Positions 1 through 64,000 of a DNA stretch of 64,000 nt are shown in pieces (the first letter of the stretch is position 1; the number at the start of each line of letters is the position of its first letter). The position numbers were made by a program, and so were the translations under genes. This DNA comes from a virus, in the IMG/VR virus record IMGVR_UViG_3300021091_005099, positions 1-64,000 of that record; one strand, written 5' to 3'. The notes beneath the pieces are model-generated. The model did not search any database. It had not been told where the DNA came from and was given only the letters and a program-made list of their open reading frames with translations.

Positions 1-17
1 TACATTAGAACAAACAT

Positions 18-2360
18 ATGACAGTATTTGGAGACGCATCAACACCCAACAAAGAGTTCAGGAATACCCAGTACACTGAGTTGGATCCCGGCCCATACAT
101 CGGCATTGTCAAAGACAATGTGGACGTCACCAAAATGGGTGGATTGAAAGTGATTATTCCCAGCCTCTCAGGCACAGACGAGGGTCCTCGCTCTATGTTG
201 TATGACGTGAAATACCTAACACCGTTCTACGGAGCCAAGAGCCCCAGCGCCACAACCAAAACCGGTCCTTATGATTTTACTGACAGCCCCCACAGCTATG
301 GAATGTGGATGGTGCCACCAGACATAGACACAAGAGTATTGGTGCTATTCGTAGAAGGCAAGGTTTCACAGGGCTACTGGTTCGGCTGCGTGCAGGATCC
401 CTACACCAATCACATGATACCCGGCATCGCCGCCAGCCCCCACACCGCGCTGGGTAGCGAAGAGGGAGAATCCGACAGGGGAGTAGCACAGAAATACGGA
501 ACCAATGAAGTGCCAGCCACAGAGGTCAACAGAACCACGTGGACTGTGGCCAGCAATGAAGAAAAATTTGATAAATTGAAAAAACCTATTCATCCGTTCG
601 CCGACACCCTGAAGAGTCAGGGACTTATAACAGACAACGTGCGTGGCACCACAACCAGCTCGGCAAGGAGAGAAAGTCCAAGCGCGGTATTCGGTATCAG
701 CACCCCCGGAAGAATAGACAGCGAGCGTAAAAAGAAATTCAAGTTGGGACCCACAGACGCTAATCCTCCAAGATCTGTGGTGAGAGCAGCAGGCCACACG
801 TTTGTTATGGATGATGGAGATGCCGCAGGCCAAAATCAATTGATAAGATTGAGGACAGGTTCAGGACATCAACTGCTGATGCACGATACCAAGGGAGTGG
901 TGTACCTAGCCAATGGGTCCGGCAATGTGTGGATGGAATTCAGTGCTGATGGCAGCATAGACATTTACTCCGGAGGCGCCGTGGCGTTGCGGGCGGTGAA
1001 AGATATCAACCTCCACAGCGATAGCAATATAAACATGTTCGCAAAGGGGCAGATCAAAATGAGCGCCCTACAGAAGTTGGTTTTGGATGGTGGCATGATA
1101 CAGACCTACTCCGACACCGACACACAGATACAGTCGGGAGGTTCTTTCACCAACAAAGCTATAGATGGTTCGATCATATCCTATGCGGGCATGGCCCAAC
1201 TGCACATGGCCACCGGTCCACATCATCTAACTGGTGAAGAGGTGCATTTCAACACTACCTATACCAATCCAAACATGATATCGACATATGAAAGAACAAA
1301 ATATTATGATGAAAGTGGTACGGGCACATTGAGAGAGGACGTGCCAGAAGTGGACCTTTCACGTAAAGGTGGTGAGGCCATACTGCAGTGGACGCCAACG
1401 GGCAACGTGTCCATGTCCGGAATGCGCGTACCAACGCACGAACCATGGTTTGCACATAATGACATTGTGACCACGTTCAATGGCACAGAGGACGACACCG
1501 ATGCAGACGTGCCAGGCACCCCCGGACACGTCGCACAAATGAATAGGAACAATCCCGATGAAAACATTAGAAGGCTCCAGCAAGCAGCAGACCTTTCAGT
1601 GCATATAAAAAAATTAGACATACCCGTGACAGACGTCAAGGCCTTGACGCAGGCCGTGGAAAACTTTTATAACACTTACACTGATAGATTTCCTTCAACG
1701 GTGAAACAAGCTGCATCGTCTCTGGGCCAGGCAGCCAGCTCTACCATACAGCAGACTGTGCAGTCTATTACAAGCGGAACATTAAATGCATTGTCGCAGC
1801 AGGTGTTTGTAAATCAGGCAGGAGTGCTTTTCACGCAAGGAAACCTAGGACAGGCAGTGACTGGATCGGTCACATCTGTGCTGAATGATCTGAGCACAGG
1901 CAAGGGAGTGTTCGCCACAGCAGGCAACTTGTTGTCTGCAGGTAACGTGTTGCCTGGAGTTCAGGGATTGGCCAATCAGGCACTTGGAGGAGTGGCCAAG
2001 AGTTTCAATGCGCTGGGTGGAGTGCCTGGAGGTCTGGGCAATCTACAGAATTTTGCCAACACGTCTCTTGGTGGTCTTGGCAACTTGGCTACCAAAGGCA
2101 TTGGCAACTTGTCGGGCGTGGCAAATCAAGCCATAGGAAAAGTGGCAGGTAATGTTCTAGGCAAAGCAGGCAATGTTCTAGGCAAAGTAAATAATGTTGC
2201 AGGAGGATTAGGTATAGCTAATGACATCTACAAGGGAGTGATGGGAAAAAACATCACATCAGTGACGCAAATTAAAAGCGTGGTGGGAATGGTGGGCAAT
2301 CAGATCACTTCCAGGATAGCCAGCGTGGGCAGGAGTATAGGTAAGATTTTTGGATTTTAA
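18..2360 (+). CDS. Baseplate hub / puncturing-device protein (T4 gp5/VgrG-like) with a Gly/Ala/Asn-rich C-terminal extension
   Basis: N-terminal gp5 OB-fold-like segment (GPYIGIVKDNVD...LKVIIP...YGMWMVPPDIDTRVLVLF...YWFGC); beta-helix-type segment (GHTFVMDDG...IRLRTGSGHQLLMHD...DINLHSDSNINM); RVPTHEPW motif; lies directly upstream of gp25 and gp6. Confidence 0.8.
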   Translation: MTVFGDASTPNKEFRNTQYTELDPGPYIGIVKDNVDVTKMGGLKVIIPSLSGTDEGPRSMLYDVKYLTPFYGAKSPSATTKTGPYDFTDSPHSYGMWMVPPDIDTRVLVLFVEGKVSQGYWFGCVQDPYTNHMIPGIAASPHTALGSEEGESDRGVAQKYGTNEVPATEVNRTTWTVASNEEKFDKLKKPIHPFADTLKSQGLITDNVRGTTTSSARRESPSAVFGISTPGRIDSERKKKFKLGPTDANPPRSVVRAAGHTFVMDDGDAAGQNQLIRLRTGSGHQLLMHDTKGVVYLANGSGNVWMEFSADGSIDIYSGGAVALRAVKDINLHSDSNINMFAKGQIKMSALQKLVLDGGMIQTYSDTDTQIQSGGSFTNKAIDGSIISYAGMAQLHMATGPHHLTGEEVHFNTTYTNPNMISTYERTKYYDESGTGTLREDVPEVDLSRKGGEAILQWTPTGNVSMSGMRVPTHEPWFAHNDIVTTFNGTEDDTDADVPGTPGHVAQMNRNNPDENIRRLQQAADLSVHIKKLDIPVTDVKALTQAVENFYNTYTDRFPSTVKQAASSLGQAASSTIQQTVQSITSGTLNALSQQVFVNQAGVLFTQGNLGQAVTGSVTSVLNDLSTGKGVFATAGNLLSAGNVLPGVQGLANQALGGVAKSFNALGGVPGGLGNLQNFANTSLGGLGNLATKGIGNLSGVANQAIGKVAGNVLGKAGNVLGKVNNVAGGLGIANDIYKGVMGKNITSVTQIKSVVGMVGNQITSRIASVGRSIGKIFGF
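2145..2186 (+). repeat. 21-bp near-perfect tandem duplication encoding AGNVLGK x2
   Basis: gcaggtaatgttctaggcaaa followed by gcaggcaatgttctaggcaaa. Confidence 0.85.
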
Positions 2361-2362
2361 CG

Positions 2363-2773
2363 ATGGGCGAAAACGATAAAAGTAATAACATAGCAGGTGG
2401 GCAGCAGACGTTTAGAGGGTTCAGCTCGCGGGCCGATAAAACCAATTATAAATTGTATGATTTTGCATTGATCAAACAAGATCTGATCAATCGATTGAGT
2501 GTGAGAAAGGGCGAGCGTGTGGAAAATCCCGAATTCGGAACCATAATCTATGACCTGCTGTTCGAACCATTGACCGACGTGATCAAACAGGCAGTGGCGG
2601 ACGACATCGCACAAAATCTAAATGCGGATCCAAGATTAAGCACCAGCGAGATATTGGTAAGTGAGTCAGACCACGGCATATCGGTGCAGGCCACCATTAC
2701 CTACGTACCCTACAACATCACTGAGAAACTCACCTTTAGTTTTGACGAAAACAGCGCTTTGCGCCTTTCTTAA
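2363..2773 (+). CDS. gp25: Baseplate wedge protein gp25-like
   Basis: LIKQDLINRLSVRKGERVENPEFGTIIYDLLFEPL is the typical gp25 signature; 136 aa; lies between the gp5-like and gp6-like genes. Confidence 0.9.
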   Translation: MGENDKSNNIAGGQQTFRGFSSRADKTNYKLYDFALIKQDLINRLSVRKGERVENPEFGTIIYDLLFEPLTDVIKQAVADDIAQNLNADPRLSTSEILVSESDHGISVQATITYVPYNITEKLTFSFDENSALRLS

Positions 2774-2795
2774 TCTACGCACATTATACAATCAA

Positions 2796-2801
2796 TAAAT
2801 A
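2796..2801 (+). promoter_or_regulatory. Putative T4-type late promoter core TAAATA
   Basis: Intergenic ATAAATA 15 nt before the gp6 ATG; the same hexamer precedes other structural genes. Confidence 0.5.
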
Positions 2802-2816
2802 TCCATAGTTTAAACT

Positions 2817-5800
2817 ATGGCCATCACTGACAGACAAAATCGCTTGCTTGTAGCCGAAGATTGGCGCAAAATTTACACTGCTTTTCAACAGGCAGATTTC
2901 AAATCTTACGACTTTGAAACACTGCGAAGGACCATGGTGGCCTATCTCAGGGAAAATTATCCAGATGACTTCAATGATTTCGTGGAGAGCTCAGAGTATG
3001 TGGCGCTGATAGATCTCATAGCCTACATTGCTCAGAGTCTGAGTTTTCGAGTGGATCTGAATGCAAGAGAAAATTTTTTAGAAACCGCGGAGAGAAGGAA
3101 CAGCATTCTTAGACTGGCAAGATTGATCAATTACAATGCCAAGAGAAATTTATCAGCGTCTGGACTGTTGAAAATAGCTTCGGTATCTACGTCAGAAGAC
3201 ATCAAGGACAGCAGTGGAAATAGTTTGATTAATACCACAATCGTCTGGAATGATCCTTCAAATACAAATTATCGAGAACAATTTATCACAGTGTTGAATG
3301 CCGCCAATGTGGAAGGACAGAGATTTGGTAAACCAAAGGAGAGTGATTCTATCGGAGGTATCCCCACAGAAGTTTATACATTGAATTCCAACAACACCGA
3401 TGTGCCGGTATTTGAATTCAACAGGTCGATAAGCGGTATCAATAGACAGTTTGAGATAATGCCGTGCTCTATATCCCGGGCAGAATCTATTTACGAGCCG
3501 GCACCTATCCCCGGCACAGGTTTCACATATCTGTATAGAATAGATGGAGCAGGTGATACCAGTCCCAACACAGGATTTTTTGTTTTATTCAAGCAGGGTT
3601 CCCTAGGCAGCACAGAATTTTCAATAGTCCAACCAACCACAAATTACGTTCAACCCATCACGATCAACAACATCAACAACACTGACCTTTGGTTATACCA
3701 GCTGGATGATTTCGGACAAATAACAAAATTATGGACCAAGGTGCCAGACCTATCGGGCAGTAACGTTATCTATAACAGTTTGAAGGCCAACGTGAGAGAC
3801 ATCTACAATGTTGTTACCAAGAACAACGACAATGTTGATCTAGTGTTTGGGGATGGAAATTTTTCTAACATTCCTTTGGGCACTTTCCGAGCGTACTACA
3901 GGACCAGTGACAATGCCAAATATTCTATACAGTCAGCAGACATGCAAGGGATTACTTTCGTGGTGCCTTATCTGGACAAGTCGGGTGGACAACAAGCACT
4001 CACCGTTACCTGCTCATTGCAACAGTCAGTTTATAATTCTGCAGCATCAGAATCAAATGACAGCATCAAGACCAAAGCATCTCAGGCGTACTACGCACAG
4101 AACAGAATGATCACCGCAGAGGATTACAACGTGGTGCCACAGTCAATTTCCCAAGAAATCATCAAGATCAAAGCAAGCAATAGGACCGCCAGCGGGGTCA
4201 GCAGGTCACGAGAGATTATTGATCCAACAGGTGCTTACAGCAACGTGTCTGTGTTCGCAGATGACGGGATATTGTACAGGGAGGAAACCAAGCCACAATT
4301 CACATTCTCGTTCACCAACAGGAATGAAATCCTAGATATCATTGATAGATCCATTGAAGCAAAATTAAAAGAAGCATACTCTAGACAATTTTTTTATTTT
4401 AAATATGGAACCAAGGATTTGAGCACCCTGTCAGCCAGCTGGGTCAGCACCACCACAGGCACCAACACCAATACAGGATATTTCCAAGCAGCCGGACCGC
4501 TGACTGTGGGTGACTATTCCACAAGCAACTTGAAATATGTCAAGGTTGGGTCCCTGGTCAAATTCACCTCTCCGGACACGAGAGAATTTTTAAATGGAAA
4601 ATTAGTCACACTGGGCACAGATTTAGCAAAAAACAGAGCTTGGGCAAAAATAGCAGGAGTGGTACTGGATGGTGCCAATCAGGGAGAAGGTAATCTGGAG
4701 AATGGTACCGGACCAATCACACTGAATGATGTGATTCCAAACAACGCAGTGATCAGCGCTGTGTTTCCCCCATTTACTACCATATACGATACAGACTTAA
4801 AAAGAGACATTATAGATAGGATAGAAGCCTATGAAGAATTCGCACTGAGATTTGATGAAGAGGATTCTTTGTGGAGGGTCATAACAGCAGCGAATCTGAG
4901 CGTAAGTGATATTTTTTCTCTAGACAATGCAGGCAACACATCACAAAATAATTTAGATGCCAGCTGGTGGTTCAAATTCACCACAGATGGCAGCACATAC
5001 ACAGTGACGTACAGAGCATTGAATTATATCTTCGAGAGCGCGCAAAATAACAAATTTTATTTTGATAAAACCGACAAAGTGTATGACTACATCACAGGAA
5101 AAACTGTCAAGGATGTGGTAAAATTGTTGAAATCCAACACTGTGCCCAGCACCGGATTTGGAATTGGATACCCAATCGATTGGCAGATTGTGGACACGGT
5201 GGAGGAGGCAGACGGATATCAGGACAATAGAAAAGTAAAAGTTGGATTCTATGATGACGATGATGACGGAGTGGTGGACAATCCAGATATTTTTGATATT
5301 GTTGTGGAGCCCAACACCAGTGTTAGCACCAAATTTGTATTTTTTGAAAAATATATAGGCTACAACAGCATCGAGAGATTTAGACCATATGACGCCAGCA
5401 ATTTTGTTGTGGCCCAATACGAATCTTCTATCGTGTTGCCCGGCACTTATAGCAATGGACAACTGTTTTATTTCTATGATGTCAACGAAGACGTTGTTAA
5501 AAAATTTGATGCTGCATCGATTACCTTGGTGACAACCACAGACTACATTGCGCGAAAAGGCAGAAGCAATATAGAATTCCTCTATAAGCACACTGCCAGT
5601 CAGAACACAAGGATAGATCCTGCACAAACCAATATCATGGATATCTATATTTTGGAGAGAACTTACGACCAGTTATTTAGAACTTGGCTCACCCAAGGTG
5701 GAGAAAAACCTGTGCCTTCGACTTCAGACCAATTGAGAATCAGTTATGCTGCTGGGTTGAACTCAATCAAAGCACTGTCAGATCAAATAGTATTCCATCC

Positions 5801-6329
5801 GGTGAAATACAAAGTGTTGTTCGGTAAACAAGCAGATGAGCAATTTCAAGCCACATTCAAAGTGGTCAAGAATTCATCAACCAATGTGACCAACGCCGTG
5901 GTCAAAACTCGTGTGATTAAAGCCATCAACGAATTTTTCGCACTGGACAAGTTTGATTTTGGCGATACTTTTTATTTTACAGAGCTCGCGGCCTATGTTC
6001 ACAGTCAACTTGAAACTGATCTGCTGACAGTGGTTATAGTTCCAAATCAGATCGGACAGGGATTTGGTTCATTGTTCCAGATCAGCGGAGCATCAGATGA
6101 AATTTTTGTCAATGGAGCCACAGTTGATGACGTGGCAATTATTGATGCTATCGGAGCCAATCAATTACTAGCCAGCGGCAACGTGGTCACAAACACGACA
6201 GGATTGACGACCAGCACGAGATCGTCTTCTGCGGTATCATCTGTAACAAGTTCTGTGGTAGGCACAGGCACTTCTAGCAGCGGCAGCACTGGTGGCGGCG
6301 GTAGCGGAGGCGGCGGCGGGGGGTACTAA
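2817..6329 (+). CDS. gp6: Baseplate wedge subunit gp6-like
   Basis: DFETLRRTMVAYL...NARENFLETAERRNSILRLARLINY; VFGDGNF; ESNDSIKTKA...AQNRMITAEDY (gp6/baseplate-J motifs); Ser/Gly-rich tail. Confidence 0.88.
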   Translation: MAITDRQNRLLVAEDWRKIYTAFQQADFKSYDFETLRRTMVAYLRENYPDDFNDFVESSEYVALIDLIAYIAQSLSFRVDLNARENFLETAERRNSILRLARLINYNAKRNLSASGLLKIASVSTSEDIKDSSGNSLINTTIVWNDPSNTNYREQFITVLNAANVEGQRFGKPKESDSIGGIPTEVYTLNSNNTDVPVFEFNRSISGINRQFEIMPCSISRAESIYEPAPIPGTGFTYLYRIDGAGDTSPNTGFFVLFKQGSLGSTEFSIVQPTTNYVQPITINNINNTDLWLYQLDDFGQITKLWTKVPDLSGSNVIYNSLKANVRDIYNVVTKNNDNVDLVFGDGNFSNIPLGTFRAYYRTSDNAKYSIQSADMQGITFVVPYLDKSGGQQALTVTCSLQQSVYNSAASESNDSIKTKASQAYYAQNRMITAEDYNVVPQSISQEIIKIKASNRTASGVSRSREIIDPTGAYSNVSVFADDGILYREETKPQFTFSFTNRNEILDIIDRSIEAKLKEAYSRQFFYFKYGTKDLSTLSASWVSTTTGTNTNTGYFQAAGPLTVGDYSTSNLKYVKVGSLVKFTSPDTREFLNGKLVTLGTDLAKNRAWAKIAGVVLDGANQGEGNLENGTGPITLNDVIPNNAVISAVFPPFTTIYDTDLKRDIIDRIEAYEEFALRFDEEDSLWRVITAANLSVSDIFSLDNAGNTSQNNLDASWWFKFTTDGSTYTVTYRALNYIFESAQNNKFYFDKTDKVYDYITGKTVKDVVKLLKSNTVPSTGFGIGYPIDWQIVDTVEEADGYQDNRKVKVGFYDDDDDGVVDNPDIFDIVVEPNTSVSTKFVFFEKYIGYNSIERFRPYDASNFVVAQYESSIVLPGTYSNGQLFYFYDVNEDVVKKFDAASITLVTTTDYIARKGRSNIEFLYKHTASQNTRIDPAQTNIMDIYILERTYDQLFRTWLTQGGEKPVPSTSDQLRISYAAGLNSIKALSDQIVFHPVKYKVLFGKQADEQFQATFKVVKNSSTNVTNAVVKTRVIKAINEFFALDKFDFGDTFYFTELAAYVHSQLETDLLTVVIVPNQIGQGFGSLFQISGASDEIFVNGATVDDVAIIDAIGANQLLASGNVVTNTTGLTTSTRSSSAVSSVTSSVVGTGTSSSGSTGGGGSGGGGGGY

Positions 6330-6331
6330 TA

Positions 6332-9300
6332 ATGGCGGACAGACCTCTAGACAGCCAATCAAACTATGATGTGATCACCAACGAAAATGGTGTGACCCTT
6401 AGAAGGTCAGTAGCACATCTACCCACTTTTTTCAGAACAGATGTTAACGAACGTTTCCTAAGTGCCACACTGGACCAACTGATTCAACCAGGCAAGTTAG
6501 TCAGATTGGACGGATATGTAGGTAGAAGGAATTCTTATACCAGGTCAATCACAGATAAATTTATTGAATCGGGCATTGAAGACAGAGACAGTTATCAATT
6601 AGAGCCCACTGTAACCTACACAGACAAAGACACCTCTTCCATCAATCCAGAAGATCAAGTGAAGTTTACTGCCACCTATGATGATTACATCAATCAATTG
6701 AAATTCTTTGGCGGTGATGCAAGCAATCATGACAGACTTAATAAAGAAAAAATTTATTCTTGGGATCCAGCCATAGATTTTGACAAGTTGATAAACTACA
6801 GGGAATACTATTGGATGCCTGAAGGACCAAATCCCATATTAATCGCCAGCAGCGGAACCAACGCAGTGTCCGAAATCAATGTGACACACGGCGCACAATC
6901 CGCATATCTTTTTGGCACATATCCGGGAAGCAATAATCCGTCGATCACGCTATACAGAGGCAACACGTATAAGTTCATATTTGACACTCATGGTCATCCT
7001 TTCTACATAATGACCGAGCCATTCAAAACTGGCGTAGCTGAGGACGGCAGCACATCGGTGATATACAGCACGGGGGTCTCAGGAAACGGCATTGAGGAAG
7101 GCACGCTAACTTTCACGGTGCCCACAAGTGCTCCTGATGTGCTATACTACCAGTGCGGTAATCACCAGGCTATGCAGGGCGTATTCACCATAAGAACTAT
7201 AGGCGTAGCAACCAAGATAGATGTGGATCATGAGATCATAGGAACAAAAAACTATACTTTGAAATCAGGGACCAAATTATCAAATGGTATGAAAGTGAGA
7301 TTTGAGAACAATGTTGCCAATTCCGCCTATGCCAACAAAGAATTTTATGTTGAGGGGGTGGGCACATCTATCACGCTCACTGACACTGCCAATATGATTG
7401 TGACAGGACCTTACACAGAAGAGTCCACAGAACCATATGACGCCGTTCCCTATGCCGACAGGCCTTACTCGATCAGTTTTTATAGACCAGTAAAGCCCGA
7501 TTACATAACGATCAAGAGAGACAGCATCGATGGCAACGCCTGGAGCAGATACAACAGATGGTTCCACAGAGCAGTGATAGAGGCCACTGCTGCAGCCAAT
7601 GGTTACACACCTGTGCTGCTAGAAACAGACAGAGCCAAAAGGCCCATCATAGAATTTGATTCTGGATTATCTCTGTTCAATCACGGAACCACTGCCAAGA
7701 GATCGGTGACGTTGATAGACACAGTGACTACGGATGTGTTTTCTAAAATGGTCAATACCACAGGATACATTGTGGATGGGGTGCCACTAGTGGATGGTAT
7801 GAGACTGTTAATCACCGCAGACACAGATCCTCTAGTTAACAATAGAATTTATTTGGTAAATTTTGTCAAGGTTCAGGGGTCAGCAGTGACCACTCTGAGA
7901 CTGTCCGAAGGGTCAGACGCTTTGCCTTTGGACGGAGATGCAGTATCAGTGGAAATGGGGGCTGTCAATCAGGCAAAAACTTTTTATTACAGCACCAGTG
8001 AAAAGGCATGGATAGAGGGACAATCAAAAATGGATGTGAATCAACCACCCCTGTTCGCACTGTTTGATGAGAATCATAAAGCATTCAACAATGATGATGC
8101 GTATCCAAATTCCACTTTCACAGGATCTAGACTGTTTGAATACAAGATCAGTCCAACGTCCACAGTAGATCCTGTGCTGGGACTACAAATAAAATATTAC
8201 ACAGTAAAAAATTTGAGCGACATTGTATTCACTTCTGATTTCGCCACAGCATCTTTTCAATATAATATAGACGATAAGTCTTATACAAAAAATTTTAACA
8301 CGGGACACGCACATCAAAATCTTTCCAGAGACAGACATGTCAACAGATGTGGATGGATAGAGAGAACAGAGGAGAGCAAGCAGAGAGTCACTAGATTATT
8401 TTCGGTTGATAAAAATGAATTGAAGTTATTTCCTGTGGACGTGTTTGAAAACAGCAAATCGTTATCTGATTTATCCGTGACGGTGGATGTGAACCACGTC
8501 ACTCAAAATTTAGGCACAGATTACACCCTGGTAGACGGATTGACCTACAAATATGTGAAATTTGCGAAAAACCTAAAGGTAGATGATCTAATCAAATTGA
8601 GTTGTTACAGTTCAGCAAAAAAAATTGCCGGCAAAGGCATATATGAAATACCGGAAAACATAGCAGTAAATCCGTTCAACGCACAATTGAAAGATTTTAC
8701 ATACGGACAGATATTGAATCATTTACACGACATCAATGAAAAAAATGTGGAGATGATCGGCAAAACTCCCGGAAGCAGCAATCTCAGAGACATAGGCAAC
8801 GTGAGATTACAGGGAGGCACAATAATTCAACATGGCGCTGCTTTGCCGCAGGCGATGTTTTTATTGATAGATCAAAACGCCAACGCTATTAAGTCGATAG
8901 AATACTGTAACTCTGAATATACAAAATTCAAAGAAACGTTTCTAGCAAACAAGTCGGGATCACTGCATGAGGGTTCTATCGCAAGTAGAGTAGACGAAAT
9001 AATCAAAAATATTTCTGAAAATAAGAATGTAAGTTTTCCTTTCTATTACGATGACATGATAGGGCATGGAGAAAATCTCTCAGTGAGAAAATACACAGTG
9101 CAAGATCCTGAAGAAATAGAGTATGCCATCGATTCACAATTTGATACGACTACAGCGAGCAAAAGAGCGGTCTACATATACCTCAATGATCAAATATTGC
9201 TGTTGGGGTATGACTATAATTTCAGTGCCGAAACAGATGGTGTTACCATAACCGCCACGTTAGCTGCTGGAGATATTATCACCATCAAAGATTACGCAAG

Positions 9301-12300
9301 CACTGTGGGCAGCTTCGTGCCTCCCACACCAACCAAATTGGGAATTTATCCAAAATTCAAACCTGAAAAAATCATAGACAATACCTATAGAACATCCGTG
9401 AACGTGATTGTGGGGCATGACGGCAGCAGAACTATTGCCTTTGGTGATTATCGAGACGATCTTTTACTAGAGCTGGAAAAAAGAATTTACAACAATTGCA
9501 AAACTTCATTCAACACAGATTTATTGTCCGAAGATGATGTGAGACCAGGGGTGTTTAGAACCACAGAATACAACAACAGCGAAATTGACAAAATATTGAG
9601 CTTAGATTTTTATGCTTGGGCAGGACAAAATGGCATAGAATATCAAAACAATTTACACTACGACGAAAACGATTTTTTCACTTTTAATTACAGCAAAAAT
9701 AAAAATATTAAAAACGGAGAGAAGTTACCTGGATACTGGAGAGGCATATACAAATATTTCTATGACACGGATAGACCACACACACATCCTTGGGAAATGT
9801 TGGGCCACAGTGAAAGACCTTCCTGGTGGGTAGGCACATATGGACCGGCACCTTATACTTCGGGCAATGAATTATTGTGGAATGATCTGGCAGCAGGCTA
9901 TGACACAGGATTGAAGAAAACTGTCGAAAAATACAAGAGATCTGGGCTGTCTGGCTATATCCCAGTGGATGCCAATGGTAATTTAAAATCGCCTGTCGCC
10001 ATTGGCTTGATAGATCAATATCAAAATCTTGGAATAAAAGAACGTTGGAAGTTCGGAGATCAAGGACCTAGCGAAACGGCATGGCGCAGAAGCAGCCAAT
10101 ATCCTTTCAGCGTGATGAAGTTATTGGCACTCACCAAACCAGCCAAATTCTTTGGATATTTCTTAGACAATAGTAGATTAGGAAAAAATGTGGCAGGAAA
10201 TTATGTCAATACCAAGACACAAGTAGCACCCACGCTGGCATCTTCCACATACTATTTGGATACCACGGGCGGATCCACGCCAAGTATCACAGCTGGGTAT
10301 CAGCCGTTCATTGTCAACTATTTGATCAAATGCGGGCTAGATCCTGCCGCTTTCTTTTACGACAAAATGAAAAATCTTAATGTGCAATTGGCATACAAAT
10401 TGGGAGGATTCACAGATAAACAAAATTTGAAAATTTTGACGGACAGCGTGAGCCCAGGCTCCACTTCCGGATCCCAATTCATTCCAGACGAAAACTACAA
10501 AGTTGCATTTAGGGTCAGTAACCCTGTAAGGGATTACGATTATTCTGGGGTGTTGGTGGAATTGAATTCAAATGTTACCAGCGATGGCAGCACTCTTGAA
10601 GGAGGATACAAGATCATTGGATACAACAATATAAAACCTTATTTCAGGATTCTTAAACCCGTAGAGAATAACAATTTACACTCGATCTCCATTGGCAACA
10701 GCAGTGCAATCATCTACAATGATTACAGTGAGAACGAGACTGTTGTTCCTTATGGCACTGTATTCAATACCACGCAACAGGTGATCAATTTCTTGGTAGG
10801 CTATGGAAAATATCTAGAATCTCAAGGATTTGTCTTTGATAACTTCAGCAATGAAATAGGAGAGATAAACAACTGGGAAACTTCGGCCAAGGAATTCCTT
10901 TACTGGACCAGGCAAAGTTGGGCGGCAGGTTCGGCCATAACATTGAGCCCGGGAGCTGCGGGATTCGTGCTTAAGACCAGCAACAGTGTGATCAGCAAAT
11001 TTCAAAATACATTGGGGCAATACTCTGTGTTGGATTCTGGCGGCCGCGCGATAGGAACTCAATATATTTCAACCAAACGCATCGGCAATAAATTTTCTAT
11101 TTCTATGAAAAATACGGAAGAGGGCATCTATAACATTTCAATGTGTGCCGTGCAGAAAGAACAGATTCTACTTTTTGACAACATCACGGTGTTCTCCGAC
11201 ATCATATTTGAACTGGTTACAGGATTCCGCCAGCAGAGATTGAAACTAGTGGGATGGAAAACCGCTGACTGGAACGGGGATTATTATTCTCCAGGATTTG
11301 TATTTGATGAAGCCAAGGTGGACAGATGGGTGGCAAACAGGGATTACCAAATAGGAAACACAGTTGAGTATCTCAATGGATTCTATACAGCCAAACAGAA
11401 CCACAATTCTGGCCTGAAATTTGAGTTTGAGAGATGGACTAAAAAAAAAGCCAAACCATCTGCCCAACTGATACCTAACTTTGATTATAAAATTTCTCAG
11501 TTCAATGATTTCTATAATTTGGAAACCAACAACTTTGACGAGACCCAACAGAAATTGGCACAGCATTTGACAGGATATCAATCTCGGCCCTATCTGGAAA
11601 ACCTCTTCTTGAACGATGTTTCTCAATATAAATTCTATCAAGGATTCATCAGGGAGAAGGGCACGCTGAACGCTATAGACAGATTGGTCAAGGCCAAATT
11701 TTATGGAGAGGACATCAATATAAATGCTTATTCGGAATGGATGATAAAGGTTGGAGAATTTGGAAATCTAGACGGCAGCAAATCGATACAATTGATACTG
11801 CCCGATAATAATTTCACCAGCAACGCTCAAAGCATTGAATTGTTGAATGATGATAATGACGCAGAAGATTACGCGAGATCACTTTCCATAATCAGTGATA
11901 ATTTTTACTCCAAGCCATTGGAGTACTCAGCTTCCAACACATTTTCTAAATATGATTATTCCCAGCAGGGATATGACAGAGATTTTGTGCAAAAATACAA
12001 AACTGCAGGCTATGTGAGAATCACAGATGCGCAACACACCGCGTTCAACGTATCAGATATATTGAATCTAGATGTCAACAGGATCAACAACAAGGACCTA
12101 ATATGGATAGCAAAAAAATCCAACAATGATTGGGACGTGCAGAGGATCACTTACACGGGACTAAACCTTATCACAATAAAACCAGTCAACAACAATACAC
12201 AAGTAATTTTGGGATTCAACGGGGTGCACAAGTTGACAGCCGACCAATACATAGCCATAAACAACAGCCAGTTCCCTAATATGAATAAGGTGTATCAGGT

Positions 12301-15300
12301 GAGACTAATTGTAGATGCCACTTCTGTCTTGGTGGATTTCGCCAATGCCACCACAATCAGCGGATCTTTCACAGTCAGGGACGAATCCACGGTGGCAACA
12401 TATGGAAACCTGTATCGTTTCATCAGTGTGAGATTGGCCTCGCTTGACACAGTCAATGAGGTGTTGCCATACGATGAATACAAAATCGCGGACACTGTAA
12501 ATGAAAAGCCCGGAGATAAAATTTTTGTGGACAATGTGGGATCTCAGTGGAAAATTTATGAAAAAGTGGATCCTTATGTGATCAAAAGAATAGCGTCTTC
12601 TGATGTTGCAGACAATCAGGAGTTTGGTTATAAAACAGTTGCCAGGTCCGATGGGAAATTTATCGCAATATCTGCGCCCGGCGATAGGGGAGGAACATCT
12701 CAAGGGTTCGTGAATTTCTTCAGCAGACTTGACAATCAGGCAGGATCGGTGTTCACACTTATAAACAGTCGCACAATGAGCGACAGCACCACCGGTACCG
12801 GTAGGCTGGGTGAGAGTTTGAGCATCAGCACCGATGAAAATTTTATAGTGGCGGGGGCTCCGTATGCCAATATTTTAGCATCAGATGGCAGCACAAGACG
12901 CAACAACAGCGGGTTAATAAAATTATTCATTTGGAATCCTATAACAAAAGCATACGATGAATTCACAACCATAACCCCAGCAGATGACGGCACAGAAAAT
13001 ATAAATTTTGGTTGGTCGCATGCACTGGCGGAACCCACCGCGGACAGCGATGCCAGTGTGAGACAGAAATATCTTTTGGTCGGAGCTCCCGGATATGCCA
13101 GCGACACAGGAATAGTTTATCTATACACTTATACCCCCGTGGAAGACAGCACATTTGCCGCATGGACGCAGGACAACAGTGTGGTCAGCAGCCAGGCAGA
13201 CACAAATAAAAGATTTGGCCATAGGATGGCCATCAACGACAACGGTGACATACTTGCGGTGTCTTCAGTGAGCCCAGATGATGCTGGCATGGTGGAGATC
13301 TTCGTAAGGAATAGTCCGGACAGTGTTGACAGCACCACGTTAGGATTCACTCATGTGCAGACCTTCAAGGGGACGTCGTCTCAAGATAGCACACTCAACA
13401 CAGCGTTTGGAGAGAGTCTGTCCATGAGCAAAGATGGAAGGACATTAGTGATCTCCGCTCCGGGTAAAGATAATTCATCACAAGCGGATGCTGGCGCAGT
13501 ATATGTTTACAAATGGAACATGGACGGTTCAACCAACACTTACACATTACACCAAACGATACAGTCCCCAGAAACTGCCACCAACATGCGGTTCGGTTCC
13601 ACAGTACACATCAATCATAATGCTGACAGATTGGTCATAGGAGCAGAAAAATTTGCAAACAGTCGCACACAAAAATTTGACAGTGGATCGACCACATTTG
13701 ATTTACAAGACACTAACATAGTGGATGTCAACATAGGATCTGGAGGAGTTTTCACTGCAACCAAATACAACAGCAATTTTATATTGGATGGCAAATTGAT
13801 CACGGATAATGTGTCGGCCAATGACGATTTTGGTAGAGCTGTGTGGGTGATCGATAACACCGTATTTGTGGGAGCGCCTGGAGATGATTCGAAATATTCA
13901 AACGATTCTACTAGCGTAAATGATGGCATGGTAGCTGTTTTTGACTTGCAAAAGCAGGGATCATACAGCTGGAAAGTGTTACAACAAGAAGAGTCTTTGA
14001 TCGATGACAGATTGATAGATTCAGCTTTCGTATTTGATCGAGCAGCACAAAAAATTAAATCTTACATAGATTATTTTGATCCGATCAAGGGCAGGATACT
14101 GGGCATTGCGGATAGAGAGATCAATTACAAGACCGAATGGGATCCAGCAGTTTACAACATAGGCACAAATAGTGTCACGGTGAAACCAGACATGAGTTGG
14201 GCCGAAGAGCACGTGGGAGAAGTTTGGTGGGATCTCAGCAAGGCCCGATGGATATGGTATGAACAGGGCAACCAGGAATACAGAACTAAAAATTGGGGCA
14301 AACTCTTTCCTGGCAGCACGATTGATTTGTATGAATGGGTAGAGTCCACTCTATTGCCATCCGCGTGGAGTCAGCAGGCTGATAGCGCACTGGGATTAAG
14401 TCGAAAGATATCGGGGCAGCCTTTGTACCCAGACGACACGGTGCTGACTGTGAGACAAAAATATGATTCTCGTTTGGATGGTTTTATCAATTACTATTAT
14501 TACTGGGTCAAAAATAGTGTTTACCTGCCTGACAGTGCCAAGAGTGTGGTCACCAGGGTGAACACCACGGGTTACATTTCCAATATCATAACCAATCCCA
14601 AAGGGTCAGGCATCAGGCATTTTGCGGTGTCAGATCAAAACAAATTGATTGCATTCAATATGAAAAATGACATCACCACCGACAACACTGTGTTGAACAT
14701 CACTTATAAAGATACGGTGGAAGAAGGTGATGCGCATTATGTTTGGAAATTGATTAAAGAAGGTGATAAGGACGATGCGCCCAATGCACAGATTGAGAGA
14801 AAATGGTGGGATAGCTTGATCGGTTCTGACGAATCAGGCAACGAAGTGCCAGATATCTCGTTGTCTATAAATCAAAGATACGGCAACAAAATCAGACCAA
14901 GACAGAGCTGGTATGTGGATCGATTTGATGCGCTGAAAGAGATTATTGATTATACAAATTCAATATTGGCAAAGAATCAAATGGCCAACAACATAAGATA
15001 CAAAAATCTTAATTCATCAGAGCCTGAACCAACTGCCATATCAGGTGAGTGGGATAGCACTGTGGACACCTATGACGATTTGACCTATATTGATACCAGA
15101 GACATCAGCGGCACCACCAACGTGCTGGTCAAAAATGATCAAAAATTTAGCAAAGGTTTTTGGGCCATCTATAATTGGAACGGTGCCGAATGGATAAGAA
15201 CCAAGTTACAAACATTCAAAACCAGTGCTTATTATTCCGTGATTGATTGGTATGATGTTTCATTTGATGCAAATGCTGCAATAGAGAAACAGCTGAATTT

Positions 15301-18300
15301 TCAGTATGAATTGGATGGATTGACATTAGGGAATGGCAAGTATGTAAAGATTTTAACAGCCGATACAGGAGGTTGGAAGATATTCGAGAGCACATCAGAC
15401 GGTTTCAAAAATATCGCCACGCAAAATGGCACCATTGAATTAAAAACTTCTCTGTATGACTATACTATCGACAACAGGGGATTTGACGGGGAGGACGCCT
15501 TTGACATCAATTTCTTTGACACAGAACCAAAGATAGAACTGAGAAAAATTCTCACAGCCCTGAGAGATGATCTATTGATAGGGGACCTTAAAATAGAATA
15601 CAACAACATTTTCTTTATCGGGCTAAGAAAAGTACTAGAGCAACAGAAATATGTTGATTGGCTATCAAAAACGTCATTCATCAATGTATCCAATATTTTA
15701 AGAGAGCTAGATCAAAGAAAAAGCTATAGGGTCAACACGGAAAATTATGTGGAAGAATACATCAATGAGGTCAAACCATACCATACCAAAATCAGAGAAT
15801 ATAGATTGGGCTACACCGGGCTTGACATTGAGGATGGGATATATTCAGATTTTGATTTGCCCGCTTTCTATGACGGAGATGAGATTAGAAATGTGGACAT
15901 AGTGAACGACATAGCTGTGCTCAGCACATACCCTTATCGTTTTTGGAGGGACAATTATAAAAAATATGTGGATAGTATCACAGTGATGTATGGTGGCAGC
16001 GGATATTTGACTCCGCCCACAGTGACATTGGTAGGGGGAACCACGAAGACGGTCGGACCATTCACGGTGTTGGGAACCAGCACCCAGGGTGCTTCTTCGG
16101 GCCAATTTGGATATTTTTATCCTCTGTACACTGCGCAAGTTGATGCAAATATTGCTGATTCCCAGGCCGGGGGAACTGGAACTAGTCACCTATTAAAATT
16201 CAGTGAATTTTCGAGTATTGATTTCTATATGCCGAACACAGGGCAAAATGTTGCCAAGGTGGATAGACCCGCGGGATATGAAGTTTACACATTGAGCGAT
16301 GTGACACAGGCCACAGCTAGAGCAGTGATCAGCGGAGGCGCTGTGTCTAGAATTGTGGTATTGACGAATGGAAAAAATTACACTTCAACACCTAGAGTGA
16401 TCATTACAGGTGGAGGATTGAACGGCAACACTCCGTTAGATTCCGCCAGGGCCTATGCAAATCTTAGAAATGATCTAGTAAGGGATATCAGCACCACAAT
16501 CAAATTTGACCGTGTTCAATCTACGGCCACAATACTGCCATGGGCCAGCAACAAGACTTATGCTTTTAATGATCTTATTAGATATGATAATAAACTTTAT
16601 AAAGTTATTACAACGTACACCAGCACAGAAGATTTTGACGAAGGATTGTCAAAGCTCTTGGCACTAAGGGGAGACGAGCCATACATCACAGCGGCAGAAA
16701 GAACGCTAGGATTGTATGCTCCTACAGCGGGCATGCCGGGCAATGAGCTTTCCCAGTTGATGACTGGAGTAGATTATGGTGGCGTCATGGTGACAGGATT
16801 GGCCTTTGATGATGGACAGGGTTGGGACAGATCTCCATGGTATAACTTGCCATGGGATGGATTTGGTCTGAGCAGAGTAAAAGTATTCTATGGTGATGGC
16901 ACCACTATCAACTTTTCTTTTGATTTTGCTCCATTGCCAACTGACGTGTACACAGTTTATTTCACCGACATCAGCGATTCCTCGGCCCAATACCCTGTCG
17001 CCATGTCTAACGTTAACAGAGTGAGACAGAGAACTCAGGTTCTGAGGGGGGATGGCACCACCAAAACATTCACCATCTTGGGAGATGATGGTAATCCAGC
17101 TCCTGCGAACACGGTCATCGAATTGATACCCTTTGATGACGACGGAGTGTTGACACCTACCGATGACAAAACGCTGGATTCCTTGATCAGCGGTGGACTG
17201 TTCAAATCAGCGCTGGGAGTATCGCCCACAGATATACTTGTGGAAGGTGACGCTTTCATCACACCGGAAACCAGCTACGCCCCAGAAGAAAATCTACCCG
17301 GCAGCATATTTGACTCTGTGGATATCCGAGTCTACACAGCGCCCACCTCGGGAGTGCCGTTCATCATAGTGAAAAACTACATAGGGGACGGATCAGTCAC
17401 TGTGTTCCCAATCGGGCAACTGGCGGGCACACAGGCATCTGTGGTTGTTTCACTTGATGGCGCAACACAGACTTTGAACTCAGAATACACGGTAGACACA
17501 CAAAACAAAACAGTGACATTTGCAGCGGCACCGTCGGCAGGCAGTAAAATTTCAATTAAAAGTTTTGCCATATCTGGCAGCAACTATATGGTCCTAGACA
17601 CATTTGTGGGTGACGGTTCCACGCATTCATTCATTACCAAGAGCAGAGAAACCTATCAATTAGACAGCTCACTCAGCCAATTGTTTGTCACAGTGGATGG
17701 TGTGCCCACAACAGATTACAGCTACACGGTGAGTGGCAGGAACATCACCGTGCATCTACACACGGGGGATGGATCTACCGCCAATCCTCCAGCAGCTGGG
17801 ACCAGCGTGCAGATAGCATCGTTCAATCAGCCACCAGGCAGCGGCAGGGCCTATGCTGAAATAAGGTCACAAGAGATAGTGTATGATGGCAGCACTAGTG
17901 ATTACACATTGTCATATCCTCCGGGATCAATAGGTCCTTTTTCAAGTTTGACTTTGTTAGAACATAATGGAAAAGTGCTGAGAGGACCCGACAACACTTA
18001 TTATTTGGGTGATGGAAGCAGCAATACTTTTTCATTCGCTGGCTATGCAGGATCTACTCAAGACGACAGTACCTCTGGATACGTGGACGTAAAATTTGGG
18101 GAGCAAACTGGCATTCTAAATACACCTATATCAATAGATTCATGGCCTGTTCATCCAGCAGCAGAATATAATGGTGTTTGGTACCTGGCGGTCACGCGAG
18201 AGGAAGTGTCAGGAGAATTGGCCACCGCCAAGTACTCTTTAGTGCATAATAATACACAGGCCTTTGTGAGCATGTCATCAATCACCAAAACAGGAATAGC

Positions 18301-20296
18301 GGAGCATATCACAGTTGACGCAATTATTGATAATACATCGTCCCCCCACATTCTATCGATACAAGGAACAGGTAGCTCCGTACTAAACTCTGTCTCTTGG
18401 TACAGAATAGGATTGGGGGCAAACACAGTGGGAACTTCAGGTACTCAAGTAGTTACACTAGTATTGCCATATCTAGATTCCGTAACAGTGCCGCTAGAGT
18501 CTCCAGGATGGGATAAAAATATTTACAGAGGCGCCAAGTATTTTATCACAGTTGAATCAATAGGAATTTCTCCCGTAGAAAGAAGTAACATGGAGGTGCT
18601 AATGGTGCACGATGGAACGAATGCCTATGCCACCGTGTATAATGTGGTTCGCACGACAGCCACAGACATGGTAACTGTATCAGTGGATATCAATGCAGGA
18701 CAGGCTAGATTGTTGCTGGCATCTAATCTATATGAATGTAGTGTCAAGGCCTATAGAATATTACTTGGAGAGGCAGATGTTAACGATGGAACTAATTTTA
18801 GAGGCACCACGTCAATTTCTAGTAATCAAACGACCATAGACACTTTCCAAACTTCTGATTACATCGGAGCCCACTATCTAGTGACTGCATACAATGCCAG
18901 CGAAGGATCTGCGTCCATGTCAGAAGTAACTTTAATAGTGGGTGGCTCATCTGTGTTCACCAACACCGCGCCTCATCTAAGCACCAAGTCGTCGGACCAA
19001 GTGTCGTTCACAGGGTCGATAACAGGAAACGTCACATCATTAGTTGCCAGCGCTACGTCGGGATCTGGCACTATCGTGAGCGTATATAGATTTGGATTGT
19101 TGCGTAATCCGGCCCAGGCAGAGATCGATCCTACCAAGGTCAGAGTATATCTAAATGGGATCAAGCAAGATCAATTCACAGATTATGTTGTCAACATTGA
19201 TACAGCATCTGTCACATTCAACGTTGCCCCAGCCAGCTCAGATCTGATTGCCATATCAACGGTGGTGGGAACACACTATCATGATAGTAATGATCAAATA
19301 ATTCTGCAGCCCGACAACATGGCTGTGGACGGCATCGCTATATCGCAAGGGGACATAATAACAGCTACCACATTCAACAACGCGGTTGGCATGAACCAAC
19401 GCAGAGAAACTTTTAAAGGAAACAGTGCGGGAGAGTTCTATCTATTTGGTACGCCGTTGAACAATGACTACGTGTTTGTTTGGCTGAATGGAGAAAATCT
19501 GATACAAGGTTTTGATTGGACATTGGCGGGAAATGAAATCACGATCAGCAGAACATTGCAGGACAATGACAGGATAGACGTGATGTATTTCGTGACAGAA
19601 GGCAACAACTTCTCAACAGGATTCAGAATATTCAAAGACATGCTCAACAGAACGTTCTACAAGAGAATCAGCCAGACCAACACAACGAAGCTGGCAGCCG
19701 CTCTATTATTGAACGACAAAACAATCACAGTGGTGAACGGCAGTGTGTTGAAATCCACAGATGGCAGCACGCTATTGCCTGGGGTGATCTTTATAGGCCA
19801 TGAGAGAATAGAATATCTCTACAAAGACGGCAATGTACTATCCAATATCAGAAGGGGTACCCTGGGAACGTCGATAAAAAATCATAGTGTCGGAGCAGAA
19901 GTGGTGGACGCATCTGGACAGCAGACAGTGCCTTATGCCGATACGATATACACCAAGAAACACATCGCGGATGGATCGACCACAGCATTCATCTCGTCGC
20001 AGCCCGTGAGCAGTGTGAACGAGGTTGATATCTTCGTAGGCGGAACAAGATTGCCAGCTGTGGGCGAGGACGGCAGCACAGCGAACTACACAGTGAACGC
20101 ATGGGATGGCAGCTCCGCCAACGTGATATTGAGCGAGCAACCTGCTGCAGGTACTGAAGTGAAAATTATACAAAAACGCGGGCAAACATGGTATAACAGA
20201 GGAGAAAGCACTGCCGCTGATGGTAAAGGATTGGGAAAATCCAACACAGCACAGGCCAAATTCATAGCGGGAGAACCAACAAATGCGCCTGAATAA
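6332..20296 (+). CDS. Giant (4654 aa) baseplate wedge / virion structural protein, gp7-like, multi-domain
   Basis: Follows gp6; YINEVKPYHTKIRE motif; cupredoxin-like domain; about 7 FG-GAP-like propeller repeats; two CBM5/12-like repeats (WVANRDYQIGNTVEY, WASNKTYAFNDLIRY); GSGY..PPTV repeat; many GDGST-type repeats. Confidence 0.8.
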   Translation: MADRPLDSQSNYDVITNENGVTLRRSVAHLPTFFRTDVNERFLSATLDQLIQPGKLVRLDGYVGRRNSYTRSITDKFIESGIEDRDSYQLEPTVTYTDKDTSSINPEDQVKFTATYDDYINQLKFFGGDASNHDRLNKEKIYSWDPAIDFDKLINYREYYWMPEGPNPILIASSGTNAVSEINVTHGAQSAYLFGTYPGSNNPSITLYRGNTYKFIFDTHGHPFYIMTEPFKTGVAEDGSTSVIYSTGVSGNGIEEGTLTFTVPTSAPDVLYYQCGNHQAMQGVFTIRTIGVATKIDVDHEIIGTKNYTLKSGTKLSNGMKVRFENNVANSAYANKEFYVEGVGTSITLTDTANMIVTGPYTEESTEPYDAVPYADRPYSISFYRPVKPDYITIKRDSIDGNAWSRYNRWFHRAVIEATAAANGYTPVLLETDRAKRPIIEFDSGLSLFNHGTTAKRSVTLIDTVTTDVFSKMVNTTGYIVDGVPLVDGMRLLITADTDPLVNNRIYLVNFVKVQGSAVTTLRLSEGSDALPLDGDAVSVEMGAVNQAKTFYYSTSEKAWIEGQSKMDVNQPPLFALFDENHKAFNNDDAYPNSTFTGSRLFEYKISPTSTVDPVLGLQIKYYTVKNLSDIVFTSDFATASFQYNIDDKSYTKNFNTGHAHQNLSRDRHVNRCGWIERTEESKQRVTRLFSVDKNELKLFPVDVFENSKSLSDLSVTVDVNHVTQNLGTDYTLVDGLTYKYVKFAKNLKVDDLIKLSCYSSAKKIAGKGIYEIPENIAVNPFNAQLKDFTYGQILNHLHDINEKNVEMIGKTPGSSNLRDIGNVRLQGGTIIQHGAALPQAMFLLIDQNANAIKSIEYCNSEYTKFKETFLANKSGSLHEGSIASRVDEIIKNISENKNVSFPFYYDDMIGHGENLSVRKYTVQDPEEIEYAIDSQFDTTTASKRAVYIYLNDQILLLGYDYNFSAETDGVTITATLAAGDIITIKDYASTVGSFVPPTPTKLGIYPKFKPEKIIDNTYRTSVNVIVGHDGSRTIAFGDYRDDLLLELEKRIYNNCKTSFNTDLLSEDDVRPGVFRTTEYNNSEIDKILSLDFYAWAGQNGIEYQNNLHYDENDFFTFNYSKNKNIKNGEKLPGYWRGIYKYFYDTDRPHTHPWEMLGHSERPSWWVGTYGPAPYTSGNELLWNDLAAGYDTGLKKTVEKYKRSGLSGYIPVDANGNLKSPVAIGLIDQYQNLGIKERWKFGDQGPSETAWRRSSQYPFSVMKLLALTKPAKFFGYFLDNSRLGKNVAGNYVNTKTQVAPTLASSTYYLDTTGGSTPSITAGYQPFIVNYLIKCGLDPAAFFYDKMKNLNVQLAYKLGGFTDKQNLKILTDSVSPGSTSGSQFIPDENYKVAFRVSNPVRDYDYSGVLVELNSNVTSDGSTLEGGYKIIGYNNIKPYFRILKPVENNNLHSISIGNSSAIIYNDYSENETVVPYGTVFNTTQQVINFLVGYGKYLESQGFVFDNFSNEIGEINNWETSAKEFLYWTRQSWAAGSAITLSPGAAGFVLKTSNSVISKFQNTLGQYSVLDSGGRAIGTQYISTKRIGNKFSISMKNTEEGIYNISMCAVQKEQILLFDNITVFSDIIFELVTGFRQQRLKLVGWKTADWNGDYYSPGFVFDEAKVDRWVANRDYQIGNTVEYLNGFYTAKQNHNSGLKFEFERWTKKKAKPSAQLIPNFDYKISQFNDFYNLETNNFDETQQKLAQHLTGYQSRPYLENLFLNDVSQYKFYQGFIREKGTLNAIDRLVKAKFYGEDININAYSEWMIKVGEFGNLDGSKSIQLILPDNNFTSNAQSIELLNDDNDAEDYARSLSIISDNFYSKPLEYSASNTFSKYDYSQQGYDRDFVQKYKTAGYVRITDAQHTAFNVSDILNLDVNRINNKDLIWIAKKSNNDWDVQRITYTGLNLITIKPVNNNTQVILGFNGVHKLTADQYIAINNSQFPNMNKVYQVRLIVDATSVLVDFANATTISGSFTVRDESTVATYGNLYRFISVRLASLDTVNEVLPYDEYKIADTVNEKPGDKIFVDNVGSQWKIYEKVDPYVIKRIASSDVADNQEFGYKTVARSDGKFIAISAPGDRGGTSQGFVNFFSRLDNQAGSVFTLINSRTMSDSTTGTGRLGESLSISTDENFIVAGAPYANILASDGSTRRNNSGLIKLFIWNPITKAYDEFTTITPADDGTENINFGWSHALAEPTADSDASVRQKYLLVGAPGYASDTGIVYLYTYTPVEDSTFAAWTQDNSVVSSQADTNKRFGHRMAINDNGDILAVSSVSPDDAGMVEIFVRNSPDSVDSTTLGFTHVQTFKGTSSQDSTLNTAFGESLSMSKDGRTLVISAPGKDNSSQADAGAVYVYKWNMDGSTNTYTLHQTIQSPETATNMRFGSTVHINHNADRLVIGAEKFANSRTQKFDSGSTTFDLQDTNIVDVNIGSGGVFTATKYNSNFILDGKLITDNVSANDDFGRAVWVIDNTVFVGAPGDDSKYSNDSTSVNDGMVAVFDLQKQGSYSWKVLQQEESLIDDRLIDSAFVFDRAAQKIKSYIDYFDPIKGRILGIADREINYKTEWDPAVYNIGTNSVTVKPDMSWAEEHVGEVWWDLSKARWIWYEQGNQEYRTKNWGKLFPGSTIDLYEWVESTLLPSAWSQQADSALGLSRKISGQPLYPDDTVLTVRQKYDSRLDGFINYYYYWVKNSVYLPDSAKSVVTRVNTTGYISNIITNPKGSGIRHFAVSDQNKLIAFNMKNDITTDNTVLNITYKDTVEEGDAHYVWKLIKEGDKDDAPNAQIERKWWDSLIGSDESGNEVPDISLSINQRYGNKIRPRQSWYVDRFDALKEIIDYTNSILAKNQMANNIRYKNLNSSEPEPTAISGEWDSTVDTYDDLTYIDTRDISGTTNVLVKNDQKFSKGFWAIYNWNGAEWIRTKLQTFKTSAYYSVIDWYDVSFDANAAIEKQLNFQYELDGLTLGNGKYVKILTADTGGWKIFESTSDGFKNIATQNGTIELKTSLYDYTIDNRGFDGEDAFDINFFDTEPKIELRKILTALRDDLLIGDLKIEYNNIFFIGLRKVLEQQKYVDWLSKTSFINVSNILRELDQRKSYRVNTENYVEEYINEVKPYHTKIREYRLGYTGLDIEDGIYSDFDLPAFYDGDEIRNVDIVNDIAVLSTYPYRFWRDNYKKYVDSITVMYGGSGYLTPPTVTLVGGTTKTVGPFTVLGTSTQGASSGQFGYFYPLYTAQVDANIADSQAGGTGTSHLLKFSEFSSIDFYMPNTGQNVAKVDRPAGYEVYTLSDVTQATARAVISGGAVSRIVVLTNGKNYTSTPRVIITGGGLNGNTPLDSARAYANLRNDLVRDISTTIKFDRVQSTATILPWASNKTYAFNDLIRYDNKLYKVITTYTSTEDFDEGLSKLLALRGDEPYITAAERTLGLYAPTAGMPGNELSQLMTGVDYGGVMVTGLAFDDGQGWDRSPWYNLPWDGFGLSRVKVFYGDGTTINFSFDFAPLPTDVYTVYFTDISDSSAQYPVAMSNVNRVRQRTQVLRGDGTTKTFTILGDDGNPAPANTVIELIPFDDDGVLTPTDDKTLDSLISGGLFKSALGVSPTDILVEGDAFITPETSYAPEENLPGSIFDSVDIRVYTAPTSGVPFIIVKNYIGDGSVTVFPIGQLAGTQASVVVSLDGATQTLNSEYTVDTQNKTVTFAAAPSAGSKISIKSFAISGSNYMVLDTFVGDGSTHSFITKSRETYQLDSSLSQLFVTVDGVPTTDYSYTVSGRNITVHLHTGDGSTANPPAAGTSVQIASFNQPPGSGRAYAEIRSQEIVYDGSTSDYTLSYPPGSIGPFSSLTLLEHNGKVLRGPDNTYYLGDGSSNTFSFAGYAGSTQDDSTSGYVDVKFGEQTGILNTPISIDSWPVHPAAEYNGVWYLAVTREEVSGELATAKYSLVHNNTQAFVSMSSITKTGIAEHITVDAIIDNTSSPHILSIQGTGSSVLNSVSWYRIGLGANTVGTSGTQVVTLVLPYLDSVTVPLESPGWDKNIYRGAKYFITVESIGISPVERSNMEVLMVHDGTNAYATVYNVVRTTATDMVTVSVDINAGQARLLLASNLYECSVKAYRILLGEADVNDGTNFRGTTSISSNQTTIDTFQTSDYIGAHYLVTAYNASEGSASMSEVTLIVGGSSVFTNTAPHLSTKSSDQVSFTGSITGNVTSLVASATSGSGTIVSVYRFGLLRNPAQAEIDPTKVRVYLNGIKQDQFTDYVVNIDTASVTFNVAPASSDLIAISTVVGTHYHDSNDQIILQPDNMAVDGIAISQGDIITATTFNNAVGMNQRRETFKGNSAGEFYLFGTPLNNDYVFVWLNGENLIQGFDWTLAGNEITISRTLQDNDRIDVMYFVTEGNNFSTGFRIFKDMLNRTFYKRISQTNTTKLAAALLLNDKTITVVNGSVLKSTDGSTLLPGVIFIGHERIEYLYKDGNVLSNIRRGTLGTSIKNHSVGAEVVDASGQQTVPYADTIYTKKHIADGSTTAFISSQPVSSVNEVDIFVGGTRLPAVGEDGSTANYTVNAWDGSSANVILSEQPAAGTEVKIIQKRGQTWYNRGESTAADGKGLGKSNTAQAKFIAGEPTNAPE

Positions 20297-20299
20297 ATA
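20294..20299 (+). promoter_or_regulatory. Putative late promoter core TAAATA
   Basis: TAAATA lies 7 nt before ATG 20307; it overlaps the stop codon of the giant gene. Confidence 0.45.
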
Positions 20300-20306
20300 T
20301 AACGAA

Positions 20307-20972
20307 ATGACAGAACAAGCAAAACAAGACTCTATCAACGAAAAACAAATGAAAGAATCCAAACCACAGGACAATTCAGGAATAAAAGTAGAAGGACATA
20401 TCAAAATATGGGATCCTGCCACAGGTGAAGTCATTGTGGACAAAAGAAATGCCATACACTACGAGAACATGAGCATAGCACTGGCCAACAGTTTAGCCCA
20501 CAAGACCACAGGATTCATTCATGAGATGGCTTTTGGCAACGGCGGAACCACAGTGGATCCCACCGGCATTATAACATATCTTACTCCCAACACATCTGGA
20601 AGCAACGCTACTCTATACAATCAAACATATTACAAAGTGGTGGATGATAATTCATCATCTAACAAAGATACCACGAGAAATAAAATGGAAGTGAGGCATA
20701 CCGCGGGAAACAAATACACAGACATCGTTGTTACCTGCACGCTGGACTACGGTGAACCAGCCGGACAATCAGCATTTGACAACACCACGGATTTCAATGG
20801 TTCCTACGTGTTTGATGAGCTGGGATTGAAATCATGGGAGGGCACGGAGAACGGAAGCACCAATAAATTATTGACACATGTGATATTCCATCCTGTGCAG
20901 AAGAGCTTGAACAGATTGATACAGATAGATTATACGTTGAGGATACAGTCATTAACAACATTTACGGAATAA
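20307..20972 (+). CDS. Baseplate/tail structural protein (gp8-position protein)
   Basis: GHIKIWD...NAIHYENMS...MAFGNGG...FDELGL...LLTHVIFHPVQKSLNRLIQIDYTLRI; start refined from 20283 to the ATG after TAAATA. Confidence 0.7.
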   Translation: MTEQAKQDSINEKQMKESKPQDNSGIKVEGHIKIWDPATGEVIVDKRNAIHYENMSIALANSLAHKTTGFIHEMAFGNGGTTVDPTGIITYLTPNTSGSNATLYNQTYYKVVDDNSSSNKDTTRNKMEVRHTAGNKYTDIVVTCTLDYGEPAGQSAFDNTTDFNGSYVFDELGLKSWEGTENGSTNKLLTHVIFHPVQKSLNRLIQIDYTLRIQSLTTFTE

Positions 20973-20977
20973 TTTAG

Positions 20978-22201
20978 ATGCCATACACAGTAAACAAAAC
21001 AAGCGTCACAGAATCACCCAATCAATACACGGTGCAAGATTCCGTTTTGAACACCCAAACAGACATAGCATTGATAGGAAAAGGATACGCCGGTTATGGC
21101 GAGATAGTGGCAGAAAATTTTTTACATATACTAGAAAATTTCAGCAGCGACACCGCCCCTCCGAAACCCATCAAGGGGCAGTTATGGTACGACTCACAAA
21201 CGCAAAAACTTAAAGTTTTCACGGGTACTTCTTTCCAACCAGTGGGTGGGGCCAACTACACGGCCTCATCTCCCGTAGGTTTGTCGGCTGGGGATCTATG
21301 GTTCAGTTCTTCATCCCAACAATTATATGTGAACAATGGTGGAGAGAACATATTAGTTGGACCACCAGCAACCACTGACAGCGGATTTTCTTTTGAAACT
21401 ATATTGTCATCCACAGATGCCTCAAAAAATATAACCAAATTAAAAAACAACAACGTGCTGATAGCTATCATAAGCGATGATCAATTCACTCCCAAAATTG
21501 ATATATCGGGATTCCCTGTAATCAAGAAGGGTATAACATTAACAGAAGACATAGCAGGGGTGTCATTCGCCGGTACCGCATCCAGTGCCAGCAGCCTATT
21601 AGGCATAGATCCTAACAATTTTTATCAAAAAATAGGTGGTAATCTTACCGGGAGGGTGAACATCAAGACTGATTTGGGACTGGTGATAGGTGCCGACGAT
21701 GACTTTAAAATTGCAGTGGAATCAACAGGCAACGTCTCCATAACCAATAGCACAGACAACGCGGATCTTAGTTTCATAATCAAGGACGGTGGTATCGTAA
21801 CCACAGTGATGACCATAGATGGGCCCACCTCGCGAGTGGGTATTGGTACAGTGTCTCCTTCAACAAAATTAGACGTAAGTGGCACGGTGAATGCCACTGC
21901 CTTCACAGGACCGATCACGGGAGTGATCACCACCAACAGTATCGAAGTTACCGACGCTGGAAACATCACATTTGATGGCACCATAGATGACAGCAACGGA
22001 ACTGTGTTGACGGCGGCTGAACCCACAGGAAATAACACGATCACTTTGCCCAACAGATCGGGCACAGTGCTTACCACCGGTGATACAGGCGCCAATGCCT
22101 CCATCAGTGGTAACATGTTCAAAAGCAAGGTCACATTGACCATTTTGGACTCAAGCGGCGCAGTATTAACCACACTGTATGCTCCGGGATCTGACACCTA
22201 G
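20978..22201 (+). CDS. Tail fibre / baseplate-attached fibre protein (paralog 1)
   Basis: N-terminal YTVNKT...LIGKGYAGYGE..AENFLHILENF...P..GQLWYD anchor domain shared with 27594 and 31670; RVGIGTVSPSTKLDVSG fibre motif. Confidence 0.75.
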   Translation: MPYTVNKTSVTESPNQYTVQDSVLNTQTDIALIGKGYAGYGEIVAENFLHILENFSSDTAPPKPIKGQLWYDSQTQKLKVFTGTSFQPVGGANYTASSPVGLSAGDLWFSSSSQQLYVNNGGENILVGPPATTDSGFSFETILSSTDASKNITKLKNNNVLIAIISDDQFTPKIDISGFPVIKKGITLTEDIAGVSFAGTASSASSLLGIDPNNFYQKIGGNLTGRVNIKTDLGLVIGADDDFKIAVESTGNVSITNSTDNADLSFIIKDGGIVTTVMTIDGPTSRVGIGTVSPSTKLDVSGTVNATAFTGPITGVITTNSIEVTDAGNITFDGTIDDSNGTVLTAAEPTGNNTITLPNRSGTVLTTGDTGANASISGNMFKSKVTLTILDSSGAVLTTLYAPGSDT

Positions 22202-22210
22202 TTTTTTATG

Positions 22211-22239
22211 TTGACAATTTTTTATTATTCTTTTAGTAT
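22211..22239 (+). promoter_or_regulatory. Putative sigma70-type promoter TTGACA-N17-TAGTAT
   Basis: AT-rich intergenic region with a perfect -35 and a 17-nt spacer, upstream of AGGA and ATG 22256. Confidence 0.5.
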
Positions 22240-22255
22240 TTTAAAATAGGATCAC

Positions 22256-23233
22256 ATGGCTGTTAGAACTCCATTATACTTTGACGATACATCACCAGTA
22301 TCCACTCCCATCTTGAAAGAGATGTCTGCGGGACAGATCAACGAGATCAAAAATGCTTTCAAGCAGTTGTATTTCCAATCTCCTTCGGTGAGATTAGATG
22401 TAGTTCCAGGCGGTGGTGGCAACATGGCATTGCCTGACAGCAGTCTAATGACAGATACCAGATTGGTGGCGGGAGCTTATGCCACAAATCCCACTGCTTT
22501 CCCAGGAGAGGAAACAACGCAGGAACCACAGATACAGACGGTGGGATATAATAGATTGGATCAAGTGATAGAATCGGTGTCCGAGCCAATCAATACCAAT
22601 AGCATACAATATCCCATATACTATTATACGGACGGATCCTCACAACCAGTTTTAAGATCAATGACGTTGCAGGATATGTATGACACTTTCGCAGAGCTGG
22701 TTGTCACCGACGATCTTTCCGTGGGAGGTGCTGTGTACACAGTATCGACCAGCACGACAGAAGCAGGATACACAGAAGTCAGTGGAGATCAAACACCGAT
22801 CTTTTTAGACACCAGGGCCAATCCAGCGGGCTACAATGCAGGTGAAATTCCAGAAACTGAAGATTCAACAACCACAGAAGAAGTACAAAATTATTATCTA
22901 CATAAAAAAAATTACACTACACCTGCTTATCAAGCACCGTCCAGATTAACTGCGTCAGGCAATATCATTACTCCAACCACAGCAACCTGGAACACCATCT
23001 TCCAATCTATCATACGTTACATGGTGGCCAATGTTGAAGGATATAGGTTGCGTTATTCTATCAATGGCACCGGCTCCACCTGTGGCACTGTGATGACAGA
23101 CACTAGGTTAGAAGGAGGCGCCGGAGTTTATGCGACCAAGTTCGAAAACGCTGATGATTACAGAGCACAAGAATTCCCAGATGGTTCCAGCACCGTAATA
23201 AGCACATACGAATTGAAAGTAAACCAGATATAA
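22256..23233 (+). CDS. Virion structural protein (T4-like marine/freshwater phage type)
   Basis: Thr/Ser-rich; internal repeat MTDTRL; C-terminal YRAQEFPDG; tail-module context. Confidence 0.6.
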   Translation: MAVRTPLYFDDTSPVSTPILKEMSAGQINEIKNAFKQLYFQSPSVRLDVVPGGGGNMALPDSSLMTDTRLVAGAYATNPTAFPGEETTQEPQIQTVGYNRLDQVIESVSEPINTNSIQYPIYYYTDGSSQPVLRSMTLQDMYDTFAELVVTDDLSVGGAVYTVSTSTTEAGYTEVSGDQTPIFLDTRANPAGYNAGEIPETEDSTTTEEVQNYYLHKKNYTTPAYQAPSRLTASGNIITPTTATWNTIFQSIIRYMVANVEGYRLRYSINGTGSTCGTVMTDTRLEGGAGVYATKFENADDYRAQEFPDGSSTVISTYELKVNQI

Positions 23234-23235
23234 TA

Positions 23236-23724
23236 ATGATATTAGAGAATGGTAGATTCACCTATGCTGTGTATGCCAGTAGCAAACAGAATCTAATTTT
23301 TGCCACCTGGTACAGCGAAGATACGAAAAAGCACAATGAGATTGCTGTCAAGACCGATCTAGACAATAATATTTACAAGAAACTATTGGAGACATTCACC
23401 CCGGATGAAATCTATCAAATGACAGACCAAAAGAGGAAATTGAACAGCCAGACTTTTGAGATTTACGTGAAAGATATTGCTTTAAAATATGGCTTGGTCT
23501 ATGATCCCTTGATACATAATCCTCAGGAAAAATTAACAGTGGACAATCTGTTTAATCCGCCCACCGGAGACGTGGGCACTGATTTATTGTTCAATTTAAA
23601 ATTAAAAATATTTGATCTTCCAGAGGTGATACGATCCGAAAATACGGAATTGAAGAAAAAACTACGAGAAGTGAAAACTCCCCTAGAATCTCTCTATATA
23701 GCAGGAAAATTCTTATACGAATAG
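23236..23724 (+). CDS. Hypothetical protein
   Basis: 162-aa ORF starting 2 nt after the previous stop. Confidence 0.6.
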   Translation: MILENGRFTYAVYASSKQNLIFATWYSEDTKKHNEIAVKTDLDNNIYKKLLETFTPDEIYQMTDQKRKLNSQTFEIYVKDIALKYGLVYDPLIHNPQEKLTVDNLFNPPTGDVGTDLLFNLKLKIFDLPEVIRSENTELKKKLREVKTPLESLYIAGKFLYE

Positions 23725-24408
23725 ATTATATTTCTCCCACTGATGTGGATGGTTGCTCATGTGGGTAAAGTGTACAAATTTGATATCAGGATAAAATTCA
23801 TTACCCAAGAACATGTAAGGATTCCCCGTCACTTCGCTATATTTTTTATTAAGATTAGCCACGGTATGCCTAGAATAAGGTTTGGGCCTGGCCTCCATCC
23901 TACAAAACCAACTGTCAGGCAGCGTGATTAATTTTAGTTTTTCTTTTACGCTGTCTTCGATAAAATGTTGTTCGCCATTGACGGGACCGCTGGTAAATCC
24001 TTCTTCTATATATTTTTTCTGCCAATGTTCCGGACGGCTCATAAACTTGTCATAGATGTAATTGCAATCACGAGGATAATATTTGTAAAATCCCCCATTG
24101 ATGTTGAATCTATTTTTTTCTCCTGTCTTGTCTCTCCACCAACCCGGAGCAGCGAGAAATTCTCCTGGGTTAACAGGATATTCAAATATTTTCTTGTAAT
24201 CATTAATAAGCAACACGTCGATATCCATGACACAAATGGGTTCATCCTGTGTGAGAGTCATGCCATACATCTTGTTCCATTGCAACTTAATGTTATCAGC
24301 CATGGGTGCTCTGATCCAATGAAACTCATATTCGGGCAATCTGGATTCTAGATAAGTTTCATATTCTGGACCATATCTGTTGCCTATCCTGACAGCAATT
24401 ATCTTCAT
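23713..24408 (-). CDS. Glycosyltransferase-like (GT-A fold) protein
   Basis: IIAVRIGNRYGPEY N-terminus; DxD motif (VMDIDVLL); NGG; GEQ; VHFT; start refined to the ATGA overlap at 24408. Confidence 0.65.
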   Translation of the reverse strand: MKIIAVRIGNRYGPEYETYLESRLPEYEFHWIRAPMADNIKLQWNKMYGMTLTQDEPICVMDIDVLLINDYKKIFEYPVNPGEFLAAPGWWRDKTGEKNRFNINGGFYKYYPRDCNYIYDKFMSRPEHWQKKYIEEGFTSGPVNGEQHFIEDSVKEKLKLITLPDSWFCRMEARPKPYSRHTVANLNKKYSEVTGNPYMFLGNEFYPDIKFVHFTHMSNHPHQWEKYNLFV

Positions 24409-25085
24409 TGCCAATAATCCTTGATCCATGAATCAACTTCGTCCTGTTTAGGACCGTTGTTCAATATACACACCTCATAATCGGGCCTCAGTTTTTCCGG
24501 GGTCGTGTCCTTGCCATATTTGGCTCCCTTCCAGTAGGAATAAGCAATGCCAGTGGGCAATAGATCTATCTGCACAGGTTCATGATATAGATAGCGATCT
24601 ATGCCTCGATATTTGAACAGTATCATGTCTTTGTTTTTTTGGAAATAATTATAGATCTCGTCACCTTGATTGTCCTGCCATTTCATTATGGATGAATTAT
24701 ATTGTGTGGGATATTTGTTTTCTGGTTTGGCTTTTTTGTGTGGCAACAAGAAACCTTCTTTCCATTGTGAATATAGAATGGACACAGTTCTTGTTTTAAC
24801 TGAAAGTAATCTCTCCATTGGCTGCAGAATTATAACATCCAGATCAAAAAAAATGTTGGTATCCCGCCTGAATAATTTGAACAGCTCCAGTTTGGGCCAA
24901 TATTGCGTCAAATCAGTCTGCATCGGAATAATTTTGATGGATGGATTAATGTCTTTGCTGTTTTCGGTGTAACAATAAAATGTGAATGGATGACCACAAA
25001 TATTTTTTTGTACCATGTTGAACAGCTTGTTCACGAATTGCGCAGAGTATTTTTCACCCCATTTGACACACATTACGTTGATCAT
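24405..25085 (-). CDS. Glycosyltransferase-like (GT-A fold) protein
   Basis: VMCVKWGEKYSAQFVNKL...FYCYTE...WPKLELF...FFDLDVII...YNSSIM; start refined to 25085. Confidence 0.7.
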   Translation of the reverse strand: MINVMCVKWGEKYSAQFVNKLFNMVQKNICGHPFTFYCYTENSKDINPSIKIIPMQTDLTQYWPKLELFKLFRRDTNIFFDLDVIILQPMERLLSVKTRTVSILYSQWKEGFLLPHKKAKPENKYPTQYNSSIMKWQDNQGDEIYNYFQKNKDMILFKYRGIDRYLYHEPVQIDLLPTGIAYSYWKGAKYGKDTTPEKLRPDYEVCILNNGPKQDEVDSWIKDYWQ

Positions 25086-25651
25086 ACGATTTGATACTCC
25101 CATCTTGTGTGCTGATCTATCTGTTTAACGAATTCTTCATCATTTAATTGCCATACCGTCTGATCTGCTCCCCTGTAAAAAACATCTTTAATCTTTTTTA
25201 TCACGCCCTGCCTAGACAGCAGGTTGGCCCAGATGCCATTGACTTTCTGCATGCTGGCCTCACACTTGTTGGATGATGTGATGTAATATCTGCCATCTTT
25301 GGGAAGAGCATTTAATGTCACAGGAATAAAAATTTGAGAACAGATATTTTGATGTTTTGTGATGCCTTCCTTGGTCCTCACGTGTTTGATGGGCAATAGT
25401 TCTGTCAATACGCAAGTCCTCACGCAAATTCTATAACTGTTTTCTCCCATCACATCGTCGAAATCATGCACAGCGGTTGAACCAACAGGTTGATTTTTAT
25501 AAAACAATATCCACAAATCAAAATATCTCTGTCTATCGAAGGAATCGATCAATCTTTTTTGTGATGCGTTGTTGAAAAATCCTTTTTCTTGGCATCGCTG
25601 GTAAAAGAAAGACAAGTCGAGATCATTATTATATTTTTTTATTTCATACAT
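25082..25651 (-). CDS. Putative GNAT-like acyltransferase
   Basis: LWILFYKNQPVGSTAVH...YRICVRTCV...YRGADQTVW pattern suggests a GNAT fold. Confidence 0.4.
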   Translation of the reverse strand: MYEIKKYNNDLDLSFFYQRCQEKGFFNNASQKRLIDSFDRQRYFDLWILFYKNQPVGSTAVHDFDDVMGENSYRICVRTCVLTELLPIKHVRTKEGITKHQNICSQIFIPVTLNALPKDGRYYITSSNKCEASMQKVNGIWANLLSRQGVIKKIKDVFYRGADQTVWQLNDEEFVKQIDQHTRWEYQIV

Positions 25652-25680
25652 CGCACTAGGTATTATATAATTTTTGATGT

Positions 25681-26487
25681 TTAATTAAAAGTGTATTTTG
25701 TCAAATCAGTTACTGAACTGTTTTTGAAAGCCAATTTCCTATGATGACAATTGCTACAGATGCCACAATTACCAAGATCAACGTCACAGCTAGTTGATTG
25801 ATAGAGCATTGATAATTCATTTAATTTATCGTAAAGGTCAATCACGTCAGATGTGGTCAAGTTTCGAAAAGGTCTTACTGACATCTCATAATCATTCTTG
25901 ATTTGTTCATAATCGATATCTTTCAATACACCGTAAATTTTTCCATTGTTCTTGAACACGTGTTCGAACAACTCAGGGTATCTCACTGAATTTTTTTCCA
26001 GCCATGGTTTCAATTTGTCATTGGTGATACGGCCTCTGTGCCAGCCACTTGCCTTCAACATATCCATGCTCTGCTCATGTATCTTGTTGTAGCCGGCCAG
26101 GATGTATTTCATCTTGCCTTTGTATTTCTGCAACAAAAAATTTTTAAATTCTAAAGAGGCATCTGTGTGCTTCTTATAGATTTTTGAATCCACTGTGAGT
26201 GTATGCACTGCTCTAAACCTTTCAATCCCCTGGGCGAACTTTCTTTTTACAATCTCGAGTTTATCATCGTCCTTATCTTGCGGTAATGTTCCATCGAAAG
26301 AAATTAATTTATCGTTGATGAAAACGACACGTTCCAATCCGTATATTTCTCTAGCTATCACGCACAACAATGTTGATTCAATATCCGCTTCATATATGAC
26401 GCCAATTTTTTCGTCTGGAGAGATCTTTGGAAATTCTTCTAGATCAAATCTAGTTTTATTTTTACCTAACAGGTAGAATTTATTCAT
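25681..26487 (-). CDS. QueC-like (PP-loop, Zn-binding) protein with degenerate ATP-binding loop
   Basis: C-terminal RPFRNLT.SDV...SC...CGICSNC..RK.AF matches the QueC Zn site; the SGGxDS loop is replaced by EADIES. Confidence 0.6.
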   Translation of the reverse strand: MNKFYLLGKNKTRFDLEEFPKISPDEKIGVIYEADIESTLLCVIAREIYGLERVVFINDKLISFDGTLPQDKDDDKLEIVKRKFAQGIERFRAVHTLTVDSKIYKKHTDASLEFKNFLLQKYKGKMKYILAGYNKIHEQSMDMLKASGWHRGRITNDKLKPWLEKNSVRYPELFEHVFKNNGKIYGVLKDIDYEQIKNDYEMSVRPFRNLTTSDVIDLYDKLNELSMLYQSTSCDVDLGNCGICSNCHHRKLAFKNSSVTDLTKYTFN

Positions 26488-27493
26488 GGTCAACCTTTTC
26501 CTTATAATGCCACAAAGTTTTTTGTGGTATCTTTATACCATCAGCCTCAATCACGTGTATCTGCGAACCAGTGCATCTTTGGTGACAAATAGATTTGTCA
26601 TTCTTGTACATGGCTGCCAACCAATCTTGAAACACTGGGTCATTCAATATTTCAAAAATACCACGCTGGTGCAGTGATATTGAATATTTATCTTTGGATA
26701 TCGCCCAGCTGTTCACTTTGTTAAATGCGGAGGCAGTCCAACAACATGGGAACAGTCTGCCCCAGGAATCAACATAAATTTCTTTCCTTTGCTTGTGCAG
26801 GCAGATCAATGCGCCCTTGTGCTGCATGAAGTCGATGTCAAATCTGTCTGCTGTGGGAGGATATATTTTTTTTGTTTTATTGTCTCCGTCGCGATACACA
26901 AATGGTTTATCAAAGTCTTTGAATCTCGCGGAAATTTTTAAAACGAAATCTCGAAAACCCATTTCCTTGGCCATGGATTCAGCTGCCTCCACCTGATGCT
27001 CATTGTGGAAGAATGGTATGAAGAACCATTTGGCATTGGCTCCTGTCTGTATGAAGGCTGCAGCATTGCTCATCAGTTTTTGCCATTGTACTCCAACCCT
27101 ATAGATATGATTCGTGTCCTCCAGGCCGTCTATATGCCACTCCACAAATGAGTGAGGGGTCCGAGCATAGATGCGACCTAACTTTTGCCAAAAATCAGTG
27201 CTGCGTACTCCACCGTTGGTGCTTAAAGTAATTTGGATATTTGAATTGTGCTCCAAAACGTATTCGTGTATCTGCAACAGATCATGAGCTATTGCAGGAT
27301 CCCCATAATTGCCACAAAATTTTATTTTTTTTAATCTACCAATGAATCTTTTGGGAAAAAATTTAACAAAATCTACATAGGATATTTCGTCCTGATTGTC
27401 AAGTATTATTGGGTTATTAGTCCTGGAGCACATGGGGCATTTTGCATTGCAACGGCTTGTGATCTCAACATGGACTGAATCTATTTGGTGCAT
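26480..27493 (-). CDS. Radical SAM protein with C-terminal SPASM/twitch domain
   Basis: EITSRCNAKCPMC (CxxxCxxC); FCGNYGDP; STNG; IDGL; C-terminal C...IYVDSWGRLFPCC...CHQRC; start refined to MHQID on promoter geometry. Confidence 0.88.
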   Translation of the reverse strand: MHQIDSVHVEITSRCNAKCPMCSRTNNPIILDNQDEISYVDFVKFFPKRFIGRLKKIKFCGNYGDPAIAHDLLQIHEYVLEHNSNIQITLSTNGGVRSTDFWQKLGRIYARTPHSFVEWHIDGLEDTNHIYRVGVQWQKLMSNAAAFIQTGANAKWFFIPFFHNEHQVEAAESMAKEMGFRDFVLKISARFKDFDKPFVYRDGDNKTKKIYPPTADRFDIDFMQHKGALICLHKQRKEIYVDSWGRLFPCCWTASAFNKVNSWAISKDKYSISLHQRGIFEILNDPVFQDWLAAMYKNDKSICHQRCTGSQIHVIEADGIKIPQKTLWHYKEKVDHE

Positions 27494-27499
27494 TCTGCT

Positions 27500-27528
27500 A
27501 TTATACATATGTTTATGGCCAATATCAA
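27500..27528 (-). promoter_or_regulatory. Sigma70-type promoter TTGATA-N17-TATAAT (probably leaderless transcript)
   Basis: Reverse strand reads ttgata ttggccataaacatatg tataat agcaga ATG. Confidence 0.65.
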
Positions 27529-27581
27529 GCTAGTTGTTCATTCTCATGAAAAGCACTGAAAACGTTATTTGGCTGCTGAAA

Positions 27582-27587
27582 TAAATA
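27582..27587 (+). promoter_or_regulatory. Putative late promoter core TAAATA
   Basis: Intergenic TAAATA 6 nt before ATG 27594; no Shine-Dalgarno sequence. Confidence 0.55.
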
Positions 27588-27593
27588 CAAGAT

Positions 27594-29114
27594 ATGGCAT
27601 ACATCGTAAACAAAACAGACGGGTCACAGTTAGTTGTAATCACAGACGGCACCATAGATAATAGCACATCGCTGTTTCTGTTTGGCAAGAGTTATTCCGG
27701 ATACGGCGAGTATCTTAATGAAAATTTAGTAAAATTATTAGAAAATTCAGCTGCCACGGCCAGTCCAGCTGCACCATTGCGGGGAGAACTTTGGTTTGAT
27801 ACCAATACCAACCAATTGAAAGTGTATGACGGCACTGCGTTCAAGCCCACAGGGGGAGCCAAATCACAATCGGCCGAACCCACAGGATCTTCACCTGGTG
27901 ATCTTTGGGTAGACAGCGATGACGAGCAATTATATTTCAGGACGAGTTCAAGCACCTGGCAACTGGTGGGACCAGTATTCACAAAAGGTCAAACTCTGTC
28001 AGGATGGAAGATAGAGACCATCCCCGACAGTTTTGGAAGCAATAGGGTTATCAGCAGCATGTTCAATGGCAACACCAGAGTGGCAATCTTGAGCACTGCG
28101 ACTTTCACTCCTGCATCACCACCTACCGGATTCCCAGAAATTTATGCTGGTATAACGATGAGCAGCACATTGGGTGCCACTTTTGCTGGTACGACTACGA
28201 CAGCTGCCAACCTAAACACCTCGTCAAGCTCCAATCCATCAGCCACAGTGATAGCCGGCGGCAACATCATGAGAAAAGACGTTTCGCAGACCATGGCGGG
28301 CGTGTTGACGATTTCCTCAGACAGCGGTTTAAGAATTGGTGCAGGCAACGATCTACAACTGACGGTATCAGGTATTGACTCTGTAATTTCCAACATCTCC
28401 CAAGATGGTGACATAGACTTACAGGTCAACAGCGGCGGATCCACGATCTCACCGATCAAGATCGACGCGGCCAATGCCAGAGTGGGTATATTCACATCCT
28501 CGCCTTCGGTACCATTCGAAGTCACTGGCGACGTAAGAATAGTGGGAAATCTAAGCGTATCTGGGGAATATAACACTACATCTTCGGTCAATGTGTTGAT
28601 TGATGACGTGTTCGTGAAATTGAACAACGGCAACGCTTCCAATCTTGACGCGGGCATAATAGTAGAGAGAGATTCTGGAAGAGAAGCAAAACTTTTTTAT
28701 AACGCAAGCGCTGGTCATTGGGTAGCAGGCGTAAGCGAGACCGGATCATATTCGCAACTGATAAGGGCAGATGACGCCACTACAGACGGTAATGCCAACA
28801 AAGGAAAAATATTGAAAACAACAGGTGCAGGTAATGTCATAGTAACAAGCATGAATTTAGGCACAGTAGGAACAAATCTATTGGATTCCGCTACGTCTGT
28901 GACAGAATCGCCAAATTTCAGCAGCACCGCCGTGCCATCAAAGGCGCAGGTTACTGAATCTATCACTAGATGGGGAGGCAGTTATATCAGTGTAGATGGC
29001 ACGCTTGGAACGCCATTAGGCAACACCATTGCTGGTAGACGCTATGTTGAAACCAGCACGCCAACCAGCGGGCAAGGAAGCAACGGGGATCTTTGGTTTG
29101 TAAGGGAGCCTTAA
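27594..29114 (+). CDS. Tail fibre protein (paralog 2)
   Basis: MAYIVNKTDG...GKSYSGYGE..NENLVKLLEN...GELWFD; GDLW repeats; C-terminal PTSGQGSNGDLWF. Confidence 0.75.
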   Translation: MAYIVNKTDGSQLVVITDGTIDNSTSLFLFGKSYSGYGEYLNENLVKLLENSAATASPAAPLRGELWFDTNTNQLKVYDGTAFKPTGGAKSQSAEPTGSSPGDLWVDSDDEQLYFRTSSSTWQLVGPVFTKGQTLSGWKIETIPDSFGSNRVISSMFNGNTRVAILSTATFTPASPPTGFPEIYAGITMSSTLGATFAGTTTTAANLNTSSSSNPSATVIAGGNIMRKDVSQTMAGVLTISSDSGLRIGAGNDLQLTVSGIDSVISNISQDGDIDLQVNSGGSTISPIKIDAANARVGIFTSSPSVPFEVTGDVRIVGNLSVSGEYNTTSSVNVLIDDVFVKLNNGNASNLDAGIIVERDSGREAKLFYNASAGHWVAGVSETGSYSQLIRADDATTDGNANKGKILKTTGAGNVIVTSMNLGTVGTNLLDSATSVTESPNFSSTAVPSKAQVTESITRWGGSYISVDGTLGTPLGNTIAGRRYVETSTPTSGQGSNGDLWFVREP

Positions 29115-29118
29115 TTCC

Positions 29119-30624
29119 ATGCCTTACTCAGTATCAAGCACACCAACAGAAGACACATACACATTCACCTATGATGGATTAAAATGGACTGCCACCATAC
29201 CCGCGGGAGCCCAGTTCCTACAAATATTTTTGTGGGGAGGTGGTGGCGGAGGTGGGTCGCAGGAGACTTCTGGCTCCAGCGGAGTGGGCGCAGGCGGAGT
29301 CTACACACTACACAACACCATTGATTTGCGACCTCGCGTGGGAGAGATAATCACGCTGGCAGTGGGTGGAGGTGGCGGAGGTGGATCCAGCGGTGGAGGC
29401 GCAGCGGGTGGTTTCAATGGCAAAAGTTTAACAGGATTTTCAGGCGGCGAGGGTGGTAACTCGGGACCCAGTGGATCGTCCGGCTCTGGTGGCGGCGGTG
29501 GTGGGGCAACAATTATACGTTTCGACAGCACCAATATCGCGATAGCAGCAGGTGGTGGCGCGGGTGCCGGTGGGGGTTCAAGCAGCCAAGGCGCGTCAGG
29601 CATCACAACCAATGATCCCACAGCTGGCTCTCCATTGACCAGGGGGGAAAACGGCACACCTCACAACGGTGACGGTGGAGGTGGAGGCGGTGGCGGAGGT
29701 GGACTTGCTGGAGGCAAGGGCGGAGACAGTAATGACAACGACGTCGGTGGCACGGGAGGGTTCTCGGGCACATCTCTAGTTCCAGCTGGAGGCAGCACCA
29801 CGGTTGCCACTGGCCAAAATCCCGCGGGTACGTCGGGTGGCGCTGGGCGTGGTGGAAATCAAGGAAACGCTGGCACGAATGGCAAGGCAATTTTAGTGTT
29901 TACGGTAAGTGCAAAGACCAAAGTAAAAATTGATAATGCATGGAAAACCATCACACAGATCAAATTCAAAAGGGACGGCATATGGAAGGATATTAGGGCT
30001 GCCTATGTGAAAATAAATGGAGTATGGAAAGCTGTGTTCAACAAAGGATTGAATTGGCAATCTACCACAGCAGGTTTTGGAGACTCCACAGGCAATCCAT
30101 ATTCAGGCACTCCAGGCAATCCCCCACCTCCTGCAAGTGGTGGTGGAGGTGGTGGTGGTGGATGCAAAATTATTTGTACCAAGTTGTATGAATTGGGCTA
30201 TCTATCAGAAGATATTTACAAAGCAGATCAGCTATTCGGAAAATGGCTGCGTCAGTCAGATCCCCATGCCTACTATGGTTATTTGAAATGGGCCAGGGTG
30301 GTGGTCGACTGGATGAGCAGCGAAGGACCTCAATGTATGTTCTGGATAAAAGACAAGACAGTGCGGAACCAAAAACAAAAAGAGATGGCAACCAGATGGG
30401 CCAGGAGAATAGCCACTCCATGGGCTGAACATATGGCCTACAAGATGGGTGTATTAAGACAGGACAATAGGGCCGGCAGATGGATAATGAACATAGGTAT
30501 CACAGTCAGCAGATTGTTGGGCAGATTCGTTAAACACACCGATCAGCCTTCCAAGAATGTTGCGATAGGTTATGCCATGTGGGCAATGTTTGGATTGTTA
30601 TACATGATAGCAGGAGTGAAATAA
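29119..30624 (+). CDS. Glycine-rich tail-tip protein with C-terminal 'KIICT' helical/membrane domain
   Basis: LWGGGGGGG glycine-rich domain; KIDNAWK/KRDGIWK/KINGVWK repeats; poly-Gly linker followed by CKIICTKLYELG; hydrophobic C-terminus. Confidence 0.7.
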   Translation: MPYSVSSTPTEDTYTFTYDGLKWTATIPAGAQFLQIFLWGGGGGGGSQETSGSSGVGAGGVYTLHNTIDLRPRVGEIITLAVGGGGGGGSSGGGAAGGFNGKSLTGFSGGEGGNSGPSGSSGSGGGGGGATIIRFDSTNIAIAAGGGAGAGGGSSSQGASGITTNDPTAGSPLTRGENGTPHNGDGGGGGGGGGGLAGGKGGDSNDNDVGGTGGFSGTSLVPAGGSTTVATGQNPAGTSGGAGRGGNQGNAGTNGKAILVFTVSAKTKVKIDNAWKTITQIKFKRDGIWKDIRAAYVKINGVWKAVFNKGLNWQSTTAGFGDSTGNPYSGTPGNPPPPASGGGGGGGGCKIICTKLYELGYLSEDIYKADQLFGKWLRQSDPHAYYGYLKWARVVVDWMSSEGPQCMFWIKDKTVRNQKQKEMATRWARRIATPWAEHMAYKMGVLRQDNRAGRWIMNIGITVSRLLGRFVKHTDQPSKNVAIGYAMWAMFGLLYMIAGVK

Positions 30625-31466
30625 TGGGAATAAGCGTTGAAGAATATTTGGCAAAGAAACAGGCATGCGAAGATTGCATCACGCACGGTGATGAGGATCA
30701 CTGCAAAACAACCTTGCTCAGCAGGGAGGACAACTGTTTGATATACAACATGGTATGGGCGTACCACATACCAAACCGCGAAAAGCATGTATCATTCACT
30801 CGAGATGAGCAAAACAGAATGTCAACGGCCGCTATGGCAGAGGCACATCTGTTCATGGCATTGCGAGACAAGCTCAAAGAGAGCATAGTTGTGGAATATT
30901 ACCAAAGAGCGCAAAGCATAGTGACGCAGATAAAAGGCATTCACCAGAATGATCGCTTGATCTGGGCAGGATATTACAATAGATTCATGCCAAAGATATT
31001 ACAACATCTGAGAGCTGGACGCGATTCTGATGCCATGGCGGAAATTTGGTTAATGGTGGAGACTCTGGAATACACCAATGGAAGAGTCATATGCACCTGG
31101 CTCAAAAACAATGGCCTGTTCTCAGCAGAAGATCTTGCAATTGACACCCAATTCAGTGTAAAATATTTGAGTGACAGCACCAAAATAGGTTATTGGTTGT
31201 GGGCCTGTCCTATGGTGGCATTTATGGAAAAGCACTGCAAAAGAAAGACCAATTCTTGGCTGGTACGAGCAGTCAGGATACTGGCTCAATCAAGAGCAGA
31301 CGAGATAGCCTACCAGGTGGGCAAAAAGACTAAAGGCAACATCATGGGGAAAACAGTGAGAATACTAGGAGAGGGCGCCTGCTTCATGCTGGGTACCCTG
31401 GCTAGGCCCTTTTTGGGAAAAAAATTTAACAATTGGCTCAATATCTACGCCGCAAAACAAGGATAA
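30624..31466 (+). CDS. Protein with a CFI-box-CTERM-like domain fused to a second 'ICT' domain
   Basis: LRD...VVEYY.RA..IV..I...IW...Y...G....A....MV..L followed by GRVICTWLK..G...GYWLWA.PMV; start at the TAATG overlap. Confidence 0.6.
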   Translation: MGISVEEYLAKKQACEDCITHGDEDHCKTTLLSREDNCLIYNMVWAYHIPNREKHVSFTRDEQNRMSTAAMAEAHLFMALRDKLKESIVVEYYQRAQSIVTQIKGIHQNDRLIWAGYYNRFMPKILQHLRAGRDSDAMAEIWLMVETLEYTNGRVICTWLKNNGLFSAEDLAIDTQFSVKYLSDSTKIGYWLWACPMVAFMEKHCKRKTNSWLVRAVRILAQSRADEIAYQVGKKTKGNIMGKTVRILGEGACFMLGTLARPFLGKKFNNWLNIYAAKQG

Positions 31467-31485
31467 TTAATAAGGAGAAATAAAA

Positions 31486-31665
31486 ATGGCCATCACGAAA
31501 CAACAAGTAGCTGACTATATCAACGCAAATTATCAAAGCAGTTTGACTGCTGATGATCTTGTGAAAATTGATCAGGCATTGACACCTGAATTGGCAGCTA
31601 TCTTGATCAAGCTACTGGGAGATGTTAGCTTTTTGGTGCATGTAAGGGACAACGAAAGCAATTAA
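31486..31665 (+). CDS. Small hypothetical protein (59 aa, MAITKQQVADYINANY...RDNESN), not in the ORF track
   Basis: Strong SD TAAGGAG; fills the gap between 31466 and 31670. Confidence 0.75.
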   Translation: MAITKQQVADYINANYQSSLTADDLVKIDQALTPELAAILIKLLGDVSFLVHVRDNESN

Positions 31666-31669
31666 AAAT

Positions 31670-33283
31670 ATGTCTTACACCATAAACAAGACCGACGGGA
31701 CCAAACTAGTTGTGCTGAAGGATGGCACAGTCAATATCACAAGCACCGATATCGCATTGTTTGGCAGAGGCTATGCGGGTTTTGGTGAAAGGCTTAATGA
31801 AAACTTTGTAAAGGTATTAGAAAATTTTGCCAACACGACACCACCTCCGAGAAAAATCAAAGGACAGCTCTGGTATGACGCACTGACCAATCAAATCAAA
31901 GTTTGGAACGGAAAAACATTCAAACCCGTGGGCAGCAGCACAGTGGGTGCGACCAGACCCACCAACATCAATGCTGGAGACATGTGGTTCGACACAGGCA
32001 ATGGTCAGTTGTATGTGTATTCGGGAACGGGATGGCAGCTGATCGGACCAACCACAGTGTCGGGAACTGGAGTCACCCAGGTGGTCCCAGACAGTGTGCG
32101 TGACAACGTGGGAGTTTTTAAATCTTTTTTAAAATTATTAGTTGACGATCAAATCGTAGCCATAGTTGCTAGGGAACAGTTCACTCCACTGACCGCAATC
32201 ACGGGATTCACCACAATCCAAAAAGGCATAACCATGAACTCCACCAGCATAGCGGGAGCCAAATTCGTTGGAACCGCAACCAATTCAGAACTGTTTGGTG
32301 GATTATCAGTCAATGATTTTTTAAAATCCAGCGAAGCAGAAACCACGAACTATCAATTTACCGTAGCTTCTGATGACGGCTTGCTGGTAGGAAATAGCTC
32401 AGATGCATTGTTGGGAATCACAGGCGGCAACAACGTGCTTTTAAAAAATAACACTGTTGGTGGAAACATATTATTCAAAGTGAATAAGAGCGGTGATGAT
32501 GTCACTGCGATGTCCATAAGCGGATTGACTGGCCATGTCAGCGTGCCTAACCTCACAGTGGCTGGCACACTGACAGTCACAGGAACTCAGGTGATCTTGG
32601 AGACACAGACACTGTCCATAGAAGACAATATAATAGAATTGAACAGAAATATTTCCACTGCTGCTGCCATGCCAAATTATTCTGGATTGAAAGTAAAAAG
32701 GAGTGATGTTGCAGGTGGCACTAATGAGAATTTATATTGGGTTTGGGATGAAACTTTTGCAGATGACGGCACTACACTTCACGGTAATGCCGGTGGAGCA
32801 TGGACCGCTTTCAGAGATCAAGGTGAGATTGCCTCTCCCATTTTGGTGGACATCAGGGCCAATGTGGTTCATGCGACTTCTACTGCAGCCCAGTATGCTG
32901 ATATAGCAGAGCGTTATGCCACAGACGTGCCGCTGGAATCAGGTGATGTGGTGATATTGGGCGGGTCAAAAGAGATAACAAAATGCAATCAGGAATTGGA
33001 TCACAGAGTTTTTGGGGTAGTGTCTGAAAATCCAGCGTTTTTAATGAACAAGGATGCTGGTAATAACGACAGCCATCCCATGATTGCCCTCAAAGGTAGG
33101 GCCAGGGTGAAGGTTATTGGAAGCGGTATGGCAGGAGATCGCATCGTGTCCAGTCATATTCCTGGTGTTGCCAGGGTGGCTGTGCTTAATGAATGCACTG
33201 CATTTAACGTGCTGGGTAGGCTGCTCAGTGATAAATATAATGCGCTATTAAGTTTAACAGAATGTGTAATAGGAGTCAAATAG
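31670..33283 (+). CDS. Tail fibre protein (paralog 3) with C-terminal intramolecular-chaperone/peptidase-G2-like domain
   Basis: Shared N-terminal anchor domain; C-terminal YADIAERY...GDVV...VFGVVSENPAFLMN...IALKGRARVKV...GDRIVSS. Confidence 0.78.
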   Translation: MSYTINKTDGTKLVVLKDGTVNITSTDIALFGRGYAGFGERLNENFVKVLENFANTTPPPRKIKGQLWYDALTNQIKVWNGKTFKPVGSSTVGATRPTNINAGDMWFDTGNGQLYVYSGTGWQLIGPTTVSGTGVTQVVPDSVRDNVGVFKSFLKLLVDDQIVAIVAREQFTPLTAITGFTTIQKGITMNSTSIAGAKFVGTATNSELFGGLSVNDFLKSSEAETTNYQFTVASDDGLLVGNSSDALLGITGGNNVLLKNNTVGGNILFKVNKSGDDVTAMSISGLTGHVSVPNLTVAGTLTVTGTQVILETQTLSIEDNIIELNRNISTAAAMPNYSGLKVKRSDVAGGTNENLYWVWDETFADDGTTLHGNAGGAWTAFRDQGEIASPILVDIRANVVHATSTAAQYADIAERYATDVPLESGDVVILGGSKEITKCNQELDHRVFGVVSENPAFLMNKDAGNNDSHPMIALKGRARVKVIGSGMAGDRIVSSHIPGVARVAVLNECTAFNVLGRLLSDKYNALLSLTECVIGVK

Positions 33284-33284
33284 T

Positions 33285-34253
33285 ATGAGTTATGTGGCCG
33301 GTGATAAGATACTAGATCAAGAGTATAATAATTTTTTAAACAGTTCAGGTGCAGTTAAAGGAATCAACTACACATTTGGCACAGGAGCCCTTCAACATGG
33401 ATTGGGGCAGACAGAATTGAGTTCAGTAACGGTAGGAGACACTATCACAGCCTCCCAATGGAACTCATTGTTTTCAGCCATGGACAACGTGGCCAATCAT
33501 GCCAATGACACTTTGACATCAACAGAGGCTAAATCAGCAGGAGATGTTATCGCTGTCAAAGCAGCTCTAGAGGCCGACCTAACGACACTGGCAGCATCAG
33601 TGGCGAATGGATGTCCCAATGCCACAGCACTGAGCACGTCAGCAGCTCTGCAAACTTCAGCATCCGGCACCAGATATATAGGATCACACGTAGTGGAACA
33701 TTCTATCACATTCACCAATGCCAATCAGGCACGTTTTTTCTTCAACGCAGGCGGCAAGATACAGATCAACATCACTAGAACCGGCAATGGCGGATCATCA
33801 GCTACATCCAAAGACGACTCAGTGGACCAATTGATCTCAGCACTGGGAGATTTCCGATTGAAATCACAGAATTCCTCAAGATCAGGCACAGGAGAGACAC
33901 TCACTGAGGATGGAACCAACGTTGGTTTCTACGAACTGACAACATCATATCAGACCATTATAGAATTAACACAAGATTCAGGCACATACACCACCATGTT
34001 TTTCAAAGTGGAAGCCAAAGCCGATGCAGCAGCAGGTTCCGCCTCTGTGGTGACCATCAGGACTTCTATAGTGGATCCAGATTCAGGTGATAGCGAATTC
34101 ACCGCTGGTAACACATCAGGTGTGGATCAATATGCCAACTTCATTGGCACAACCAACGTGGTACTGAAGACTGTGAATCCAACCACAGCAGAAGGTCTTG
34201 CCACGGTGTACACGCCAGACTCCACTGCAGTAGTATCAAATACCACGACATAA
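33285..34253 (+). CDS. Virion structural protein (tail-associated)
   Basis: Thr/Ser/Ala-rich; GDTITASQWNSL and ARFFFNAGGKI motifs; end of the tail module. Confidence 0.6.
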   Translation: MSYVAGDKILDQEYNNFLNSSGAVKGINYTFGTGALQHGLGQTELSSVTVGDTITASQWNSLFSAMDNVANHANDTLTSTEAKSAGDVIAVKAALEADLTTLAASVANGCPNATALSTSAALQTSASGTRYIGSHVVEHSITFTNANQARFFFNAGGKIQINITRTGNGGSSATSKDDSVDQLISALGDFRLKSQNSSRSGTGETLTEDGTNVGFYELTTSYQTIIELTQDSGTYTTMFFKVEAKADAAAGSASVVTIRTSIVDPDSGDSEFTAGNTSGVDQYANFIGTTNVVLKTVNPTTAEGLATVYTPDSTAVVSNTTT

Positions 34254-34268
34254 AAACTTTTTACCAGC

Positions 34269-34297
34269 TTGATTTTTTCCATAATTAGCTGTACAAT
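34269..34297 (+). promoter_or_regulatory. Sigma70-type promoter TTGATT-N17-TACAAT (probably leaderless) heading the glycan/radical SAM operon
   Basis: ttgatt ttttccataattagctg tacaat acagat ATG; near-identical to the promoter at 56467-56495. Confidence 0.65.
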
Positions 34298-34303
34298 ACA
34301 GAT

Positions 34304-34618
34304 ATGGATATTAAATCTTTGCGTGACCGATCTGACCTCAGCTTTGATATCGCTGTTGCCAAGAAGAATGCACTGGAACGAGCAAAATCTCGTCAGATCG
34401 TAGCATACAACAATCATCTTTTTCATGCTGACGCCGACACCATTAATATTGTCAGTGTATTAAAACAACAGCACGACAGATTTTTCATACTGGATACCAA
34501 TGATAATCCTTGCGAGATCACTGATCCACAAGGATTCTTAGATGTCTTGATACAGCGCAATCAAGAAGCACTCAATGAATATCATCAGTTGCACCAGCGA
34601 TTGAAGAAAAAAATATAA
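34304..34618 (+). CDS. Hypothetical protein
   Basis: 104-aa ORF, first gene after the promoter. Confidence 0.65.
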   Translation: MDIKSLRDRSDLSFDIAVAKKNALERAKSRQIVAYNNHLFHADADTINIVSVLKQQHDRFFILDTNDNPCEITDPQGFLDVLIQRNQEALNEYHQLHQRLKKKI

Positions 34619-34620
34619 AA

Positions 34621-35379
34621 ATGTCAGTGGGAGCATTAATCTACTGTTTCGATTCGGATCAATTGCAATATCATCGCGTTGCTAATTTTTGCATACGTCA
34701 GGTCAAAAGAAATCTAGGGCTGCCTGTCACAGTGGTGACCAATGAGGCCACGAGAAAAAACATACAGGAAGCAGATCGATTAGTACTTGTGGAAAATGCC
34801 CGAGGCAATAAGCGTTATTACAAGAACAGACCCATCCCATGGTACAATCTAGAGAGGGCCATGGCCTATGATCATTCTCCGTATGATACCACCATACTTT
34901 TGGACGCTGATTATTTTGTCTATACCGGCAACTTATTATCATTCACTAACAGCAAATATGATTTTGTGTTGCATGATCGTGTGCATGATCTCACCAACAG
35001 GGGGAGTTTCCTCTATGAGACAAAGAGCATGATACCCTTGGTATGGGCCACAGTGACTATCTTCAAGAAAACTTCCTTCTCCAGGAAAATTTTTGATCTG
35101 ATACAGCACATACAGCAGCATTATGATTATTTCTGTAACCTGTACAGGATAGAGTTTCGTAATTTTAGGAATGATTACGCCTTTGCAATGGCGTTGCATC
35201 AGCTGAACGGATTCACAAAACAGTATTTCATACCATCCGCCATGGCCATGTTGCCCATGGACACGCAAATTTTAAAGATAGACGAGACGGGATTGATATT
35301 CAAACACGACAAATATATGAATTTGATCTCGGATCAGGATGTGCATGTGCTTAACAAGGAGATACCTTTCAATGTCTAA
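34621..35379 (+). CDS. Glycosyltransferase-like protein (GT8-like)
   Basis: AYDHSPYDTTILLDADYF (DxD); WATV; RNDYAFAMA. Confidence 0.7.
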   Translation: MSVGALIYCFDSDQLQYHRVANFCIRQVKRNLGLPVTVVTNEATRKNIQEADRLVLVENARGNKRYYKNRPIPWYNLERAMAYDHSPYDTTILLDADYFVYTGNLLSFTNSKYDFVLHDRVHDLTNRGSFLYETKSMIPLVWATVTIFKKTSFSRKIFDLIQHIQQHYDYFCNLYRIEFRNFRNDYAFAMALHQLNGFTKQYFIPSAMAMLPMDTQILKIDETGLIFKHDKYMNLISDQDVHVLNKEIPFNV

Positions 35380-36178
35380 GGGTTTTCTCTGGTTCGCCCA
35401 GAACAATGACAGCACAGATTATGCCAAACTGAGTGTCGCCCTGGCAAGATCAATCAAGAAAAATTGCAAGATTAATAATGTTTGCGTGATTGTGGACGAG
35501 CATACAAAGATACAGAGCGAATATGTGGACTCGGTGATTGTTTTGAAACAGGATCACAGCCAAGATCAATCATTGAAATTTGCCAACGAACACAAAGCAT
35601 TCAAACTATCACCATTCACCCATACCATAAAATTAGAAGCAGACATGCTGTTCACGCACAATGTCGACTGGTGGTGGAATCATCTGTGTCAGCATGACCT
35701 TGTGTTTGCCGTGAACTGTAGGAACTATCAAGACCAGATAATTAAAAAAACTCCTTATAGGAAATTGTTCCATCAAAATAATCTACCAGATGTTTACAAC
35801 GGACTGACCTATTTTAGGCGCAGTGAAAGAGCCATGCAATTTTTTAAATTGTGCAAAGCCATTACTGATAATTGGACGCAGGTTCAGAATGGGCTATTAA
35901 TAAATTGCCATGAGCAATATCCCTCAACGGACATTGTGTATTCCCTCGCCTACAGGATCATGGATCCTCTCCAAATGCACTTGATAGATTATCCGTGGTT
36001 TAAATTCATACATGGCAAGCCTGAAATAAATGGTGTGGCGAATGCTGTAGATCAATACAATTATCTCAATCCAGTTTTCATGGATGACAGAATGTATGTG
36101 GGAGGACGTAGGTTCGACCGCATTTGGCATTACCATGATAAAAAAATGATAGATATTTTTCATGACAGAATTTTTTAA
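35372..36178 (+). CDS. Glycosyltransferase-like protein (GT8-like paralog, ExD motif)
   Basis: DYAKLSVALARSIK...AFKLSPFTHTIKLEADML...YNGLTYF; start refined to MSKGF. Confidence 0.68.
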   Translation: MSKGFLWFAQNNDSTDYAKLSVALARSIKKNCKINNVCVIVDEHTKIQSEYVDSVIVLKQDHSQDQSLKFANEHKAFKLSPFTHTIKLEADMLFTHNVDWWWNHLCQHDLVFAVNCRNYQDQIIKKTPYRKLFHQNNLPDVYNGLTYFRRSERAMQFFKLCKAITDNWTQVQNGLLINCHEQYPSTDIVYSLAYRIMDPLQMHLIDYPWFKFIHGKPEINGVANAVDQYNYLNPVFMDDRMYVGGRRFDRIWHYHDKKMIDIFHDRIF

Positions 36179-36500
36179 AGCATTAGATAGTTTCAAATCT
36201 GCACCGCCCGATAATAATTTCTATATGGAAGTTATCGAAACAGAGATAGTGTGTCTGCGTAGAGAAGCCAACAACAACACTGTGAAAATTACGCAGGAGC
36301 AATATAAGTTTCTGTTAGAGAATGGCATCAATAATTTTATCTATGATGGTTCTATAGGAAAGAAACATAAAAAAAGAACTCACAGAATATTTTCCTTGCT
36401 GCGTAAAGACGAAAGAGGGTATAATCTTGAACGTAATGATCCCTATTGGCCTATCGAGGTAGTGGAAGGAGGTTACACATGGCGTACACCGTCAGAATAA
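36162..36500 (+). CDS. Hypothetical protein
   Basis: 112-aa ORF overlapping both neighbours in operon fashion. Confidence 0.6.
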   Translation: MTEFFKALDSFKSAPPDNNFYMEVIETEIVCLRREANNNTVKITQEQYKFLLENGINNFIYDGSIGKKHKKRTHRIFSLLRKDERGYNLERNDPYWPIEVVEGGYTWRTPSE

Positions 36501-37375
36501 GTGACCTTGACTTTGTTTTCATCAGCTATCGCGAGCCCAACGCCGACGAGAACTACGCTGACCTGTTGAACATAGTGCCCTGGGCCAAGCGGGTGCATGG
36601 CGTTAAAGGATTTGACAACGCACACAAGGCCGCAGCCGAATGTGCAGAAACAGATTTTTTCATCAGCATAGATGGTGACAACAGGATAGATTCTACCTTT
36701 CTGTTGCAGACATTGGACTGGAGCAAGACCAATCCCGCTGCCGTGCATCGCTGGAGGGCGAGAAACATAATCAACGGACTAGTGTATGGCAATGGTGGAC
36801 TGGTCGGATGGCCAAAGAAGACATGCCTAGGCATGAAAACACATGAGAATGCAGTGGATGAGCGATCCAAGATAGATTTCTGCTGGACCGTGCCACACGA
36901 GAACCTGCACAATGTTTATTCAACAACACACATCAATCACACACCAGAACAGGCCTTCATAGCAGGATACAGGGAAGGGGTAAAAATGAGCCTAGATCGA
37001 GGACAGAAAGTTAATCCCAACGGCTTCATGGAGACAATAGAAACTGTAAATTTGAAAACTTTATTGATATGGATGAGCATCGGACAAGATGTGGACAATG
37101 GCAAGTGGGCGATGCTGGGTGCTAGATGTGGTTGCTACATGGCCACATTGGATACCAACTATGACATCACGTTGGTAAGAGATTTAGAATTTATGAGCGA
37201 CAAGTTTTCTCGCATGATGTATGATATAGAATCTGATATGGCGTCATACGGAAACTCTTTGAGACAGCGCTTGGGGCTGCCTTTGGCGGACCTCGATGCG
37301 GCAGAGAGCAAATTCTATAAGTTCTGCCAACAACCACACAGGAACAAGGGAGTGCAAGATCGTGAAAGCAAGTGA
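36479..37375 (+). CDS. Glycosyltransferase-like protein (GT-A/GT2-like)
   Basis: DFVFISYREPNADENY...RVHGVKGFDNAHKAAA...FISIDGDN (DxD)...NGLVYGNGG; start refined to ATG 36479 after GGAGG. Confidence 0.68.
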   Translation: MAYTVRISDLDFVFISYREPNADENYADLLNIVPWAKRVHGVKGFDNAHKAAAECAETDFFISIDGDNRIDSTFLLQTLDWSKTNPAAVHRWRARNIINGLVYGNGGLVGWPKKTCLGMKTHENAVDERSKIDFCWTVPHENLHNVYSTTHINHTPEQAFIAGYREGVKMSLDRGQKVNPNGFMETIETVNLKTLLIWMSIGQDVDNGKWAMLGARCGCYMATLDTNYDITLVRDLEFMSDKFSRMMYDIESDMASYGNSLRQRLGLPLADLDAAESKFYKFCQQPHRNKGVQDRESK

Positions 37376-38741
37376 TTACAAACACAATGCTGATAAGGCA
37401 CAGAAGAAACTAGATAAAATTAGCCCAAGTTTCTGTCTAGCCAAATGGAATCAGGTGTCACTGCACCTGCCCACGGGACTGACCAATTCCTGCTACCATC
37501 CACCACTCCACGAAATAGATAGAGCAGCGTTGGCTCACAATCCTTCTGCTCTGCACAACACCGCACAGAAGATCTCAGAGAGACGAAAGATGATGGAGGG
37601 GCAAAGGCCCGAAGGATGTTCCTATTGCTGGAATATTGAAGACACCGGGGAGATGAGTGATCGTCATTATCGTAGTGGAGAACCCTGGGCCATGCAGGAT
37701 TTCGAAAAGATAACACAGAACCCCTTCAACCCTGCGCACACACCTTCATATGTGGAAGTCAACTTCAACAATGCCTGCAACTTTAAATGCAGCTATTGTT
37801 CCCCTCAGTTCAGCACCACGTGGGGCAAAGAGATAGATATCTATGGAGAATATCCAACCGAGCCCGCACACAACGCACCCGAACACTTCATGGGGCGCAG
37901 GAAACCAATACCCAACAGAGAAAATAATCCCTACGTGGAGGCGTTCTGGCGCTGGTGGCCGGAACTATACAAGAATTTAAAACATTTCCGCATGACCGGT
38001 GGTGAACCCATGATGGACAGCAACACATATCGGGTGTTTGATTACATTATCAATCATCCCAAACCCGATCTACATCTCAATGTGACATCCAACATGTGTC
38101 CACCCAGAGACAAATTAAAGGATCAATACTTTGACGCTGTCAAGAGGATGTGCCTGGATGGGAGCATCGAGCACTTCATGCAGTTTGTGTCCGTGGATGC
38201 TCATGGATCTCGTGCCAACTACATACGACACGGCATGAATTACAATCAATTGATGGACAATGTGGATGAATTCCTCACACGCATACCTGGCCGTAACAGC
38301 GTGAGTTTCATTATAACTTACAACAATCTCAGTGTGACGTCCCTGGACAAATTGCTAATAAATATTCGTCAATTGAGGCAGAAACATTCCACAACCTATC
38401 AAAGGATATGGTTTGACATACCTTTGCTGCGCCAGCCGGCGTGGCAGCAGATCACTTTGCTTCCGCAAAGTTATCAGCGGATACATGAGCAAAACATTGA
38501 ATATATGAGACAGCATCAAGAGAACACAGAACAGGACAACAAAGATTTTGCTGTGTTCAAGGACTTTGAGATACAAAAGATGCTGCGCAATCTCGCTTAC
38601 TGGCGCAAGCACGCTGAAATAGACAAAGCGCAGAAAAAGAATTTTTACGCATTCTTCTCGGAGCATGATCGTCGACGAGGCACAAGTTTTGAAAACACGT
38701 TTCCTGAGATGAAGGAATTTTGGCAGGAGTGTAAAAGTTAA
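37362..38741 (+). CDS. Radical SAM protein with N-terminal twitch domain (1)
   Basis: FCLAKW...SCYHPP...GCSYCW; CNFKCSYC; MTGGEP; probable GTG start at 37362. Confidence 0.88.
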   Translation: MKASDYKHNADKAQKKLDKISPSFCLAKWNQVSLHLPTGLTNSCYHPPLHEIDRAALAHNPSALHNTAQKISERRKMMEGQRPEGCSYCWNIEDTGEMSDRHYRSGEPWAMQDFEKITQNPFNPAHTPSYVEVNFNNACNFKCSYCSPQFSTTWGKEIDIYGEYPTEPAHNAPEHFMGRRKPIPNRENNPYVEAFWRWWPELYKNLKHFRMTGGEPMMDSNTYRVFDYIINHPKPDLHLNVTSNMCPPRDKLKDQYFDAVKRMCLDGSIEHFMQFVSVDAHGSRANYIRHGMNYNQLMDNVDEFLTRIPGRNSVSFIITYNNLSVTSLDKLLINIRQLRQKHSTTYQRIWFDIPLLRQPAWQQITLLPQSYQRIHEQNIEYMRQHQENTEQDNKDFAVFKDFEIQKMLRNLAYWRKHAEIDKAQKKNFYAFFSEHDRRRGTSFENTFPEMKEFWQECKS

Positions 38742-38749
38742 GGGATATC

Positions 38750-40105
38750 ATGAACGAGAACGCAGATCTGGAATATCGTAAACAAATACTGGACTTATTG
38801 AGTCCTAGTTTCTGTGGAGCCAAATGGTACAACGCCACCATATGGTTGGGATCCGGCATGACTACCAGTTGCCATCATCCACCTGCACATCAAGTGGATG
38901 TGGAGAAATTACGACACAATCCAAGATTGTTGCACAACACTCCTCAGAAGAAACAAGATCGCGCTAAAATGATTGCCGGCGAGAGGCCCGCGGGCTGCGA
39001 ATACTGCTGGAAGATAGAAGACATGGGCAGAGATGCCGTGAGCGATAGAGTTTACAAAAGCAAAATTTATCCAACGGCAGATCTGGAACGGGCATTCAGC
39101 ACTCCCATCACAGAGGACGTTAATCTTAAAACACTGGAGATTGCTTTCGACAGGACCTGTAATTTCGCCTGTTCCTATTGCAATCCTGCTTTCAGCACCA
39201 CGTGGGTGAGAGATATAAAACAACATGGTCCTTATAAAAATTTGATATCAGATGGTAGGAATCATTTCACTCATCCTCATGATGGTGCGCAATTGTACAA
39301 AGACACAGAGGAAAATCCCTACGTTGAAGCTTTCTTTAGATGGTGGGAAACAGATCTGCACAAGACCTTGGACGAGCTGAGGATCACAGGTGGAGAGCCC
39401 ATGATGAGTCCTTCCTTGTGGAGATTGTTGGATTGGTTTGAAACTCAGGGAGAACGTATCAATCCTAAAATGCGATTGGCCATTAACTCTAACCTAGTGC
39501 CCAAGGCAGAATTGTTTGCAAAGTTCATAGATAAATGTCGGAAAATAAAAAATCTACACATCTATACGTCCAATGAATCCACGTATGCCCATTCGGATTA
39601 TATCAGAGACGGCATGGACTATTCTGGCTGGTATGGCAATTTTGCCAATATCATCAATCAGATCAGACCGGCCGGCCTTCACAACATGTGCACCATTAAT
39701 GCACTGTGTCTTGAATCACTTCCCGAATTCCTAGATGTGATAGTAAGAAATAAATTAGATGCCAAGAGGGTGTATGGGGTCAATGTAAATTTCACCTTGA
39801 ACATACTGAGATTTCCTAGTTTCCAATCTCCATTGGTGTTGCCGGACTATCTACGTTCAGAGTTTCGAGATAACCTATCCCGATGGTTGGATATCAATAT
39901 AAAACATTGCGAGTTAATGGAGGTGTCCCACGTGCAGAGATTGATAGATTATCTAGACGTGGTCAAAACGCCTCATTCAGATGCATTCGATTTGCCAAGA
40001 CTAAGGTCTGACTTCAAAAATTTCTATAAACAATATGATGAGCGAAGAGGCAAAGATTTTGCGAAAACATTCGCAAGGATAGGAGAGTGGTACCGTGGCC
40101 TATGA
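38750..40105 (+). CDS. Radical SAM protein with N-terminal twitch domain (2)
   Basis: FCGAKW...SCHHPP...GCEYCW; CNFACSYC; ITGGEP; close paralog of the previous gene. Confidence 0.9.
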   Translation: MNENADLEYRKQILDLLSPSFCGAKWYNATIWLGSGMTTSCHHPPAHQVDVEKLRHNPRLLHNTPQKKQDRAKMIAGERPAGCEYCWKIEDMGRDAVSDRVYKSKIYPTADLERAFSTPITEDVNLKTLEIAFDRTCNFACSYCNPAFSTTWVRDIKQHGPYKNLISDGRNHFTHPHDGAQLYKDTEENPYVEAFFRWWETDLHKTLDELRITGGEPMMSPSLWRLLDWFETQGERINPKMRLAINSNLVPKAELFAKFIDKCRKIKNLHIYTSNESTYAHSDYIRDGMDYSGWYGNFANIINQIRPAGLHNMCTINALCLESLPEFLDVIVRNKLDAKRVYGVNVNFTLNILRFPSFQSPLVLPDYLRSEFRDNLSRWLDINIKHCELMEVSHVQRLIDYLDVVKTPHSDAFDLPRLRSDFKNFYKQYDERRGKDFAKTFARIGEWYRGL

Positions 40106-41387
40106 GTACGGGGCTAAAGAGCCCGAGAAACTGAAGATAAAAAACATGACTACTCGTCAAAAAGAGTTGTTGTTGGATAGCGACACATTCTGTATGCTGC
40201 CATGGATGCATCTGCACGCCTATCCGGATGGTCGAGCATACCCTTGCTGTTTTGCATTTGATGCCTATCATGTGGGAGATTTGAACAAGCAATCTCTTGC
40301 TGAAGTTTTCAATGGTGATAGGATGAAACAGATGCGCTTGAACATGTTGGATAACAAGCCCTGCAAAGAGTGTGGCAAGTGTTATGATCAAGAGAAGGCA
40401 GGGTTTTTCAGCCTGAGATTGAGCTCCAACAAACATTTTGGACACAACGTGGGGTTAGTGGACACAACAAAATCTGATGGCAGTGCAGATTTTGTGATCA
40501 AATACTGGGACATACGATTCAGCAATCTCTGCAACTTCGCCTGTCGCAGTTGTGGAACATGGTTCAGCTCCAACTGGTATGAAGATCATAAAAAACTTAC
40601 AGGTTCGCCTCCTCCACATGCAAAAATTTTGAAAGTAGGCAGAACAGCAGATGACTTGTGGGAACAGATGTTGTCCCAATTCGATCATGTTGAACAGTTC
40701 TATTTCGCAGGTGGTGAACCTTTGATCATGGAAGAACATTATAGAATACTTAAAGAATTAGATAGAAGAAAGATGTACCATGTGAGACTTGTGTACAATA
40801 CCAACTTCAGCAAACTGAAATTCAAAGATATGGACGTGTTAGAGCTTTGGAACAAATTTGACACAGTGTCGGTAGGAGCCAGCCTGGACGCCGAGGGAGA
40901 AAGGGCAGAATTGATGAGAAAAGGCACAGTGTGGAAAGACATAGTGCAAAATAGAAAAAGGATGTTGGAGATATGTCCCAAAGTGGATTTCTACATCAGT
41001 GCTACAGTGGGATTAATAAATGCTCTACATGTTGTTGATTTTCATAGATCATGGATAGATCAAGGACTGATTAGGCCCATGGATTTTAATTTCAACTTGT
41101 TGCAATGGCCCAAGTGGCAGAGGATGGACAATCTACCAAAAGAATATAAGGAACAGGTGGACAAAAAATACAAGCAACACATAGAATGGCTCAAAGGCAA
41201 GGACCCTCTAACCAGAGCGACCAAGGGTTATCAGAGTGCCCTCAATTGGATGTGGATGAAAGATAACACAAAAAATTTACCGTTGTTCTTTGAACAGACA
41301 AGGAAATATGACACTATTAGACAGGAAAATATAGTAGAGGTGTTTAGTGAGTTAAAAGAATTATTTGACGTACATGAAAAGACTTAA
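40095..41387 (+). CDS. Radical SAM protein with N-terminal twitch domain (3)
   Basis: FCMLPW...YPCC...CKECGKC; CNFACRSC; FAGGEP; YNTN. Confidence 0.9.
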   Translation: MAYEYGAKEPEKLKIKNMTTRQKELLLDSDTFCMLPWMHLHAYPDGRAYPCCFAFDAYHVGDLNKQSLAEVFNGDRMKQMRLNMLDNKPCKECGKCYDQEKAGFFSLRLSSNKHFGHNVGLVDTTKSDGSADFVIKYWDIRFSNLCNFACRSCGTWFSSNWYEDHKKLTGSPPPHAKILKVGRTADDLWEQMLSQFDHVEQFYFAGGEPLIMEEHYRILKELDRRKMYHVRLVYNTNFSKLKFKDMDVLELWNKFDTVSVGASLDAEGERAELMRKGTVWKDIVQNRKRMLEICPKVDFYISATVGLINALHVVDFHRSWIDQGLIRPMDFNFNLLQWPKWQRMDNLPKEYKEQVDKKYKQHIEWLKGKDPLTRATKGYQSALNWMWMKDNTKNLPLFFEQTRKYDTIRQENIVEVFSELKELFDVHEKT

Positions 41388-42678
41388 ACCAAACCAAGGC
41401 AATAAAACTTTTTGCATGGCTCCCTGGACCCACACCTATCTATCGCCGCAGACAGAGCGTAGGATCTGTTGCGCCTCGAGGGAGAATGCACAGAGTTTTC
41501 GTCAATACATCGACAGGCATGGAGACTTGAAGGATTATCAGCCTCAAACTTTGGACCAACATTGGAACAACGAGCACATGAAAAGTGTAAGGACTAGAAT
41601 GATGTCCGGTGAGACATTGGCAGAATGTCAGGTGTGCAACGACAAATTACTCAATACCGACGTGTATCGTGACTATTTCAATCATCTGTTCCGCAACAAG
41701 ATTGACGATGCTTTTGAAAAGACCGACGACACCGGATACACTGAGATGAAGACTGTGAGTTTTGATTATAGATTTAATAATCTTTGTAATTTCAAATGCC
41801 GGCAATGCGGTGATATGTTAAGTTCAAGCTGGGAATCAGAACAAAGAAGCCATGATATGTGGTCCCCGGAGAGGCAGCCCTGGATGGCAGCGCCACTGAG
41901 ACAACAGATCTCATATTTTCAAGACAGCACCGTGGTGTTAGAGTTCATGAATGCAATAGAGGACAAGCGCATGGAGGAGATATATTGGGTTGGTGGAGAG
42001 CCCTTGATGTGGGACATACACTGGACAGCAATGGACAGAATCATTCAATTAAAATTCAGCGACAGGGTATACGTAAGATACAACACTAACCTAAGTCGCA
42101 CACAATTCAAGGGCAAAAAACTTTTCGATCTTCTTGGACATTTCAGAGATTGGCAGGTCTGTGCGTCACTAGATGGCACAGGAGAAATAGGAGAATACAT
42201 AAGGACCGGACTTGACTATGAAAAATTTCTAGCAAATTTCAAGGAGGGACTATCAGTTGCCCGAAATAAAAGACAGATGCAGTTAGACTTCACGATAACC
42301 ATGCCCGGAATGCAGGAGATACGTAGCATGTTTGACCTATCGCAGCAATTGAACGCTAAACTATTGACCAAGGTTACCTTTGCTTTTGACTCACAGCAGA
42401 TTATGTCTCCCATGTGTCTGCCAAAGCCGCTTTTGCATCAACTGATCGATGAAAATTTAGATTACATTAAACCAAGAGCGACTGCTATGCAAAAGAGCTT
42501 AGTAGATGTGCTAGAAAACATGAAGACACGTCCAACTTTCTGGGAGGAGTACCCAAAAGCAGAAATAGGTATCCGCTCAGGAAAAAAAAGATGTGAAAAA
42601 ATTGACACGATACGTGGAACAGATATAAAAAAAATATTGATAGACGAAAGATTATTAGAATGGTGGAAAAATATCTAA
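41374..42678 (+). CDS. Radical SAM protein with N-terminal twitch domain (4)
   Basis: FCMAPW...RICC...ECQVC; CNFKCRQC; WVGGEP; YNTN; start refined to ATG 41374. Confidence 0.9.
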   Translation: MKRLKPNQGNKTFCMAPWTHTYLSPQTERRICCASRENAQSFRQYIDRHGDLKDYQPQTLDQHWNNEHMKSVRTRMMSGETLAECQVCNDKLLNTDVYRDYFNHLFRNKIDDAFEKTDDTGYTEMKTVSFDYRFNNLCNFKCRQCGDMLSSSWESEQRSHDMWSPERQPWMAAPLRQQISYFQDSTVVLEFMNAIEDKRMEEIYWVGGEPLMWDIHWTAMDRIIQLKFSDRVYVRYNTNLSRTQFKGKKLFDLLGHFRDWQVCASLDGTGEIGEYIRTGLDYEKFLANFKEGLSVARNKRQMQLDFTITMPGMQEIRSMFDLSQQLNAKLLTKVTFAFDSQQIMSPMCLPKPLLHQLIDENLDYIKPRATAMQKSLVDVLENMKTRPTFWEEYPKAEIGIRSGKKRCEKIDTIRGTDIKKILIDERLLEWWKNI

Positions 42679-43829
42679 AATCTAACTTATGTGTGCTGCC
42701 GTGGACTTCCTTGGAAGTTGACGTGAATGGCTCTGCGTCACCTTGTTGCCTATACAAAGGAGAAATAGGTGATTTCAAAGTTTACAAAGACGATCTACAT
42801 AAAATACAAAATTCAAAATACATGAATGAGTTGAGAGATCAATTCCGCAATGGCGAACGTCCCGCAGGTTGTACCAGTTGTTGGCAGGAAGAGGATGCGG
42901 GCAAAATATCAAAGAGAATGAACAGCTATTATAAAATGAAAAATAGTTTGAATGGGTGGACCCCAGAATCAAAACCATCTCTTAAATTTATTGATTTCAA
43001 ATTGGGCAATATATGCAATCTCAAATGCCGCATATGTGGCAGTTACAGCAGTTCCAAATGGGCCCAGGAAGAATTAGATTATGGCGCGAATCCCGTCGCC
43101 AAACAAAACCTAGATTCTGGCCAATGGCCCAAACGTAATCCTGCCTTTTTCGAAGACATCAAACCCGTGTTGAAAGATGTGGAGTACTTTGAATTCACGG
43201 GCGGTGAACCCATGATGATAGAAAATCATTTCAAGATATTGGAGCATTGCATTGAAAATGAATATTCAAAAAAGCAATATCTACATTACAACACCAATGG
43301 CACCAAGTGTCCACCATTGAAAGTGTTTTGGATGTGGAGCCAATTTAAGAACGTTGAGATAGCATTCAGTATCGACGATACCGAGGCAGCTTTCGAATAC
43401 CAGAGACATCCAGCAAGCTGGCAAGAGGTGCAAGACAATTTAAAGGAGTACAAAAACTTTGTGGGCAGCAACAACATTGATTTTCAAATATGCTCGACTA
43501 TAAACATTTTCAACATTCTAAGTTTAGATAGATTATTATATTGGGTGAAAGAATTCAATCCAAAATATTTTCATGTGAATACGCTGTTTGCTCCGGACTG
43601 CTTTAACATTCAAACATTGCCCAAGCAGCTCAAAAAAGTTGTGACAGAAAAATACCAACATCTACCTCCCTACAGGTCCATAATCAATTTTATGAACATG
43701 TCGGACAGGCATTCTCATGAAATGGACGCGGAAAGGAAAAGAAGGATAAGACGGACAGATGAGTATAGGCAAGAAAAATTTTCTGAAATATTTCCAGCGT
43801 TAAATAATTTTTTAAGGATATATGAATAA
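42660..43829 (+). CDS. Radical SAM protein with N-terminal twitch domain (5)
   Basis: LCVLPW...SPCC...GCTSCW; CNLKCRIC; FTGGEP; YNTNG. Confidence 0.9.
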   Translation: MVEKYLKSNLCVLPWTSLEVDVNGSASPCCLYKGEIGDFKVYKDDLHKIQNSKYMNELRDQFRNGERPAGCTSCWQEEDAGKISKRMNSYYKMKNSLNGWTPESKPSLKFIDFKLGNICNLKCRICGSYSSSKWAQEELDYGANPVAKQNLDSGQWPKRNPAFFEDIKPVLKDVEYFEFTGGEPMMIENHFKILEHCIENEYSKKQYLHYNTNGTKCPPLKVFWMWSQFKNVEIAFSIDDTEAAFEYQRHPASWQEVQDNLKEYKNFVGSNNIDFQICSTINIFNILSLDRLLYWVKEFNPKYFHVNTLFAPDCFNIQTLPKQLKKVVTEKYQHLPPYRSIINFMNMSDRHSHEMDAERKRRIRRTDEYRQEKFSEIFPALNNFLRIYE

Positions 43830-44613
43830 AATTTTACTGGCAGGTGGATGCAGTTTCACTTTTGGTAACGAATTGAGCGATGATAATGGAAAAAATCCAT
43901 CCGCAAAATCCTGGTCGGCTCTACTGGCCAAAGAAACAAATGCCAAATATATTTGCGTGGCGAAGCCAGGAATAGGCAACTCTGCAATAGCAAGGAGGAT
44001 CTTTTCCTATGTTTCATCCAATCCCACCAAGGACGTCTTTGTTACCGCCATGTGGAGTTTCTTATCACGCTATGATTGGGCCATGCCAAGACACCATGTT
44101 CTTGAAGGGACTAGATGGGCCTCAATCACGCCATGGGACACTTCCGACAATCAGGCAGAAGTACAAAAAACATTGTGCACCAGTGAGCCCCAATTGGAGG
44201 AATGGAAAAGGCGCAGGGAGGACATGAAGAGCACAGGAGTTGGGCCGTTCGCTGATGCCCTTTATCGTCACGCCGCGAACCAATATCACGAAGCATATCT
44301 CAGCTGGAAGAGCATCGTGTGGCTGCAGAATATCTTGGAAAAGAAAGATGTGCCCTACATGTTCACTTTGGCTGATAACAGTTTATTTTGGCAAGGGTTT
44401 GAGCCATTGCATGCAGTTGATTCTTTGCTGAATGGTCTATATAATGAAATAAATTTTGATAAATGGATTTTTTTTGGAGATAGGCAAATGGGATTCAATC
44501 AATGGTCAATAATGAAAGAATATCCTCGGGCCACCACGCATCCGCTTGATTTGGCACACGCTGATGCAGTGGCACTTATACGCAATAAATTTTTAAAATT
44601 GTATCAACAATAG
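43822..44613 (+). CDS. SGNH/GDSL hydrolase-like protein
   Basis: Block I AGGCSFTFG, block II AKPGIGN, C-terminal THP...H. Confidence 0.65.
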   Translation: MNKILLAGGCSFTFGNELSDDNGKNPSAKSWSALLAKETNAKYICVAKPGIGNSAIARRIFSYVSSNPTKDVFVTAMWSFLSRYDWAMPRHHVLEGTRWASITPWDTSDNQAEVQKTLCTSEPQLEEWKRRREDMKSTGVGPFADALYRHAANQYHEAYLSWKSIVWLQNILEKKDVPYMFTLADNSLFWQGFEPLHAVDSLLNGLYNEINFDKWIFFGDRQMGFNQWSIMKEYPRATTHPLDLAHADAVALIRNKFLKLYQQ

Positions 44614-44621
44614 GAGAAAAT

Positions 44622-44726
44622 ATGTTCAATTGGTTAAAATCTTTAATACAAAGAATAAAATTAGAAAGACAGTACCGCAAACGTTTGAAAGAATTAAGAA
44701 AGAAAGATCCCTTCATATACAAGTAA
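44622..44726 (+). CDS. 34-aa basic peptide MFNWLKSLIQRIKLERQYRKRLKELRKKDPFIYK, not in the ORF track
   Basis: SD AGGAG; the stop lies 1 nt before the carbamoyltransferase ATG. Confidence 0.75.
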   Translation: MFNWLKSLIQRIKLERQYRKRLKELRKKDPFIYK

Positions 44727-44727
44727 A

Positions 44728-46194
44728 ATGAGAACTCTGGGAATAAATTGCCTGAATCATGACGCAGCCATGGCTGTAATCGATGGAGGCGAGATATTAT
44801 GGGCCGCGCACTCGGAAAGATATAGCAAAATAAAAAATGATGAATATCTTAACTGGGATATAGTGAACGAGGCCAAGTTGTTTGGGCCATGGGATCGCGT
44901 GGTTTATTACGAAAAACCCATATTGAAAAAAACGAGGCAGATTTACGCGGGGCAATGGGCCGAAGTCTTCAATCGAGCCAACATGCCACAAAGTTACCTG
45001 CAAAATTTTAACATCAAAATAGATCAATATTGCGGGCATCACGAATCTCATGCGGCGGGAGGCTTCTATACGTCACCTTTTAATGAGGCAATGGTGCTTA
45101 CGGTTGACGCCATAGGAGAATGGGAAACCACCACGATATGGCAGGCAAGTGACAAAAAATTAGAGAAGTGTTACAGCATGAAGTATCCACATTCGTTGGG
45201 AGTGCTTTATTCTGCATTTACCCAGCGTGTTGGATTGAAACCCGCAGAAGAAGAATATATTTTGATGGGAATGTCTGCGTATGGACAACCAAAATATGTT
45301 TCTAACATTTACAAAGATCTGTTGCAATGGGACGGAGATTTTATCTTAAAAAAAAATTTGCATAGAGGACTTGGCGATTGGCTGCCGGAAGCGGATTCGA
45401 TGGACTTGGCGGCAAGCATACAGCAAGTTATGGAGCTGGAATTAGAGAAACTATGGAGAAAGGCACGCAAGCACATATCTGTTGGGCATGCAAGGAATTT
45501 GGTTTATGGTGGTGGCGTGGCACTGAATTGTGTGGCGAACACCAAGTTGGCGGATTTGGATCTATTCGATAACATATGGATCATGCCCAATCCCGGAGAT
45601 GCCGGCAGCTCCATAGGCTGCATCGCGGCCGCTGAACGTAAACACATCAATTGGCGTCATCCTTTCCTTGGGCACCGCATAGAGGGCGAATATCCTGTAG
45701 ATAGCATTATAAAGGAATTGGAAACCAATCGCATGGTGGGTGTGGCCAACGGCCGGGCAGAGTTTGGTCCAAGGGCGCTTGGTAATAGATCTTTGCTGGC
45801 CGATCCCAGAGGCAACGACATAAAGGATTTGGTAAATCAAATCAAAAAAAGACAGGAATTTCGACCATTTGCGCCGGCCATATTGGAGGAGGATCTAAGA
45901 GACTATTTTGAGGTTCCTAAGTGCGTTGTAAACACCCCTTATATGCAATTTATAGGCATTTGCAAGCATGGTAAAGACTTTCCTGCCATAATACATCATG
46001 ACGGCACCAGCCGTGTGCAAACAGTGAATAAAACAGACAATCCGGGCTTTTACCAACTGTTAAAAACATGGAAGGAAAAGACCGGCTGTCCCATGCTGCT
46101 GAACACATCTCTCAACATCAAAGGTGAGCCCATTGTGAATGATAGTTTGGATGCAAAACGTTTCGAAACCAAGTATAATGTGAAAGTGCTATGA
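44728..46194 (+). CDS. O-carbamoyltransferase, NodU/CmcH/TobZ family
   Basis: HDAAMA...SERYSKIKND; HHESHAA; LMGMSAYG; GGVALNC; PGDAG; EFGPRALGNRSLLADP; FRPFAP; LLNTSLN. Confidence 0.93.
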   Translation: MRTLGINCLNHDAAMAVIDGGEILWAAHSERYSKIKNDEYLNWDIVNEAKLFGPWDRVVYYEKPILKKTRQIYAGQWAEVFNRANMPQSYLQNFNIKIDQYCGHHESHAAGGFYTSPFNEAMVLTVDAIGEWETTTIWQASDKKLEKCYSMKYPHSLGVLYSAFTQRVGLKPAEEEYILMGMSAYGQPKYVSNIYKDLLQWDGDFILKKNLHRGLGDWLPEADSMDLAASIQQVMELELEKLWRKARKHISVGHARNLVYGGGVALNCVANTKLADLDLFDNIWIMPNPGDAGSSIGCIAAAERKHINWRHPFLGHRIEGEYPVDSIIKELETNRMVGVANGRAEFGPRALGNRSLLADPRGNDIKDLVNQIKKRQEFRPFAPAILEEDLRDYFEVPKCVVNTPYMQFIGICKHGKDFPAIIHHDGTSRVQTVNKTDNPGFYQLLKTWKEKTGCPMLLNTSLNIKGEPIVNDSLDAKRFETKYNVKVL

Positions 46195-46523
46195 AAATAG
46201 AAGGTAATTTTGAAGTTGGCGGAACCATTGTCAAGCAGGATGATCGCTATGTGGTCAAGGACAATAACCTGTTGAAGAATTTGATCTTGAGCAGCACCAG
46301 GCTCAATCCAGGCAAGCAGACCACTGGTCATAGACATGCCGGGCAGGAGGAGGTGTACTTGTTCGTGGAAGGCAATGGTGAAATGCTGTTGGATGATAGG
46401 CGCTTTCCAGTGAGCAAGGGAGATATAGTGTTGATAGAAGACGGAGTTTTCCATAGAGTTTACAACACCACTGAATCGGAGCTCTATTTCGTTTGCGTGT
46501 TTGATGGCAGGAGGACGATATGA
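46191..46523 (+). CDS. Cupin-domain protein
   Basis: GHRHAGQEEVYLFVEG...GDIVLIEDGVFHRVYN. Confidence 0.85.
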   Translation: MKIEGNFEVGGTIVKQDDRYVVKDNNLLKNLILSSTRLNPGKQTTGHRHAGQEEVYLFVEGNGEMLLDDRRFPVSKGDIVLIEDGVFHRVYNTTESELYFVCVFDGRRTI

Positions 46524-47488
46524 AAATATTTGTTACTGGAGGAGAAGGTTTTATAGGCAGCTGGATTGTGGAAAAATTAAGCAACAATGGACATGAGGTA
46601 GGCACTATGGACAATCTTGATACCTATGGAGTGATAAGCGAGAATAAACTTGATCAATTGTGTAGATGGAGGAGACGCAACTGGAAAAAGGTAACGAGAT
46701 TTTTCGGCAATGTTAATAGTCCAGAATCCTATTATCTTTTGACTCCAAAGAATGCACTCAAGGCGATGCAGGAATCGGAGGTTGTGATACACCTGGCATC
46801 TTTTCCCAGGGCCAAAATAGTCAACGAAGATCCGCAGCAAGGTGTCAATAATATTGTGGGCGGTACAACTAACATGCTGAATCTGTGTAAGTGCACCAAA
46901 GTTAAAAGATTTGTTTTTGTGTCCTCCAGCATGATCTATGGAAATTTCAAAGATGGCACTAAAGAGGACATGCCTGCCAGCCCAATTAATGTTTATGGGC
47001 AAGCAAAACTTGCTGCAGAAAAAATGACTGAATTATTTGGCAGGGTACATGGACTGGAATACGTCATCGTGCGGCCCAGTGGAGTGTATGGGCCAGGAGA
47101 TATTCCAGATAGAGTCTTGAGCAAGTTTTTTGACGCCGCCATGCGAGGTAAAGATATTGTGGTCCATGATAAGCGCAACAAAGTTGACTTCACATATGTG
47201 GAGGACGCGGCCGATGGCATCATCAGTTGTGCCCTTGGTAAACAAGCCGCGAATAAAATATTCAATATCACTGCCGGCGGTGCGACCAGTTTGGGAGAAG
47301 CGGCAGAGAAGATTATTAAATTGACCGGCAGCAGCAGCAAAATAAAAGACACAGGCCAGAATAGTCTGTATCCTGAAAGAGGCACACTTGATATATCTTC
47401 GGCCGTGAAATTACTGAAATACAAACCCAAACACAGTTTTGAACAGGGAATAAAAAAATATTATGAATGGTTACAAGATAAAATTTAA
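46520..47488 (+). CDS. NAD-dependent NDP-sugar epimerase/dehydratase
   Basis: TGGEGFIG; FVSSSMIYG; YGQAK (YxxxK); VYGPG; DFTYVED. Confidence 0.9.
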   Translation: MKIFVTGGEGFIGSWIVEKLSNNGHEVGTMDNLDTYGVISENKLDQLCRWRRRNWKKVTRFFGNVNSPESYYLLTPKNALKAMQESEVVIHLASFPRAKIVNEDPQQGVNNIVGGTTNMLNLCKCTKVKRFVFVSSSMIYGNFKDGTKEDMPASPINVYGQAKLAAEKMTELFGRVHGLEYVIVRPSGVYGPGDIPDRVLSKFFDAAMRGKDIVVHDKRNKVDFTYVEDAADGIISCALGKQAANKIFNITAGGATSLGEAAEKIIKLTGSSSKIKDTGQNSLYPERGTLDISSAVKLLKYKPKHSFEQGIKKYYEWLQDKI

Positions 47489-48524
47489 TGGTCTTGAACG
47501 TATCTATGATCGTTACAAGCAGGAACTGGATGAACAAGCTCGGAAGTCCTGGCAGTCAGGACAGGCAATCCTGGGCGAGCAGACTGAAAAACTGCAACAC
47601 AACATAGCCAAAAAATACGGAAGGCGATACGCGGTTGCGGTTGGCAGCGCGACAGATGGAGTGTATTTTGCCCTAAGGTCATCTGGCATCGGCCGGGGAA
47701 ATAAAGTTTTTTGCCCGGTGCTCAGCTATGTGGCCACCTCAGGAGCTATACGCAGGGCTGGCAGCGAGATCAGATTTATCGACACAGACGGCTACGGCAA
47801 CATAGGAAATTTTCCTTTTGGAGAGAGACCAGATGCCTTGGTGTATGTCAATCTGTATGGCAACACGGCAGATTATGACAGAATAAAATCATTCTGCCAG
47901 GAGAATAAAGTTGTATTGATAGAGGATGCCGCACAATCTCAAGGGGCGTATTATAGAGACATTCCCTCCGGAGCCATGGGAGACGTCAGCGTGTTCTCGT
48001 TCGATCCCATGAAGAACATGCCCAGCTTCGGTTCTGGTGGCATGGTGCTCACAGATGACGAGCTGGTGTGCAGGCGGGTGATGTCTCTCAGGAGACATGC
48101 CGTCAAGAGCGACGACTTCGATCATGGATACAACAGCGTAATATCAGAAGATCATGCCGGACAGCTCAACGTTTTGTTGTATCACTATGATGAGCTGCAG
48201 ATGGATCGTGAGCGCGTTGCACTCAGATATTATTCTAACCTGCCGAAAAGTATTTTCATACGCGGAGATGGAAAAAATAAAAGTAGCTACCATAAATTGG
48301 TCATGCTGTCCGAGCACAGGAATGAGCTTAAAGAACATCTTGAACAGCAGGGCATAGAAACAAAAATACATTACGCGGAAATACTGGACCCTGCCAATTT
48401 GGGTTTTTACCCTGTGGCAGAAAATATATGCAGAGGTGCCCTTAGCATGCCAATATATCCGTTTCTAAGCGATGACGAAATAGATTACATATGCGATAAG
48501 ATCGAGGATTTTTATGGCGTTTGA
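47463..48524 (+). CDS. DegT/DnrJ/EryC1/StrS family PLP-dependent sugar aminotransferase
   Basis: AVGSATDG; IEDAAQSQG; FSFDPMKN...GGMV; LSMPIYP. Confidence 0.92.
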   Translation: MNGYKIKFNGLERIYDRYKQELDEQARKSWQSGQAILGEQTEKLQHNIAKKYGRRYAVAVGSATDGVYFALRSSGIGRGNKVFCPVLSYVATSGAIRRAGSEIRFIDTDGYGNIGNFPFGERPDALVYVNLYGNTADYDRIKSFCQENKVVLIEDAAQSQGAYYRDIPSGAMGDVSVFSFDPMKNMPSFGSGGMVLTDDELVCRRVMSLRRHAVKSDDFDHGYNSVISEDHAGQLNVLLYHYDELQMDRERVALRYYSNLPKSIFIRGDGKNKSSYHKLVMLSEHRNELKEHLEQQGIETKIHYAEILDPANLGFYPVAENICRGALSMPIYPFLSDDEIDYICDKIEDFYGV

Positions 48525-49815
48525 TTGTATTTGTGTTGATTTTCAAAACGCCACGGAAAATTTAAAAATCATCAAAGATCGCATGCCCCAGGCAAGGGTG
48601 ATACCTTTTGTCAACAGCTACATGGAAATTTTGCGATCCATGGTCAGAGACTCAAGGACCTCACAGGTATGGATGCTGTCAACTCTTGTGGACTACAGCA
48701 CATTTGATTTTGATTACATTCCAGAACAACACCAAGACAGACAGCTACATGTGTGGGCCAGCGCGGGGCAGAAGGAAGGGGACACGCTATTAATACCACG
48801 GGATGATTTTTTAAAACAGGAAGTACATTTGAAATTTCTAAGAGATTACACCGACATCAATTACCATGACTCTGCTCTGTGCTACTCGGCATGGCCTACG
48901 AGGCAGTTCAAGTTCGATGACTTGATTGAACAGGTGCGGGTGCAGAAAGAGCTGTATGTGAATTATTATTACAGAGATCCTGTTCAGCATGTGCCTTCAT
49001 TTTGGGAGGACATCAAGTTATATTGTTTGAACAGCAATAGATTAAATCTTTTGGTTCCAAGATTCTTCGTAAGGGAAGAATTACATGAATACTCACCAAA
49101 GCTATTGTCAAACGAGGCATCTGGTGGTCTGTATTTTGATATCGTGTTCATACATAACAATGAACCTCAACACAGAGAAAATTATGAAGCCCTGCTGTCA
49201 GCCACCAAAGGAAAACCAAACGCTGTGAAGATAGTGGCAGGAGTTTCCGGTAGGAACCAGGCCTATCGCGCTGCGGCCAATATCAGCGACACCGAGTATT
49301 TCTATGCGGTGTTCGCCAAGATAAGAACAAATCCTAATTTTGGGTTTGATTTCACGCCTGACACCCTTAAATCTCCTAGGCATTACATATTCGACTGCTA
49401 CAACCCTGTCATAGATTACACGTATGGACATCAGGCCATAATACTATACAACAAGAAAATGGTTTTGCAAAACCCAGGCACGGGACTAGATTTCACACTA
49501 TCTCAAAAGCATGATCATGTGAAGTTATTAAGTGCTGAAACCACCTTTCATCTTGATCCGCAAGTGGCATACAGGACTGCATTCAGAGAAGTGGTGAAAC
49601 TGCTTTACGCCCAAAAGATGCAGCCCACAGTGGAAGGCAATCATATTTTACTTAAATGGTACACAGAGTCTGACAAGCATAACTCAAGTTATGTGCGTGC
49701 TGCCTATGAAGATGCCGTGTCTTTTGTGAAACAATACGCGGGTGATTTTGAAAAGTTATTACAAAGTTATGAGTGGGAATATGTTGATAGTCTATATCAG
49801 CAACGATACAATTAA
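48514..49815 (+). CDS. Glycosyltransferase-like protein (paralog of 36479, DxD lost)
   Basis: C-terminal half DIVFIHNNEP...ENY...VAGVSGRNQAYRAAA...FYAVFAK...AYRTAFREVVKL aligns with the 36479 gene. Confidence 0.6.
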   Translation: MAFDCICVDFQNATENLKIIKDRMPQARVIPFVNSYMEILRSMVRDSRTSQVWMLSTLVDYSTFDFDYIPEQHQDRQLHVWASAGQKEGDTLLIPRDDFLKQEVHLKFLRDYTDINYHDSALCYSAWPTRQFKFDDLIEQVRVQKELYVNYYYRDPVQHVPSFWEDIKLYCLNSNRLNLLVPRFFVREELHEYSPKLLSNEASGGLYFDIVFIHNNEPQHRENYEALLSATKGKPNAVKIVAGVSGRNQAYRAAANISDTEYFYAVFAKIRTNPNFGFDFTPDTLKSPRHYIFDCYNPVIDYTYGHQAIILYNKKMVLQNPGTGLDFTLSQKHDHVKLLSAETTFHLDPQVAYRTAFREVVKLLYAQKMQPTVEGNHILLKWYTESDKHNSSYVRAAYEDAVSFVKQYAGDFEKLLQSYEWEYVDSLYQQRYN

Positions 49816-50159
49816 TCTTTAAAAGTTTTATCTAACAGGTTGTTTGTTTTGGATTCGATATCGTGTTTTAATTTAGGGATATCGAATTTCAATTCCACAT
49901 GCTTGATGTTAGGATAGTTATTGTTGATAAATTTTTTCACTGTCTGGGCTACTTGTATCTCAGTTTTCTTTGCGGCCAATTCTTTTTCTACATCATAATG
50001 TATTGTCACATGATTTTTCAAAGTTATGTCGCACCATCTCACGTATCCTATTGGCATGTTGCTGTACGAAATGCCTTCTAGCACCTCAGGCCATTCTTTG
50101 ACAAACTCAGATGTCAACTGCACCCAGGTCTGTTTAGCTCTTGGCAGCTTGCTGGCCAT
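49812..50159 (-). CDS. Hypothetical protein
   Basis: 115-aa ORF containing VKEWPEVL. Confidence 0.65.
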   Translation of the reverse strand: MASKLPRAKQTWVQLTSEFVKEWPEVLEGISYSNMPIGYVRWCDITLKNHVTIHYDVEKELAAKKTEIQVAQTVKKFINNNYPNIKHVELKFDIPKLKHDIESKTNNLLDKTFKD

Positions 50160-50164
50160 TGTTG

Positions 50165-50656
50165 CTATTTTTTTTTGTTCTTTGATTTTGGCTTGTCCTC
50201 TGCCACAGATAGGTCTTTTAGTGAAACTTTCATATCATCTGCCAGCAGCTGATTTAATTTGTCCAAAGGTATTCTGCCATTCTTATCTGGCCCATACGTG
50301 ACTATCACGTCCTTGGTAGGCATCTTCTTAATGTAATTTTCTTCATGTAAGAAAGACAGCATATTGATATCTCCCGGAAAGTTGCACTTGGCCAGGTATG
50401 TGCCTAGGTCAAATGCGGCCTGTCCGTCAGAACTTTCAAGGCTGCGCATCAAAGCGTCTCTGTAGTTTAAGTTTAAAAAGTTTGGACCAATCACTAAACA
50501 GTTTTCTGGTTCTTTTGGAACCATTTTAAAGACTATGACCACCGGCGCATTGTCAGCAGCCAACACTCCTAGGTGTTTGAAATATCTCTTAGGCTGACTG
50601 TTGGCCTGTCCAACTCCGGTGGCGTCCATGACCAATCTATCATAAAGATTTAGCAT
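50165..50656 (-). CDS. Hypothetical protein
   Basis: 163-aa ORF; FKHLG...VVIVFKMVP..PENCLV. Confidence 0.65.
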   Translation of the reverse strand: MLNLYDRLVMDATGVGQANSQPKRYFKHLGVLAADNAPVVIVFKMVPKEPENCLVIGPNFLNLNYRDALMRSLESSDGQAAFDLGTYLAKCNFPGDINMLSFLHEENYIKKMPTKDVIVTYGPDKNGRIPLDKLNQLLADDMKVSLKDLSVAEDKPKSKNKKK

Positions 50657-50659
50657 TTT

Positions 50660-50971
50660 TTACCTTCCAGCAGGAACTGGATTTTCTGTTTTCTTCGCAG
50701 CTTCCTCGGGCTTAGGTTCTGGTGCCACCTTGGCCAGGAATGCCTGTAGTTTGTTATAGATCAATCCCACGGTGGCCATCTCATTGGCTCTGAATGCACC
50801 TCTCGTGGATGCTACGTCCATTACAAGTGCAATATTCCGCAAATCACCGATGTTGAGATCGGTAGCAGGCTGACCCATTGCAGGTTGCTGTGCCGTTGGT
50901 GCGGTCTGAGCCTGAGCAGTCGCTTTTGGCGCTGAAGATTCAGTTTCTTTTTTTGTTTTTTTTGTTGCCAT
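50660..50971 (-). CDS. Hypothetical protein
   Basis: SD AGGAG then MATKK; DVASTRGAFRANEM core. Confidence 0.7.
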   Translation of the reverse strand: MATKKTKKETESSAPKATAQAQTAPTAQQPAMGQPATDLNIGDLRNIALVMDVASTRGAFRANEMATVGLIYNKLQAFLAKVAPEPKPEEAAKKTENPVPAGR

Positions 50972-50999
50972 TTTTTCTCCTAATTGCAATTAGAATACA

Positions 51000-51028
51000 A
51001 TTGTAACAAAATTAGTTAGCGAGGTCAA
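51000..51028 (-). promoter_or_regulatory. Sigma70-type promoter TTGACC-N17-TACAAT (extended -10)
   Basis: Reverse strand reads ttgacc tcgctaactaattttgt tacaat. Confidence 0.6.
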
Positions 51029-51031
51029 TGC

Positions 51032-51301
51032 TTAAATCACAGCATTCTGAGCCATGCCGCTGAGTATGAATAGTGTGAGGTCGCTGTGTTCCTCGAAGCC
51101 CACGGTGGTCAATATCTGCACTTGGTCATTTTGGTATTTGACATCATTTACCATGGCAAACCTGCCTGCGCAATTGGCATAGATCCAGCGCGCAGTCTTG
51201 TGCATCTGGTGATCTGTTTGACTTGGTAAAGATATCGATTTGAAATGTGGTGGTATCCGATCTAGTTTTCTTGTGTGGAAATTTTTGGCATTAATCCTCA
51301 T
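51032..51301 (-). CDS. Hypothetical protein
   Basis: 89-aa ORF overlapping the end of the vWA gene; VGFEEHSDLTLF. Confidence 0.6.
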   Translation of the reverse strand: MRINAKNFHTRKLDRIPPHFKSISLPSQTDHQMHKTARWIYANCAGRFAMVNDVKYQNDQVQILTTVGFEEHSDLTLFILSGMAQNAVI

Positions 51302-52538
51302 AATTCACCGTCAATCCAAATGGTGCTTGTATATTTCTTTCCAGGCTGTTGTTGATCAGGAATATGGTGTCGCAATAGTCCTTGTCGCCCCAACTGTCGT
51401 AGGGCCAACCGTCTGTGAACATGATGAATTTCTTGGGCTCGATGCCCTCCTCCTTCATGTAATCCCAGTTGCACATGAAGTCAGTTCCGCCACCAGACCC
51501 CAGCTTGTAGTCCTTTAGTTCATCCTGGTTGTCGGGCGTGTAGATCACCGGATTGAATACCTTGGTGTCAAAGGACCAAAGATGTATGCGGAAGTCCTTG
51601 TACTGGTCCATAATGCCCTGCACCTCACTGAGGAATTCTCTGCACTGGTCATCGTCAATGGATCCCGATGCGTCGATCGCCAGGCAGATGTCAATTTTGT
51701 CTGTGTTGATCATGCCGGGCAGTATTGCGTCCATGTGCCAGCTCCTCCTGCTGGGTTTCATGAATGTGTAGTCGCTCTTCATTGTGCTCAATATCTGCTG
51801 TTGTATGATCTCTCTCCAGTTCATTTTCGGCTCAGTAAGCTGAGCCACCAATCTCTGTATGCTGCCGGGCAGGTTACCTGCTCCCGAGCTCTGTGCCGCG
51901 CTCAGCATGGCCTCCTTGATCTCGTCCTTGATCTTTTTCAGTTCCTCCTTGGTATAGACCGGCTGGCCTTGCTTGTTGGCACCACTGCCTTCACCTTGCT
52001 TATCCTTGCCATCACCTTGGCCATTTCCGTCCTTGTTCATTTGCAGGTGTTGATCAATCAATTCACCCAGTTTGTTCAAATTTATCTTATGCTTTTTCAC
52101 ATTCTTGTACAGCTCGTCATAGATCTTTTCTGCCGCCCAATCCTTGTATTTGTCATCCTGGAAACCTTTGTTTTCGCCCTTCTTGCCCTTGGGCATGTCG
52201 CCGATCTTGTAATCCACTAGTATCTGATTCACCGCATAGTCGCAGGCGATGTTCCAAATCTGTGGATCTCTGTCGCCAACACGCAGCAACATGTGCTCGA
52301 ACACATTGTGCAGTACCTCATGCCCAAACAGGAATTCAGTTTCTCTAGCGGAAAGGCTGTCTATGAATTTGATGTTATAGAAGAAGTGCCTGCCGTCTGT
52401 GGCAGCGGTGTCACACCACTTGTCAGCGTTCACGATCTTGAGCCTGGTGGCCAGGTTGCCGAAGAATGGATGCTTCAATAACAATGCTATCCTGGCGGTG
52501 ACCAGCTTGTCTATGATCTTTTGATCTGTGGCGAACAT
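51291..52538 (-). CDS. Putative metallopeptidase + vWA domain protein (DUF2201-like)
   Basis: TAATDG; HEVLH (HExxH); WNIACDYAVN; vWA MIDAS AIDASGSI; GGGTDF; FTDGW. Confidence 0.88.
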   Translation of the reverse strand: MFATDQKIIDKLVTARIALLLKHPFFGNLATRLKIVNADKWCDTAATDGRHFFYNIKFIDSLSARETEFLFGHEVLHNVFEHMLLRVGDRDPQIWNIACDYAVNQILVDYKIGDMPKGKKGENKGFQDDKYKDWAAEKIYDELYKNVKKHKINLNKLGELIDQHLQMNKDGNGQGDGKDKQGEGSGANKQGQPVYTKEELKKIKDEIKEAMLSAAQSSGAGNLPGSIQRLVAQLTEPKMNWREIIQQQILSTMKSDYTFMKPSRRSWHMDAILPGMINTDKIDICLAIDASGSIDDDQCREFLSEVQGIMDQYKDFRIHLWSFDTKVFNPVIYTPDNQDELKDYKLGSGGGTDFMCNWDYMKEEGIEPKKFIMFTDGWPYDSWGDKDYCDTIFLINNSLERNIQAPFGLTVNYED

Positions 52539-53641
52539 CACTTTGACTCCATGGCAGTTATTACGTACTTGCCAAATTTTTTGTGGAATCTGTCGAATGA
52601 TTTAAGTTTGCTGGGATCGAATGGCAGCTTGTAGTTGGTCAGCGCTATCTTGGCTCCCATGACCACTAGTTCGGTCTCAAAATTGTCCATCATGTAGTCG
52701 AAGAAACGATCTGCCTTGTCATTCCAGTTCCTCTCCTTGTTGATGTGTGACTGTTGCAATTCGTAGCACAGGCTAACGGTGAGCGAATACATCGCTGATA
52801 TCTCCTTGGCCTTAAGGTCCTTGACCTTGCCGCTCAGTATGTCGGATGGGTTAGGTAGTTGGCCGCTAATTTTACGATGGTTCATAAACTTAACGGCCAG
52901 TCCCTCTCCTACTGCGCCCGCCACGAGGTCAGTGAGCGTACTTTCAGGCAGGCTGTCCGATAGAAGTTGGCTTACGAAACTCCATGATCTAGGAGTCGCG
53001 AAAGAGCGTGATGATCCCTTGGGATCAAAATCATATAAATCTTGTTTGGCGAATGTGACATAGCCCACCACGTCAGGGTGTATGTGGTGCATGGTAGCCC
53101 ACTGCATCCAGTCATCATAGTCCACTCGCAGTTCGATGTGTACGAACCTGTTGGCGAGCGGCGCTGGCATCCTGTAGGTCACTCCCTTGTCTGCGTCTCT
53201 GTTGCCCGCGGCCACAATGGCCACGCCCGCTGGCAGGTGATACTGCCCCACTCTGCGGTTGAGAATCAGCTGATATGCTGCCGCCTGCACAGCAGGCGCA
53301 GCGGAATTGAGTTCATCTAGGAATATAATATCGGTGGATTCGGGATTGGTTGGCAGCTCAGCTGGAGGAGCCCATACCATGTTGTTTTCCTTGGCATTGT
53401 AATAGGGGATACCTTTGATGTCAGTGGGTTCCCACAGAGGCAATCTTATGTCTATCACCTGTCTATCTTGGTCTTGTGCCACCTGTTTCACGATATCAGA
53501 TTTACCAATACCGGGAGCACCCCACATCATTAGTGGTCTCTTTAATTGTATGCAGTGCGATAATGCTGCCTTCGCCTCATTTGGAGTAACGGTTCTGTTT
53601 TGAGAGCCAACCGCTGTGCTCTTTTCCTTTTTGCTCACCAT
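52538..53641 (-). CDS. AAA+ ATPase (MoxR/dynein-related type)
   Basis: Walker A GAPGIGKS; Walker B IFLDELN; AAGN; LANRF; TPRSW. Confidence 0.9.
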   Translation of the reverse strand: MVSKKEKSTAVGSQNRTVTPNEAKAALSHCIQLKRPLMMWGAPGIGKSDIVKQVAQDQDRQVIDIRLPLWEPTDIKGIPYYNAKENNMVWAPPAELPTNPESTDIIFLDELNSAAPAVQAAAYQLILNRRVGQYHLPAGVAIVAAGNRDADKGVTYRMPAPLANRFVHIELRVDYDDWMQWATMHHIHPDVVGYVTFAKQDLYDFDPKGSSRSFATPRSWSFVSQLLSDSLPESTLTDLVAGAVGEGLAVKFMNHRKISGQLPNPSDILSGKVKDLKAKEISAMYSLTVSLCYELQQSHINKERNWNDKADRFFDYMMDNFETELVVMGAKIALTNYKLPFDPSKLKSFDRFHKKFGKYVITAMESK

Positions 53642-53674
53642 TTTTAGACCTCTCTACAATTTGTTTATACTACC

Positions 53675-53702
53675 ATTATAGCATAAAACCGTATAAGGTC
53701 AA
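53675..53702 (-). promoter_or_regulatory. Sigma70-type promoter TTGACC-N16-TATAAT (extended -10)
   Basis: Reverse strand reads ttgacc ttatacggttttatgc tataat, upstream of the AAA ATPase. Confidence 0.65.
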
Positions 53703-53722
53703 GTTGATTTAACCAATTGATA

Positions 53723-54118
53723 TTATTGGCTTTTTTGCTCATCCGCCTTGCTCATGGCGCGGGCAAGCCCATATTTGGTCACGTCACCGGCAAACATCAT
53801 CAACTGAAGTGCCATTCTTTCCATTGTGACAGTGATCTGTTTCTTGTCCACATGATATGGGCAGTCCACAAATTCGTCCAACCATAGGAAGGTCTGTGGC
53901 GTGAAGATGATCTTGTCTGGGAACTTGATTGTGTAGATTTTGATCTCTAATTTTTTTACAATGTCAAGCCCCTGCTTGGTCAGTCGCAACGACCTAGCCT
54001 GATAGCTTTCTCTCACGTTCTGCCACCAAGTGTAATAACAGCTCTTGACAGTTTCCTCATGGTCGGGCTGATTCAGCAGTTGCATGAAGGTGCGAGTATA
54101 GGCGGTCTTGACGTCCAT
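53723..54118 (-). CDS. Hypothetical protein
   Basis: 131-aa ORF; WW.N.R...LRLTKQG motif. Confidence 0.65.
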   Translation of the reverse strand: MDVKTAYTRTFMQLLNQPDHEETVKSCYYTWWQNVRESYQARSLRLTKQGLDIVKKLEIKIYTIKFPDKIIFTPQTFLWLDEFVDCPYHVDKKQITVTMERMALQLMMFAGDVTKYGLARAMSKADEQKSQ

Positions 54119-54126
54119 ACTGTTAA

Positions 54127-54414
54127 TTATCGCTTGAATTTTTCGCCGGACTTTAATAGGTACACGCCAAACTTGTCAGTCTTGTGCATGGTGTTGAGTT
54201 TCTTGGCCAGGTTCTCCGCATGTCCCGGGTTGGAAAAAGAAACTTTCTTGTACTTGGGACCTGGGTAATTGGAAACCAAGCTGGCACTTTTAAGATTGAT
54301 GGGTTTACCATCGTAAAATACCGCCCAGATTCCTTCCGCAGCGAGAACTTCTTCTTGCTTGTAGGTCTCTTTATTGCTGATAGTCAACAGCACTGTGGGT
54401 TTTGGTCTTGACAT
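54127..54414 (-). CDS. Hypothetical phage protein
   Basis: MSRPKPTVLL...GPKYKKVSFSNPGHAENLAKKLN. Confidence 0.7.
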   Translation of the reverse strand: MSRPKPTVLLTISNKETYKQEEVLAAEGIWAVFYDGKPINLKSASLVSNYPGPKYKKVSFSNPGHAENLAKKLNTMHKTDKFGVYLLKSGEKFKR

Positions 54415-54426
54415 AATCTATCAAGG

Positions 54427-54432
54427 TATTTA
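54427..54432 (-). promoter_or_regulatory. Putative late promoter core TAAATA
   Basis: Intergenic, 12 nt before the ATG at 54414. Confidence 0.45.
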
Positions 54433-54451
54433 CCAATTTTTACCAGATAGA

Positions 54452-54703
54452 TTATTTGCTGAACTTGCCGCCGTCCATTTCTATGTTGATCGTTTGAGCC
54501 TGCTGTGCTGTTTTCAATGCCTCGATCATATCTTCCTGCACAGACACTATTCTCATCATGGTTTGGCTCAAACTAGATGCCAAACGGTCGGCGTCTTGCA
54601 TGGTCAAAACAATACTTTTTTCCTGCTTGTTTTTGGCAGTGCGTACTCTGGCTATGAAGTCTTCAATGGGCTGAGTTTGCAGCTTGCTCTTTGATTGCGT
54701 CAT
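54452..54703 (-). CDS. Hypothetical protein
   Basis: 83-aa ORF ending IEMDGGKF. Confidence 0.65.
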   Translation of the reverse strand: MTQSKSKLQTQPIEDFIARVRTAKNKQEKSIVLTMQDADRLASSLSQTMMRIVSVQEDMIEALKTAQQAQTINIEMDGGKFSK

Positions 54704-55175
54704 TTAATACCTGTTGCATTTCTATTTTGGTTTTGATAGGCCCTTTGTATGCATATCTCTGTAGTGTAATTACCTTGGGACAGTAGGCTTTCCTCCAACC
54801 TTTGGGGAAGCTGATGATATAATAGCCTGCACAAAACAAGCTGCGGCTTTTGGGTGTTTTGGTGTAAACGGGCAGTTGCTTTTGCACGTCAAACATGGAA
54901 TTGTAAGGCTGTTGTGAGCAAGTATAGCCATGCACCTGAAATTCCGTTTCGATGTGTGGCGCTTTATTTTCTGGCACTGTGATATCTGTGGCAAATATGC
55001 CTGAGCCAAATCGTGCGTACAGGCTTTCCTGTGTGGGATATTCCTGTCTTTGATCTTTCTTGCCCAGGAAGATCCAACCATTGTCGTCTTTTCTTTGCAG
55101 TGTGCCCAATTTCTGGCCATTCTCTTCTATGATCCAAAATTTATCTTTTACTAATATCTTTGCTCGCATGGTCAT
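54663..55175 (-). CDS. Hypothetical protein
   Basis: 170-aa ORF; KSRSLFCAGYY...YCPKVITLQRY; ATGA-coupled to RNase H. Confidence 0.65.
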   Translation of the reverse strand: MTMRAKILVKDKFWIIEENGQKLGTLQRKDDNGWIFLGKKDQRQEYPTQESLYARFGSGIFATDITVPENKAPHIETEFQVHGYTCSQQPYNSMFDVQKQLPVYTKTPKSRSLFCAGYYIISFPKGWRKAYCPKVITLQRYAYKGPIKTKIEMQQVLNDAIKEQAANSAH

Positions 55176-56155
55176 GCCAACCTCGCATTGAACGGTTCCA
55201 CATACAACTGTGCCTGTTCCGTGATCTTCTGCAGGTCATATTTGGCACAGAATCTCATGAATCTTATACCCACTTGTGATATCTGTTTGTTTTCTGCTTT
55301 GGCCTGGACAATTGTTTGATCCAGTTCTTGTATTATGGCTTCGGGTTGTGCATGCAAGTCAACCAGCAATCTGTTGCGCTCGTAATCATCTATCACTCTG
55401 TGTTCAACCCCCTCAGGATCCATCCATTTGCTCAGCATGAGATTGTTCCAGGCATAACCTTTGTTGAGCCTATCCTCAAATGCTTCCAACAATCCCACTT
55501 TGTTTTTAGTGCCTTTTTTGCGCACTCCCGGGAAAGCTGAAAATATGTTGTCAGATGGATCGCCTCGCATGGCCTTTTCGAATATCGTCCATTCTGCACT
55601 CTCTGTTTTCTTGTGCTGTTTGGTTTTATTGTCGATCACAGGATTGCCTTTTTTATCAAAATAGCCCGCCACTGTGATGGTCTCTTCAGTGACACCATTG
55701 TACTGTCGAACATTTGGAGCTATCAGCTGATTGAGATCTTTGTCTGTGCTTATGATAACATGCTGTTGATCAGGATGCAGATCAATCCAACGAGCTATGA
55801 GATCGTCTGCCTCACATCTGCCATTTTGTAGCACCGTGACGTTGGTCTTGGTTCTTACGAAATCCACGAAATCATCATAGCACTCCCAGAACAGTTTGTT
55901 CTCTTCCTGCTCTGCCGCCGTCATTGCCTGCACTGTTTCTGCTCGATTCCTCTTATAGGGAGCATAGTGGTCTTTCCTCCAGCTGCGTCCCTCCAAACAG
56001 AATATTACGTGGGTGCCGTCAAAATCATTCCAGGCTTTCTTGATGGAATTTAGGGTGATGTGTATGGCCATGCCGATCTTTTCAGAAGCATCGCCACGTA
56101 TCACGTGCCTTGCTCGGAAAAAAGTGTTAGCGGTATCTACCAGTATGTGGGTCAT
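55172..56155 (-). CDS. rnh: T4-type RNase H / 5'-3' flap exonuclease
   Basis: ILVDTAN; SWRKDHYAPYKRNR; EADDLIA; IISTDKDLNQL; GDPSDNI. Confidence 0.9.
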   Translation of the reverse strand: MTHILVDTANTFFRARHVIRGDASEKIGMAIHITLNSIKKAWNDFDGTHVIFCLEGRSWRKDHYAPYKRNRAETVQAMTAAEQEENKLFWECYDDFVDFVRTKTNVTVLQNGRCEADDLIARWIDLHPDQQHVIISTDKDLNQLIAPNVRQYNGVTEETITVAGYFDKKGNPVIDNKTKQHKKTESAEWTIFEKAMRGDPSDNIFSAFPGVRKKGTKNKVGLLEAFEDRLNKGYAWNNLMLSKWMDPEGVEHRVIDDYERNRLLVDLHAQPEAIIQELDQTIVQAKAENKQISQVGIRFMRFCAKYDLQKITEQAQLYVEPFNARLA

Positions 56156-56157
56156 AC

Positions 56158-56460
56158 CTATGATACCTCAGTCTTGCCGTCATCTCTTCTATTGATTTGA
56201 ACATAACCTGCACCTGTTACATCCACACCTTGCTCGTTGCCGATGGTCCGGCAAAGGCTCTGAAACCAACGATCCACTATTTCCTCTTCAGATGCACCTT
56301 TGTAGCCATTCTGTTTCAACATATTCACAAACTCATTATTCCAATCCAATTCAAAGAATCCATTTCTTGGATTTTCTGGATTCACATTCACTTGCAGAAC
56401 CTTGACCATGGGCTCTTCGCTCTTTTCAACTTTTGTATTTTTTGTTTTTTTAACTTTCAT
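56158..56460 (-). CDS. Hypothetical protein
   Basis: 100-aa ORF; GFFELDWNNEFV. Confidence 0.7.
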   Translation of the reverse strand: MKVKKTKNTKVEKSEEPMVKVLQVNVNPENPRNGFFELDWNNEFVNMLKQNGYKGASEEEIVDRWFQSLCRTIGNEQGVDVTGAGYVQINRRDDGKTEVS

Positions 56461-56466
56461 ATCCTT

Positions 56467-56495
56467 ATTTTACAACTGTTTTTGGAAAAAATCAA
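56467..56495 (-). promoter_or_regulatory. Sigma70-type promoter TTGATT-N17-TAAAAT (probably leaderless)
   Basis: Reverse strand reads ttgatt ttttccaaaaacagttg taaaat aaggat ATG. Confidence 0.6.
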
Positions 56496-56521
56496 TTGTT
56501 TTCCAATCCAAATTTACCAAA

Positions 56522-57382
56522 TTACGTTCCCCAAGCATTCTTGAACAATGGCACCTGTAATCTATCGCTGTATCTGTAGCCCATTTTCATTGCCAGCTCT
56601 GCAACTGTCCTGTTGTTCATGTGATACACGCTCTCCACACCACCCACGGGCATGAGATAAACGGAACCTCGGAATCCCGCTTTATTATATTCCTTTACGA
56701 CCTCTATGGCTTCATAGGCATCATTGATGTCAACGATCACAAATTTCAAGTACACATGTCCCACTTCACCATACTCCGCTACCACATCGGGCACAATGGC
56801 ATCTTCTCGCTTCTCGCCGCTCACGCTCAATTTTGCGCTCACAGAGAAAGTGATGCTATCTTTGTTCCTACCATGCCTGTGACTCCACTGTGAAAGATAT
56901 CGTTTGAAATCTTGATGAAGTCTCTGTGTGCCATTGGTCTCGAAAGTGATCTCTCTGAGGTCCTGCATCTTGCCGTGCTCCAGTAAATCAGGATATGCTC
57001 TCTGCCAGCCCAGCAATGGCTCGCCGCCCGTGAATATGAAATGCTCATCGACCCATCGCTTGTGTGGCAATATCTCCATGGTCCTCTCCACTATGGCGTC
57101 TGACGTCAGCATGGGAGACAGGTCCTTGAATCTAGGATCCCAGGAGGCATAGCTGTCACAGCCTGTGCTGACCAAAGGCAATTCTCGATAATCTTTGAAT
57201 GGGAATTTTTTATGTTGCTCGTACACCTTGTCATTTTCATCGCTCCTGACCCCTTTGGGTAGGCCGAACCCGGCACAGGTGAAGTTGCAGCCAAATGTTC
57301 GCAGGAATACCGAAGGCACGCCCATGTAGCGCCCCTCTCCCTGTATGCTGTAAAATAGTTCAGCTACTTTTATCTTGCTCAT
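56522..57382 (-). CDS. queE: 7-carboxy-7-deazaguanine synthase (radical SAM)
   Basis: ELFYSIQGEG...PSVFLRTFGCNFTC...CDS; FTGGEP; FETNGT; VSAKL. Confidence 0.9.
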   Translation of the reverse strand: MSKIKVAELFYSIQGEGRYMGVPSVFLRTFGCNFTCAGFGLPKGVRSDENDKVYEQHKKFPFKDYRELPLVSTGCDSYASWDPRFKDLSPMLTSDAIVERTMEILPHKRWVDEHFIFTGGEPLLGWQRAYPDLLEHGKMQDLREITFETNGTQRLHQDFKRYLSQWSHRHGRNKDSITFSVSAKLSVSGEKREDAIVPDVVAEYGEVGHVYLKFVIVDINDAYEAIEVVKEYNKAGFRGSVYLMPVGGVESVYHMNNRTVAELAMKMGYRYSDRLQVPLFKNAWGT

Positions 57383-57506
57383 GCAATGCCTCGACCGCTT
57401 CTAATATCTCTTCCACAGTGTATTTTCCCATTCTCTTTTTTTTAATTTCTGGGTCCTCATCTAAAGTGTACACTTCGTATTCGTTTTCGTCAATCTTGCT
57501 GTTCAT
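57360..57506 (-). CDS. Small hypothetical protein (48 aa, MNSKIDENEYEV...HEQDKSS), not in the ORF track
   Basis: Fills the gap between zf-CHCC and queE and overlaps both. Confidence 0.5.
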   Translation of the reverse strand: MNSKIDENEYEVYTLDEDPEIKKKRMGKYTVEEILEAVEALHEQDKSS

Positions 57507-57651
57507 ATATGAATTTTTTATTGCAATATCCGCAAATGACTTCGTTACTATTGCCTATTGTGTAAAATACAGTGGGGTGTCCACCCCAGTCGTCATCTCC
57601 AAAACATTTGATGTCTCTGGTGTTGACGACCTCGACAGCCTGTTCAGCCAT
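57490..57651 (-). CDS. zf-CHCC zinc-finger protein (53 aa), not in the ORF track
   Basis: MAEQAVEVVNTRDIKCFGDDDWGGHPTVFYTIGNSNEVICGYCNKKFIYEQQD, i.e. C-x8-H-x14-CxxC; coupled to the cupin stop codon. Confidence 0.8.
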   Translation of the reverse strand: MAEQAVEVVNTRDIKCFGDDDWGGHPTVFYTIGNSNEVICGYCNKKFIYEQQD

Positions 57652-58043
57652 CATCTTTTATCTTTTTTATCAAGCCTCACCACATTGCCGCTGCGGAAAT
57701 GGCCCACTGTCTCTCTTTGAATGTCATCATGATTGAACTCTGCCCAGTACAGTTCAAAGGCCACGCCGTCCTCTATTCCCTCGAAGAGATGGAAGTAGCC
57801 TGGCTTGACCTTGGTGAAATCGCCGGGTCCCAATATCGTCTCGTCGATGAGGTCCTGCTGGTCTCTCTGCCAGACCTTGATCTTCATCCGGCCTGACACC
57901 ACGTAGAATCCGTTCCACTTGTGTTTGTGCTGGTGTTTGCTGCACACTCCTCCCGCCCTGAAGTCGATGCGGTGGAATTCCAGCACGCCATTGGCGTGTA
58001 TCAGTTCGGTCTGTCCCCAGATCTTGCCGGCCTTATTTGACAT
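57651..58043 (-). CDS. Cupin-domain protein (mannose-6-phosphate-isomerase-like)
   Basis: KIWG...CSKHQHKHKWNGFYVVSG...GDFTKVKPGYFHLF; start refined to ATG 58043. Confidence 0.8.
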   Translation of the reverse strand: MSNKAGKIWGQTELIHANGVLEFHRIDFRAGGVCSKHQHKHKWNGFYVVSGRMKIKVWQRDQQDLIDETILGPGDFTKVKPGYFHLFEGIEDGVAFELYWAEFNHDDIQRETVGHFRSGNVVRLDKKDKR

Positions 58044-58051
58044 ATCCACAC

Positions 58052-58080
58052 ATTTTAATTGTATTTAGATGATTTGTCAA
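58052..58080 (-). promoter_or_regulatory. Sigma70-type promoter TTGACA-N17-TAAAAT with TAAATA embedded in the spacer
   Basis: Reverse strand reads ttgaca aatcatctaaatacaat taaaat. Confidence 0.65.
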
Positions 58081-58113
58081 GGCAGGTGCTGGTAATGGCA
58101 CCTGCCTCATGAT

Positions 58114-58755
58114 CTATCCAACCAGTTTCCTCTGCAGCTTGTTCTGCAGATACATCAGCAACACTCCATACGCGGGCAAAAAGATTATGAATCCCACAAT
58201 GATTTTGACCAAGGTGTTGTTGAAGGCCACCGCATGCACCCACGGCTGCGGATAGAACGCAGTGTAGAAGAATGTGTAGGTGTCAATGATGTTGGCCGCC
58301 ACAGTGCTGAGGGCCGGAGCCAGCCACCAGTTGCTGGTCCACTTCTCACGTATGTACTGCATCACGTAAACGTCCAGCATGGTGCCCACTGCATATGCGG
58401 TGCCGGATGCCACGCCCACTCTGATTGCGTGTGGGTCCTTCAATATAAGAAGCACAGCCACCGACGCCACTATGGCGGGCAGCATGGCCATGGCCACCAC
58501 CGCCCTGGCGGTGTGCTTGCCCACCAACCGCACGGTGAGATCGCTTGCGACCACCACCAGCGGGAACGTGAAGGCCGCAGCTGCCAATGGGAAGCTGGTC
58601 TGCCAGCCCAGTATGTTGATCTTTTCTGCAAAGAGATTGAAGCGTATGGTCACAAGATAATTGCTAATAGCAATGATCACTGTGTGGAATATCACCAAAT
58701 TCCGCAACAGGCCACGGTCAACATCTTTCAACAGATTGTTTAGATAGTTTGTCAT
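58114..58755 (-). CDS. yhhQ: Queuosine-precursor (preQ0/preQ1) transporter, YhhQ/VUT family
   Basis: IIAISNYLV...AFTFPLVVVASDLTVRLVG...R...AS..AY..G..LDV...WWLAPALST...IDTYTFF; multi-TM; SD AAGGAG before MTNYL. Confidence 0.85.
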   Translation of the reverse strand: MTNYLNNLLKDVDRGLLRNLVIFHTVIIAISNYLVTIRFNLFAEKINILGWQTSFPLAAAAFTFPLVVVASDLTVRLVGKHTARAVVAMAMLPAIVASVAVLLILKDPHAIRVGVASGTAYAVGTMLDVYVMQYIREKWTSNWWLAPALSTVAANIIDTYTFFYTAFYPQPWVHAVAFNNTLVKIIVGFIIFLPAYGVLLMYLQNKLQRKLVG

Positions 58756-58766
58756 GTTTCTCCTTT

Positions 58767-59234
58767 TTAGGTTTGCCATTCCTCCCATGGAAAGACCACC
58801 CACTGCGGCTGTAGACTTTTGTCAATCTCGTAGCCCTGGTAGTCCATTTTGACAGGCGATGGTTTGTTATTGACCACAGCAGCAAAACGCACACGCTCAG
58901 GTTTTCCAAAGTTGTCCACGATGTATTGGAACGTGGCTCCGGTGTCGTTGATGTCGTCAATGATCAAAATCTTTTTCTGAAATGCGTATTCTTTTTCCAG
59001 CACAGAGAGGTTGGGCTTGACTGCATGATCCCTCAGTCGCACGTCCAGCACTGCGTGCTCCTTTTTCAATCTATGTGATAGGTACACTCCTGGCACGCAG
59101 CCACCTCTGTTGATGCCCAGTATAATGCTAGGCATCCACATGGAATGCACCAGCTGATCCTCAATTTGAGTCAGTGCCTGGCGCATCTGCAGTGTGGTAA
59201 AATAAGTTTTTTGCACAGTATCAACCGCTGTCAT
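58767..59234 (-). CDS. Purine phosphoribosyltransferase (Gpt-like)
   Basis: ILGINRGGCVPG; PRPP-binding motif ILIIDDINDTGATF; WVVFPWE. Confidence 0.88.
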   Translation of the reverse strand: MTAVDTVQKTYFTTLQMRQALTQIEDQLVHSMWMPSIILGINRGGCVPGVYLSHRLKKEHAVLDVRLRDHAVKPNLSVLEKEYAFQKKILIIDDINDTGATFQYIVDNFGKPERVRFAAVVNNKPSPVKMDYQGYEIDKSLQPQWVVFPWEEWQT

Positions 59235-59464
59235 TTTAATAGTAATCCTGCCACGTAGATGGCTGTTAATCCTGCATTAAGTGCTATTAGACTGCGTTCT
59301 TGCCACAGTATGCCCACTAGCACCCATATGCCATTGGCCACGCAAAATAGATACACATATACCGGAAACACGTTGAAGGCTGCCAGCGTGGCGGCGCACA
59401 ACAGAACCACTGTTCCGATCCAGGCCAGCGATTGGTAAGGTTTGGTTGGTAATTTACTTGCCAT
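59231..59464 (-). CDS. Small membrane protein with about 3 TM helices
   Basis: 77 aa, almost wholly hydrophobic. Confidence 0.7.
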   Translation of the reverse strand: MASKLPTKPYQSLAWIGTVVLLCAATLAAFNVFPVYVYLFCVANGIWVLVGILWQERSLIALNAGLTAIYVAGLLLK

Positions 59465-60497
59465 CGTAGACCCTGTTGATCACGTTGTTGACCCTCACGA
59501 AGTGAGCGCACTTCGGCATGTCCTTGATACGTCTAGCTCCGATGTAGGTGCAGGTGCTTCTCACACCACCCAATATCTGTTCCACTGTGTCCTTCACAGG
59601 ACCTCGGTCATCCAGCAGCACTGTCTTTCCCTCTGTGCCTCTGTAGCCGTCCTTGCGCATGCCATACCTCTCAAAGGCCGACTCGGAACTCATGCCATAA
59701 AAAACTCTCTTGCCATCACGCAGCTCCAATTCTGATTCTTCATGTGCCGCCAGCATGCCTCCCAGCATCACGAAGTGTGCGCCGGCAGCCAGCGCCTTTG
59801 ACACGTCTCCGGACTGGGTGCAACCTCCATCGGCTATGATGTGCCCGCCAACTCCATTGGCAGCGTCAGCACACTCCACGATAGCGGAGAACTGCGGCAC
59901 TCCCACCCCGGTCTGAGTCCTGGTGGTGCACACGGATCCAGGCCCTATGCCGATCTTGACCACGTCTGCGCCGTTTATTATCAGTTCCTCTGTCATCTCA
60001 GGCGACACGACGTTGCCCGCTATCAGCACCTTGTCTGGGTATTCGGATCTTATCCTCTTCACAAAGTCCACGAACTGTTCGTGGTATGCGTTGGCCACGT
60101 CTATCGTTATGGTTGGTATGTCCGGGAATGCCCGCATGACCTGTTTCAGTGTCTGGTAGTCCTGCGTGTTCTCGTCCCATATGGCTCCCGTTCCCACGCA
60201 CGCAGACACATATTTGAATTTTATGCCTGTGCCCGCGGTCTGCTTCCATTGGTCTATAGTGTAGTGCTTGCGTATCACCGTCAGCATCTTGTAATCCTGT
60301 AGCACGCGTGCCATGGAAAAAGTGCCAACTCCATCCATGTTGCTGGCCATTATTGGTGTGTATGAAAGTTGTTTGCGGCTGTTCCTGAATGTGAAGTCTC
60401 TCGTCATGTCCACGTCTCTGCGAGAGTTAAGCGTGGATCTCTTGGGTTTGAGCAACACGTCGGAATAATCCAGATGCAGGGTGTGATCAATTCGCAT
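59454..60497 (-). CDS. guaC: GMP reductase
   Basis: LDYSDVLLKPKRSTLNSR; PIMASNMDGVGTF; IDVANAY; GIGPGSVCTTR; FYGMSS; EGKTV; ILGGVRSTCTYIGA; 347 aa without CBS domains. Confidence 0.92.
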   Translation of the reverse strand: MRIDHTLHLDYSDVLLKPKRSTLNSRRDVDMTRDFTFRNSRKQLSYTPIMASNMDGVGTFSMARVLQDYKMLTVIRKHYTIDQWKQTAGTGIKFKYVSACVGTGAIWDENTQDYQTLKQVMRAFPDIPTITIDVANAYHEQFVDFVKRIRSEYPDKVLIAGNVVSPEMTEELIINGADVVKIGIGPGSVCTTRTQTGVGVPQFSAIVECADAANGVGGHIIADGGCTQSGDVSKALAAGAHFVMLGGMLAAHEESELELRDGKRVFYGMSSESAFERYGMRKDGYRGTEGKTVLLDDRGPVKDTVEQILGGVRSTCTYIGARRIKDMPKCAHFVRVNNVINRVYDGK

Positions 60498-60765
60498 CCA
60501 TTTCTCCTTCTCTGGTCTTGCACATGTTCAATATGTTGTGGTAGTGATCCCATGCCTGCTTCAAAGCCGGATACTTCTGTCTAAGCTCTTCATCTTTTGA
60601 GGTGTAGAACATGTCTCCCCAATCCATCTGCACGTTGGCCGCCGTGGCCACTGTGCCCACGTTGATGTCTGTGTTGTACAACGTTTCATCCAGCGCAAAG
60701 GTTTCGCTGGCGTCCAGCTCAGGGAAAAGTGATGCAGAAGTCATTGCTGTAAGTTTTTTATCCAT
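60487..60765 (-). CDS. Hypothetical protein
   Basis: DEELRQKYPALKQAWDHY; start refined to MDKKL. Confidence 0.6.
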   Translation of the reverse strand: MDKKLTAMTSASLFPELDASETFALDETLYNTDINVGTVATAANVQMDWGDMFYTSKDEELRQKYPALKQAWDHYHNILNMCKTREGEMDAN

Positions 60766-61510
60766 TTGGCCCACACTGTGCTTCCTGCAGTTGTATGTTG
60801 TGCATAAATTCACTCTTCAATGCCGGGTCCGTCTTCAATAACCCCTTCAGCACCGTGGTCTGCGTGCTGGAATCACCGCTTCTTATCCCTCGGTTCTCGC
60901 AGCAGCCGTGTCTGGCCCTGATGTAGACACCCACTGCCGGGCTTTCCGTGAGCTGTGCTATCTTGTATGCTATCTTCTCTGTGAGCTCTTCCTGCAGATG
61001 TCCTCTCGCGGCCTGGTGCTGCGCTATCCTGGTGTACTTGCTGAGTCCGATCAGACGCTTGCCCGGGAGACATCCGATGTAGCACACGCCCGTCATGGGC
61101 TGATGGTGATGCGAGCACATGCTCTTGATGTCGGACCTGATCACTATCAGCTGATCGTATCTGCCATCTTCGTTGGGAAATGTCGTGACTTCTGGTGGAG
61201 GGTTGTATCTCCCTCCCATGATCTCCGTTATGTACATCTTGGCCAGCCTGCGGCCTGTGCCAACGCTGTTGGGATCATTGGTCCTGTCTATGACCAAGCT
61301 GTCCAGCACAGCGTCGAATTTCGTGGTCAGCTCGTCAATCAGTTTTTCTCTCTCCCCATTTTCAATATATCTGCTGATGTTGTCCGCCGCGAAGAACCTC
61401 TCACCTGACTTCACTATCCTTTCGCGTATCTGCTGGCTGATCGGCTTGTTTTTGTCAGTCCAAGTGTCCATCAAACCCCCTGACATGATATCTTTACGTG
61501 TGTCTGACAT
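60758..61510 (-). CDS. folE: GTP cyclohydrolase I
   Basis: RRLAKMY; SMCSHH; IGLSKYTRIA; LQEELT; ARHGC...RG. Confidence 0.93.
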   Translation of the reverse strand: MSDTRKDIMSGGLMDTWTDKNKPISQQIRERIVKSGERFFAADNISRYIENGEREKLIDELTTKFDAVLDSLVIDRTNDPNSVGTGRRLAKMYITEIMGGRYNPPPEVTTFPNEDGRYDQLIVIRSDIKSMCSHHHQPMTGVCYIGCLPGKRLIGLSKYTRIAQHQAARGHLQEELTEKIAYKIAQLTESPAVGVYIRARHGCCENRGIRSGDSSTQTTVLKGLLKTDPALKSEFMHNIQLQEAQCGPNG

Positions 61511-62550
61511 CAGTTAAATTCTTTTTGGTTAATCTTGTTATACCATTTTACAGCAGTGGCCACGATGTTGTCAATAGAACTGTGTGATGGCCGCCAGCCA
61601 AGTTCTGTGTTCGCGCGTGTGTTGTCGGCCACCAGCACAGGTGGATCGCCCGCCCTGCGCGGCATTTCCATTATCTTGATGTGCCCCACGTATTTTTTTA
61701 TGGTCTCCAACAGTTGCCTGTTGCTTGTGCTGATGCCGGAGCCCAGGTTATAAGTCTCACAGATCACATCACCAGACGCTCGCTGCAGTGCCAGCACGTG
61801 CGCCACCGCGAGATCGGTCACGTGGACATAGTCTCTCACACAGGTCCCATCCGCTGTGTCAAAATCAGTGCCAAACAGCTTGAATTCTCGATCTCTATGT
61901 GCTGCATCTATGGCCAATGGTATGATATGCGTCTCGTCCTCGCGCAGTTCACCGATCTCGCTGTCAGCGTCCGCTCCCGCGGCGTTGAAATAGCGCAGGC
62001 TGACGCTGCTCAGTCCATAGGCCACATGATAGTCCTTCAATACATTTTCAATCATCAACTTGCTCCTGCCATACGGGTTGATTGGATGCAGGTTGATGTC
62101 ATCATCCCTGGCCACTCCGTTGGCGGGAATGCCATACACTGCAGCGCTTGAAGAGAAGACCACCTTGTTGATGCCTAGATCTCTCAACTTGTCCAACAAC
62201 TGCACAGTCATTATCACGTTGTTCTTGTAATATTTAGATGGATCTCTCACAGACTCTCCCACCTGGGTGTGCGCGGCGAAATGTATACAGGAGTCTATGT
62301 TGTATCTGTTGATGATTTCCTGCAGGAAGTCAGTGTCTCTGGGCAGATGGCATTCAAATGCCGGTCCAAACTGCGTGGCCCAGGGTTTGGTCTTGATGTC
62401 TCTGTCAACCACGACCGGAGTGAACCCATTCTTGGTCAGCTCCTTGGCGGTGTGAGAACCGATGTAGCCGGCCCCTCCCACTACCAGCACCGACTTGCTG
62501 ATGCCTTTAGTACTTGGCTTCGGGCGCATACGTCCTGTAGTCGCTTCCAT
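61510..62550 (-). CDS. galE: UDP-glucose 4-epimerase
   Basis: GGAGYIGSHT; HFAA..QVGESV; FSSSAAVYG; PYGRSK; LRYFNAAGA; DGTCVRDYVHV. Confidence 0.92.
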   Translation of the reverse strand: MEATTGRMRPKPSTKGISKSVLVVGGAGYIGSHTAKELTKNGFTPVVVDRDIKTKPWATQFGPAFECHLPRDTDFLQEIINRYNIDSCIHFAAHTQVGESVRDPSKYYKNNVIMTVQLLDKLRDLGINKVVFSSSAAVYGIPANGVARDDDINLHPINPYGRSKLMIENVLKDYHVAYGLSSVSLRYFNAAGADADSEIGELREDETHIIPLAIDAAHRDREFKLFGTDFDTADGTCVRDYVHVTDLAVAHVLALQRASGDVICETYNLGSGISTSNRQLLETIKKYVGHIKIMEMPRRAGDPPVLVADNTRANTELGWRPSHSSIDNIVATAVKWYNKINQKEFN

Positions 62551-63685
62551 CTCTCCTCCATTGCTCTCCCTTGCCTGTAATGATGTCGATCATTCTGTCC
62601 ACCGTGCCGTCGGTCCAATCCGATATCTTGCCCATGTTTGGCGATGGTGCCTGCAACAACACTTTCAATTTTTGCATGGCGTCTCTGCTGCTCCATGGCA
62701 CGTACATCCTGCTGTCGTCATTGGCGAATGTTTCTGGGAATGACCTATATGCCGGAAAAAGAACATTGCAGCCCAGTGTGTCAGCTTCGGACACTGTGTT
62801 TGACACCCAGTCCTGCAGTGCGCAGTTGAACAGCACTCTGGTGTCATTCAACAGTTCATAGTAGTCATTTTTTTTCAAGTGTTCGTAAATTTTAATTTTG
62901 CCAGACTTCTCCAAGTGCCTTGCGCGATGAACATAGTTTATGTTGTTGGATCGCAATGGTCCGCCACAGTAAACGGCGAACTCCGTGGCAGGCAATGACT
63001 CGTCGGCAAGCCATTGCTCGATTAGATCCATGAAAAACCCTGGCTGCTTTTCCTGATCCCATCTGGCGGCGTAGCCAACTCTCATTGTTCTTTGATCAAA
63101 TGGTCTGATGGTCTTGATTCTCTCCAGCACTTCCTGTTTGCCATAACTCAGACCGGAAATGTTGTAGATGGGAGCGCGCCAGTTGGCTATTCTCATATGT
63201 GCCACCATCTCCTCGTTCGTGGCAAGTATATGCACGTTGGGTATCTCGTTGCACATCTGTTCATACAGGCTCATCCATCGGCTCATGCGCCAGACATGCA
63301 CGAAGTCATCTGGATCTATGGACTGTGCCAGGCACCTTAGATATATCCTCGGCCTGTACTTCTCTGGCGACTGTTGTATGATGTAGGGCAGCGATTCCAT
63401 GCCCGGTTGGAACATGTCCTCAAAAAATATCACGTCATCAGAAGTAACTTCTCCAGATTTCATCATGCGAACCAAATTCATCATCTGGCTCATGCCGAAA
63501 TAGCTCCTGCCGTGTGCGTCCAGCACCTGTCCAGTCACTATGGCTTTGGAATTGTCTATGGTGGTGCCGGGCACGACCACGTAGTCTATGCCGCGTTTCT
63601 TGTAGATTCTCTCGGTCCAATCGGTTAACTGTAGCGTGTAGCGACCTTCATAGGGCTCCAGGCCCATGTAAAATATTTTCATCAC
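62507..63685 (-). CDS. Glycosyltransferase (GT-B fold, GT4-like)
   Basis: YAARWDQEKQPGFF; YYELL...VLFNCALQDWVSNTVSEADTLGC.VLFPAYRSFPE. Confidence 0.75.
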   Translation of the reverse strand: MMKIFYMGLEPYEGRYTLQLTDWTERIYKKRGIDYVVVPGTTIDNSKAIVTGQVLDAHGRSYFGMSQMMNLVRMMKSGEVTSDDVIFFEDMFQPGMESLPYIIQQSPEKYRPRIYLRCLAQSIDPDDFVHVWRMSRWMSLYEQMCNEIPNVHILATNEEMVAHMRIANWRAPIYNISGLSYGKQEVLERIKTIRPFDQRTMRVGYAARWDQEKQPGFFMDLIEQWLADESLPATEFAVYCGGPLRSNNINYVHRARHLEKSGKIKIYEHLKKNDYYELLNDTRVLFNCALQDWVSNTVSEADTLGCNVLFPAYRSFPETFANDDSRMYVPWSSRDAMQKLKVLLQAPSPNMGKISDWTDGTVDRMIDIITGKGEQWRRDGSDYRTYAPEAKY

Positions 63686-63987
63686 GTGCTTACAATCACC
63701 TCCTTCTGGCTCTTCTTACCTACCAGCACGTGGGTGTGATACCCATGCATGGGATTGGTTTTCAAATATCTCATTAGGTCCGCCAAAATATTGTCATTGC
63801 CTTCATGTATTAAAAATTGATACAACGGTTCTGCTCGTCCATACAATGTCTCGTTAGAATCTAAAACTATGAATCCTCCCCATTCCACGGCAAAATCACT
63901 GAGATAATTTTCTCCGTAATGACGGAAGGTTTGATTGTTATTGATGTTAACGCCAGCATGTGGTTCAAATACTAATCTTATTCTCAT
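63682..63987 (-). CDS. Hypothetical protein
   Basis: 101-aa ORF overlapping the glycosyltransferase start; upstream AAGGA. Confidence 0.55.
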   Translation of the reverse strand: MRIRLVFEPHAGVNINNNQTFRHYGENYLSDFAVEWGGFIVLDSNETLYGRAEPLYQFLIHEGNDNILADLMRYLKTNPMHGYHTHVLVGKKSQKEVIVST

Positions 63988-64000
63988 CGAGCAATCCTTG

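Follow-up and report, generated by a model that had tools for sequence, protein, structure and literature searches.

A tail-gene-linked jumbo phage operon with five N-twitch radical SAM enzymes and glycosyltransferases is a candidate glycan-building and -tailoring system

INTRODUCTION

What is made by a long run of enzyme genes packed behind the tail genes of a jumbo phage, and to what is the product attached? The window analyzed here is a 64,000-nucleotide stretch (positions 1 to 64,000 of IMG/VR record IMGVR_UViG_3300021091_005099) from an abundant freshwater (lake-water) jumbo myophage, and the contig represents about one-third of the phage genome. We propose, with roughly even confidence, that the operon builds and tailors a glycan in the cytoplasm and free of a lipid carrier, with a virion protein as the likeliest acceptor. 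We computed gene order, family assignments, predicted folds, conservation, and bacterial context, and we infer each individual reaction.

RESULTS AND DISCUSSION

Operon organization and a proposed pathway

The operon (34304 to 49815, plus strand) comprises 17 ORFs in one unbroken run (Table 1), with junctions that are overlaps of 4 to 80 nt or gaps of 1 to 8 nt. It is separated by 50 nt from the last fiber-like gene and converges at its 3' end with a minus-strand gene at 49812. The initial annotation described a tight 15.5-kb gene run behind the last tail gene, and the coordinates match; its other ORFs are real, but its gene list left out the first one, which is conserved. Two of the glycosyltransferase (GT) genes probably start at 35372 and 36479. 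The carbamoyltransferase, cupin, NDP-sugar epimerase, and DegT calls all have clear Pfam matches, and these families, together with GT-A folds and bacterial context, support the broader claim of a sugar-building and -tailoring enzyme set beside the tail genes. Promoter and terminator scans gave chance-level results and lend no support to cotranscription with late genes.

Table 1. Features of the operon and the structural gene preceding it
Feature	Coordinates	Strand	Basis or properties
Last fiber-like structural gene	33285..34253	+	322 aa, pI 4.5, 25.5% Ser+Thr, C terminus Ser/Thr-rich
Small conserved protein, 104 aa	34304..34618	+	No family match; retained in 18 related loci
GT8-like retaining GT-A glycosyltransferase 1 (predicted)	34621..35379	+	AF2 fold, Foldseek, invariant residues
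GT8-like GT-A glycosyltransferase 2 (predicted)	35372..36178 (ORF opens 35339)	+	Paralog of 34621
Small conserved protein, 112 aa	36162..36500	+	Conservation
New phage GT-A family glycosyltransferase, 298 aa (predicted)	36479..37375	+	AF2 fold, D65-G-D67
N-twitch radical SAM RS1	37296..38741	+	NF033640, 320 bits
N-twitch radical SAM RS2	38750..40105	+	NF033640, 287 bits
N-twitch radical SAM RS3	40095..41387	+	NF033640, 410 bits; Pfam SPASM at 33-96 and Radical_SAM
N-twitch radical SAM RS4	41365..42678	+	NF033640, 308 bits
N-twitch radical SAM RS5	42660..43829	+	NF033640, 352 bits
SGNH-like esterase/acyltransferase candidate, 263 aa	43822..44613	+	Conserved Ser-Gly-Asn-His residues
Basic micro-protein, 34 aa	44622..44726	+	Peptide-level conservation; complex model
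NodU/CmcH/TobZ-type carbamoyltransferase, 488 aa	44728..46194	+	Carbam_trans_C 181 bits, Carbam_trans_N 150 bits
Small cupin, 110 aa	46191..46523	+	Cupin_2, 56 bits
Extended SDR, NDP-sugar epimerase/dehydratase family	46520..47488	+	Epimerase, 144 bits
DegT/DnrJ/EryC1 sugar aminotransferase	47463..48524	+	DegT_DnrJ_EryC1, 207 bits
Two-domain protein, C-terminal half a paralog of the 36479 GT-A	48514..49815	+	BLASTP E 1e-12

None of the 17 proteins has a hydrophobic or membrane segment, and Pfam and NCBIfam searches gave no match among them to initiating transferase, flippase, polymerase, or ligase families, which together favor a soluble, cytoplasmic acceptor. In the pathway that we propose, the two GT8-like retaining GTs and the new-family GT-A (plus its motif-less paralog) would transfer sugars from host NDP-sugars to this acceptor, with the SDR, cupin, and DegT proteins as the source of an amino-sugar donor. 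Each radical SAM enzyme would cleave SAM at its CxxxCxxC cluster and abstract hydrogen from a sugar residue, using the fully Cys-ligated N-terminal twitch cluster as electron conduit, and the outcome could be epimerization, oxidation, dehydration, or C-C chemistry. The SGNH-like protein would put an acyl group on or take one off, and the carbamoyltransferase, with the 34-aa peptide as partner, would O-carbamoylate a hydroxyl. The likeliest acceptor would be a tail-fiber or baseplate protein encoded immediately upstream, and the 33285..34253 product is a candidate.

Glycosyltransferases

Four proteins had been called GTs, and the calls rest on predicted fold and paralogy; GT-A folds bear out two families, but none of the four has a match in Pfam, PHROG, or NCBIfam, and the 48514 protein has no DxD motif. 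The 34621 protein is predicted to adopt a GT8-like retaining GT-A fold: its model (AF2 pLDDT 92.3) has 324 PDB matches at E<=1e-3 in Foldseek, headed by GlyE, glycogenin, LgtC, and the UGGT catalytic domain, and it carries a DAD motif, with D97 and D185 invariant. The 35372 gene, whose product resembles it (BLASTP E 9e-7), is co-conserved in 63 loci.

The 36479 protein has an N-terminal GT-A domain with an invariant D65-G-D67 (DGD) and a C-terminal helical domain, and its homologs include >7000 unannotated metagenome proteins and occur on 443 IMG/VR contigs. Its model (AF2 pLDDT 90.6) aligns with B4GALNT1 (VIA) at Z 10.5 (rmsd 3.0, 142 residues) and with GT-A transferases and nucleotidyltransferases at Z 8.5 to 10, the nucleotidyltransferases IspD and MobA (Z about 9) being almost level with the GTs. 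Matches to viral GTs include Che8, and we predict, at the level of fold only, a glycosyltransferase of a new phage GT-A family. The GT-A domain copy in the 48514 protein lacks the motif (SIDGDN of 36479 aligns with AVFAKI), and its Atlas matches are viral hypothetical clusters only.

N-twitch radical SAM enzymes and their bacterial relatives

All five radical SAM proteins match NCBIfam NF033640 (N_Twi_rSAM) over their full length at 287 to 410 bits (E 1e-85 to 1e-122; curated cutoff, 170 bits), and Pfam detects Radical_SAM in every copy and, in three, a SPASM domain at the N terminus. Conservation extends to the four cysteines of the twitch domain (C33, C52, C93, and C96) and to C146xxxC150xxC153, and a GGE motif is also present. 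The earlier description of five radical SAM enzymes with N-terminal twitch Cys clusters holds. The five copies share 17 to 27% identity by BLAST and are old, anciently diverged paralogs. RS1 accompanies the GT genes and has an ortholog (ORF349, 35% identity) in the cultured Ralstonia phage RsoM2USA, and RS2 is the most conserved copy, with 64 to 94% identity in relatives (90 to 94% in the closest). NF033640 is a named family without an assigned reaction, here with five paralogs arrayed within one phage operon, and the literature searched yielded no paper mentioning it; we know of no experimental work on its members or on the GT families of the operon.

The initial annotation had proposed a gene-neighborhood check of the five radical SAM proteins. 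All six bacterial loci examined place N-twitch radical SAM genes among sugar- or glycan-modifying genes. One (G106, L110) is a chromosomal O-polysaccharide cluster with rmlC, rmlD, Wzm, a TylF O-methyltransferase, and a WbsX GT, in which one N-twitch radical SAM and Wzt, the carbohydrate-binding domain of the latter included, form a single fusion protein and three further copies stand in tandem. This array resembles the phage tandem, although the phage operon has no transporter or lipid-carrier enzymes. Neighbors in Bacteroidota loci are GT2, GT11-like, GDSL-like, polysaccharide deacetylase, and carbamoyltransferase genes (the last 31% identical to the phage carbamoyltransferase), and further fusion partners are tectonin (a lectin domain), an EryCIII-like GT, and class I and FkbM methyltransferases. 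These neighborhoods and fusions, along with the match between the twitch domain and that of BtrN (see below), argue for sugar, not peptide, substrates of the family, and the operon enzymes quite likely act on sugars too. We note that the bacterial homologs work in lipid-linked O-polysaccharide pathways and not in protein glycosylation, which counts against a virion protein as the acceptor.

Linkage to fiber genes and the choice between virion and host envelope

The order fiber genes, GT8-like, GT-A, radical SAM is retained where GT-A identity is 44 to 47%, and also in RsoM2USA, where the GT/RS1 block is part of the structural module and has as near neighbors the tail sheath and a structural protein confirmed by MS (PMC8504454). 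A fiber N-terminal motif is found on the same strand within 10 kb upstream in 29 of 48 loci and downstream in 0 of 48. The 33285-34253 protein is weakly similar to RsoM2USA ORF355, itself resembling fiber N termini, and the 34304-34618 protein is weakly kept as ORF354. By these comparisons the link to fiber genes is conserved across deep divergence, and this synteny, in an operon that encodes no membrane or lipid-carrier component, points tentatively to the virion as the glycan target, at slightly below an even chance. The structural proteins upstream of the operon are acidic, with 17 to 25% Ser+Thr; DGS[ST] occurs 15 times in virion proteins against 1.0 expected, which may reflect a strand motif that recurs and not a sequon.

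The enzymes could instead remodel the host envelope by editing lipid-linked O-antigen or capsule intermediates at the cytoplasmic face, for superinfection exclusion or to keep progeny from being trapped on debris during a long infection. The O-polysaccharide clusters and the Wzt fusion described above agree with this, GT8 enzymes are typical LPS enzymes with LgtC among the top fold matches, and pelagimyophage cassettes of GT8 and radical SAM genes have been read this way (PMC7029224). We consider it unlikely, however, as a membrane protein, flippase, bactoprenol GT, and ligase are all absent from the operon, its position in the structural module is conserved, and its GT-A keeps 64 to 86% identity over thousands of metagenome proteins and 44 to 47% in distant jumbo phages, a conservation atypical of enzymes that keep pace with variable host O-antigens.

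Tailoring enzymes and the micro-protein

The carbamoyltransferase is 47% identical to RsoM2USA ORF199, the cupin is a possible keto-sugar isomerase or epimerase, the SDR does not reach NCBIfam equivalog level, and the best NCBIfam match of the DegT protein, PseC, is under its cutoff. The earlier call of an SGNH hydrolase finds no HMM match in Pfam, PHROG, or NCBIfam, but 11 homologs (one with a canonical GDS) all share S11, G50, N53, and H246, and the nearest Atlas clusters, viral DUF6071, provide a lead, one of them having 10% Lipase_GDSL.

The 34-aa micro-protein has 17 of its 34 residues invariant in nine phages, including the C-terminal half, which ends in KKDPFIYK; 12 of the 17 are spelled by differing codons, indicating selection at the peptide level. 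It is also encoded, unannotated, in RsoM2USA, where it neighbors the RS2 ortholog (ORF202, 50% identity), the SGNH-like gene, and the carbamoyltransferase at a locus apart from the GTs. Modeled with the carbamoyltransferase, it scores 0.72 against 0.00 for the best control, a mark that 58 of 80 solved complexes attained, compared with 2 of 110 mismatched pairs; of three runs, two passed, with agreement in at least 0% of contacts and a partner pLDDT of at least 55. The model puts the peptide tail in the Kae1-like N-terminal domain, near the invariant H11/D12 and D127, and predicts a partner or substrate of the carbamoyltransferase.

The peptide might itself be the substrate or scaffold of a glycopeptide or RiPP-like product, with sugar and carbamoyl groups added to its KKDPFIYK tail and editing of the tail by RS2 and the SGNH-like protein at a minimum. 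Peptide-level selection, the RsoM2USA neighborhood, and the modeled position of the tail are consistent with this, as is an invariant peptide gene in an operon of SPASM/twitch radical SAMs, which are often peptide maturases and supply the NCBIfam side matches of the operon enzymes; GT8 glycogenin, moreover, primes on a tyrosine. Nonetheless, we find this improbable. The peptide is not found in the bacterial loci, including one with a carbamoyltransferase, or in the more distant phage loci retrieved, which consist of the GT/radical-SAM core with no carbamoyltransferase detected, so that the radical SAM family is not tied to it; there is no leader/core architecture, protease, or exporter; and a stable-subunit role accounts equally well for the complex model.

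DNA and secondary metabolites as alternative products

Hypermodification of DNA, in which the GT-A and tailoring enzymes would put an edited glycan on a modified phage base against restriction, is more doubtful still. The operon proteins are all soluble and cytoplasmic, and hypermodification of DNA with a diversity of glycans is common among phage GTs (Pyle 2024, cited in PMC12619734). However, a separate 7-deazaguanine-type DNA modification locus is already present on the contig and comes with GT-B-like and GalE-like genes of its own, the operon and its immediate surroundings contain no hydroxymethylase, TET, or kinase, the bacterial homologs are in polysaccharide clusters, and the conserved neighbors are fiber genes and not replication genes.

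The likeness drawn earlier to BtrN, the butirosin 2-deoxy-scyllo-inosamine dehydrogenase and archetype twitch radical SAM, extends to the auxiliary-cluster domain only (profile positions 21-96 match BtrN 169-258, E 0.003). The phage cysteines are spaced C-x18-C-x40-C-x2-C, similar to BtrN, but the phage twitch domain is circularly permuted to the N terminus, the radical SAM core is no closer to BtrN than to SkfB, viperin, or anSME, and the operon has no cyclitol pathway genes. A diffusible aminoglycoside-like metabolite produced during infection is very improbable: although the twitch radical SAM (with its BtrN match), DegT, carbamoyltransferase, and GT genes mirror aminoglycoside pathways, no cyclitol synthase, resistance, or exporter gene was found, the bacterial relatives are in O-polysaccharide and not antibiotic clusters, and the operon lies inside the virion gene module.

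Relation to known viral systems

Returning to a virion protein as the favored acceptor, no characterized phage pathway of this type had been recognized initially. That needs qualifying, as virion glycosylation by phage GTs has been shown in mycobacteriophages (Freeman 2023, cited in PMC12619734) and GT8 genes and radical SAM cassettes are noted in the tail-fiber region of pelagimyophages (PMC7029224). The pelagimyophage region, from uncultured aquatic T4-like or jumbo myophages, matches the operon in gene classes and in location; the cassettes are treated at annotation level, with no analysis of the radical SAM family, GT-A family, peptide, or bacterial context, and that literature reads the fiber-gene synteny as a "hypervariable region" for host recognition, in which GTs modify the host O-chain (PMC7029224). 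New here are the bacterial sugar context, the lack of membrane segments, the deep synteny with fiber genes, and the peptide-level selection and predicted docking.

Virus-encoded GT-A enzymes beside structural genes, as here, are also seen in virion glycosylation systems (mycobacteriophage Che8-type, PBCV-1, and mimivirus), but these have no radical SAM, SGNH-like protein, or carbamoyltransferase with partner peptide. To our knowledge, no radical-SAM-containing phage glycosylation system has been tested. PBCV-1 A64R matches the fold of the 36479 model (Z 8.5), and the Che8 glycosyltransferase is matched by the same protein. The mimivirus fibril sugars have a DegT-type amino-sugar branch, as does the phage operon.

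The operon and its genomic setting

The operon behind the tail-fiber genes is a candidate system for virus-encoded glycosylation, built around the radical SAM family NF033640 and a carbamoyltransferase with a predicted partner peptide. An ORF scan finds 17 plus-strand ORFs, with neighbors overlapping by 4 to 80 nt or lying 1 to 8 nt apart, which confirms the operon described in the initial annotation; the gene list given there is correct, although it omits one 104-aa ORF at the operon start. The operon begins 50 nt past the 33285 gene, the last fiber-like gene, and at its 3' end is convergent with a minus-strand gene at 49812. Scans for sigma-70 promoters and for terminators are both at chance (50 versus 43.5 and 13 versus 16.3, respectively), and the T4 late-promoter motif TATAAATA was searched for and is absent. 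The source record is 113,993 bases long, of which the window is the first 64 kb, and has a CheckV completeness of 32%, suggesting a jumbo phage with a genome of about 350 kb. Near-identical sequence (98 to 99% of sampled words) is contained in 20 lake-water or freshwater metagenome runs.

Upstream of the operon are a baseplate hub protein gene (Phage_base_V match), a gene for a very large structural protein, and three paralogous fiber genes (Table). The three fiber proteins have a common N-terminal module of about 100 residues (M.YT[IV]NKT..., G[KR]GY.G[YF]GE, and GQLW[YF]D) and differ in their distal parts, which suggests several predicted receptor-binding fibers on one adaptor. The C terminus of the 31670 fiber protein is a Peptidase_G2-type chaperone domain (Pfam), and the 33285 protein is acidic, with 25.5% Ser plus Thr. 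We also note a five-gene minus-strand cassette inserted among the plus-strand tail genes, the last gene of which codes for a 342-aa radical SAM protein lacking the N-terminal twitch domain; its best match is the NF033640 core (profile positions 107 to 278, E = 2e-12), far under the cut-off, and the remaining four proteins have no family match. Past the operon, a MoxR-type AAA ATPase adjoins a DUF2201 metallopeptidase-like/VWA protein.

Table. Coordinates of the operon and of other features discussed (positions in the window unless another sequence is named)
Feature	Position	Strand	Remarks
Operon	34304-49815	+	17 ORFs
RS1	37296-38741	+	N-twitch radical SAM
RS2	38750-40105	+	N-twitch radical SAM
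RS3	40095-41387	+	N-twitch radical SAM
RS4	41365-42678	+	N-twitch radical SAM
RS5	42660-43829	+	N-twitch radical SAM
34-aa peptide	44622-44726	+
Carbamoyltransferase	44728-46194	+
Structural protein	6332-20296	+	4654 aa; upstream of operon
20978 fiber protein	20978-22201	+	common N terminus
27594 fiber protein	27594-29114	+	common N terminus
31670 fiber protein	31670-33283	+	common N terminus
33285 protein	33285-34253	+	last fiber-like gene
Five-gene cassette	23713-27508	-
Radical SAM of the cassette	26480-27508	-	342 aa
MoxR-type ATPase and DUF2201/VWA protein	51291-53641	-
7-Deazaguanine-type locus	56522-63685	-	7 kb downstream of operon
Region with DGS[ST] motifs	2817-23233	+	mainly the 4654-aa protein
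RsoM2USA peptide homologue	L002:14204-14299 (MG752970.1 ~125,894-125,989)	minus in MG752970.1	32 codons
Micro-protein copies in one relative	L019:19441-19540 and 20713-20814

The radical SAM array

Five consecutive operon proteins, RS1 to RS5, all match Pfam Radical_SAM, three of them with SPASM at residues 11 to 96, and their whole-protein scores against NCBIfam NF033640 (N_Twi_rSAM, "twitch domain-containing radical SAM protein") are 320, 287, 410, 308, and 352 bits. All five exceed the curated cut-off of 170 bits, in agreement with their annotation as radical SAM enzymes with N-terminal twitch Cys clusters, and the Cys-rich twitch/SPASM-like domain lies N-terminal to the CxxxCxxC core. Alignment of 25 members from phages and bacteria shows no variation at C33, C93, C96, C146, C150, C153, N237, S263, R275, or the GGE motif (G206-G207-E208), and conservation of C52 reaches at least 90%; the pattern of Cys conservation is consistent with a four-Cys auxiliary cluster that precedes the SAM cluster. 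The array is old rather than a product of recent duplication, since the paralogues are just 17 to 27% identical to each other where BLAST aligns them, compared with 43 to 94% for their orthologues in relatives.

NF033640 is a large, uncharacterized family (9,397 representatives at 50% identity, E ≤ 1e-30), whose phage members occur as arrays of long-diverged paralogues in aquatic jumbo phages of very high abundance. Many members are double-module fusions, and many of the best-scoring ones (P0211 to P0240) are chains of 790 to 1,400 aa with two or three complete N-twitch modules, so the tandem arrangement is sometimes fixed as a gene fusion. To our knowledge, no reaction is known for the family, and among the papers searched none mentions NF033640 or an N-terminal twitch/SPASM arrangement. 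Profile comparison with the PDB places the core nearest to enzymes of the SPASM/twitch clade (8vpo, SkfB, viperin, anSME, and BlsE); RS3 alone as query gives nothing significant. The likeness to BtrN-type dehydrogenases that had been proposed does not hold at the level of enzyme class. The N-terminal domain of NF033640 does match the BtrN twitch domain (E = 0.003), but the match is limited to this auxiliary domain, which is usually C-terminal to the core, as in BtrN, and in NF033640 is permuted to the N terminus; moreover, BtrN-type enzymes act on a cyclitol or amino-sugar alcohol supplied by neighboring genes, and the phage operon has no cyclitol genes.

Glycosyltransferase-like, SGNH-like, and putative sugar-supply enzymes

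Eight proteins, named by gene start (34304, 34621, 35372, 36162, 36479, 43822, 48514, and the fiber-like 33285), have no match in Pfam, PHROG, or NCBIfam, and because the glycosyltransferase (GT) and SGNH candidates are among those lacking family matches, folds were tested instead. The AlphaFold2 model of the 34621 protein (pLDDT 92.3) has 324 PDB matches at E ≤ 1e-3, with GlyE, glycogenin, LgtC, and the UGGT catalytic domain, retaining enzymes of GT8 type, at the top (probability 1.0, TM 0.42 to 0.55), and its DxD motif is D95-A-D97, with D97 invariant; lacking a Pfam Glyco_transf_8, PHROG, or NCBIfam match at E ≤ 0.01, it is designated GT8-like rather than a GT8 member. The 35372 protein is its paralogue (E = 9e-7). 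The 36479 protein (298 aa; its ORF opens at 36446) has more than 7,000 unannotated homologues in metagenomes and relatives on 443 IMG/VR contigs, and its model (pLDDT 90.6) has an N-terminal GT-A domain with Foldseek matches to SunS, PBCV-1 A64R, WrtF, and K4CP. The best structural alignment is to B4GALNT1 (VIA; Z 10.5, rmsd 3.0 over 142 residues), many GT-A enzymes follow at Z 8.5 to 10, and both Asp residues of its DxD motif (D65-G-D67) are invariant; the nucleotidyltransferases IspD and MobA score nearly as high (Z about 9), so that transferase activity itself is something we infer. A viral structure library yields viral GT2-like proteins as matches, one of them from mycobacteriophage Che8, and a PDB sequence-profile search with the 36479 family yields nothing significant. 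The 36479 domain also has a paralogue in the C-terminal half of the 48514 protein (E = 1e-12), where SIDGDN aligns with AVFAKI and the DxD motif is lost. Of the four annotated GTs, 34621 and 36479 are supported by GT-A folds with DxD motifs and 35372 and 48514 by paralogy; none has an HMM match, and 48514 has no DxD.

The 43822 protein, initially annotated as an SGNH hydrolase, is a reasonable SGNH-like candidate, although this assignment is not established: the Ser, Gly, Asn, and His of blocks I, II, III, and V (S11, G50, N53, and H246) do not vary among 11 homologues, one of which has a canonical GDS, but there is no Pfam, PHROG, or NCBIfam match. Its nearest Atlas clusters are viral; DUF6071 is annotated in 33 to 36% of their members, and in one cluster 10% have Lipase_GDSL. 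The carbamoyltransferase, cupin, epimerase, and DegT aminotransferase annotations are each borne out by Pfam. The carbamoyltransferase has both domains of the NodU/CmcH/TobZ enzymes, a Kae1-like N-terminal (Carbam_trans_N, 150 bits) and a YrdC-like C-terminal domain (Carbam_trans_C, 181 bits), both over the Pfam cut-offs, and falls short of the NCBIfam NodU equivalog (145 versus 1000 bits). The aminotransferase matches DegT_DnrJ_EryC1 above the cut-off (207.5 bits) and reaches no NCBIfam equivalog, and other operon proteins match Cupin_2 and Epimerase.

Conservation among phages

A tblastn search with the operon proteins against 80 related viral loci shows that the closest relatives, in which the GT-A gene is 66 to 91% identical, have the whole operon in the same order wherever the DNA extends far enough. 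More distant contigs (up to 285 kb; 44 to 47% identical) keep a core made up of one or, often, two GT8-like genes and the GT-A gene with additional paralogues, followed in about a third of these loci by an RS1-type radical SAM gene. Where 5 kb or more of upstream sequence is available (48 loci), the fiber N-terminal motif GQLW[YF][DN] is found on the same strand within 10 kb upstream in 29 loci, and never downstream.

The operon as a whole has no megablast match among GenBank phages. Among 50,697 GenBank phage records, the RS2, GT8-like, and GT-A proteins are found only in Ralstonia phage RsoM2USA, a cultured phage in which the core genes are all annotated as hypothetical; two Vibrio phages also have radical SAM genes that match the RS3 query weakly (about 22% identity). 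RsoM2USA ORF355 to ORF348 comprise a fiber-like gene, a small protein gene, two GT8-like genes, a GT-A gene, RS1, and a GT-A paralogue, and they lie within the structural module, near the tail sheath gene (ORF359) and ORF356, a structural protein confirmed by mass spectrometry (PMC8504454). About 90 kb away, ORF203 to ORF199 comprise two SGNH-like genes flanking RS2 (50% identical), the peptide, one further gene, and the carbamoyltransferase (47%). This split organization defines two submodules, one of GTs with RS1 and the other of RS2, SGNH-like protein, peptide, and carbamoyltransferase.

Bacterial relatives and the likely substrates

NF033640 is rare in bacteria: samples of 400 further genomes each from the Pseudomonadota and the Bacteroidota contain it in two and four genomes, respectively, and 14 control genomes lack it. 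The gene-neighborhood comparison shows sugar- or glycan-modifying genes in all six bacterial loci. The G106 locus is on a chromosomal contig, flanked by dnaE and accA, and has rmlC, rmlD, and Wzm. One of its N-twitch radical SAMs is fused to a Wzt that consists of an ABC domain and the carbohydrate-binding Wzt_C domain, and three further copies lie in tandem; the locus also has two methyltransferases, one of them a TylF-type O-methyltransferase, and a WbsX glycosyltransferase. At the G177 locus, one N-twitch copy adjoins a GT2 and an epimerase. In one Bacteroidota locus, four copies are accompanied by a GDSL-like and a GT22-like protein and by a methyltransferase fused to a GT2. A second locus, with two copies, also codes for three GDSL-like proteins, a GT11-like protein, a polysaccharide deacetylase, a B12-radical SAM, and a carbamoyltransferase that shares 31% identity with the phage enzyme. 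In a third, two copies occur alongside Fe/2OG dioxygenases, a surface protein of the T9SS-sorted kind, and a methyltransferase, and the fourth has one copy with a methyltransferase and an MptE-like/GT1 protein. The Wzt fusion was encountered only once and as a recurrent architecture is anecdotal, although other fusions back it: a database search finds N-twitch radical SAMs fused to a tectonin lectin domain, to class I and FkbM methyltransferases, and to an EryCIII-like GT domain (under the Pfam cut-off).

The set of radical SAM, SGNH/GDSL-like protein, carbamoyltransferase, and GT thus recurs in phage and Bacteroidota, and this recurrence, together with the fusions to carbohydrate-binding modules, makes sugar-bearing substrates, probably polymer or carrier bound, much more likely than peptides. 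The reading of the operon as a glycan-tailoring system put forward in the initial annotation is well supported by association, through the enzyme set, the bacterial context, and the fusions, and is probably correct. If the substrates are indeed sugars, the array would offer a new repertoire of radical reactions by which glycans are edited, and with it a new level of phage-particle or host-surface chemistry, which could affect adsorption, host range, grazing, or immune recognition. The bacterial O-polysaccharide context, the domain fusions, and the fold-level GT assignments are new here, as are the absence of membrane components, the split RsoM2USA organization, and the codon-level test of the peptide.

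A scan of genome contigs found matches only on short "MAG" contigs, 36 to 74% identical to the phage, and those at 70 to 74% were rejected as bacterial context, being most likely misbinned phage DNA. Four such contigs (L085 to L088; 7 to 18 kb), from unrelated MAGs filed under Verrucomicrobia, Betaproteobacteria, Flavobacterium, and Rickettsiales, each have four to seven N-twitch radical SAM genes, 70 to 74% identical to phage RS3, and two of them also hold an SGNH-like gene and the peptide.

The 34-aa peptide and the carbamoyltransferase

The codon-level comparison shows the 34-aa ORF to be a real gene: among nine phages whose neighboring proteins are only 57 to 83% identical, 17 of the 34 residues never change, and 12 of these 17 are written with more than one codon. 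The invariant residues include Tyr18-Arg-Lys-Arg, Lys23-Glu-Leu, and the last eight, KKDPFIYK. In RsoM2USA the homologue is an unannotated ORF between ORF201 and ORF200, upstream of the carbamoyltransferase gene ORF199, and ends in ...RKQDPFIYK. The micro-protein occurs twice in one relative, where the second copy ends in ...KKKDPYVYK. The peptide was not found in the bacterial loci examined, nor in the more distant phage loci that have the GT/radical SAM core and no detected carbamoyltransferase. A role of its end as a clamp-binding tail was rejected, since DpdA and the polymerase, the proteins noted to have such a tail, end in ...SLFEGG and ...RLFEVA, unlike ...DPFIYK.

A model of the peptide with the carbamoyltransferase has a median score of 0.72, against 0.00 for the best of three controls, and passes a mark that 58 of 80 solved complexes attain but only 2 of 110 mismatched pairs. 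Of the three runs, two passed and the other had a score of 0.00, with contact agreement of at least 0% and partner pLDDT of at least 55. The modeled tail (residues 28 to 34) lies against residues 9 to 11, 71 to 79, 128 to 129, 159 to 173, and 212 to 214 of the Kae1-like domain and adjoins the invariant H11/D12 and D127. The model supports, and does not show, that the peptide binds the carbamoyltransferase, as either a subunit or a substrate. We consider it improbable that RS2, the SGNH-like protein, the peptide, and the carbamoyltransferase form a peptide-primed assembly line, in which the invariant C-terminal tail (Tyr33/Lys34) of the ribosomally made peptide would be a soluble, lipid-free carrier whose sugar would be attached by the GT8-like enzymes (as in glycogenin-like priming), radically edited, carbamoylated, and then used or moved to the virion. 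Were this true, the N-twitch radical SAMs would make up a large and so far unexplored group of enzymes for editing sugars after their attachment to a carrier or polymer.

Destination of the product

No operon protein has a hydrophobic segment, and family searches find no initiating phosphoglycosyltransferase, flippase, polymerase, ligase, or transporter in the operon, which places the chemistry in the cytoplasm, where the acceptor would be either soluble or a host intermediate on the inner side of the membrane. Virion proteins are the best candidate, given the conserved position behind the fiber genes, which in RsoM2USA too lies within the structural module, and given how acidic and rich in Ser/Thr the structural proteins are; modification of the virion is our leading, if still tentative, reading. 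XacN1 virions contain glycoproteins (PMC5852040); tblastn finds no homologue of the module in this related phage, so the case was rejected as direct support and is a precedent only. The same classes of gene in pelagimyophages have been read as modifying the host O-chain (PMC7029224).

The motif DGS[ST] occurs 15 times, versus 1.0 expected, in 10,024 residues of structural proteins (z = 14.5) and twice in 27,346 nonstructural residues, and control motifs (reversed, Asn/Glu) are flat. As a glycosylation sequon it was set aside, most sites having the strand context G-DGST-xx[FY]x[LT] of the 4654-aa protein; a repeated strand or fold motif may explain the excess equally well, conservation being compatible with both.

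For phage DNA as the target, no acceptor-base enzyme (hydroxymethylase, TET, or DpdA) is present in the operon, with about 32% of the genome covered. A separate 7-deazaguanine-type locus downstream codes for a QueE-like radical SAM, GMP reductase, GTP cyclohydrolase I (FolE), a GalE-like SDR, and a GT-B-like protein, and its gene content suggests a glycosylated deazaguanine base made independently of the operon.

Follow-up and report, generated by a model that had tools for sequence, protein, structure and literature searches.

The gene run at positions 56522–63685 probably covers precursor supply and purine handling, one half of a 7-deazaguanine DNA-modification module of the DpdL type that has no QueC and includes undescribed conserved parts. 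The host of this module is an uncultured marine jumbo T4-like phage, and the module lies within its replication block, from PolB to RNase H. The source contig is 113,993 bp long, and the window (the whole 64,000-nt stretch analyzed) is its first 64 kb. ORF, Pfam, NCBIfam and PHROGs analyses confirmed all the gene calls of the earlier note, in place and on the minus strand; since adjacent genes overlap or abut, they form one co-oriented run, which extends beyond the window end on the contig. The features within the window are given below, with conservation counts referring to 80 related IMG/VR loci or to 48 related loci spanning FolE to QueE.

56522–57382 (−): QueE-like radical SAM enzyme (7-carboxy-7-deazaguanine synthase); phrog_2076, E = 3.9e-49, full length
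57360–57506 (−): 48-aa ORF, kept in no more than 2 of the 80 related loci and hence probably not a gene
57490–57654 (−): zf-CHCC zinc-finger protein, 54 aa; PF10276, 36.8 bits, above the cut-off
57651–58049 (−): Cupin_2 protein, 132 aa; PF07883, 30.7 bits; phrog_7851
58114–58803 (−): YhhQ/Vut_1 transporter (7-deazaguanine precursor transporter family); TIGR00697, 86.4 bits versus a cut-off of 50.95; PF02592, 75.7 bits
58767–59234 (−): Gpt/XPRT-like purine PRTase; PF00156, 47.9 bits
59231–59464 (−): DUF6552 small membrane protein; PF20189, 42.8 bits; overlaps GuaC and PRTase
59454–60497 (−): GMP reductase GuaC; NF003470, 466 bits versus a cut-off of 397
60487–60813 (−): hypothetical protein, 108 aa; no family match (Pfam, NCBIfam, PHROGs)
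60758–61510 (−): GTP cyclohydrolase I FolE; PF01227, 127 bits; phrog_2197
61510–62550 (−): UDP-hexose 4-epimerase GalE; TIGR01179, 351.6 bits versus a cut-off of 262.3; overlaps the GT gene
62507–63685 (−): GT4-like (GT-B) glycosyltransferase (GT); sub-threshold PF13524 match, GT4 motifs kept
63682–63987 (−): hypothetical protein, 101 aa; no family match

GT, GalE, FolE, DpdL, a 178-aa protein, a DpdA-like enzyme and PolB co-occurred in 70 to 80 of the 80 loci, counts that are phylogenetically non-independent within this marine clade; FolE itself was present in 72. The N-terminal signature of QueE fits TIGR03365 and related models, and the protein is 46% identical to the QueE of BUCT-ZZ01. The 108-aa hypothetical protein occurred in 45 of 80 loci, and a weakly similar homolog is part of the PA5oct module (E = 1.8e-5); the DUF6552 gene was found in 16 of 80, at a different location in some relatives. 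The zf-CHCC gene was present in only 1 of 80, its product being accessory and not conserved. A second large GT/radical-SAM operon occupies 34–50 kb of the window.

Putative base-exchange genes past the window end

The earlier note listed no dpdA/tgt, queD or intact queC, and within the 64-kb window we likewise found none. As a premise, however, the lack of dpdA/tgt is misleading, because the window covers only the first 64 kb of the contig; genes for a DpdL homolog and a TGT-fold enzyme lie just past its end, 0.6 kb and 1.8 kb, respectively, from position 63685. The run continues as follows (contig coordinates).

63984–64343: hypothetical protein, same run
64303–64725: DpdL homolog with LxxxHRHxF motif
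64722–65258: 178-aa protein
65279–65530: DUF465 protein
65481–66926: TGT-fold DpdA-like enzyme, 482 aa
66926–67663: sliding-clamp homolog
67731–68549: class I SAM methyltransferase
68551–71217: PolB

Extending the search to the whole 114-kb contig thus uncovered DpdL and DpdA-like genes but no QueD, which was also not detected on a 139-kb relative (G005); the CDG (7-carboxy-7-deazaguanine) pathway as seen is therefore incomplete, which counts against our reading. The LxxxHRHxF motif of the DpdL homolog is invariant across 14 homologs, and the protein shares 57% identity with its ACP17 counterpart and 30% with phiST gp040, the two named DpdL in PMC10516641. The DpdA-like enzyme was conserved in 75 of 80 related loci, with its motifs GDSGGFQ, TLDxPT, VLQG, HxLG and SYDS conserved in 65 diverse homologs. 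Its AF2 model (pLDDT 93) gave top 50 Foldseek matches that were all TGT (E = 1.7e-8), and comparison with TGT yielded VIA Z values of 18 to 19.7 across ~300 residues. By hhalign, the enzyme matched ACP17 DpdA, itself 36% identical to nt-1 DpdA2, with a probability of 96%, whereas its likeness to phiST DpdA3 is remote (64%). The C-terminal tails of PolB (NTFNRLFEVA) and the DpdA-like enzyme (NNFSSLFEGG) are alike, and the clamp homolog adjoins the DpdA-like gene.

The route that we propose builds on the TGT fold, the DpdL motif, the identities of the genes and their co-occurrence patterns; all substrates, the sequence of reactions and the resulting base are predictions. FolE and QueE would convert GTP to CDG, with the host or a phage gene not seen here supplying the QueD step. 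From CDG, the DpdL homolog would then produce the base for insertion, which in phiST is 7-deazaguanine, and the DpdA-like enzyme, encoded beside the sliding clamp, would place this base in phage DNA in exchange for guanine. The GT, fed by the translationally coupled GalE, would most likely put a hexose on the deazaguanine or a pathway intermediate, and the PRTase, together with GuaC in this lineage, may manage the purine flux of wholesale replacement. The pre-replicative incorporation put forward in the earlier note rested on an absent DpdA and loses that footing with a DpdA-like enzyme encoded beside the clamp and PolB; since both this enzyme and a DpdL homolog are present, the known base-exchange route is available and a pre-replicative one is not required.

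It is very improbable that these genes serve auxiliary metabolism only, i.e., that they boost purine salvage and the supply of precursors for queuosine in host tRNA while the DNA is left unmodified. Salvage is indeed the ordinary role of GuaC and Gpt-type enzymes, other large phages also have GuaC, and E. coli YhhQ is cited in PMC6884629 as importing preQ0/preQ1. Yet we found no QueC, QueF or tRNA-type TGT (for QueC, this covers relatives up to 65% complete), DpdL and a replication-linked TGT-fold enzyme lie in the same run, and homologous modules go with G-site restriction resistance in PA5oct and with 2′-deoxy-7-deazaguanosine (dDG) in phiST DNA. We thus side with the earlier note in regarding the cluster as a DNA 7-deazaguanine modification system rather than a tRNA-queuosine supply.

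The glycosyltransferase and GalE

Co-occurrence of the GT with que genes across phages, which the earlier note had proposed to check, holds. Specifically, GT homologs adjoin DpdL (or DpdA) or sit no more than two genes away in six otherwise different phage lineages, namely, this marine clade, PA5oct, ACP17, Xanthomonas BUDD/X1, BUCT-ZZ01 and, as an extra lineage, Phosso (hhalign 100%). Among isolate records with a GT match, DpdL was beside the GT or within two genes of it in 16 out of 16. Identity to a distant subclade was 69–72% for the GT versus 56–63% for PolB, making the GT at least as conserved as PolB. The motifs RxxxEKQP and (E/D)x7E are invariant, i.e., the GT4 catalytic motifs are kept, and the Atlas neighbours of the GT carry PF00534; the GT itself had no Pfam match above threshold, which counts against this part of our reading. 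GalE directly follows the GT in 78 of 80 loci and retains the equivalents of S124, Y149 and K153 in 77/77 sequences, with Leu or Val at the position of E. coli Y299. Judged from gene order and conservation, the GT is a conserved partner of the deazaguanine module. It persists in two loci (L057 and L059) where DpdL and the 178-aa protein give way to a 289-aa protein and a radical SAM enzyme, and is therefore not specifically tied to DpdL chemistry.

The GT may plausibly glycosylate the DNA base. 7-Deazaguanine offers no obvious hydroxyl or amine at C7 for sugar attachment, which counts against base glycosylation, and the conserved GT raises the possibility of a final base that is still undescribed. 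A hydroxymethylase was not found, the relatives having ordinary ThyA only. It is possible, albeit rather unlikely, that the phage makes plain, unglycosylated dDG as phiST does, and that either the GT and GalE target a protein, lipid or small molecule, or DpdA has the GT-like protein as a non-catalytic partner. The missing acceptor group would fit this explanation, phiST reaches 100% dDG with FolE, QueD, QueE, DpdL and DpdA3 without a homolog of this GT, and the operon at 34–50 kb implies that glycan chemistry for other targets exists in the phage. However, the proximity of the GT to DpdL or DpdA in six lineages, its conservation at or above that of PolB and its intact motifs argue against it, as does the report that ACP17 DpdL and DpdA alone yielded no dDG in E. 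coli, whose authors suspected further missing enzymes (PMC10516641).

Purine handling and transport

The association of the PRTase with the module, pointed out in the earlier note, proved conserved: the gene was present in 48/48 loci spanning FolE to QueE, with homologs in phiST and immuto_2-6A, in which DNA guanine is fully replaced, and in BUCT-ZZ01. Among solved structures, its best matches are 1vdm, a purine PRTase from P. horikoshii (E = 1.4e-14), and XGPRT from E. coli. Across 40+ homologs, DDxxD(T/S)G does not vary, leaving the canonical purine PRTase motif intact; the third Asp of DDxxD contacts N7 in purine PRTases. Its candidate substrates are the guanine that base exchange would expel and, on the model of tubercidin synthesis, a deazapurine. 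In the simplest role, expelled guanine would be converted to GMP and then to GTP for FolE or, via GuaC, to IMP.

The link between GuaC and the module is a loose one. The gene was found in 40 of the 48 loci, never alongside QueD, and at differing positions (upstream of PolB in L076), and homologs occur in XacN1, Cr30 and other phages, including some not known to modify G and some without detected homologs of module genes; this distribution lends no support to the role assigned to it in the pre-replicative scheme. The cupin was present in 36/40 QueD-less related loci and 0/8 QueD-bearing ones. The YhhQ start overlaps the PRTase stop, and GuaC, DUF6552, PRTase and YhhQ are linked by overlapping ends.

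We consider improbable a tubercidin-like nucleotide route, a sharper version of the idea in the earlier note. In it, the PRTase would join CDG or 7-deazaguanine to PRPP and DpdL would remove the carboxyl group, after which the nucleotide would undergo reduction and be used by PolB; GuaC would either drain GMP or convert 7-deaza-GMP to 7-deaza-IMP towards 7-deazaadenine nucleotides. The experimentally demonstrated enzymes TubE, a phosphoribosyltransferase that uses CDG and PRPP, and TubD, a homolog of GMP reductase catalyzing reductive deamination, are a real precedent for a deazapurine-using PRTase, and a decarboxylase and host PurA/PurB finish that path (PMC6112128); the same Pfam set marks toyocamycin clusters. 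Here, FolE, QueE, the PRTase, a putative decarboxylase and GuaC share one run, four genes are chained by their ends, and the PRTase tracks phages with 100% replacement. Nevertheless, a TGT-fold enzyme with a PolB-like tail adjoins the clamp in the same run in 75 of 80 loci, 8 of 48 PRTase-keeping loci are without GuaC, the PRTase retains the third Asp, and PurA, UbiD and a module-linked MazG were not found in five records. Moreover, every known case is post-replicative according to Cui et al. (PMC10516641).

Comparison with known systems

The T4 alpha- and beta-glucosyltransferases, which act on 5-hydroxymethylcytosine DNA, are likewise phage GT-B enzymes in a T4-like replication context, and the GT here would similarly use a UDP-hexose on a modified base; they share no sequence family with it (Pfam), and its target would be a purine. 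Huimycin synthesis, with methyltransferase HuiC (PF08241) and glycosyltransferase HuiG (PF13439) acting on preQ0, provides an example of a GT4-clan GT that sugars a 7-deazapurine base. As a possible parallel, the phage run also encodes a class I SAM methyltransferase (contig 67731–68549). Huimycin, however, is a natural product in free-base form, for which preQ0 and UDP-GlcNAc are the starting materials. The tubercidin and toyocamycin pathways (TubC/A/B/E/F/D; ToyD/B/C/M/H/E) also cluster FolE, QueE, a PF00156 PRTase and a homolog of GMP reductase (PF00478) with a decarboxylation step; the phage PRTase and GuaC are likened to TubE and TubD by family and description rather than sequence. These are Streptomyces small-molecule pathways with a free nucleoside product and a UbiD decarboxylase, and without a TGT-fold enzyme.

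The Pseudomonas jumbo phage PA5oct (Wroclawvirus) shares the backbone order of PolB, clamp-like protein, DpdA-like enzyme, GT homolog, DpdL, QueE and RNase H, with identities of 40% for the DpdA-like enzyme, 55% for DpdL and only ~22% for the GT; its module is without GalE, GuaC, YhhQ and cupin. PA5oct DNA resists enzymes cutting at G-containing sites (PMC12191111), and in the literature searched we found no publication on the chemical nature of its modified G. Compared with the DpdL-type dDG system of phiST (FolE, QueD, QueE, DpdL, DpdA3; Cui, Hutinet et al. 2023, PMC10516641), the phage here adds the GT4-like GT, GalE, the 178-aa protein, GuaC, YhhQ and cupin, shows no QueD and no MazG or kinase beside DpdL, and has a transglycosylase nearer the ACP17/nt-1 DpdA2 type (96%) than DpdA3 (64%). 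Both systems are QueC-less with FolE and QueE, combine a QueD paralog bearing LxxxHRHxF with a divergent TGT-fold transglycosylase, and adjoin replication genes, with a Gpt-like PRTase encoded elsewhere in the phiST genome.

The gene run beyond the window

We read this stretch as the part of a DpdL-type deazaguanine DNA module that provides precursors. Its source contig (113,993 bp, of which the window is the first 64 kb) was rated ~32% complete by CheckV, from which a jumbo genome of about 350 kb can be estimated, and the closest isolates are the Sinorhizobium phage Phosso (50% identity) and the Agrobacterium phage Atu_ph07. ORF, Pfam, NCBIfam and PHROG matches revealed that every gene listed by the earlier note is real and correctly placed, with its "3-TM protein" corresponding to DUF6552. 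Specifically, GuaC (window 59454-60497; NF003470, 466 bits), GalE (window 61510-62550; TIGR01179, 351.6 bits, cut-off 262.3) and YhhQ passed their NCBIfam equivalog cut-offs, while FolE has a clear family domain (PF01227, 127 bits) and reached 131 bits with NF006824, under the cut-off of that equivalog. QueE matched phrog_2076 end to end (E 3.9e-49) and carries the N-terminal QueE signature. Neighboring genes overlap or abut along the whole run, including a chain of overlapping ends (GuaC-DUF6552-PRTase-YhhQ) and a 44-nt overlap between the glycosyltransferase (GT) and GalE. Past the window, the run continues as follows.

Features of the continued run (contig coordinates)
Just past the window end, minus strand: two small hypothetical proteins, first in the continued run
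64303-64725, minus strand: DpdL homolog, 140 aa, containing LGHPHRHIF
64722-65258, minus strand: 178-aa protein conserved with the module
Between the 178-aa and 482-aa genes, minus strand: DUF465
65481-66926, minus strand: DpdA-like protein, 482 aa, tRNA-guanine transglycosylase (TGT) fold
66926-67663, minus strand: clamp homolog, 245 aa, homologous to the annotated sliding clamp of Phosso and to PA5oct EST35_0314
67731-68549, minus strand: class I SAM methyltransferase (Methyltransf_11/23/25), between the clamp homolog and PolB
68551-71217, minus strand: PolB, a T4-like family-B polymerase (phrog_262)

The earlier note had reported that the window lacks dpdA, queD and an intact queC. Within the window all three absences stand, with only a sub-threshold match to the QueC C-terminus, but the absence of dpdA does not extend to the contig: a search of its remainder found the DpdA-like gene at 65481-66926, in the same minus-strand run. 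The 532-aa ORF drew no match from Pfam, PHROG or PDB sequences, an HMM of 65 homologs likewise matched nothing in PDB, and the TGT fold is visible only through the AF2 model (pLDDT 93, pTM 0.92) combined with Foldseek and VIA. All top Foldseek matches of this model are tRNA-guanine transglycosylases (E 1.7e-8), and VIA gave Z scores of 18-19.7 over about 300 residues (2ash: Z 19.7, rmsd 4.5, 306 residues). The 65 diverse homologs conserve GDSGGFQ, TLDxPT, VLQG, HxLG and SYDS, with DSGGFQ invariant. Homologs of the protein are ~482 aa long, fitting the Met at contig position 66926, and the upstream TTG start of the 532-aa ORF is probably wrong. By hhalign, the protein scored 96% against ACP17 DpdA, itself DpdA2-like (36% to the nt-1 protein), and a weak 64% against phiST DpdA3; these profile comparisons provisionally place it nearer to DpdA2 than to DpdA3. 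Marine metagenomes abound in members of the DpdA-like family (>7,800 proteins).

The presence of this TGT-fold gene means that the characterized route of base exchange on DNA is in all likelihood encoded, and the route appears to be tied to the replisome. The C-termini of the DpdA-like protein (NNFSSLFEGG) and PolB (NTFNRLFEVA) are alike, with SNFENLFE in the homolog from the related locus L057, as would fit a clamp-binding tail common to these proteins. Modification of DNA guanine by the module, with the DpdA-like enzyme as the agent, is in our view very probable.

DpdL and the precursor genes

In DpdL, a paralog of QueD, the motif LxxxHRHxF replaces the CxxxHGH of QueD. The LGHPHRHIF of our 140-aa protein, which is invariant across 14 homologs, corresponds to this signature. 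The protein is 57% identical to its ACP17 counterpart (E 4e-37) and 30% identical to phiST gp040 (E 6e-8); a DpdL profile found no match in PDB. DpdL has been defined by this signature and proposed as a decarboxylase of 7-carboxy-7-deazaguanine (CDG) (Cui et al., PMC10516641). The DpdL branch is the least understood deazaguanine DNA modification, and its decarboxylase is still putative.

The 178-aa protein is conserved alongside the module. ACP17 has it next to FolE, and PA5oct has it too, at a distance of 28 kb from its module. Its AF2 model (pLDDT 82) had no Foldseek match at E <= 0.001, and hhalign found no relationship to the "glycosylase" that Phosso has in this position. A VIA wide search placed three QueE structures among its top rows at Z ~6, a resemblance to a cluster-less partial QueE barrel that is too weak for an assignment. 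In a sublineage of related IMG/VR loci (L057:7788-9964, also L059), a 440-aa radical SAM enzyme (CNLRCVMC) and an uncharacterized 289-aa protein take the place of DpdL and the 178-aa protein. This sublineage keeps the DpdA-like enzyme, GT, GalE and FolE, and the swap suggests a different C7 chemistry.

Neither PF01242 nor tblastn with the BUCT, ACP17 and phiST proteins found a QueD on the 114-kb contig (~32% of the genome), and no substitute could be identified among the small hypothetical proteins. QueD is in the cluster in four related phage records (G001-G004) and absent from this contig and a fifth (G005). No QueC was found in four relatives, which are up to 65% complete. As a QueC candidate, the 270-aa ORF at window positions 25681-26493 on the minus strand was rejected: its match to the QueC C-terminus reached 18.5 bits against a cut-off of 22, and the ORF has no PHROG. 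It adjoins a radical-SAM-like ORF (26490-27400, minus strand; phrog_21308), 30 kb from the module. Separately, QueE and FolE are only 35-43% and 40-43% identical, respectively, to those of the relatives L011-L056, whose neighboring genes are 70-90% identical; two distinct QueE/FolE types (window 56522-57382 and 60758-61510 versus L011-L056) have been swapped inside one clade.

Conservation of the glycosyltransferase, GalE and PRTase

No family HMM matched the GT above threshold, the best Pfam hit being PF13524 (20.3 bits against a cut-off of 25), although PF00534 (Glycos_transf_1) occurs in 21-92% of the members of its Atlas neighbors. C-terminal EX7E and R/K phosphate-binding motifs define GT4 enzymes. 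The GT has a (D/E)x7E motif (QDWVSNTVSE here, QETLGIGFYE in PA5oct), and its RxxxEKQP is invariant in nine sequences, those of PA5oct and ACP17 included.

Using the GT as bait, we surveyed 80 IMG/VR loci at 69-97% GT identity. Besides the GT (80), they contain GalE (78), DpdL (75), the DpdA-like gene (75), FolE (72), PolB (71) and the 178-aa protein (70), with the gaps mostly reflecting contig ends. In the distant subclade the GT is 69-72% identical, versus 56-63% for PolB, and is thus conserved at least as well as the polymerase. The SAM methyltransferase at contig 67731-68549 is present in 60 of the 80 loci and missing from the PA5oct, Phosso and ACP17 modules.

The co-occurrence of this GT with que genes across phages, on which the earlier note had made its reading depend, was borne out among isolates: DpdL lies beside the GT or at most two genes away in all 16 records with a GT match, namely, PA5oct-like phages, ACP17, Xanthomonas BUDD/X1 and the cyanophage BUCT-ZZ01. 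In Phosso, this position is occupied by a GT homolog that has diverged further (hhalign 100%, E 2e-42). The transglycosylase partner of the GT is DpdA2-like in ACP17, BUCT-ZZ01 and the Xanthomonas phages and PA5oct-like here; such pairing with two transglycosylase types is easier to explain by a functional link than by inheritance alone. The L057/L059 sublineage retains the GT without DpdL, so that the GT goes with the module as a whole and not only with DpdL. In BUCT-ZZ01, a Synechococcus phage, a second GT-like protein (L089:9010-10353, 447 aa; Glyco_trans_1_4, 24.6 bits against a cut-off of 27) adjoins the DpdA2-like gene and is additional to the conserved GT. As targets of the GT, hmC and hmU are unlikely, since the relatives have only ordinary ThyA. 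On balance, we think that the GT probably works in the deazaguanine pathway.

In GalE, equivalents of S124, Y149 and K153 are present in 77 of 77 sequences, and the gatekeeper position of E. coli Tyr299 is Leu in 73 of the 77 and Val in the others. The absence of Tyr at this position is compatible with N-acetylated UDP-hexoses, and the enzyme may have UDP-GalNAc/GlcNAc activity.

The PRTase is Gpt/XPRT-like, with the P. horikoshii purine PRTase 1vdm as its best solved relative (E 1.4e-14) and an intact, invariant DDxxD(T/S)G motif. It is present in all 48 loci spanning FolE to QueE (within L007-L086). Its isolate homologs are few (15 records), ten of them belonging to phiST-like Cellulophaga phages, to Flavobacterium immuto phages or to BUCT-ZZ01; in phiST and immuto_2-6A, 100% of G is replaced. 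Among the 48 loci, QueD and GuaC are mutually exclusive (40 with GuaC and no QueD, 8 with QueD and no GuaC), a pattern that is a lead rather than a statistic because the loci span perhaps four lineages. Of the 40 loci that lack QueD, 36 carry the cupin, roughly at the position of QueD in the other loci. This QueD/GuaC/cupin pattern could reflect lineage history or functional replacement. XacN1, Cr30 and further large phages, none of them among the phages that match genes of this module, have GuaC homologs as well.

Two readings of the PRTase were considered. In tubercidin biosynthesis, TubE couples CDG with PRPP, and the GMP-reductase homolog TubD performs a reductive deamination (PMC6112128). 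A TubE-like reaction on a deazapurine is one reading. The other is recycling of the guanine expelled during base exchange, which would be returned to GTP for FolE or passed through GuaC to IMP. We slightly favor guanine recycling, although nothing computed here separates the two. In what would be a rarer variant of the glycosylated-base proposal below, the PRTase and GuaC might also feed 7-deazapurine nucleotides in a tubercidin-like manner. UbiD (PF01977) and PurA (PF00709) had no match in five phage records, all of which are fragments, and their roles could be filled by host enzymes or DpdL. MazG, which lies 45-50 kb from the module in relatives, was set aside as module evidence.

Proposed pathway and comparison with known systems

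In the proposed pathway, DpdL or alternative tailoring would make the base to be inserted, a clamp-tethered DpdA-like enzyme would insert it into DNA, and the GT4-like enzyme would decorate the inserted base with a UDP-sugar from GalE. A sugar on the final DNA base is a tentative proposal, which we hold to be rather unlikely. Equally doubtful is its extended form, in which guanine in the phage DNA is replaced by a hexose- or HexNAc-bearing 7-deazaguanine and the system is shared by abundant marine jumbo phages, PA5oct, ACP17, BUCT-ZZ01 and Phosso. If true, a glycosylated purine would be described in DNA for the first time, and a sugar on the base would constitute a new class of DNA hypermodification; our literature search turned up no account of glycosylated deazaguanine in DNA. 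7-Deazaguanine DNA modifications shield phages from restriction enzymes and CRISPR. The conserved GT, the 178-aa protein and the purine PRTase accompany DpdL, or else the DpdA-like enzyme, in phages that are not related to one another and are likely missing players of the DpdL route. Four cultured phages (PA5oct, ACP17, BUCT-ZZ01 and Phosso) make the question directly testable.

Among known systems, phiST DNA carries 2'-deoxy-7-deazaguanosine (dDG) at 100%, all known cases were concluded to be post-replicative, and reconstitution with ACP17 DpdL and DpdA failed (PMC10516641). PA5oct DNA is refractory to enzymes whose sites contain G, from which a modified G was inferred by the authors (PMC12191111). 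Compared by sequence family, the GT differs from the T4 DNA glucosyltransferases, no such Pfam family matching it at E <= 0.01. Tubercidin and huimycin serve as chemical precedents and not as a sign of orthology. With the tubercidin/toyocamycin pathway, the cluster shares a GMP-reductase homolog and a PF00156-type PRTase, whereas UbiD and PurA gave no match in the five records searched. In huimycin biosynthesis, a PF08241 methyltransferase acts first, and a GT4-clan enzyme then adds a sugar to a preQ0 derivative.
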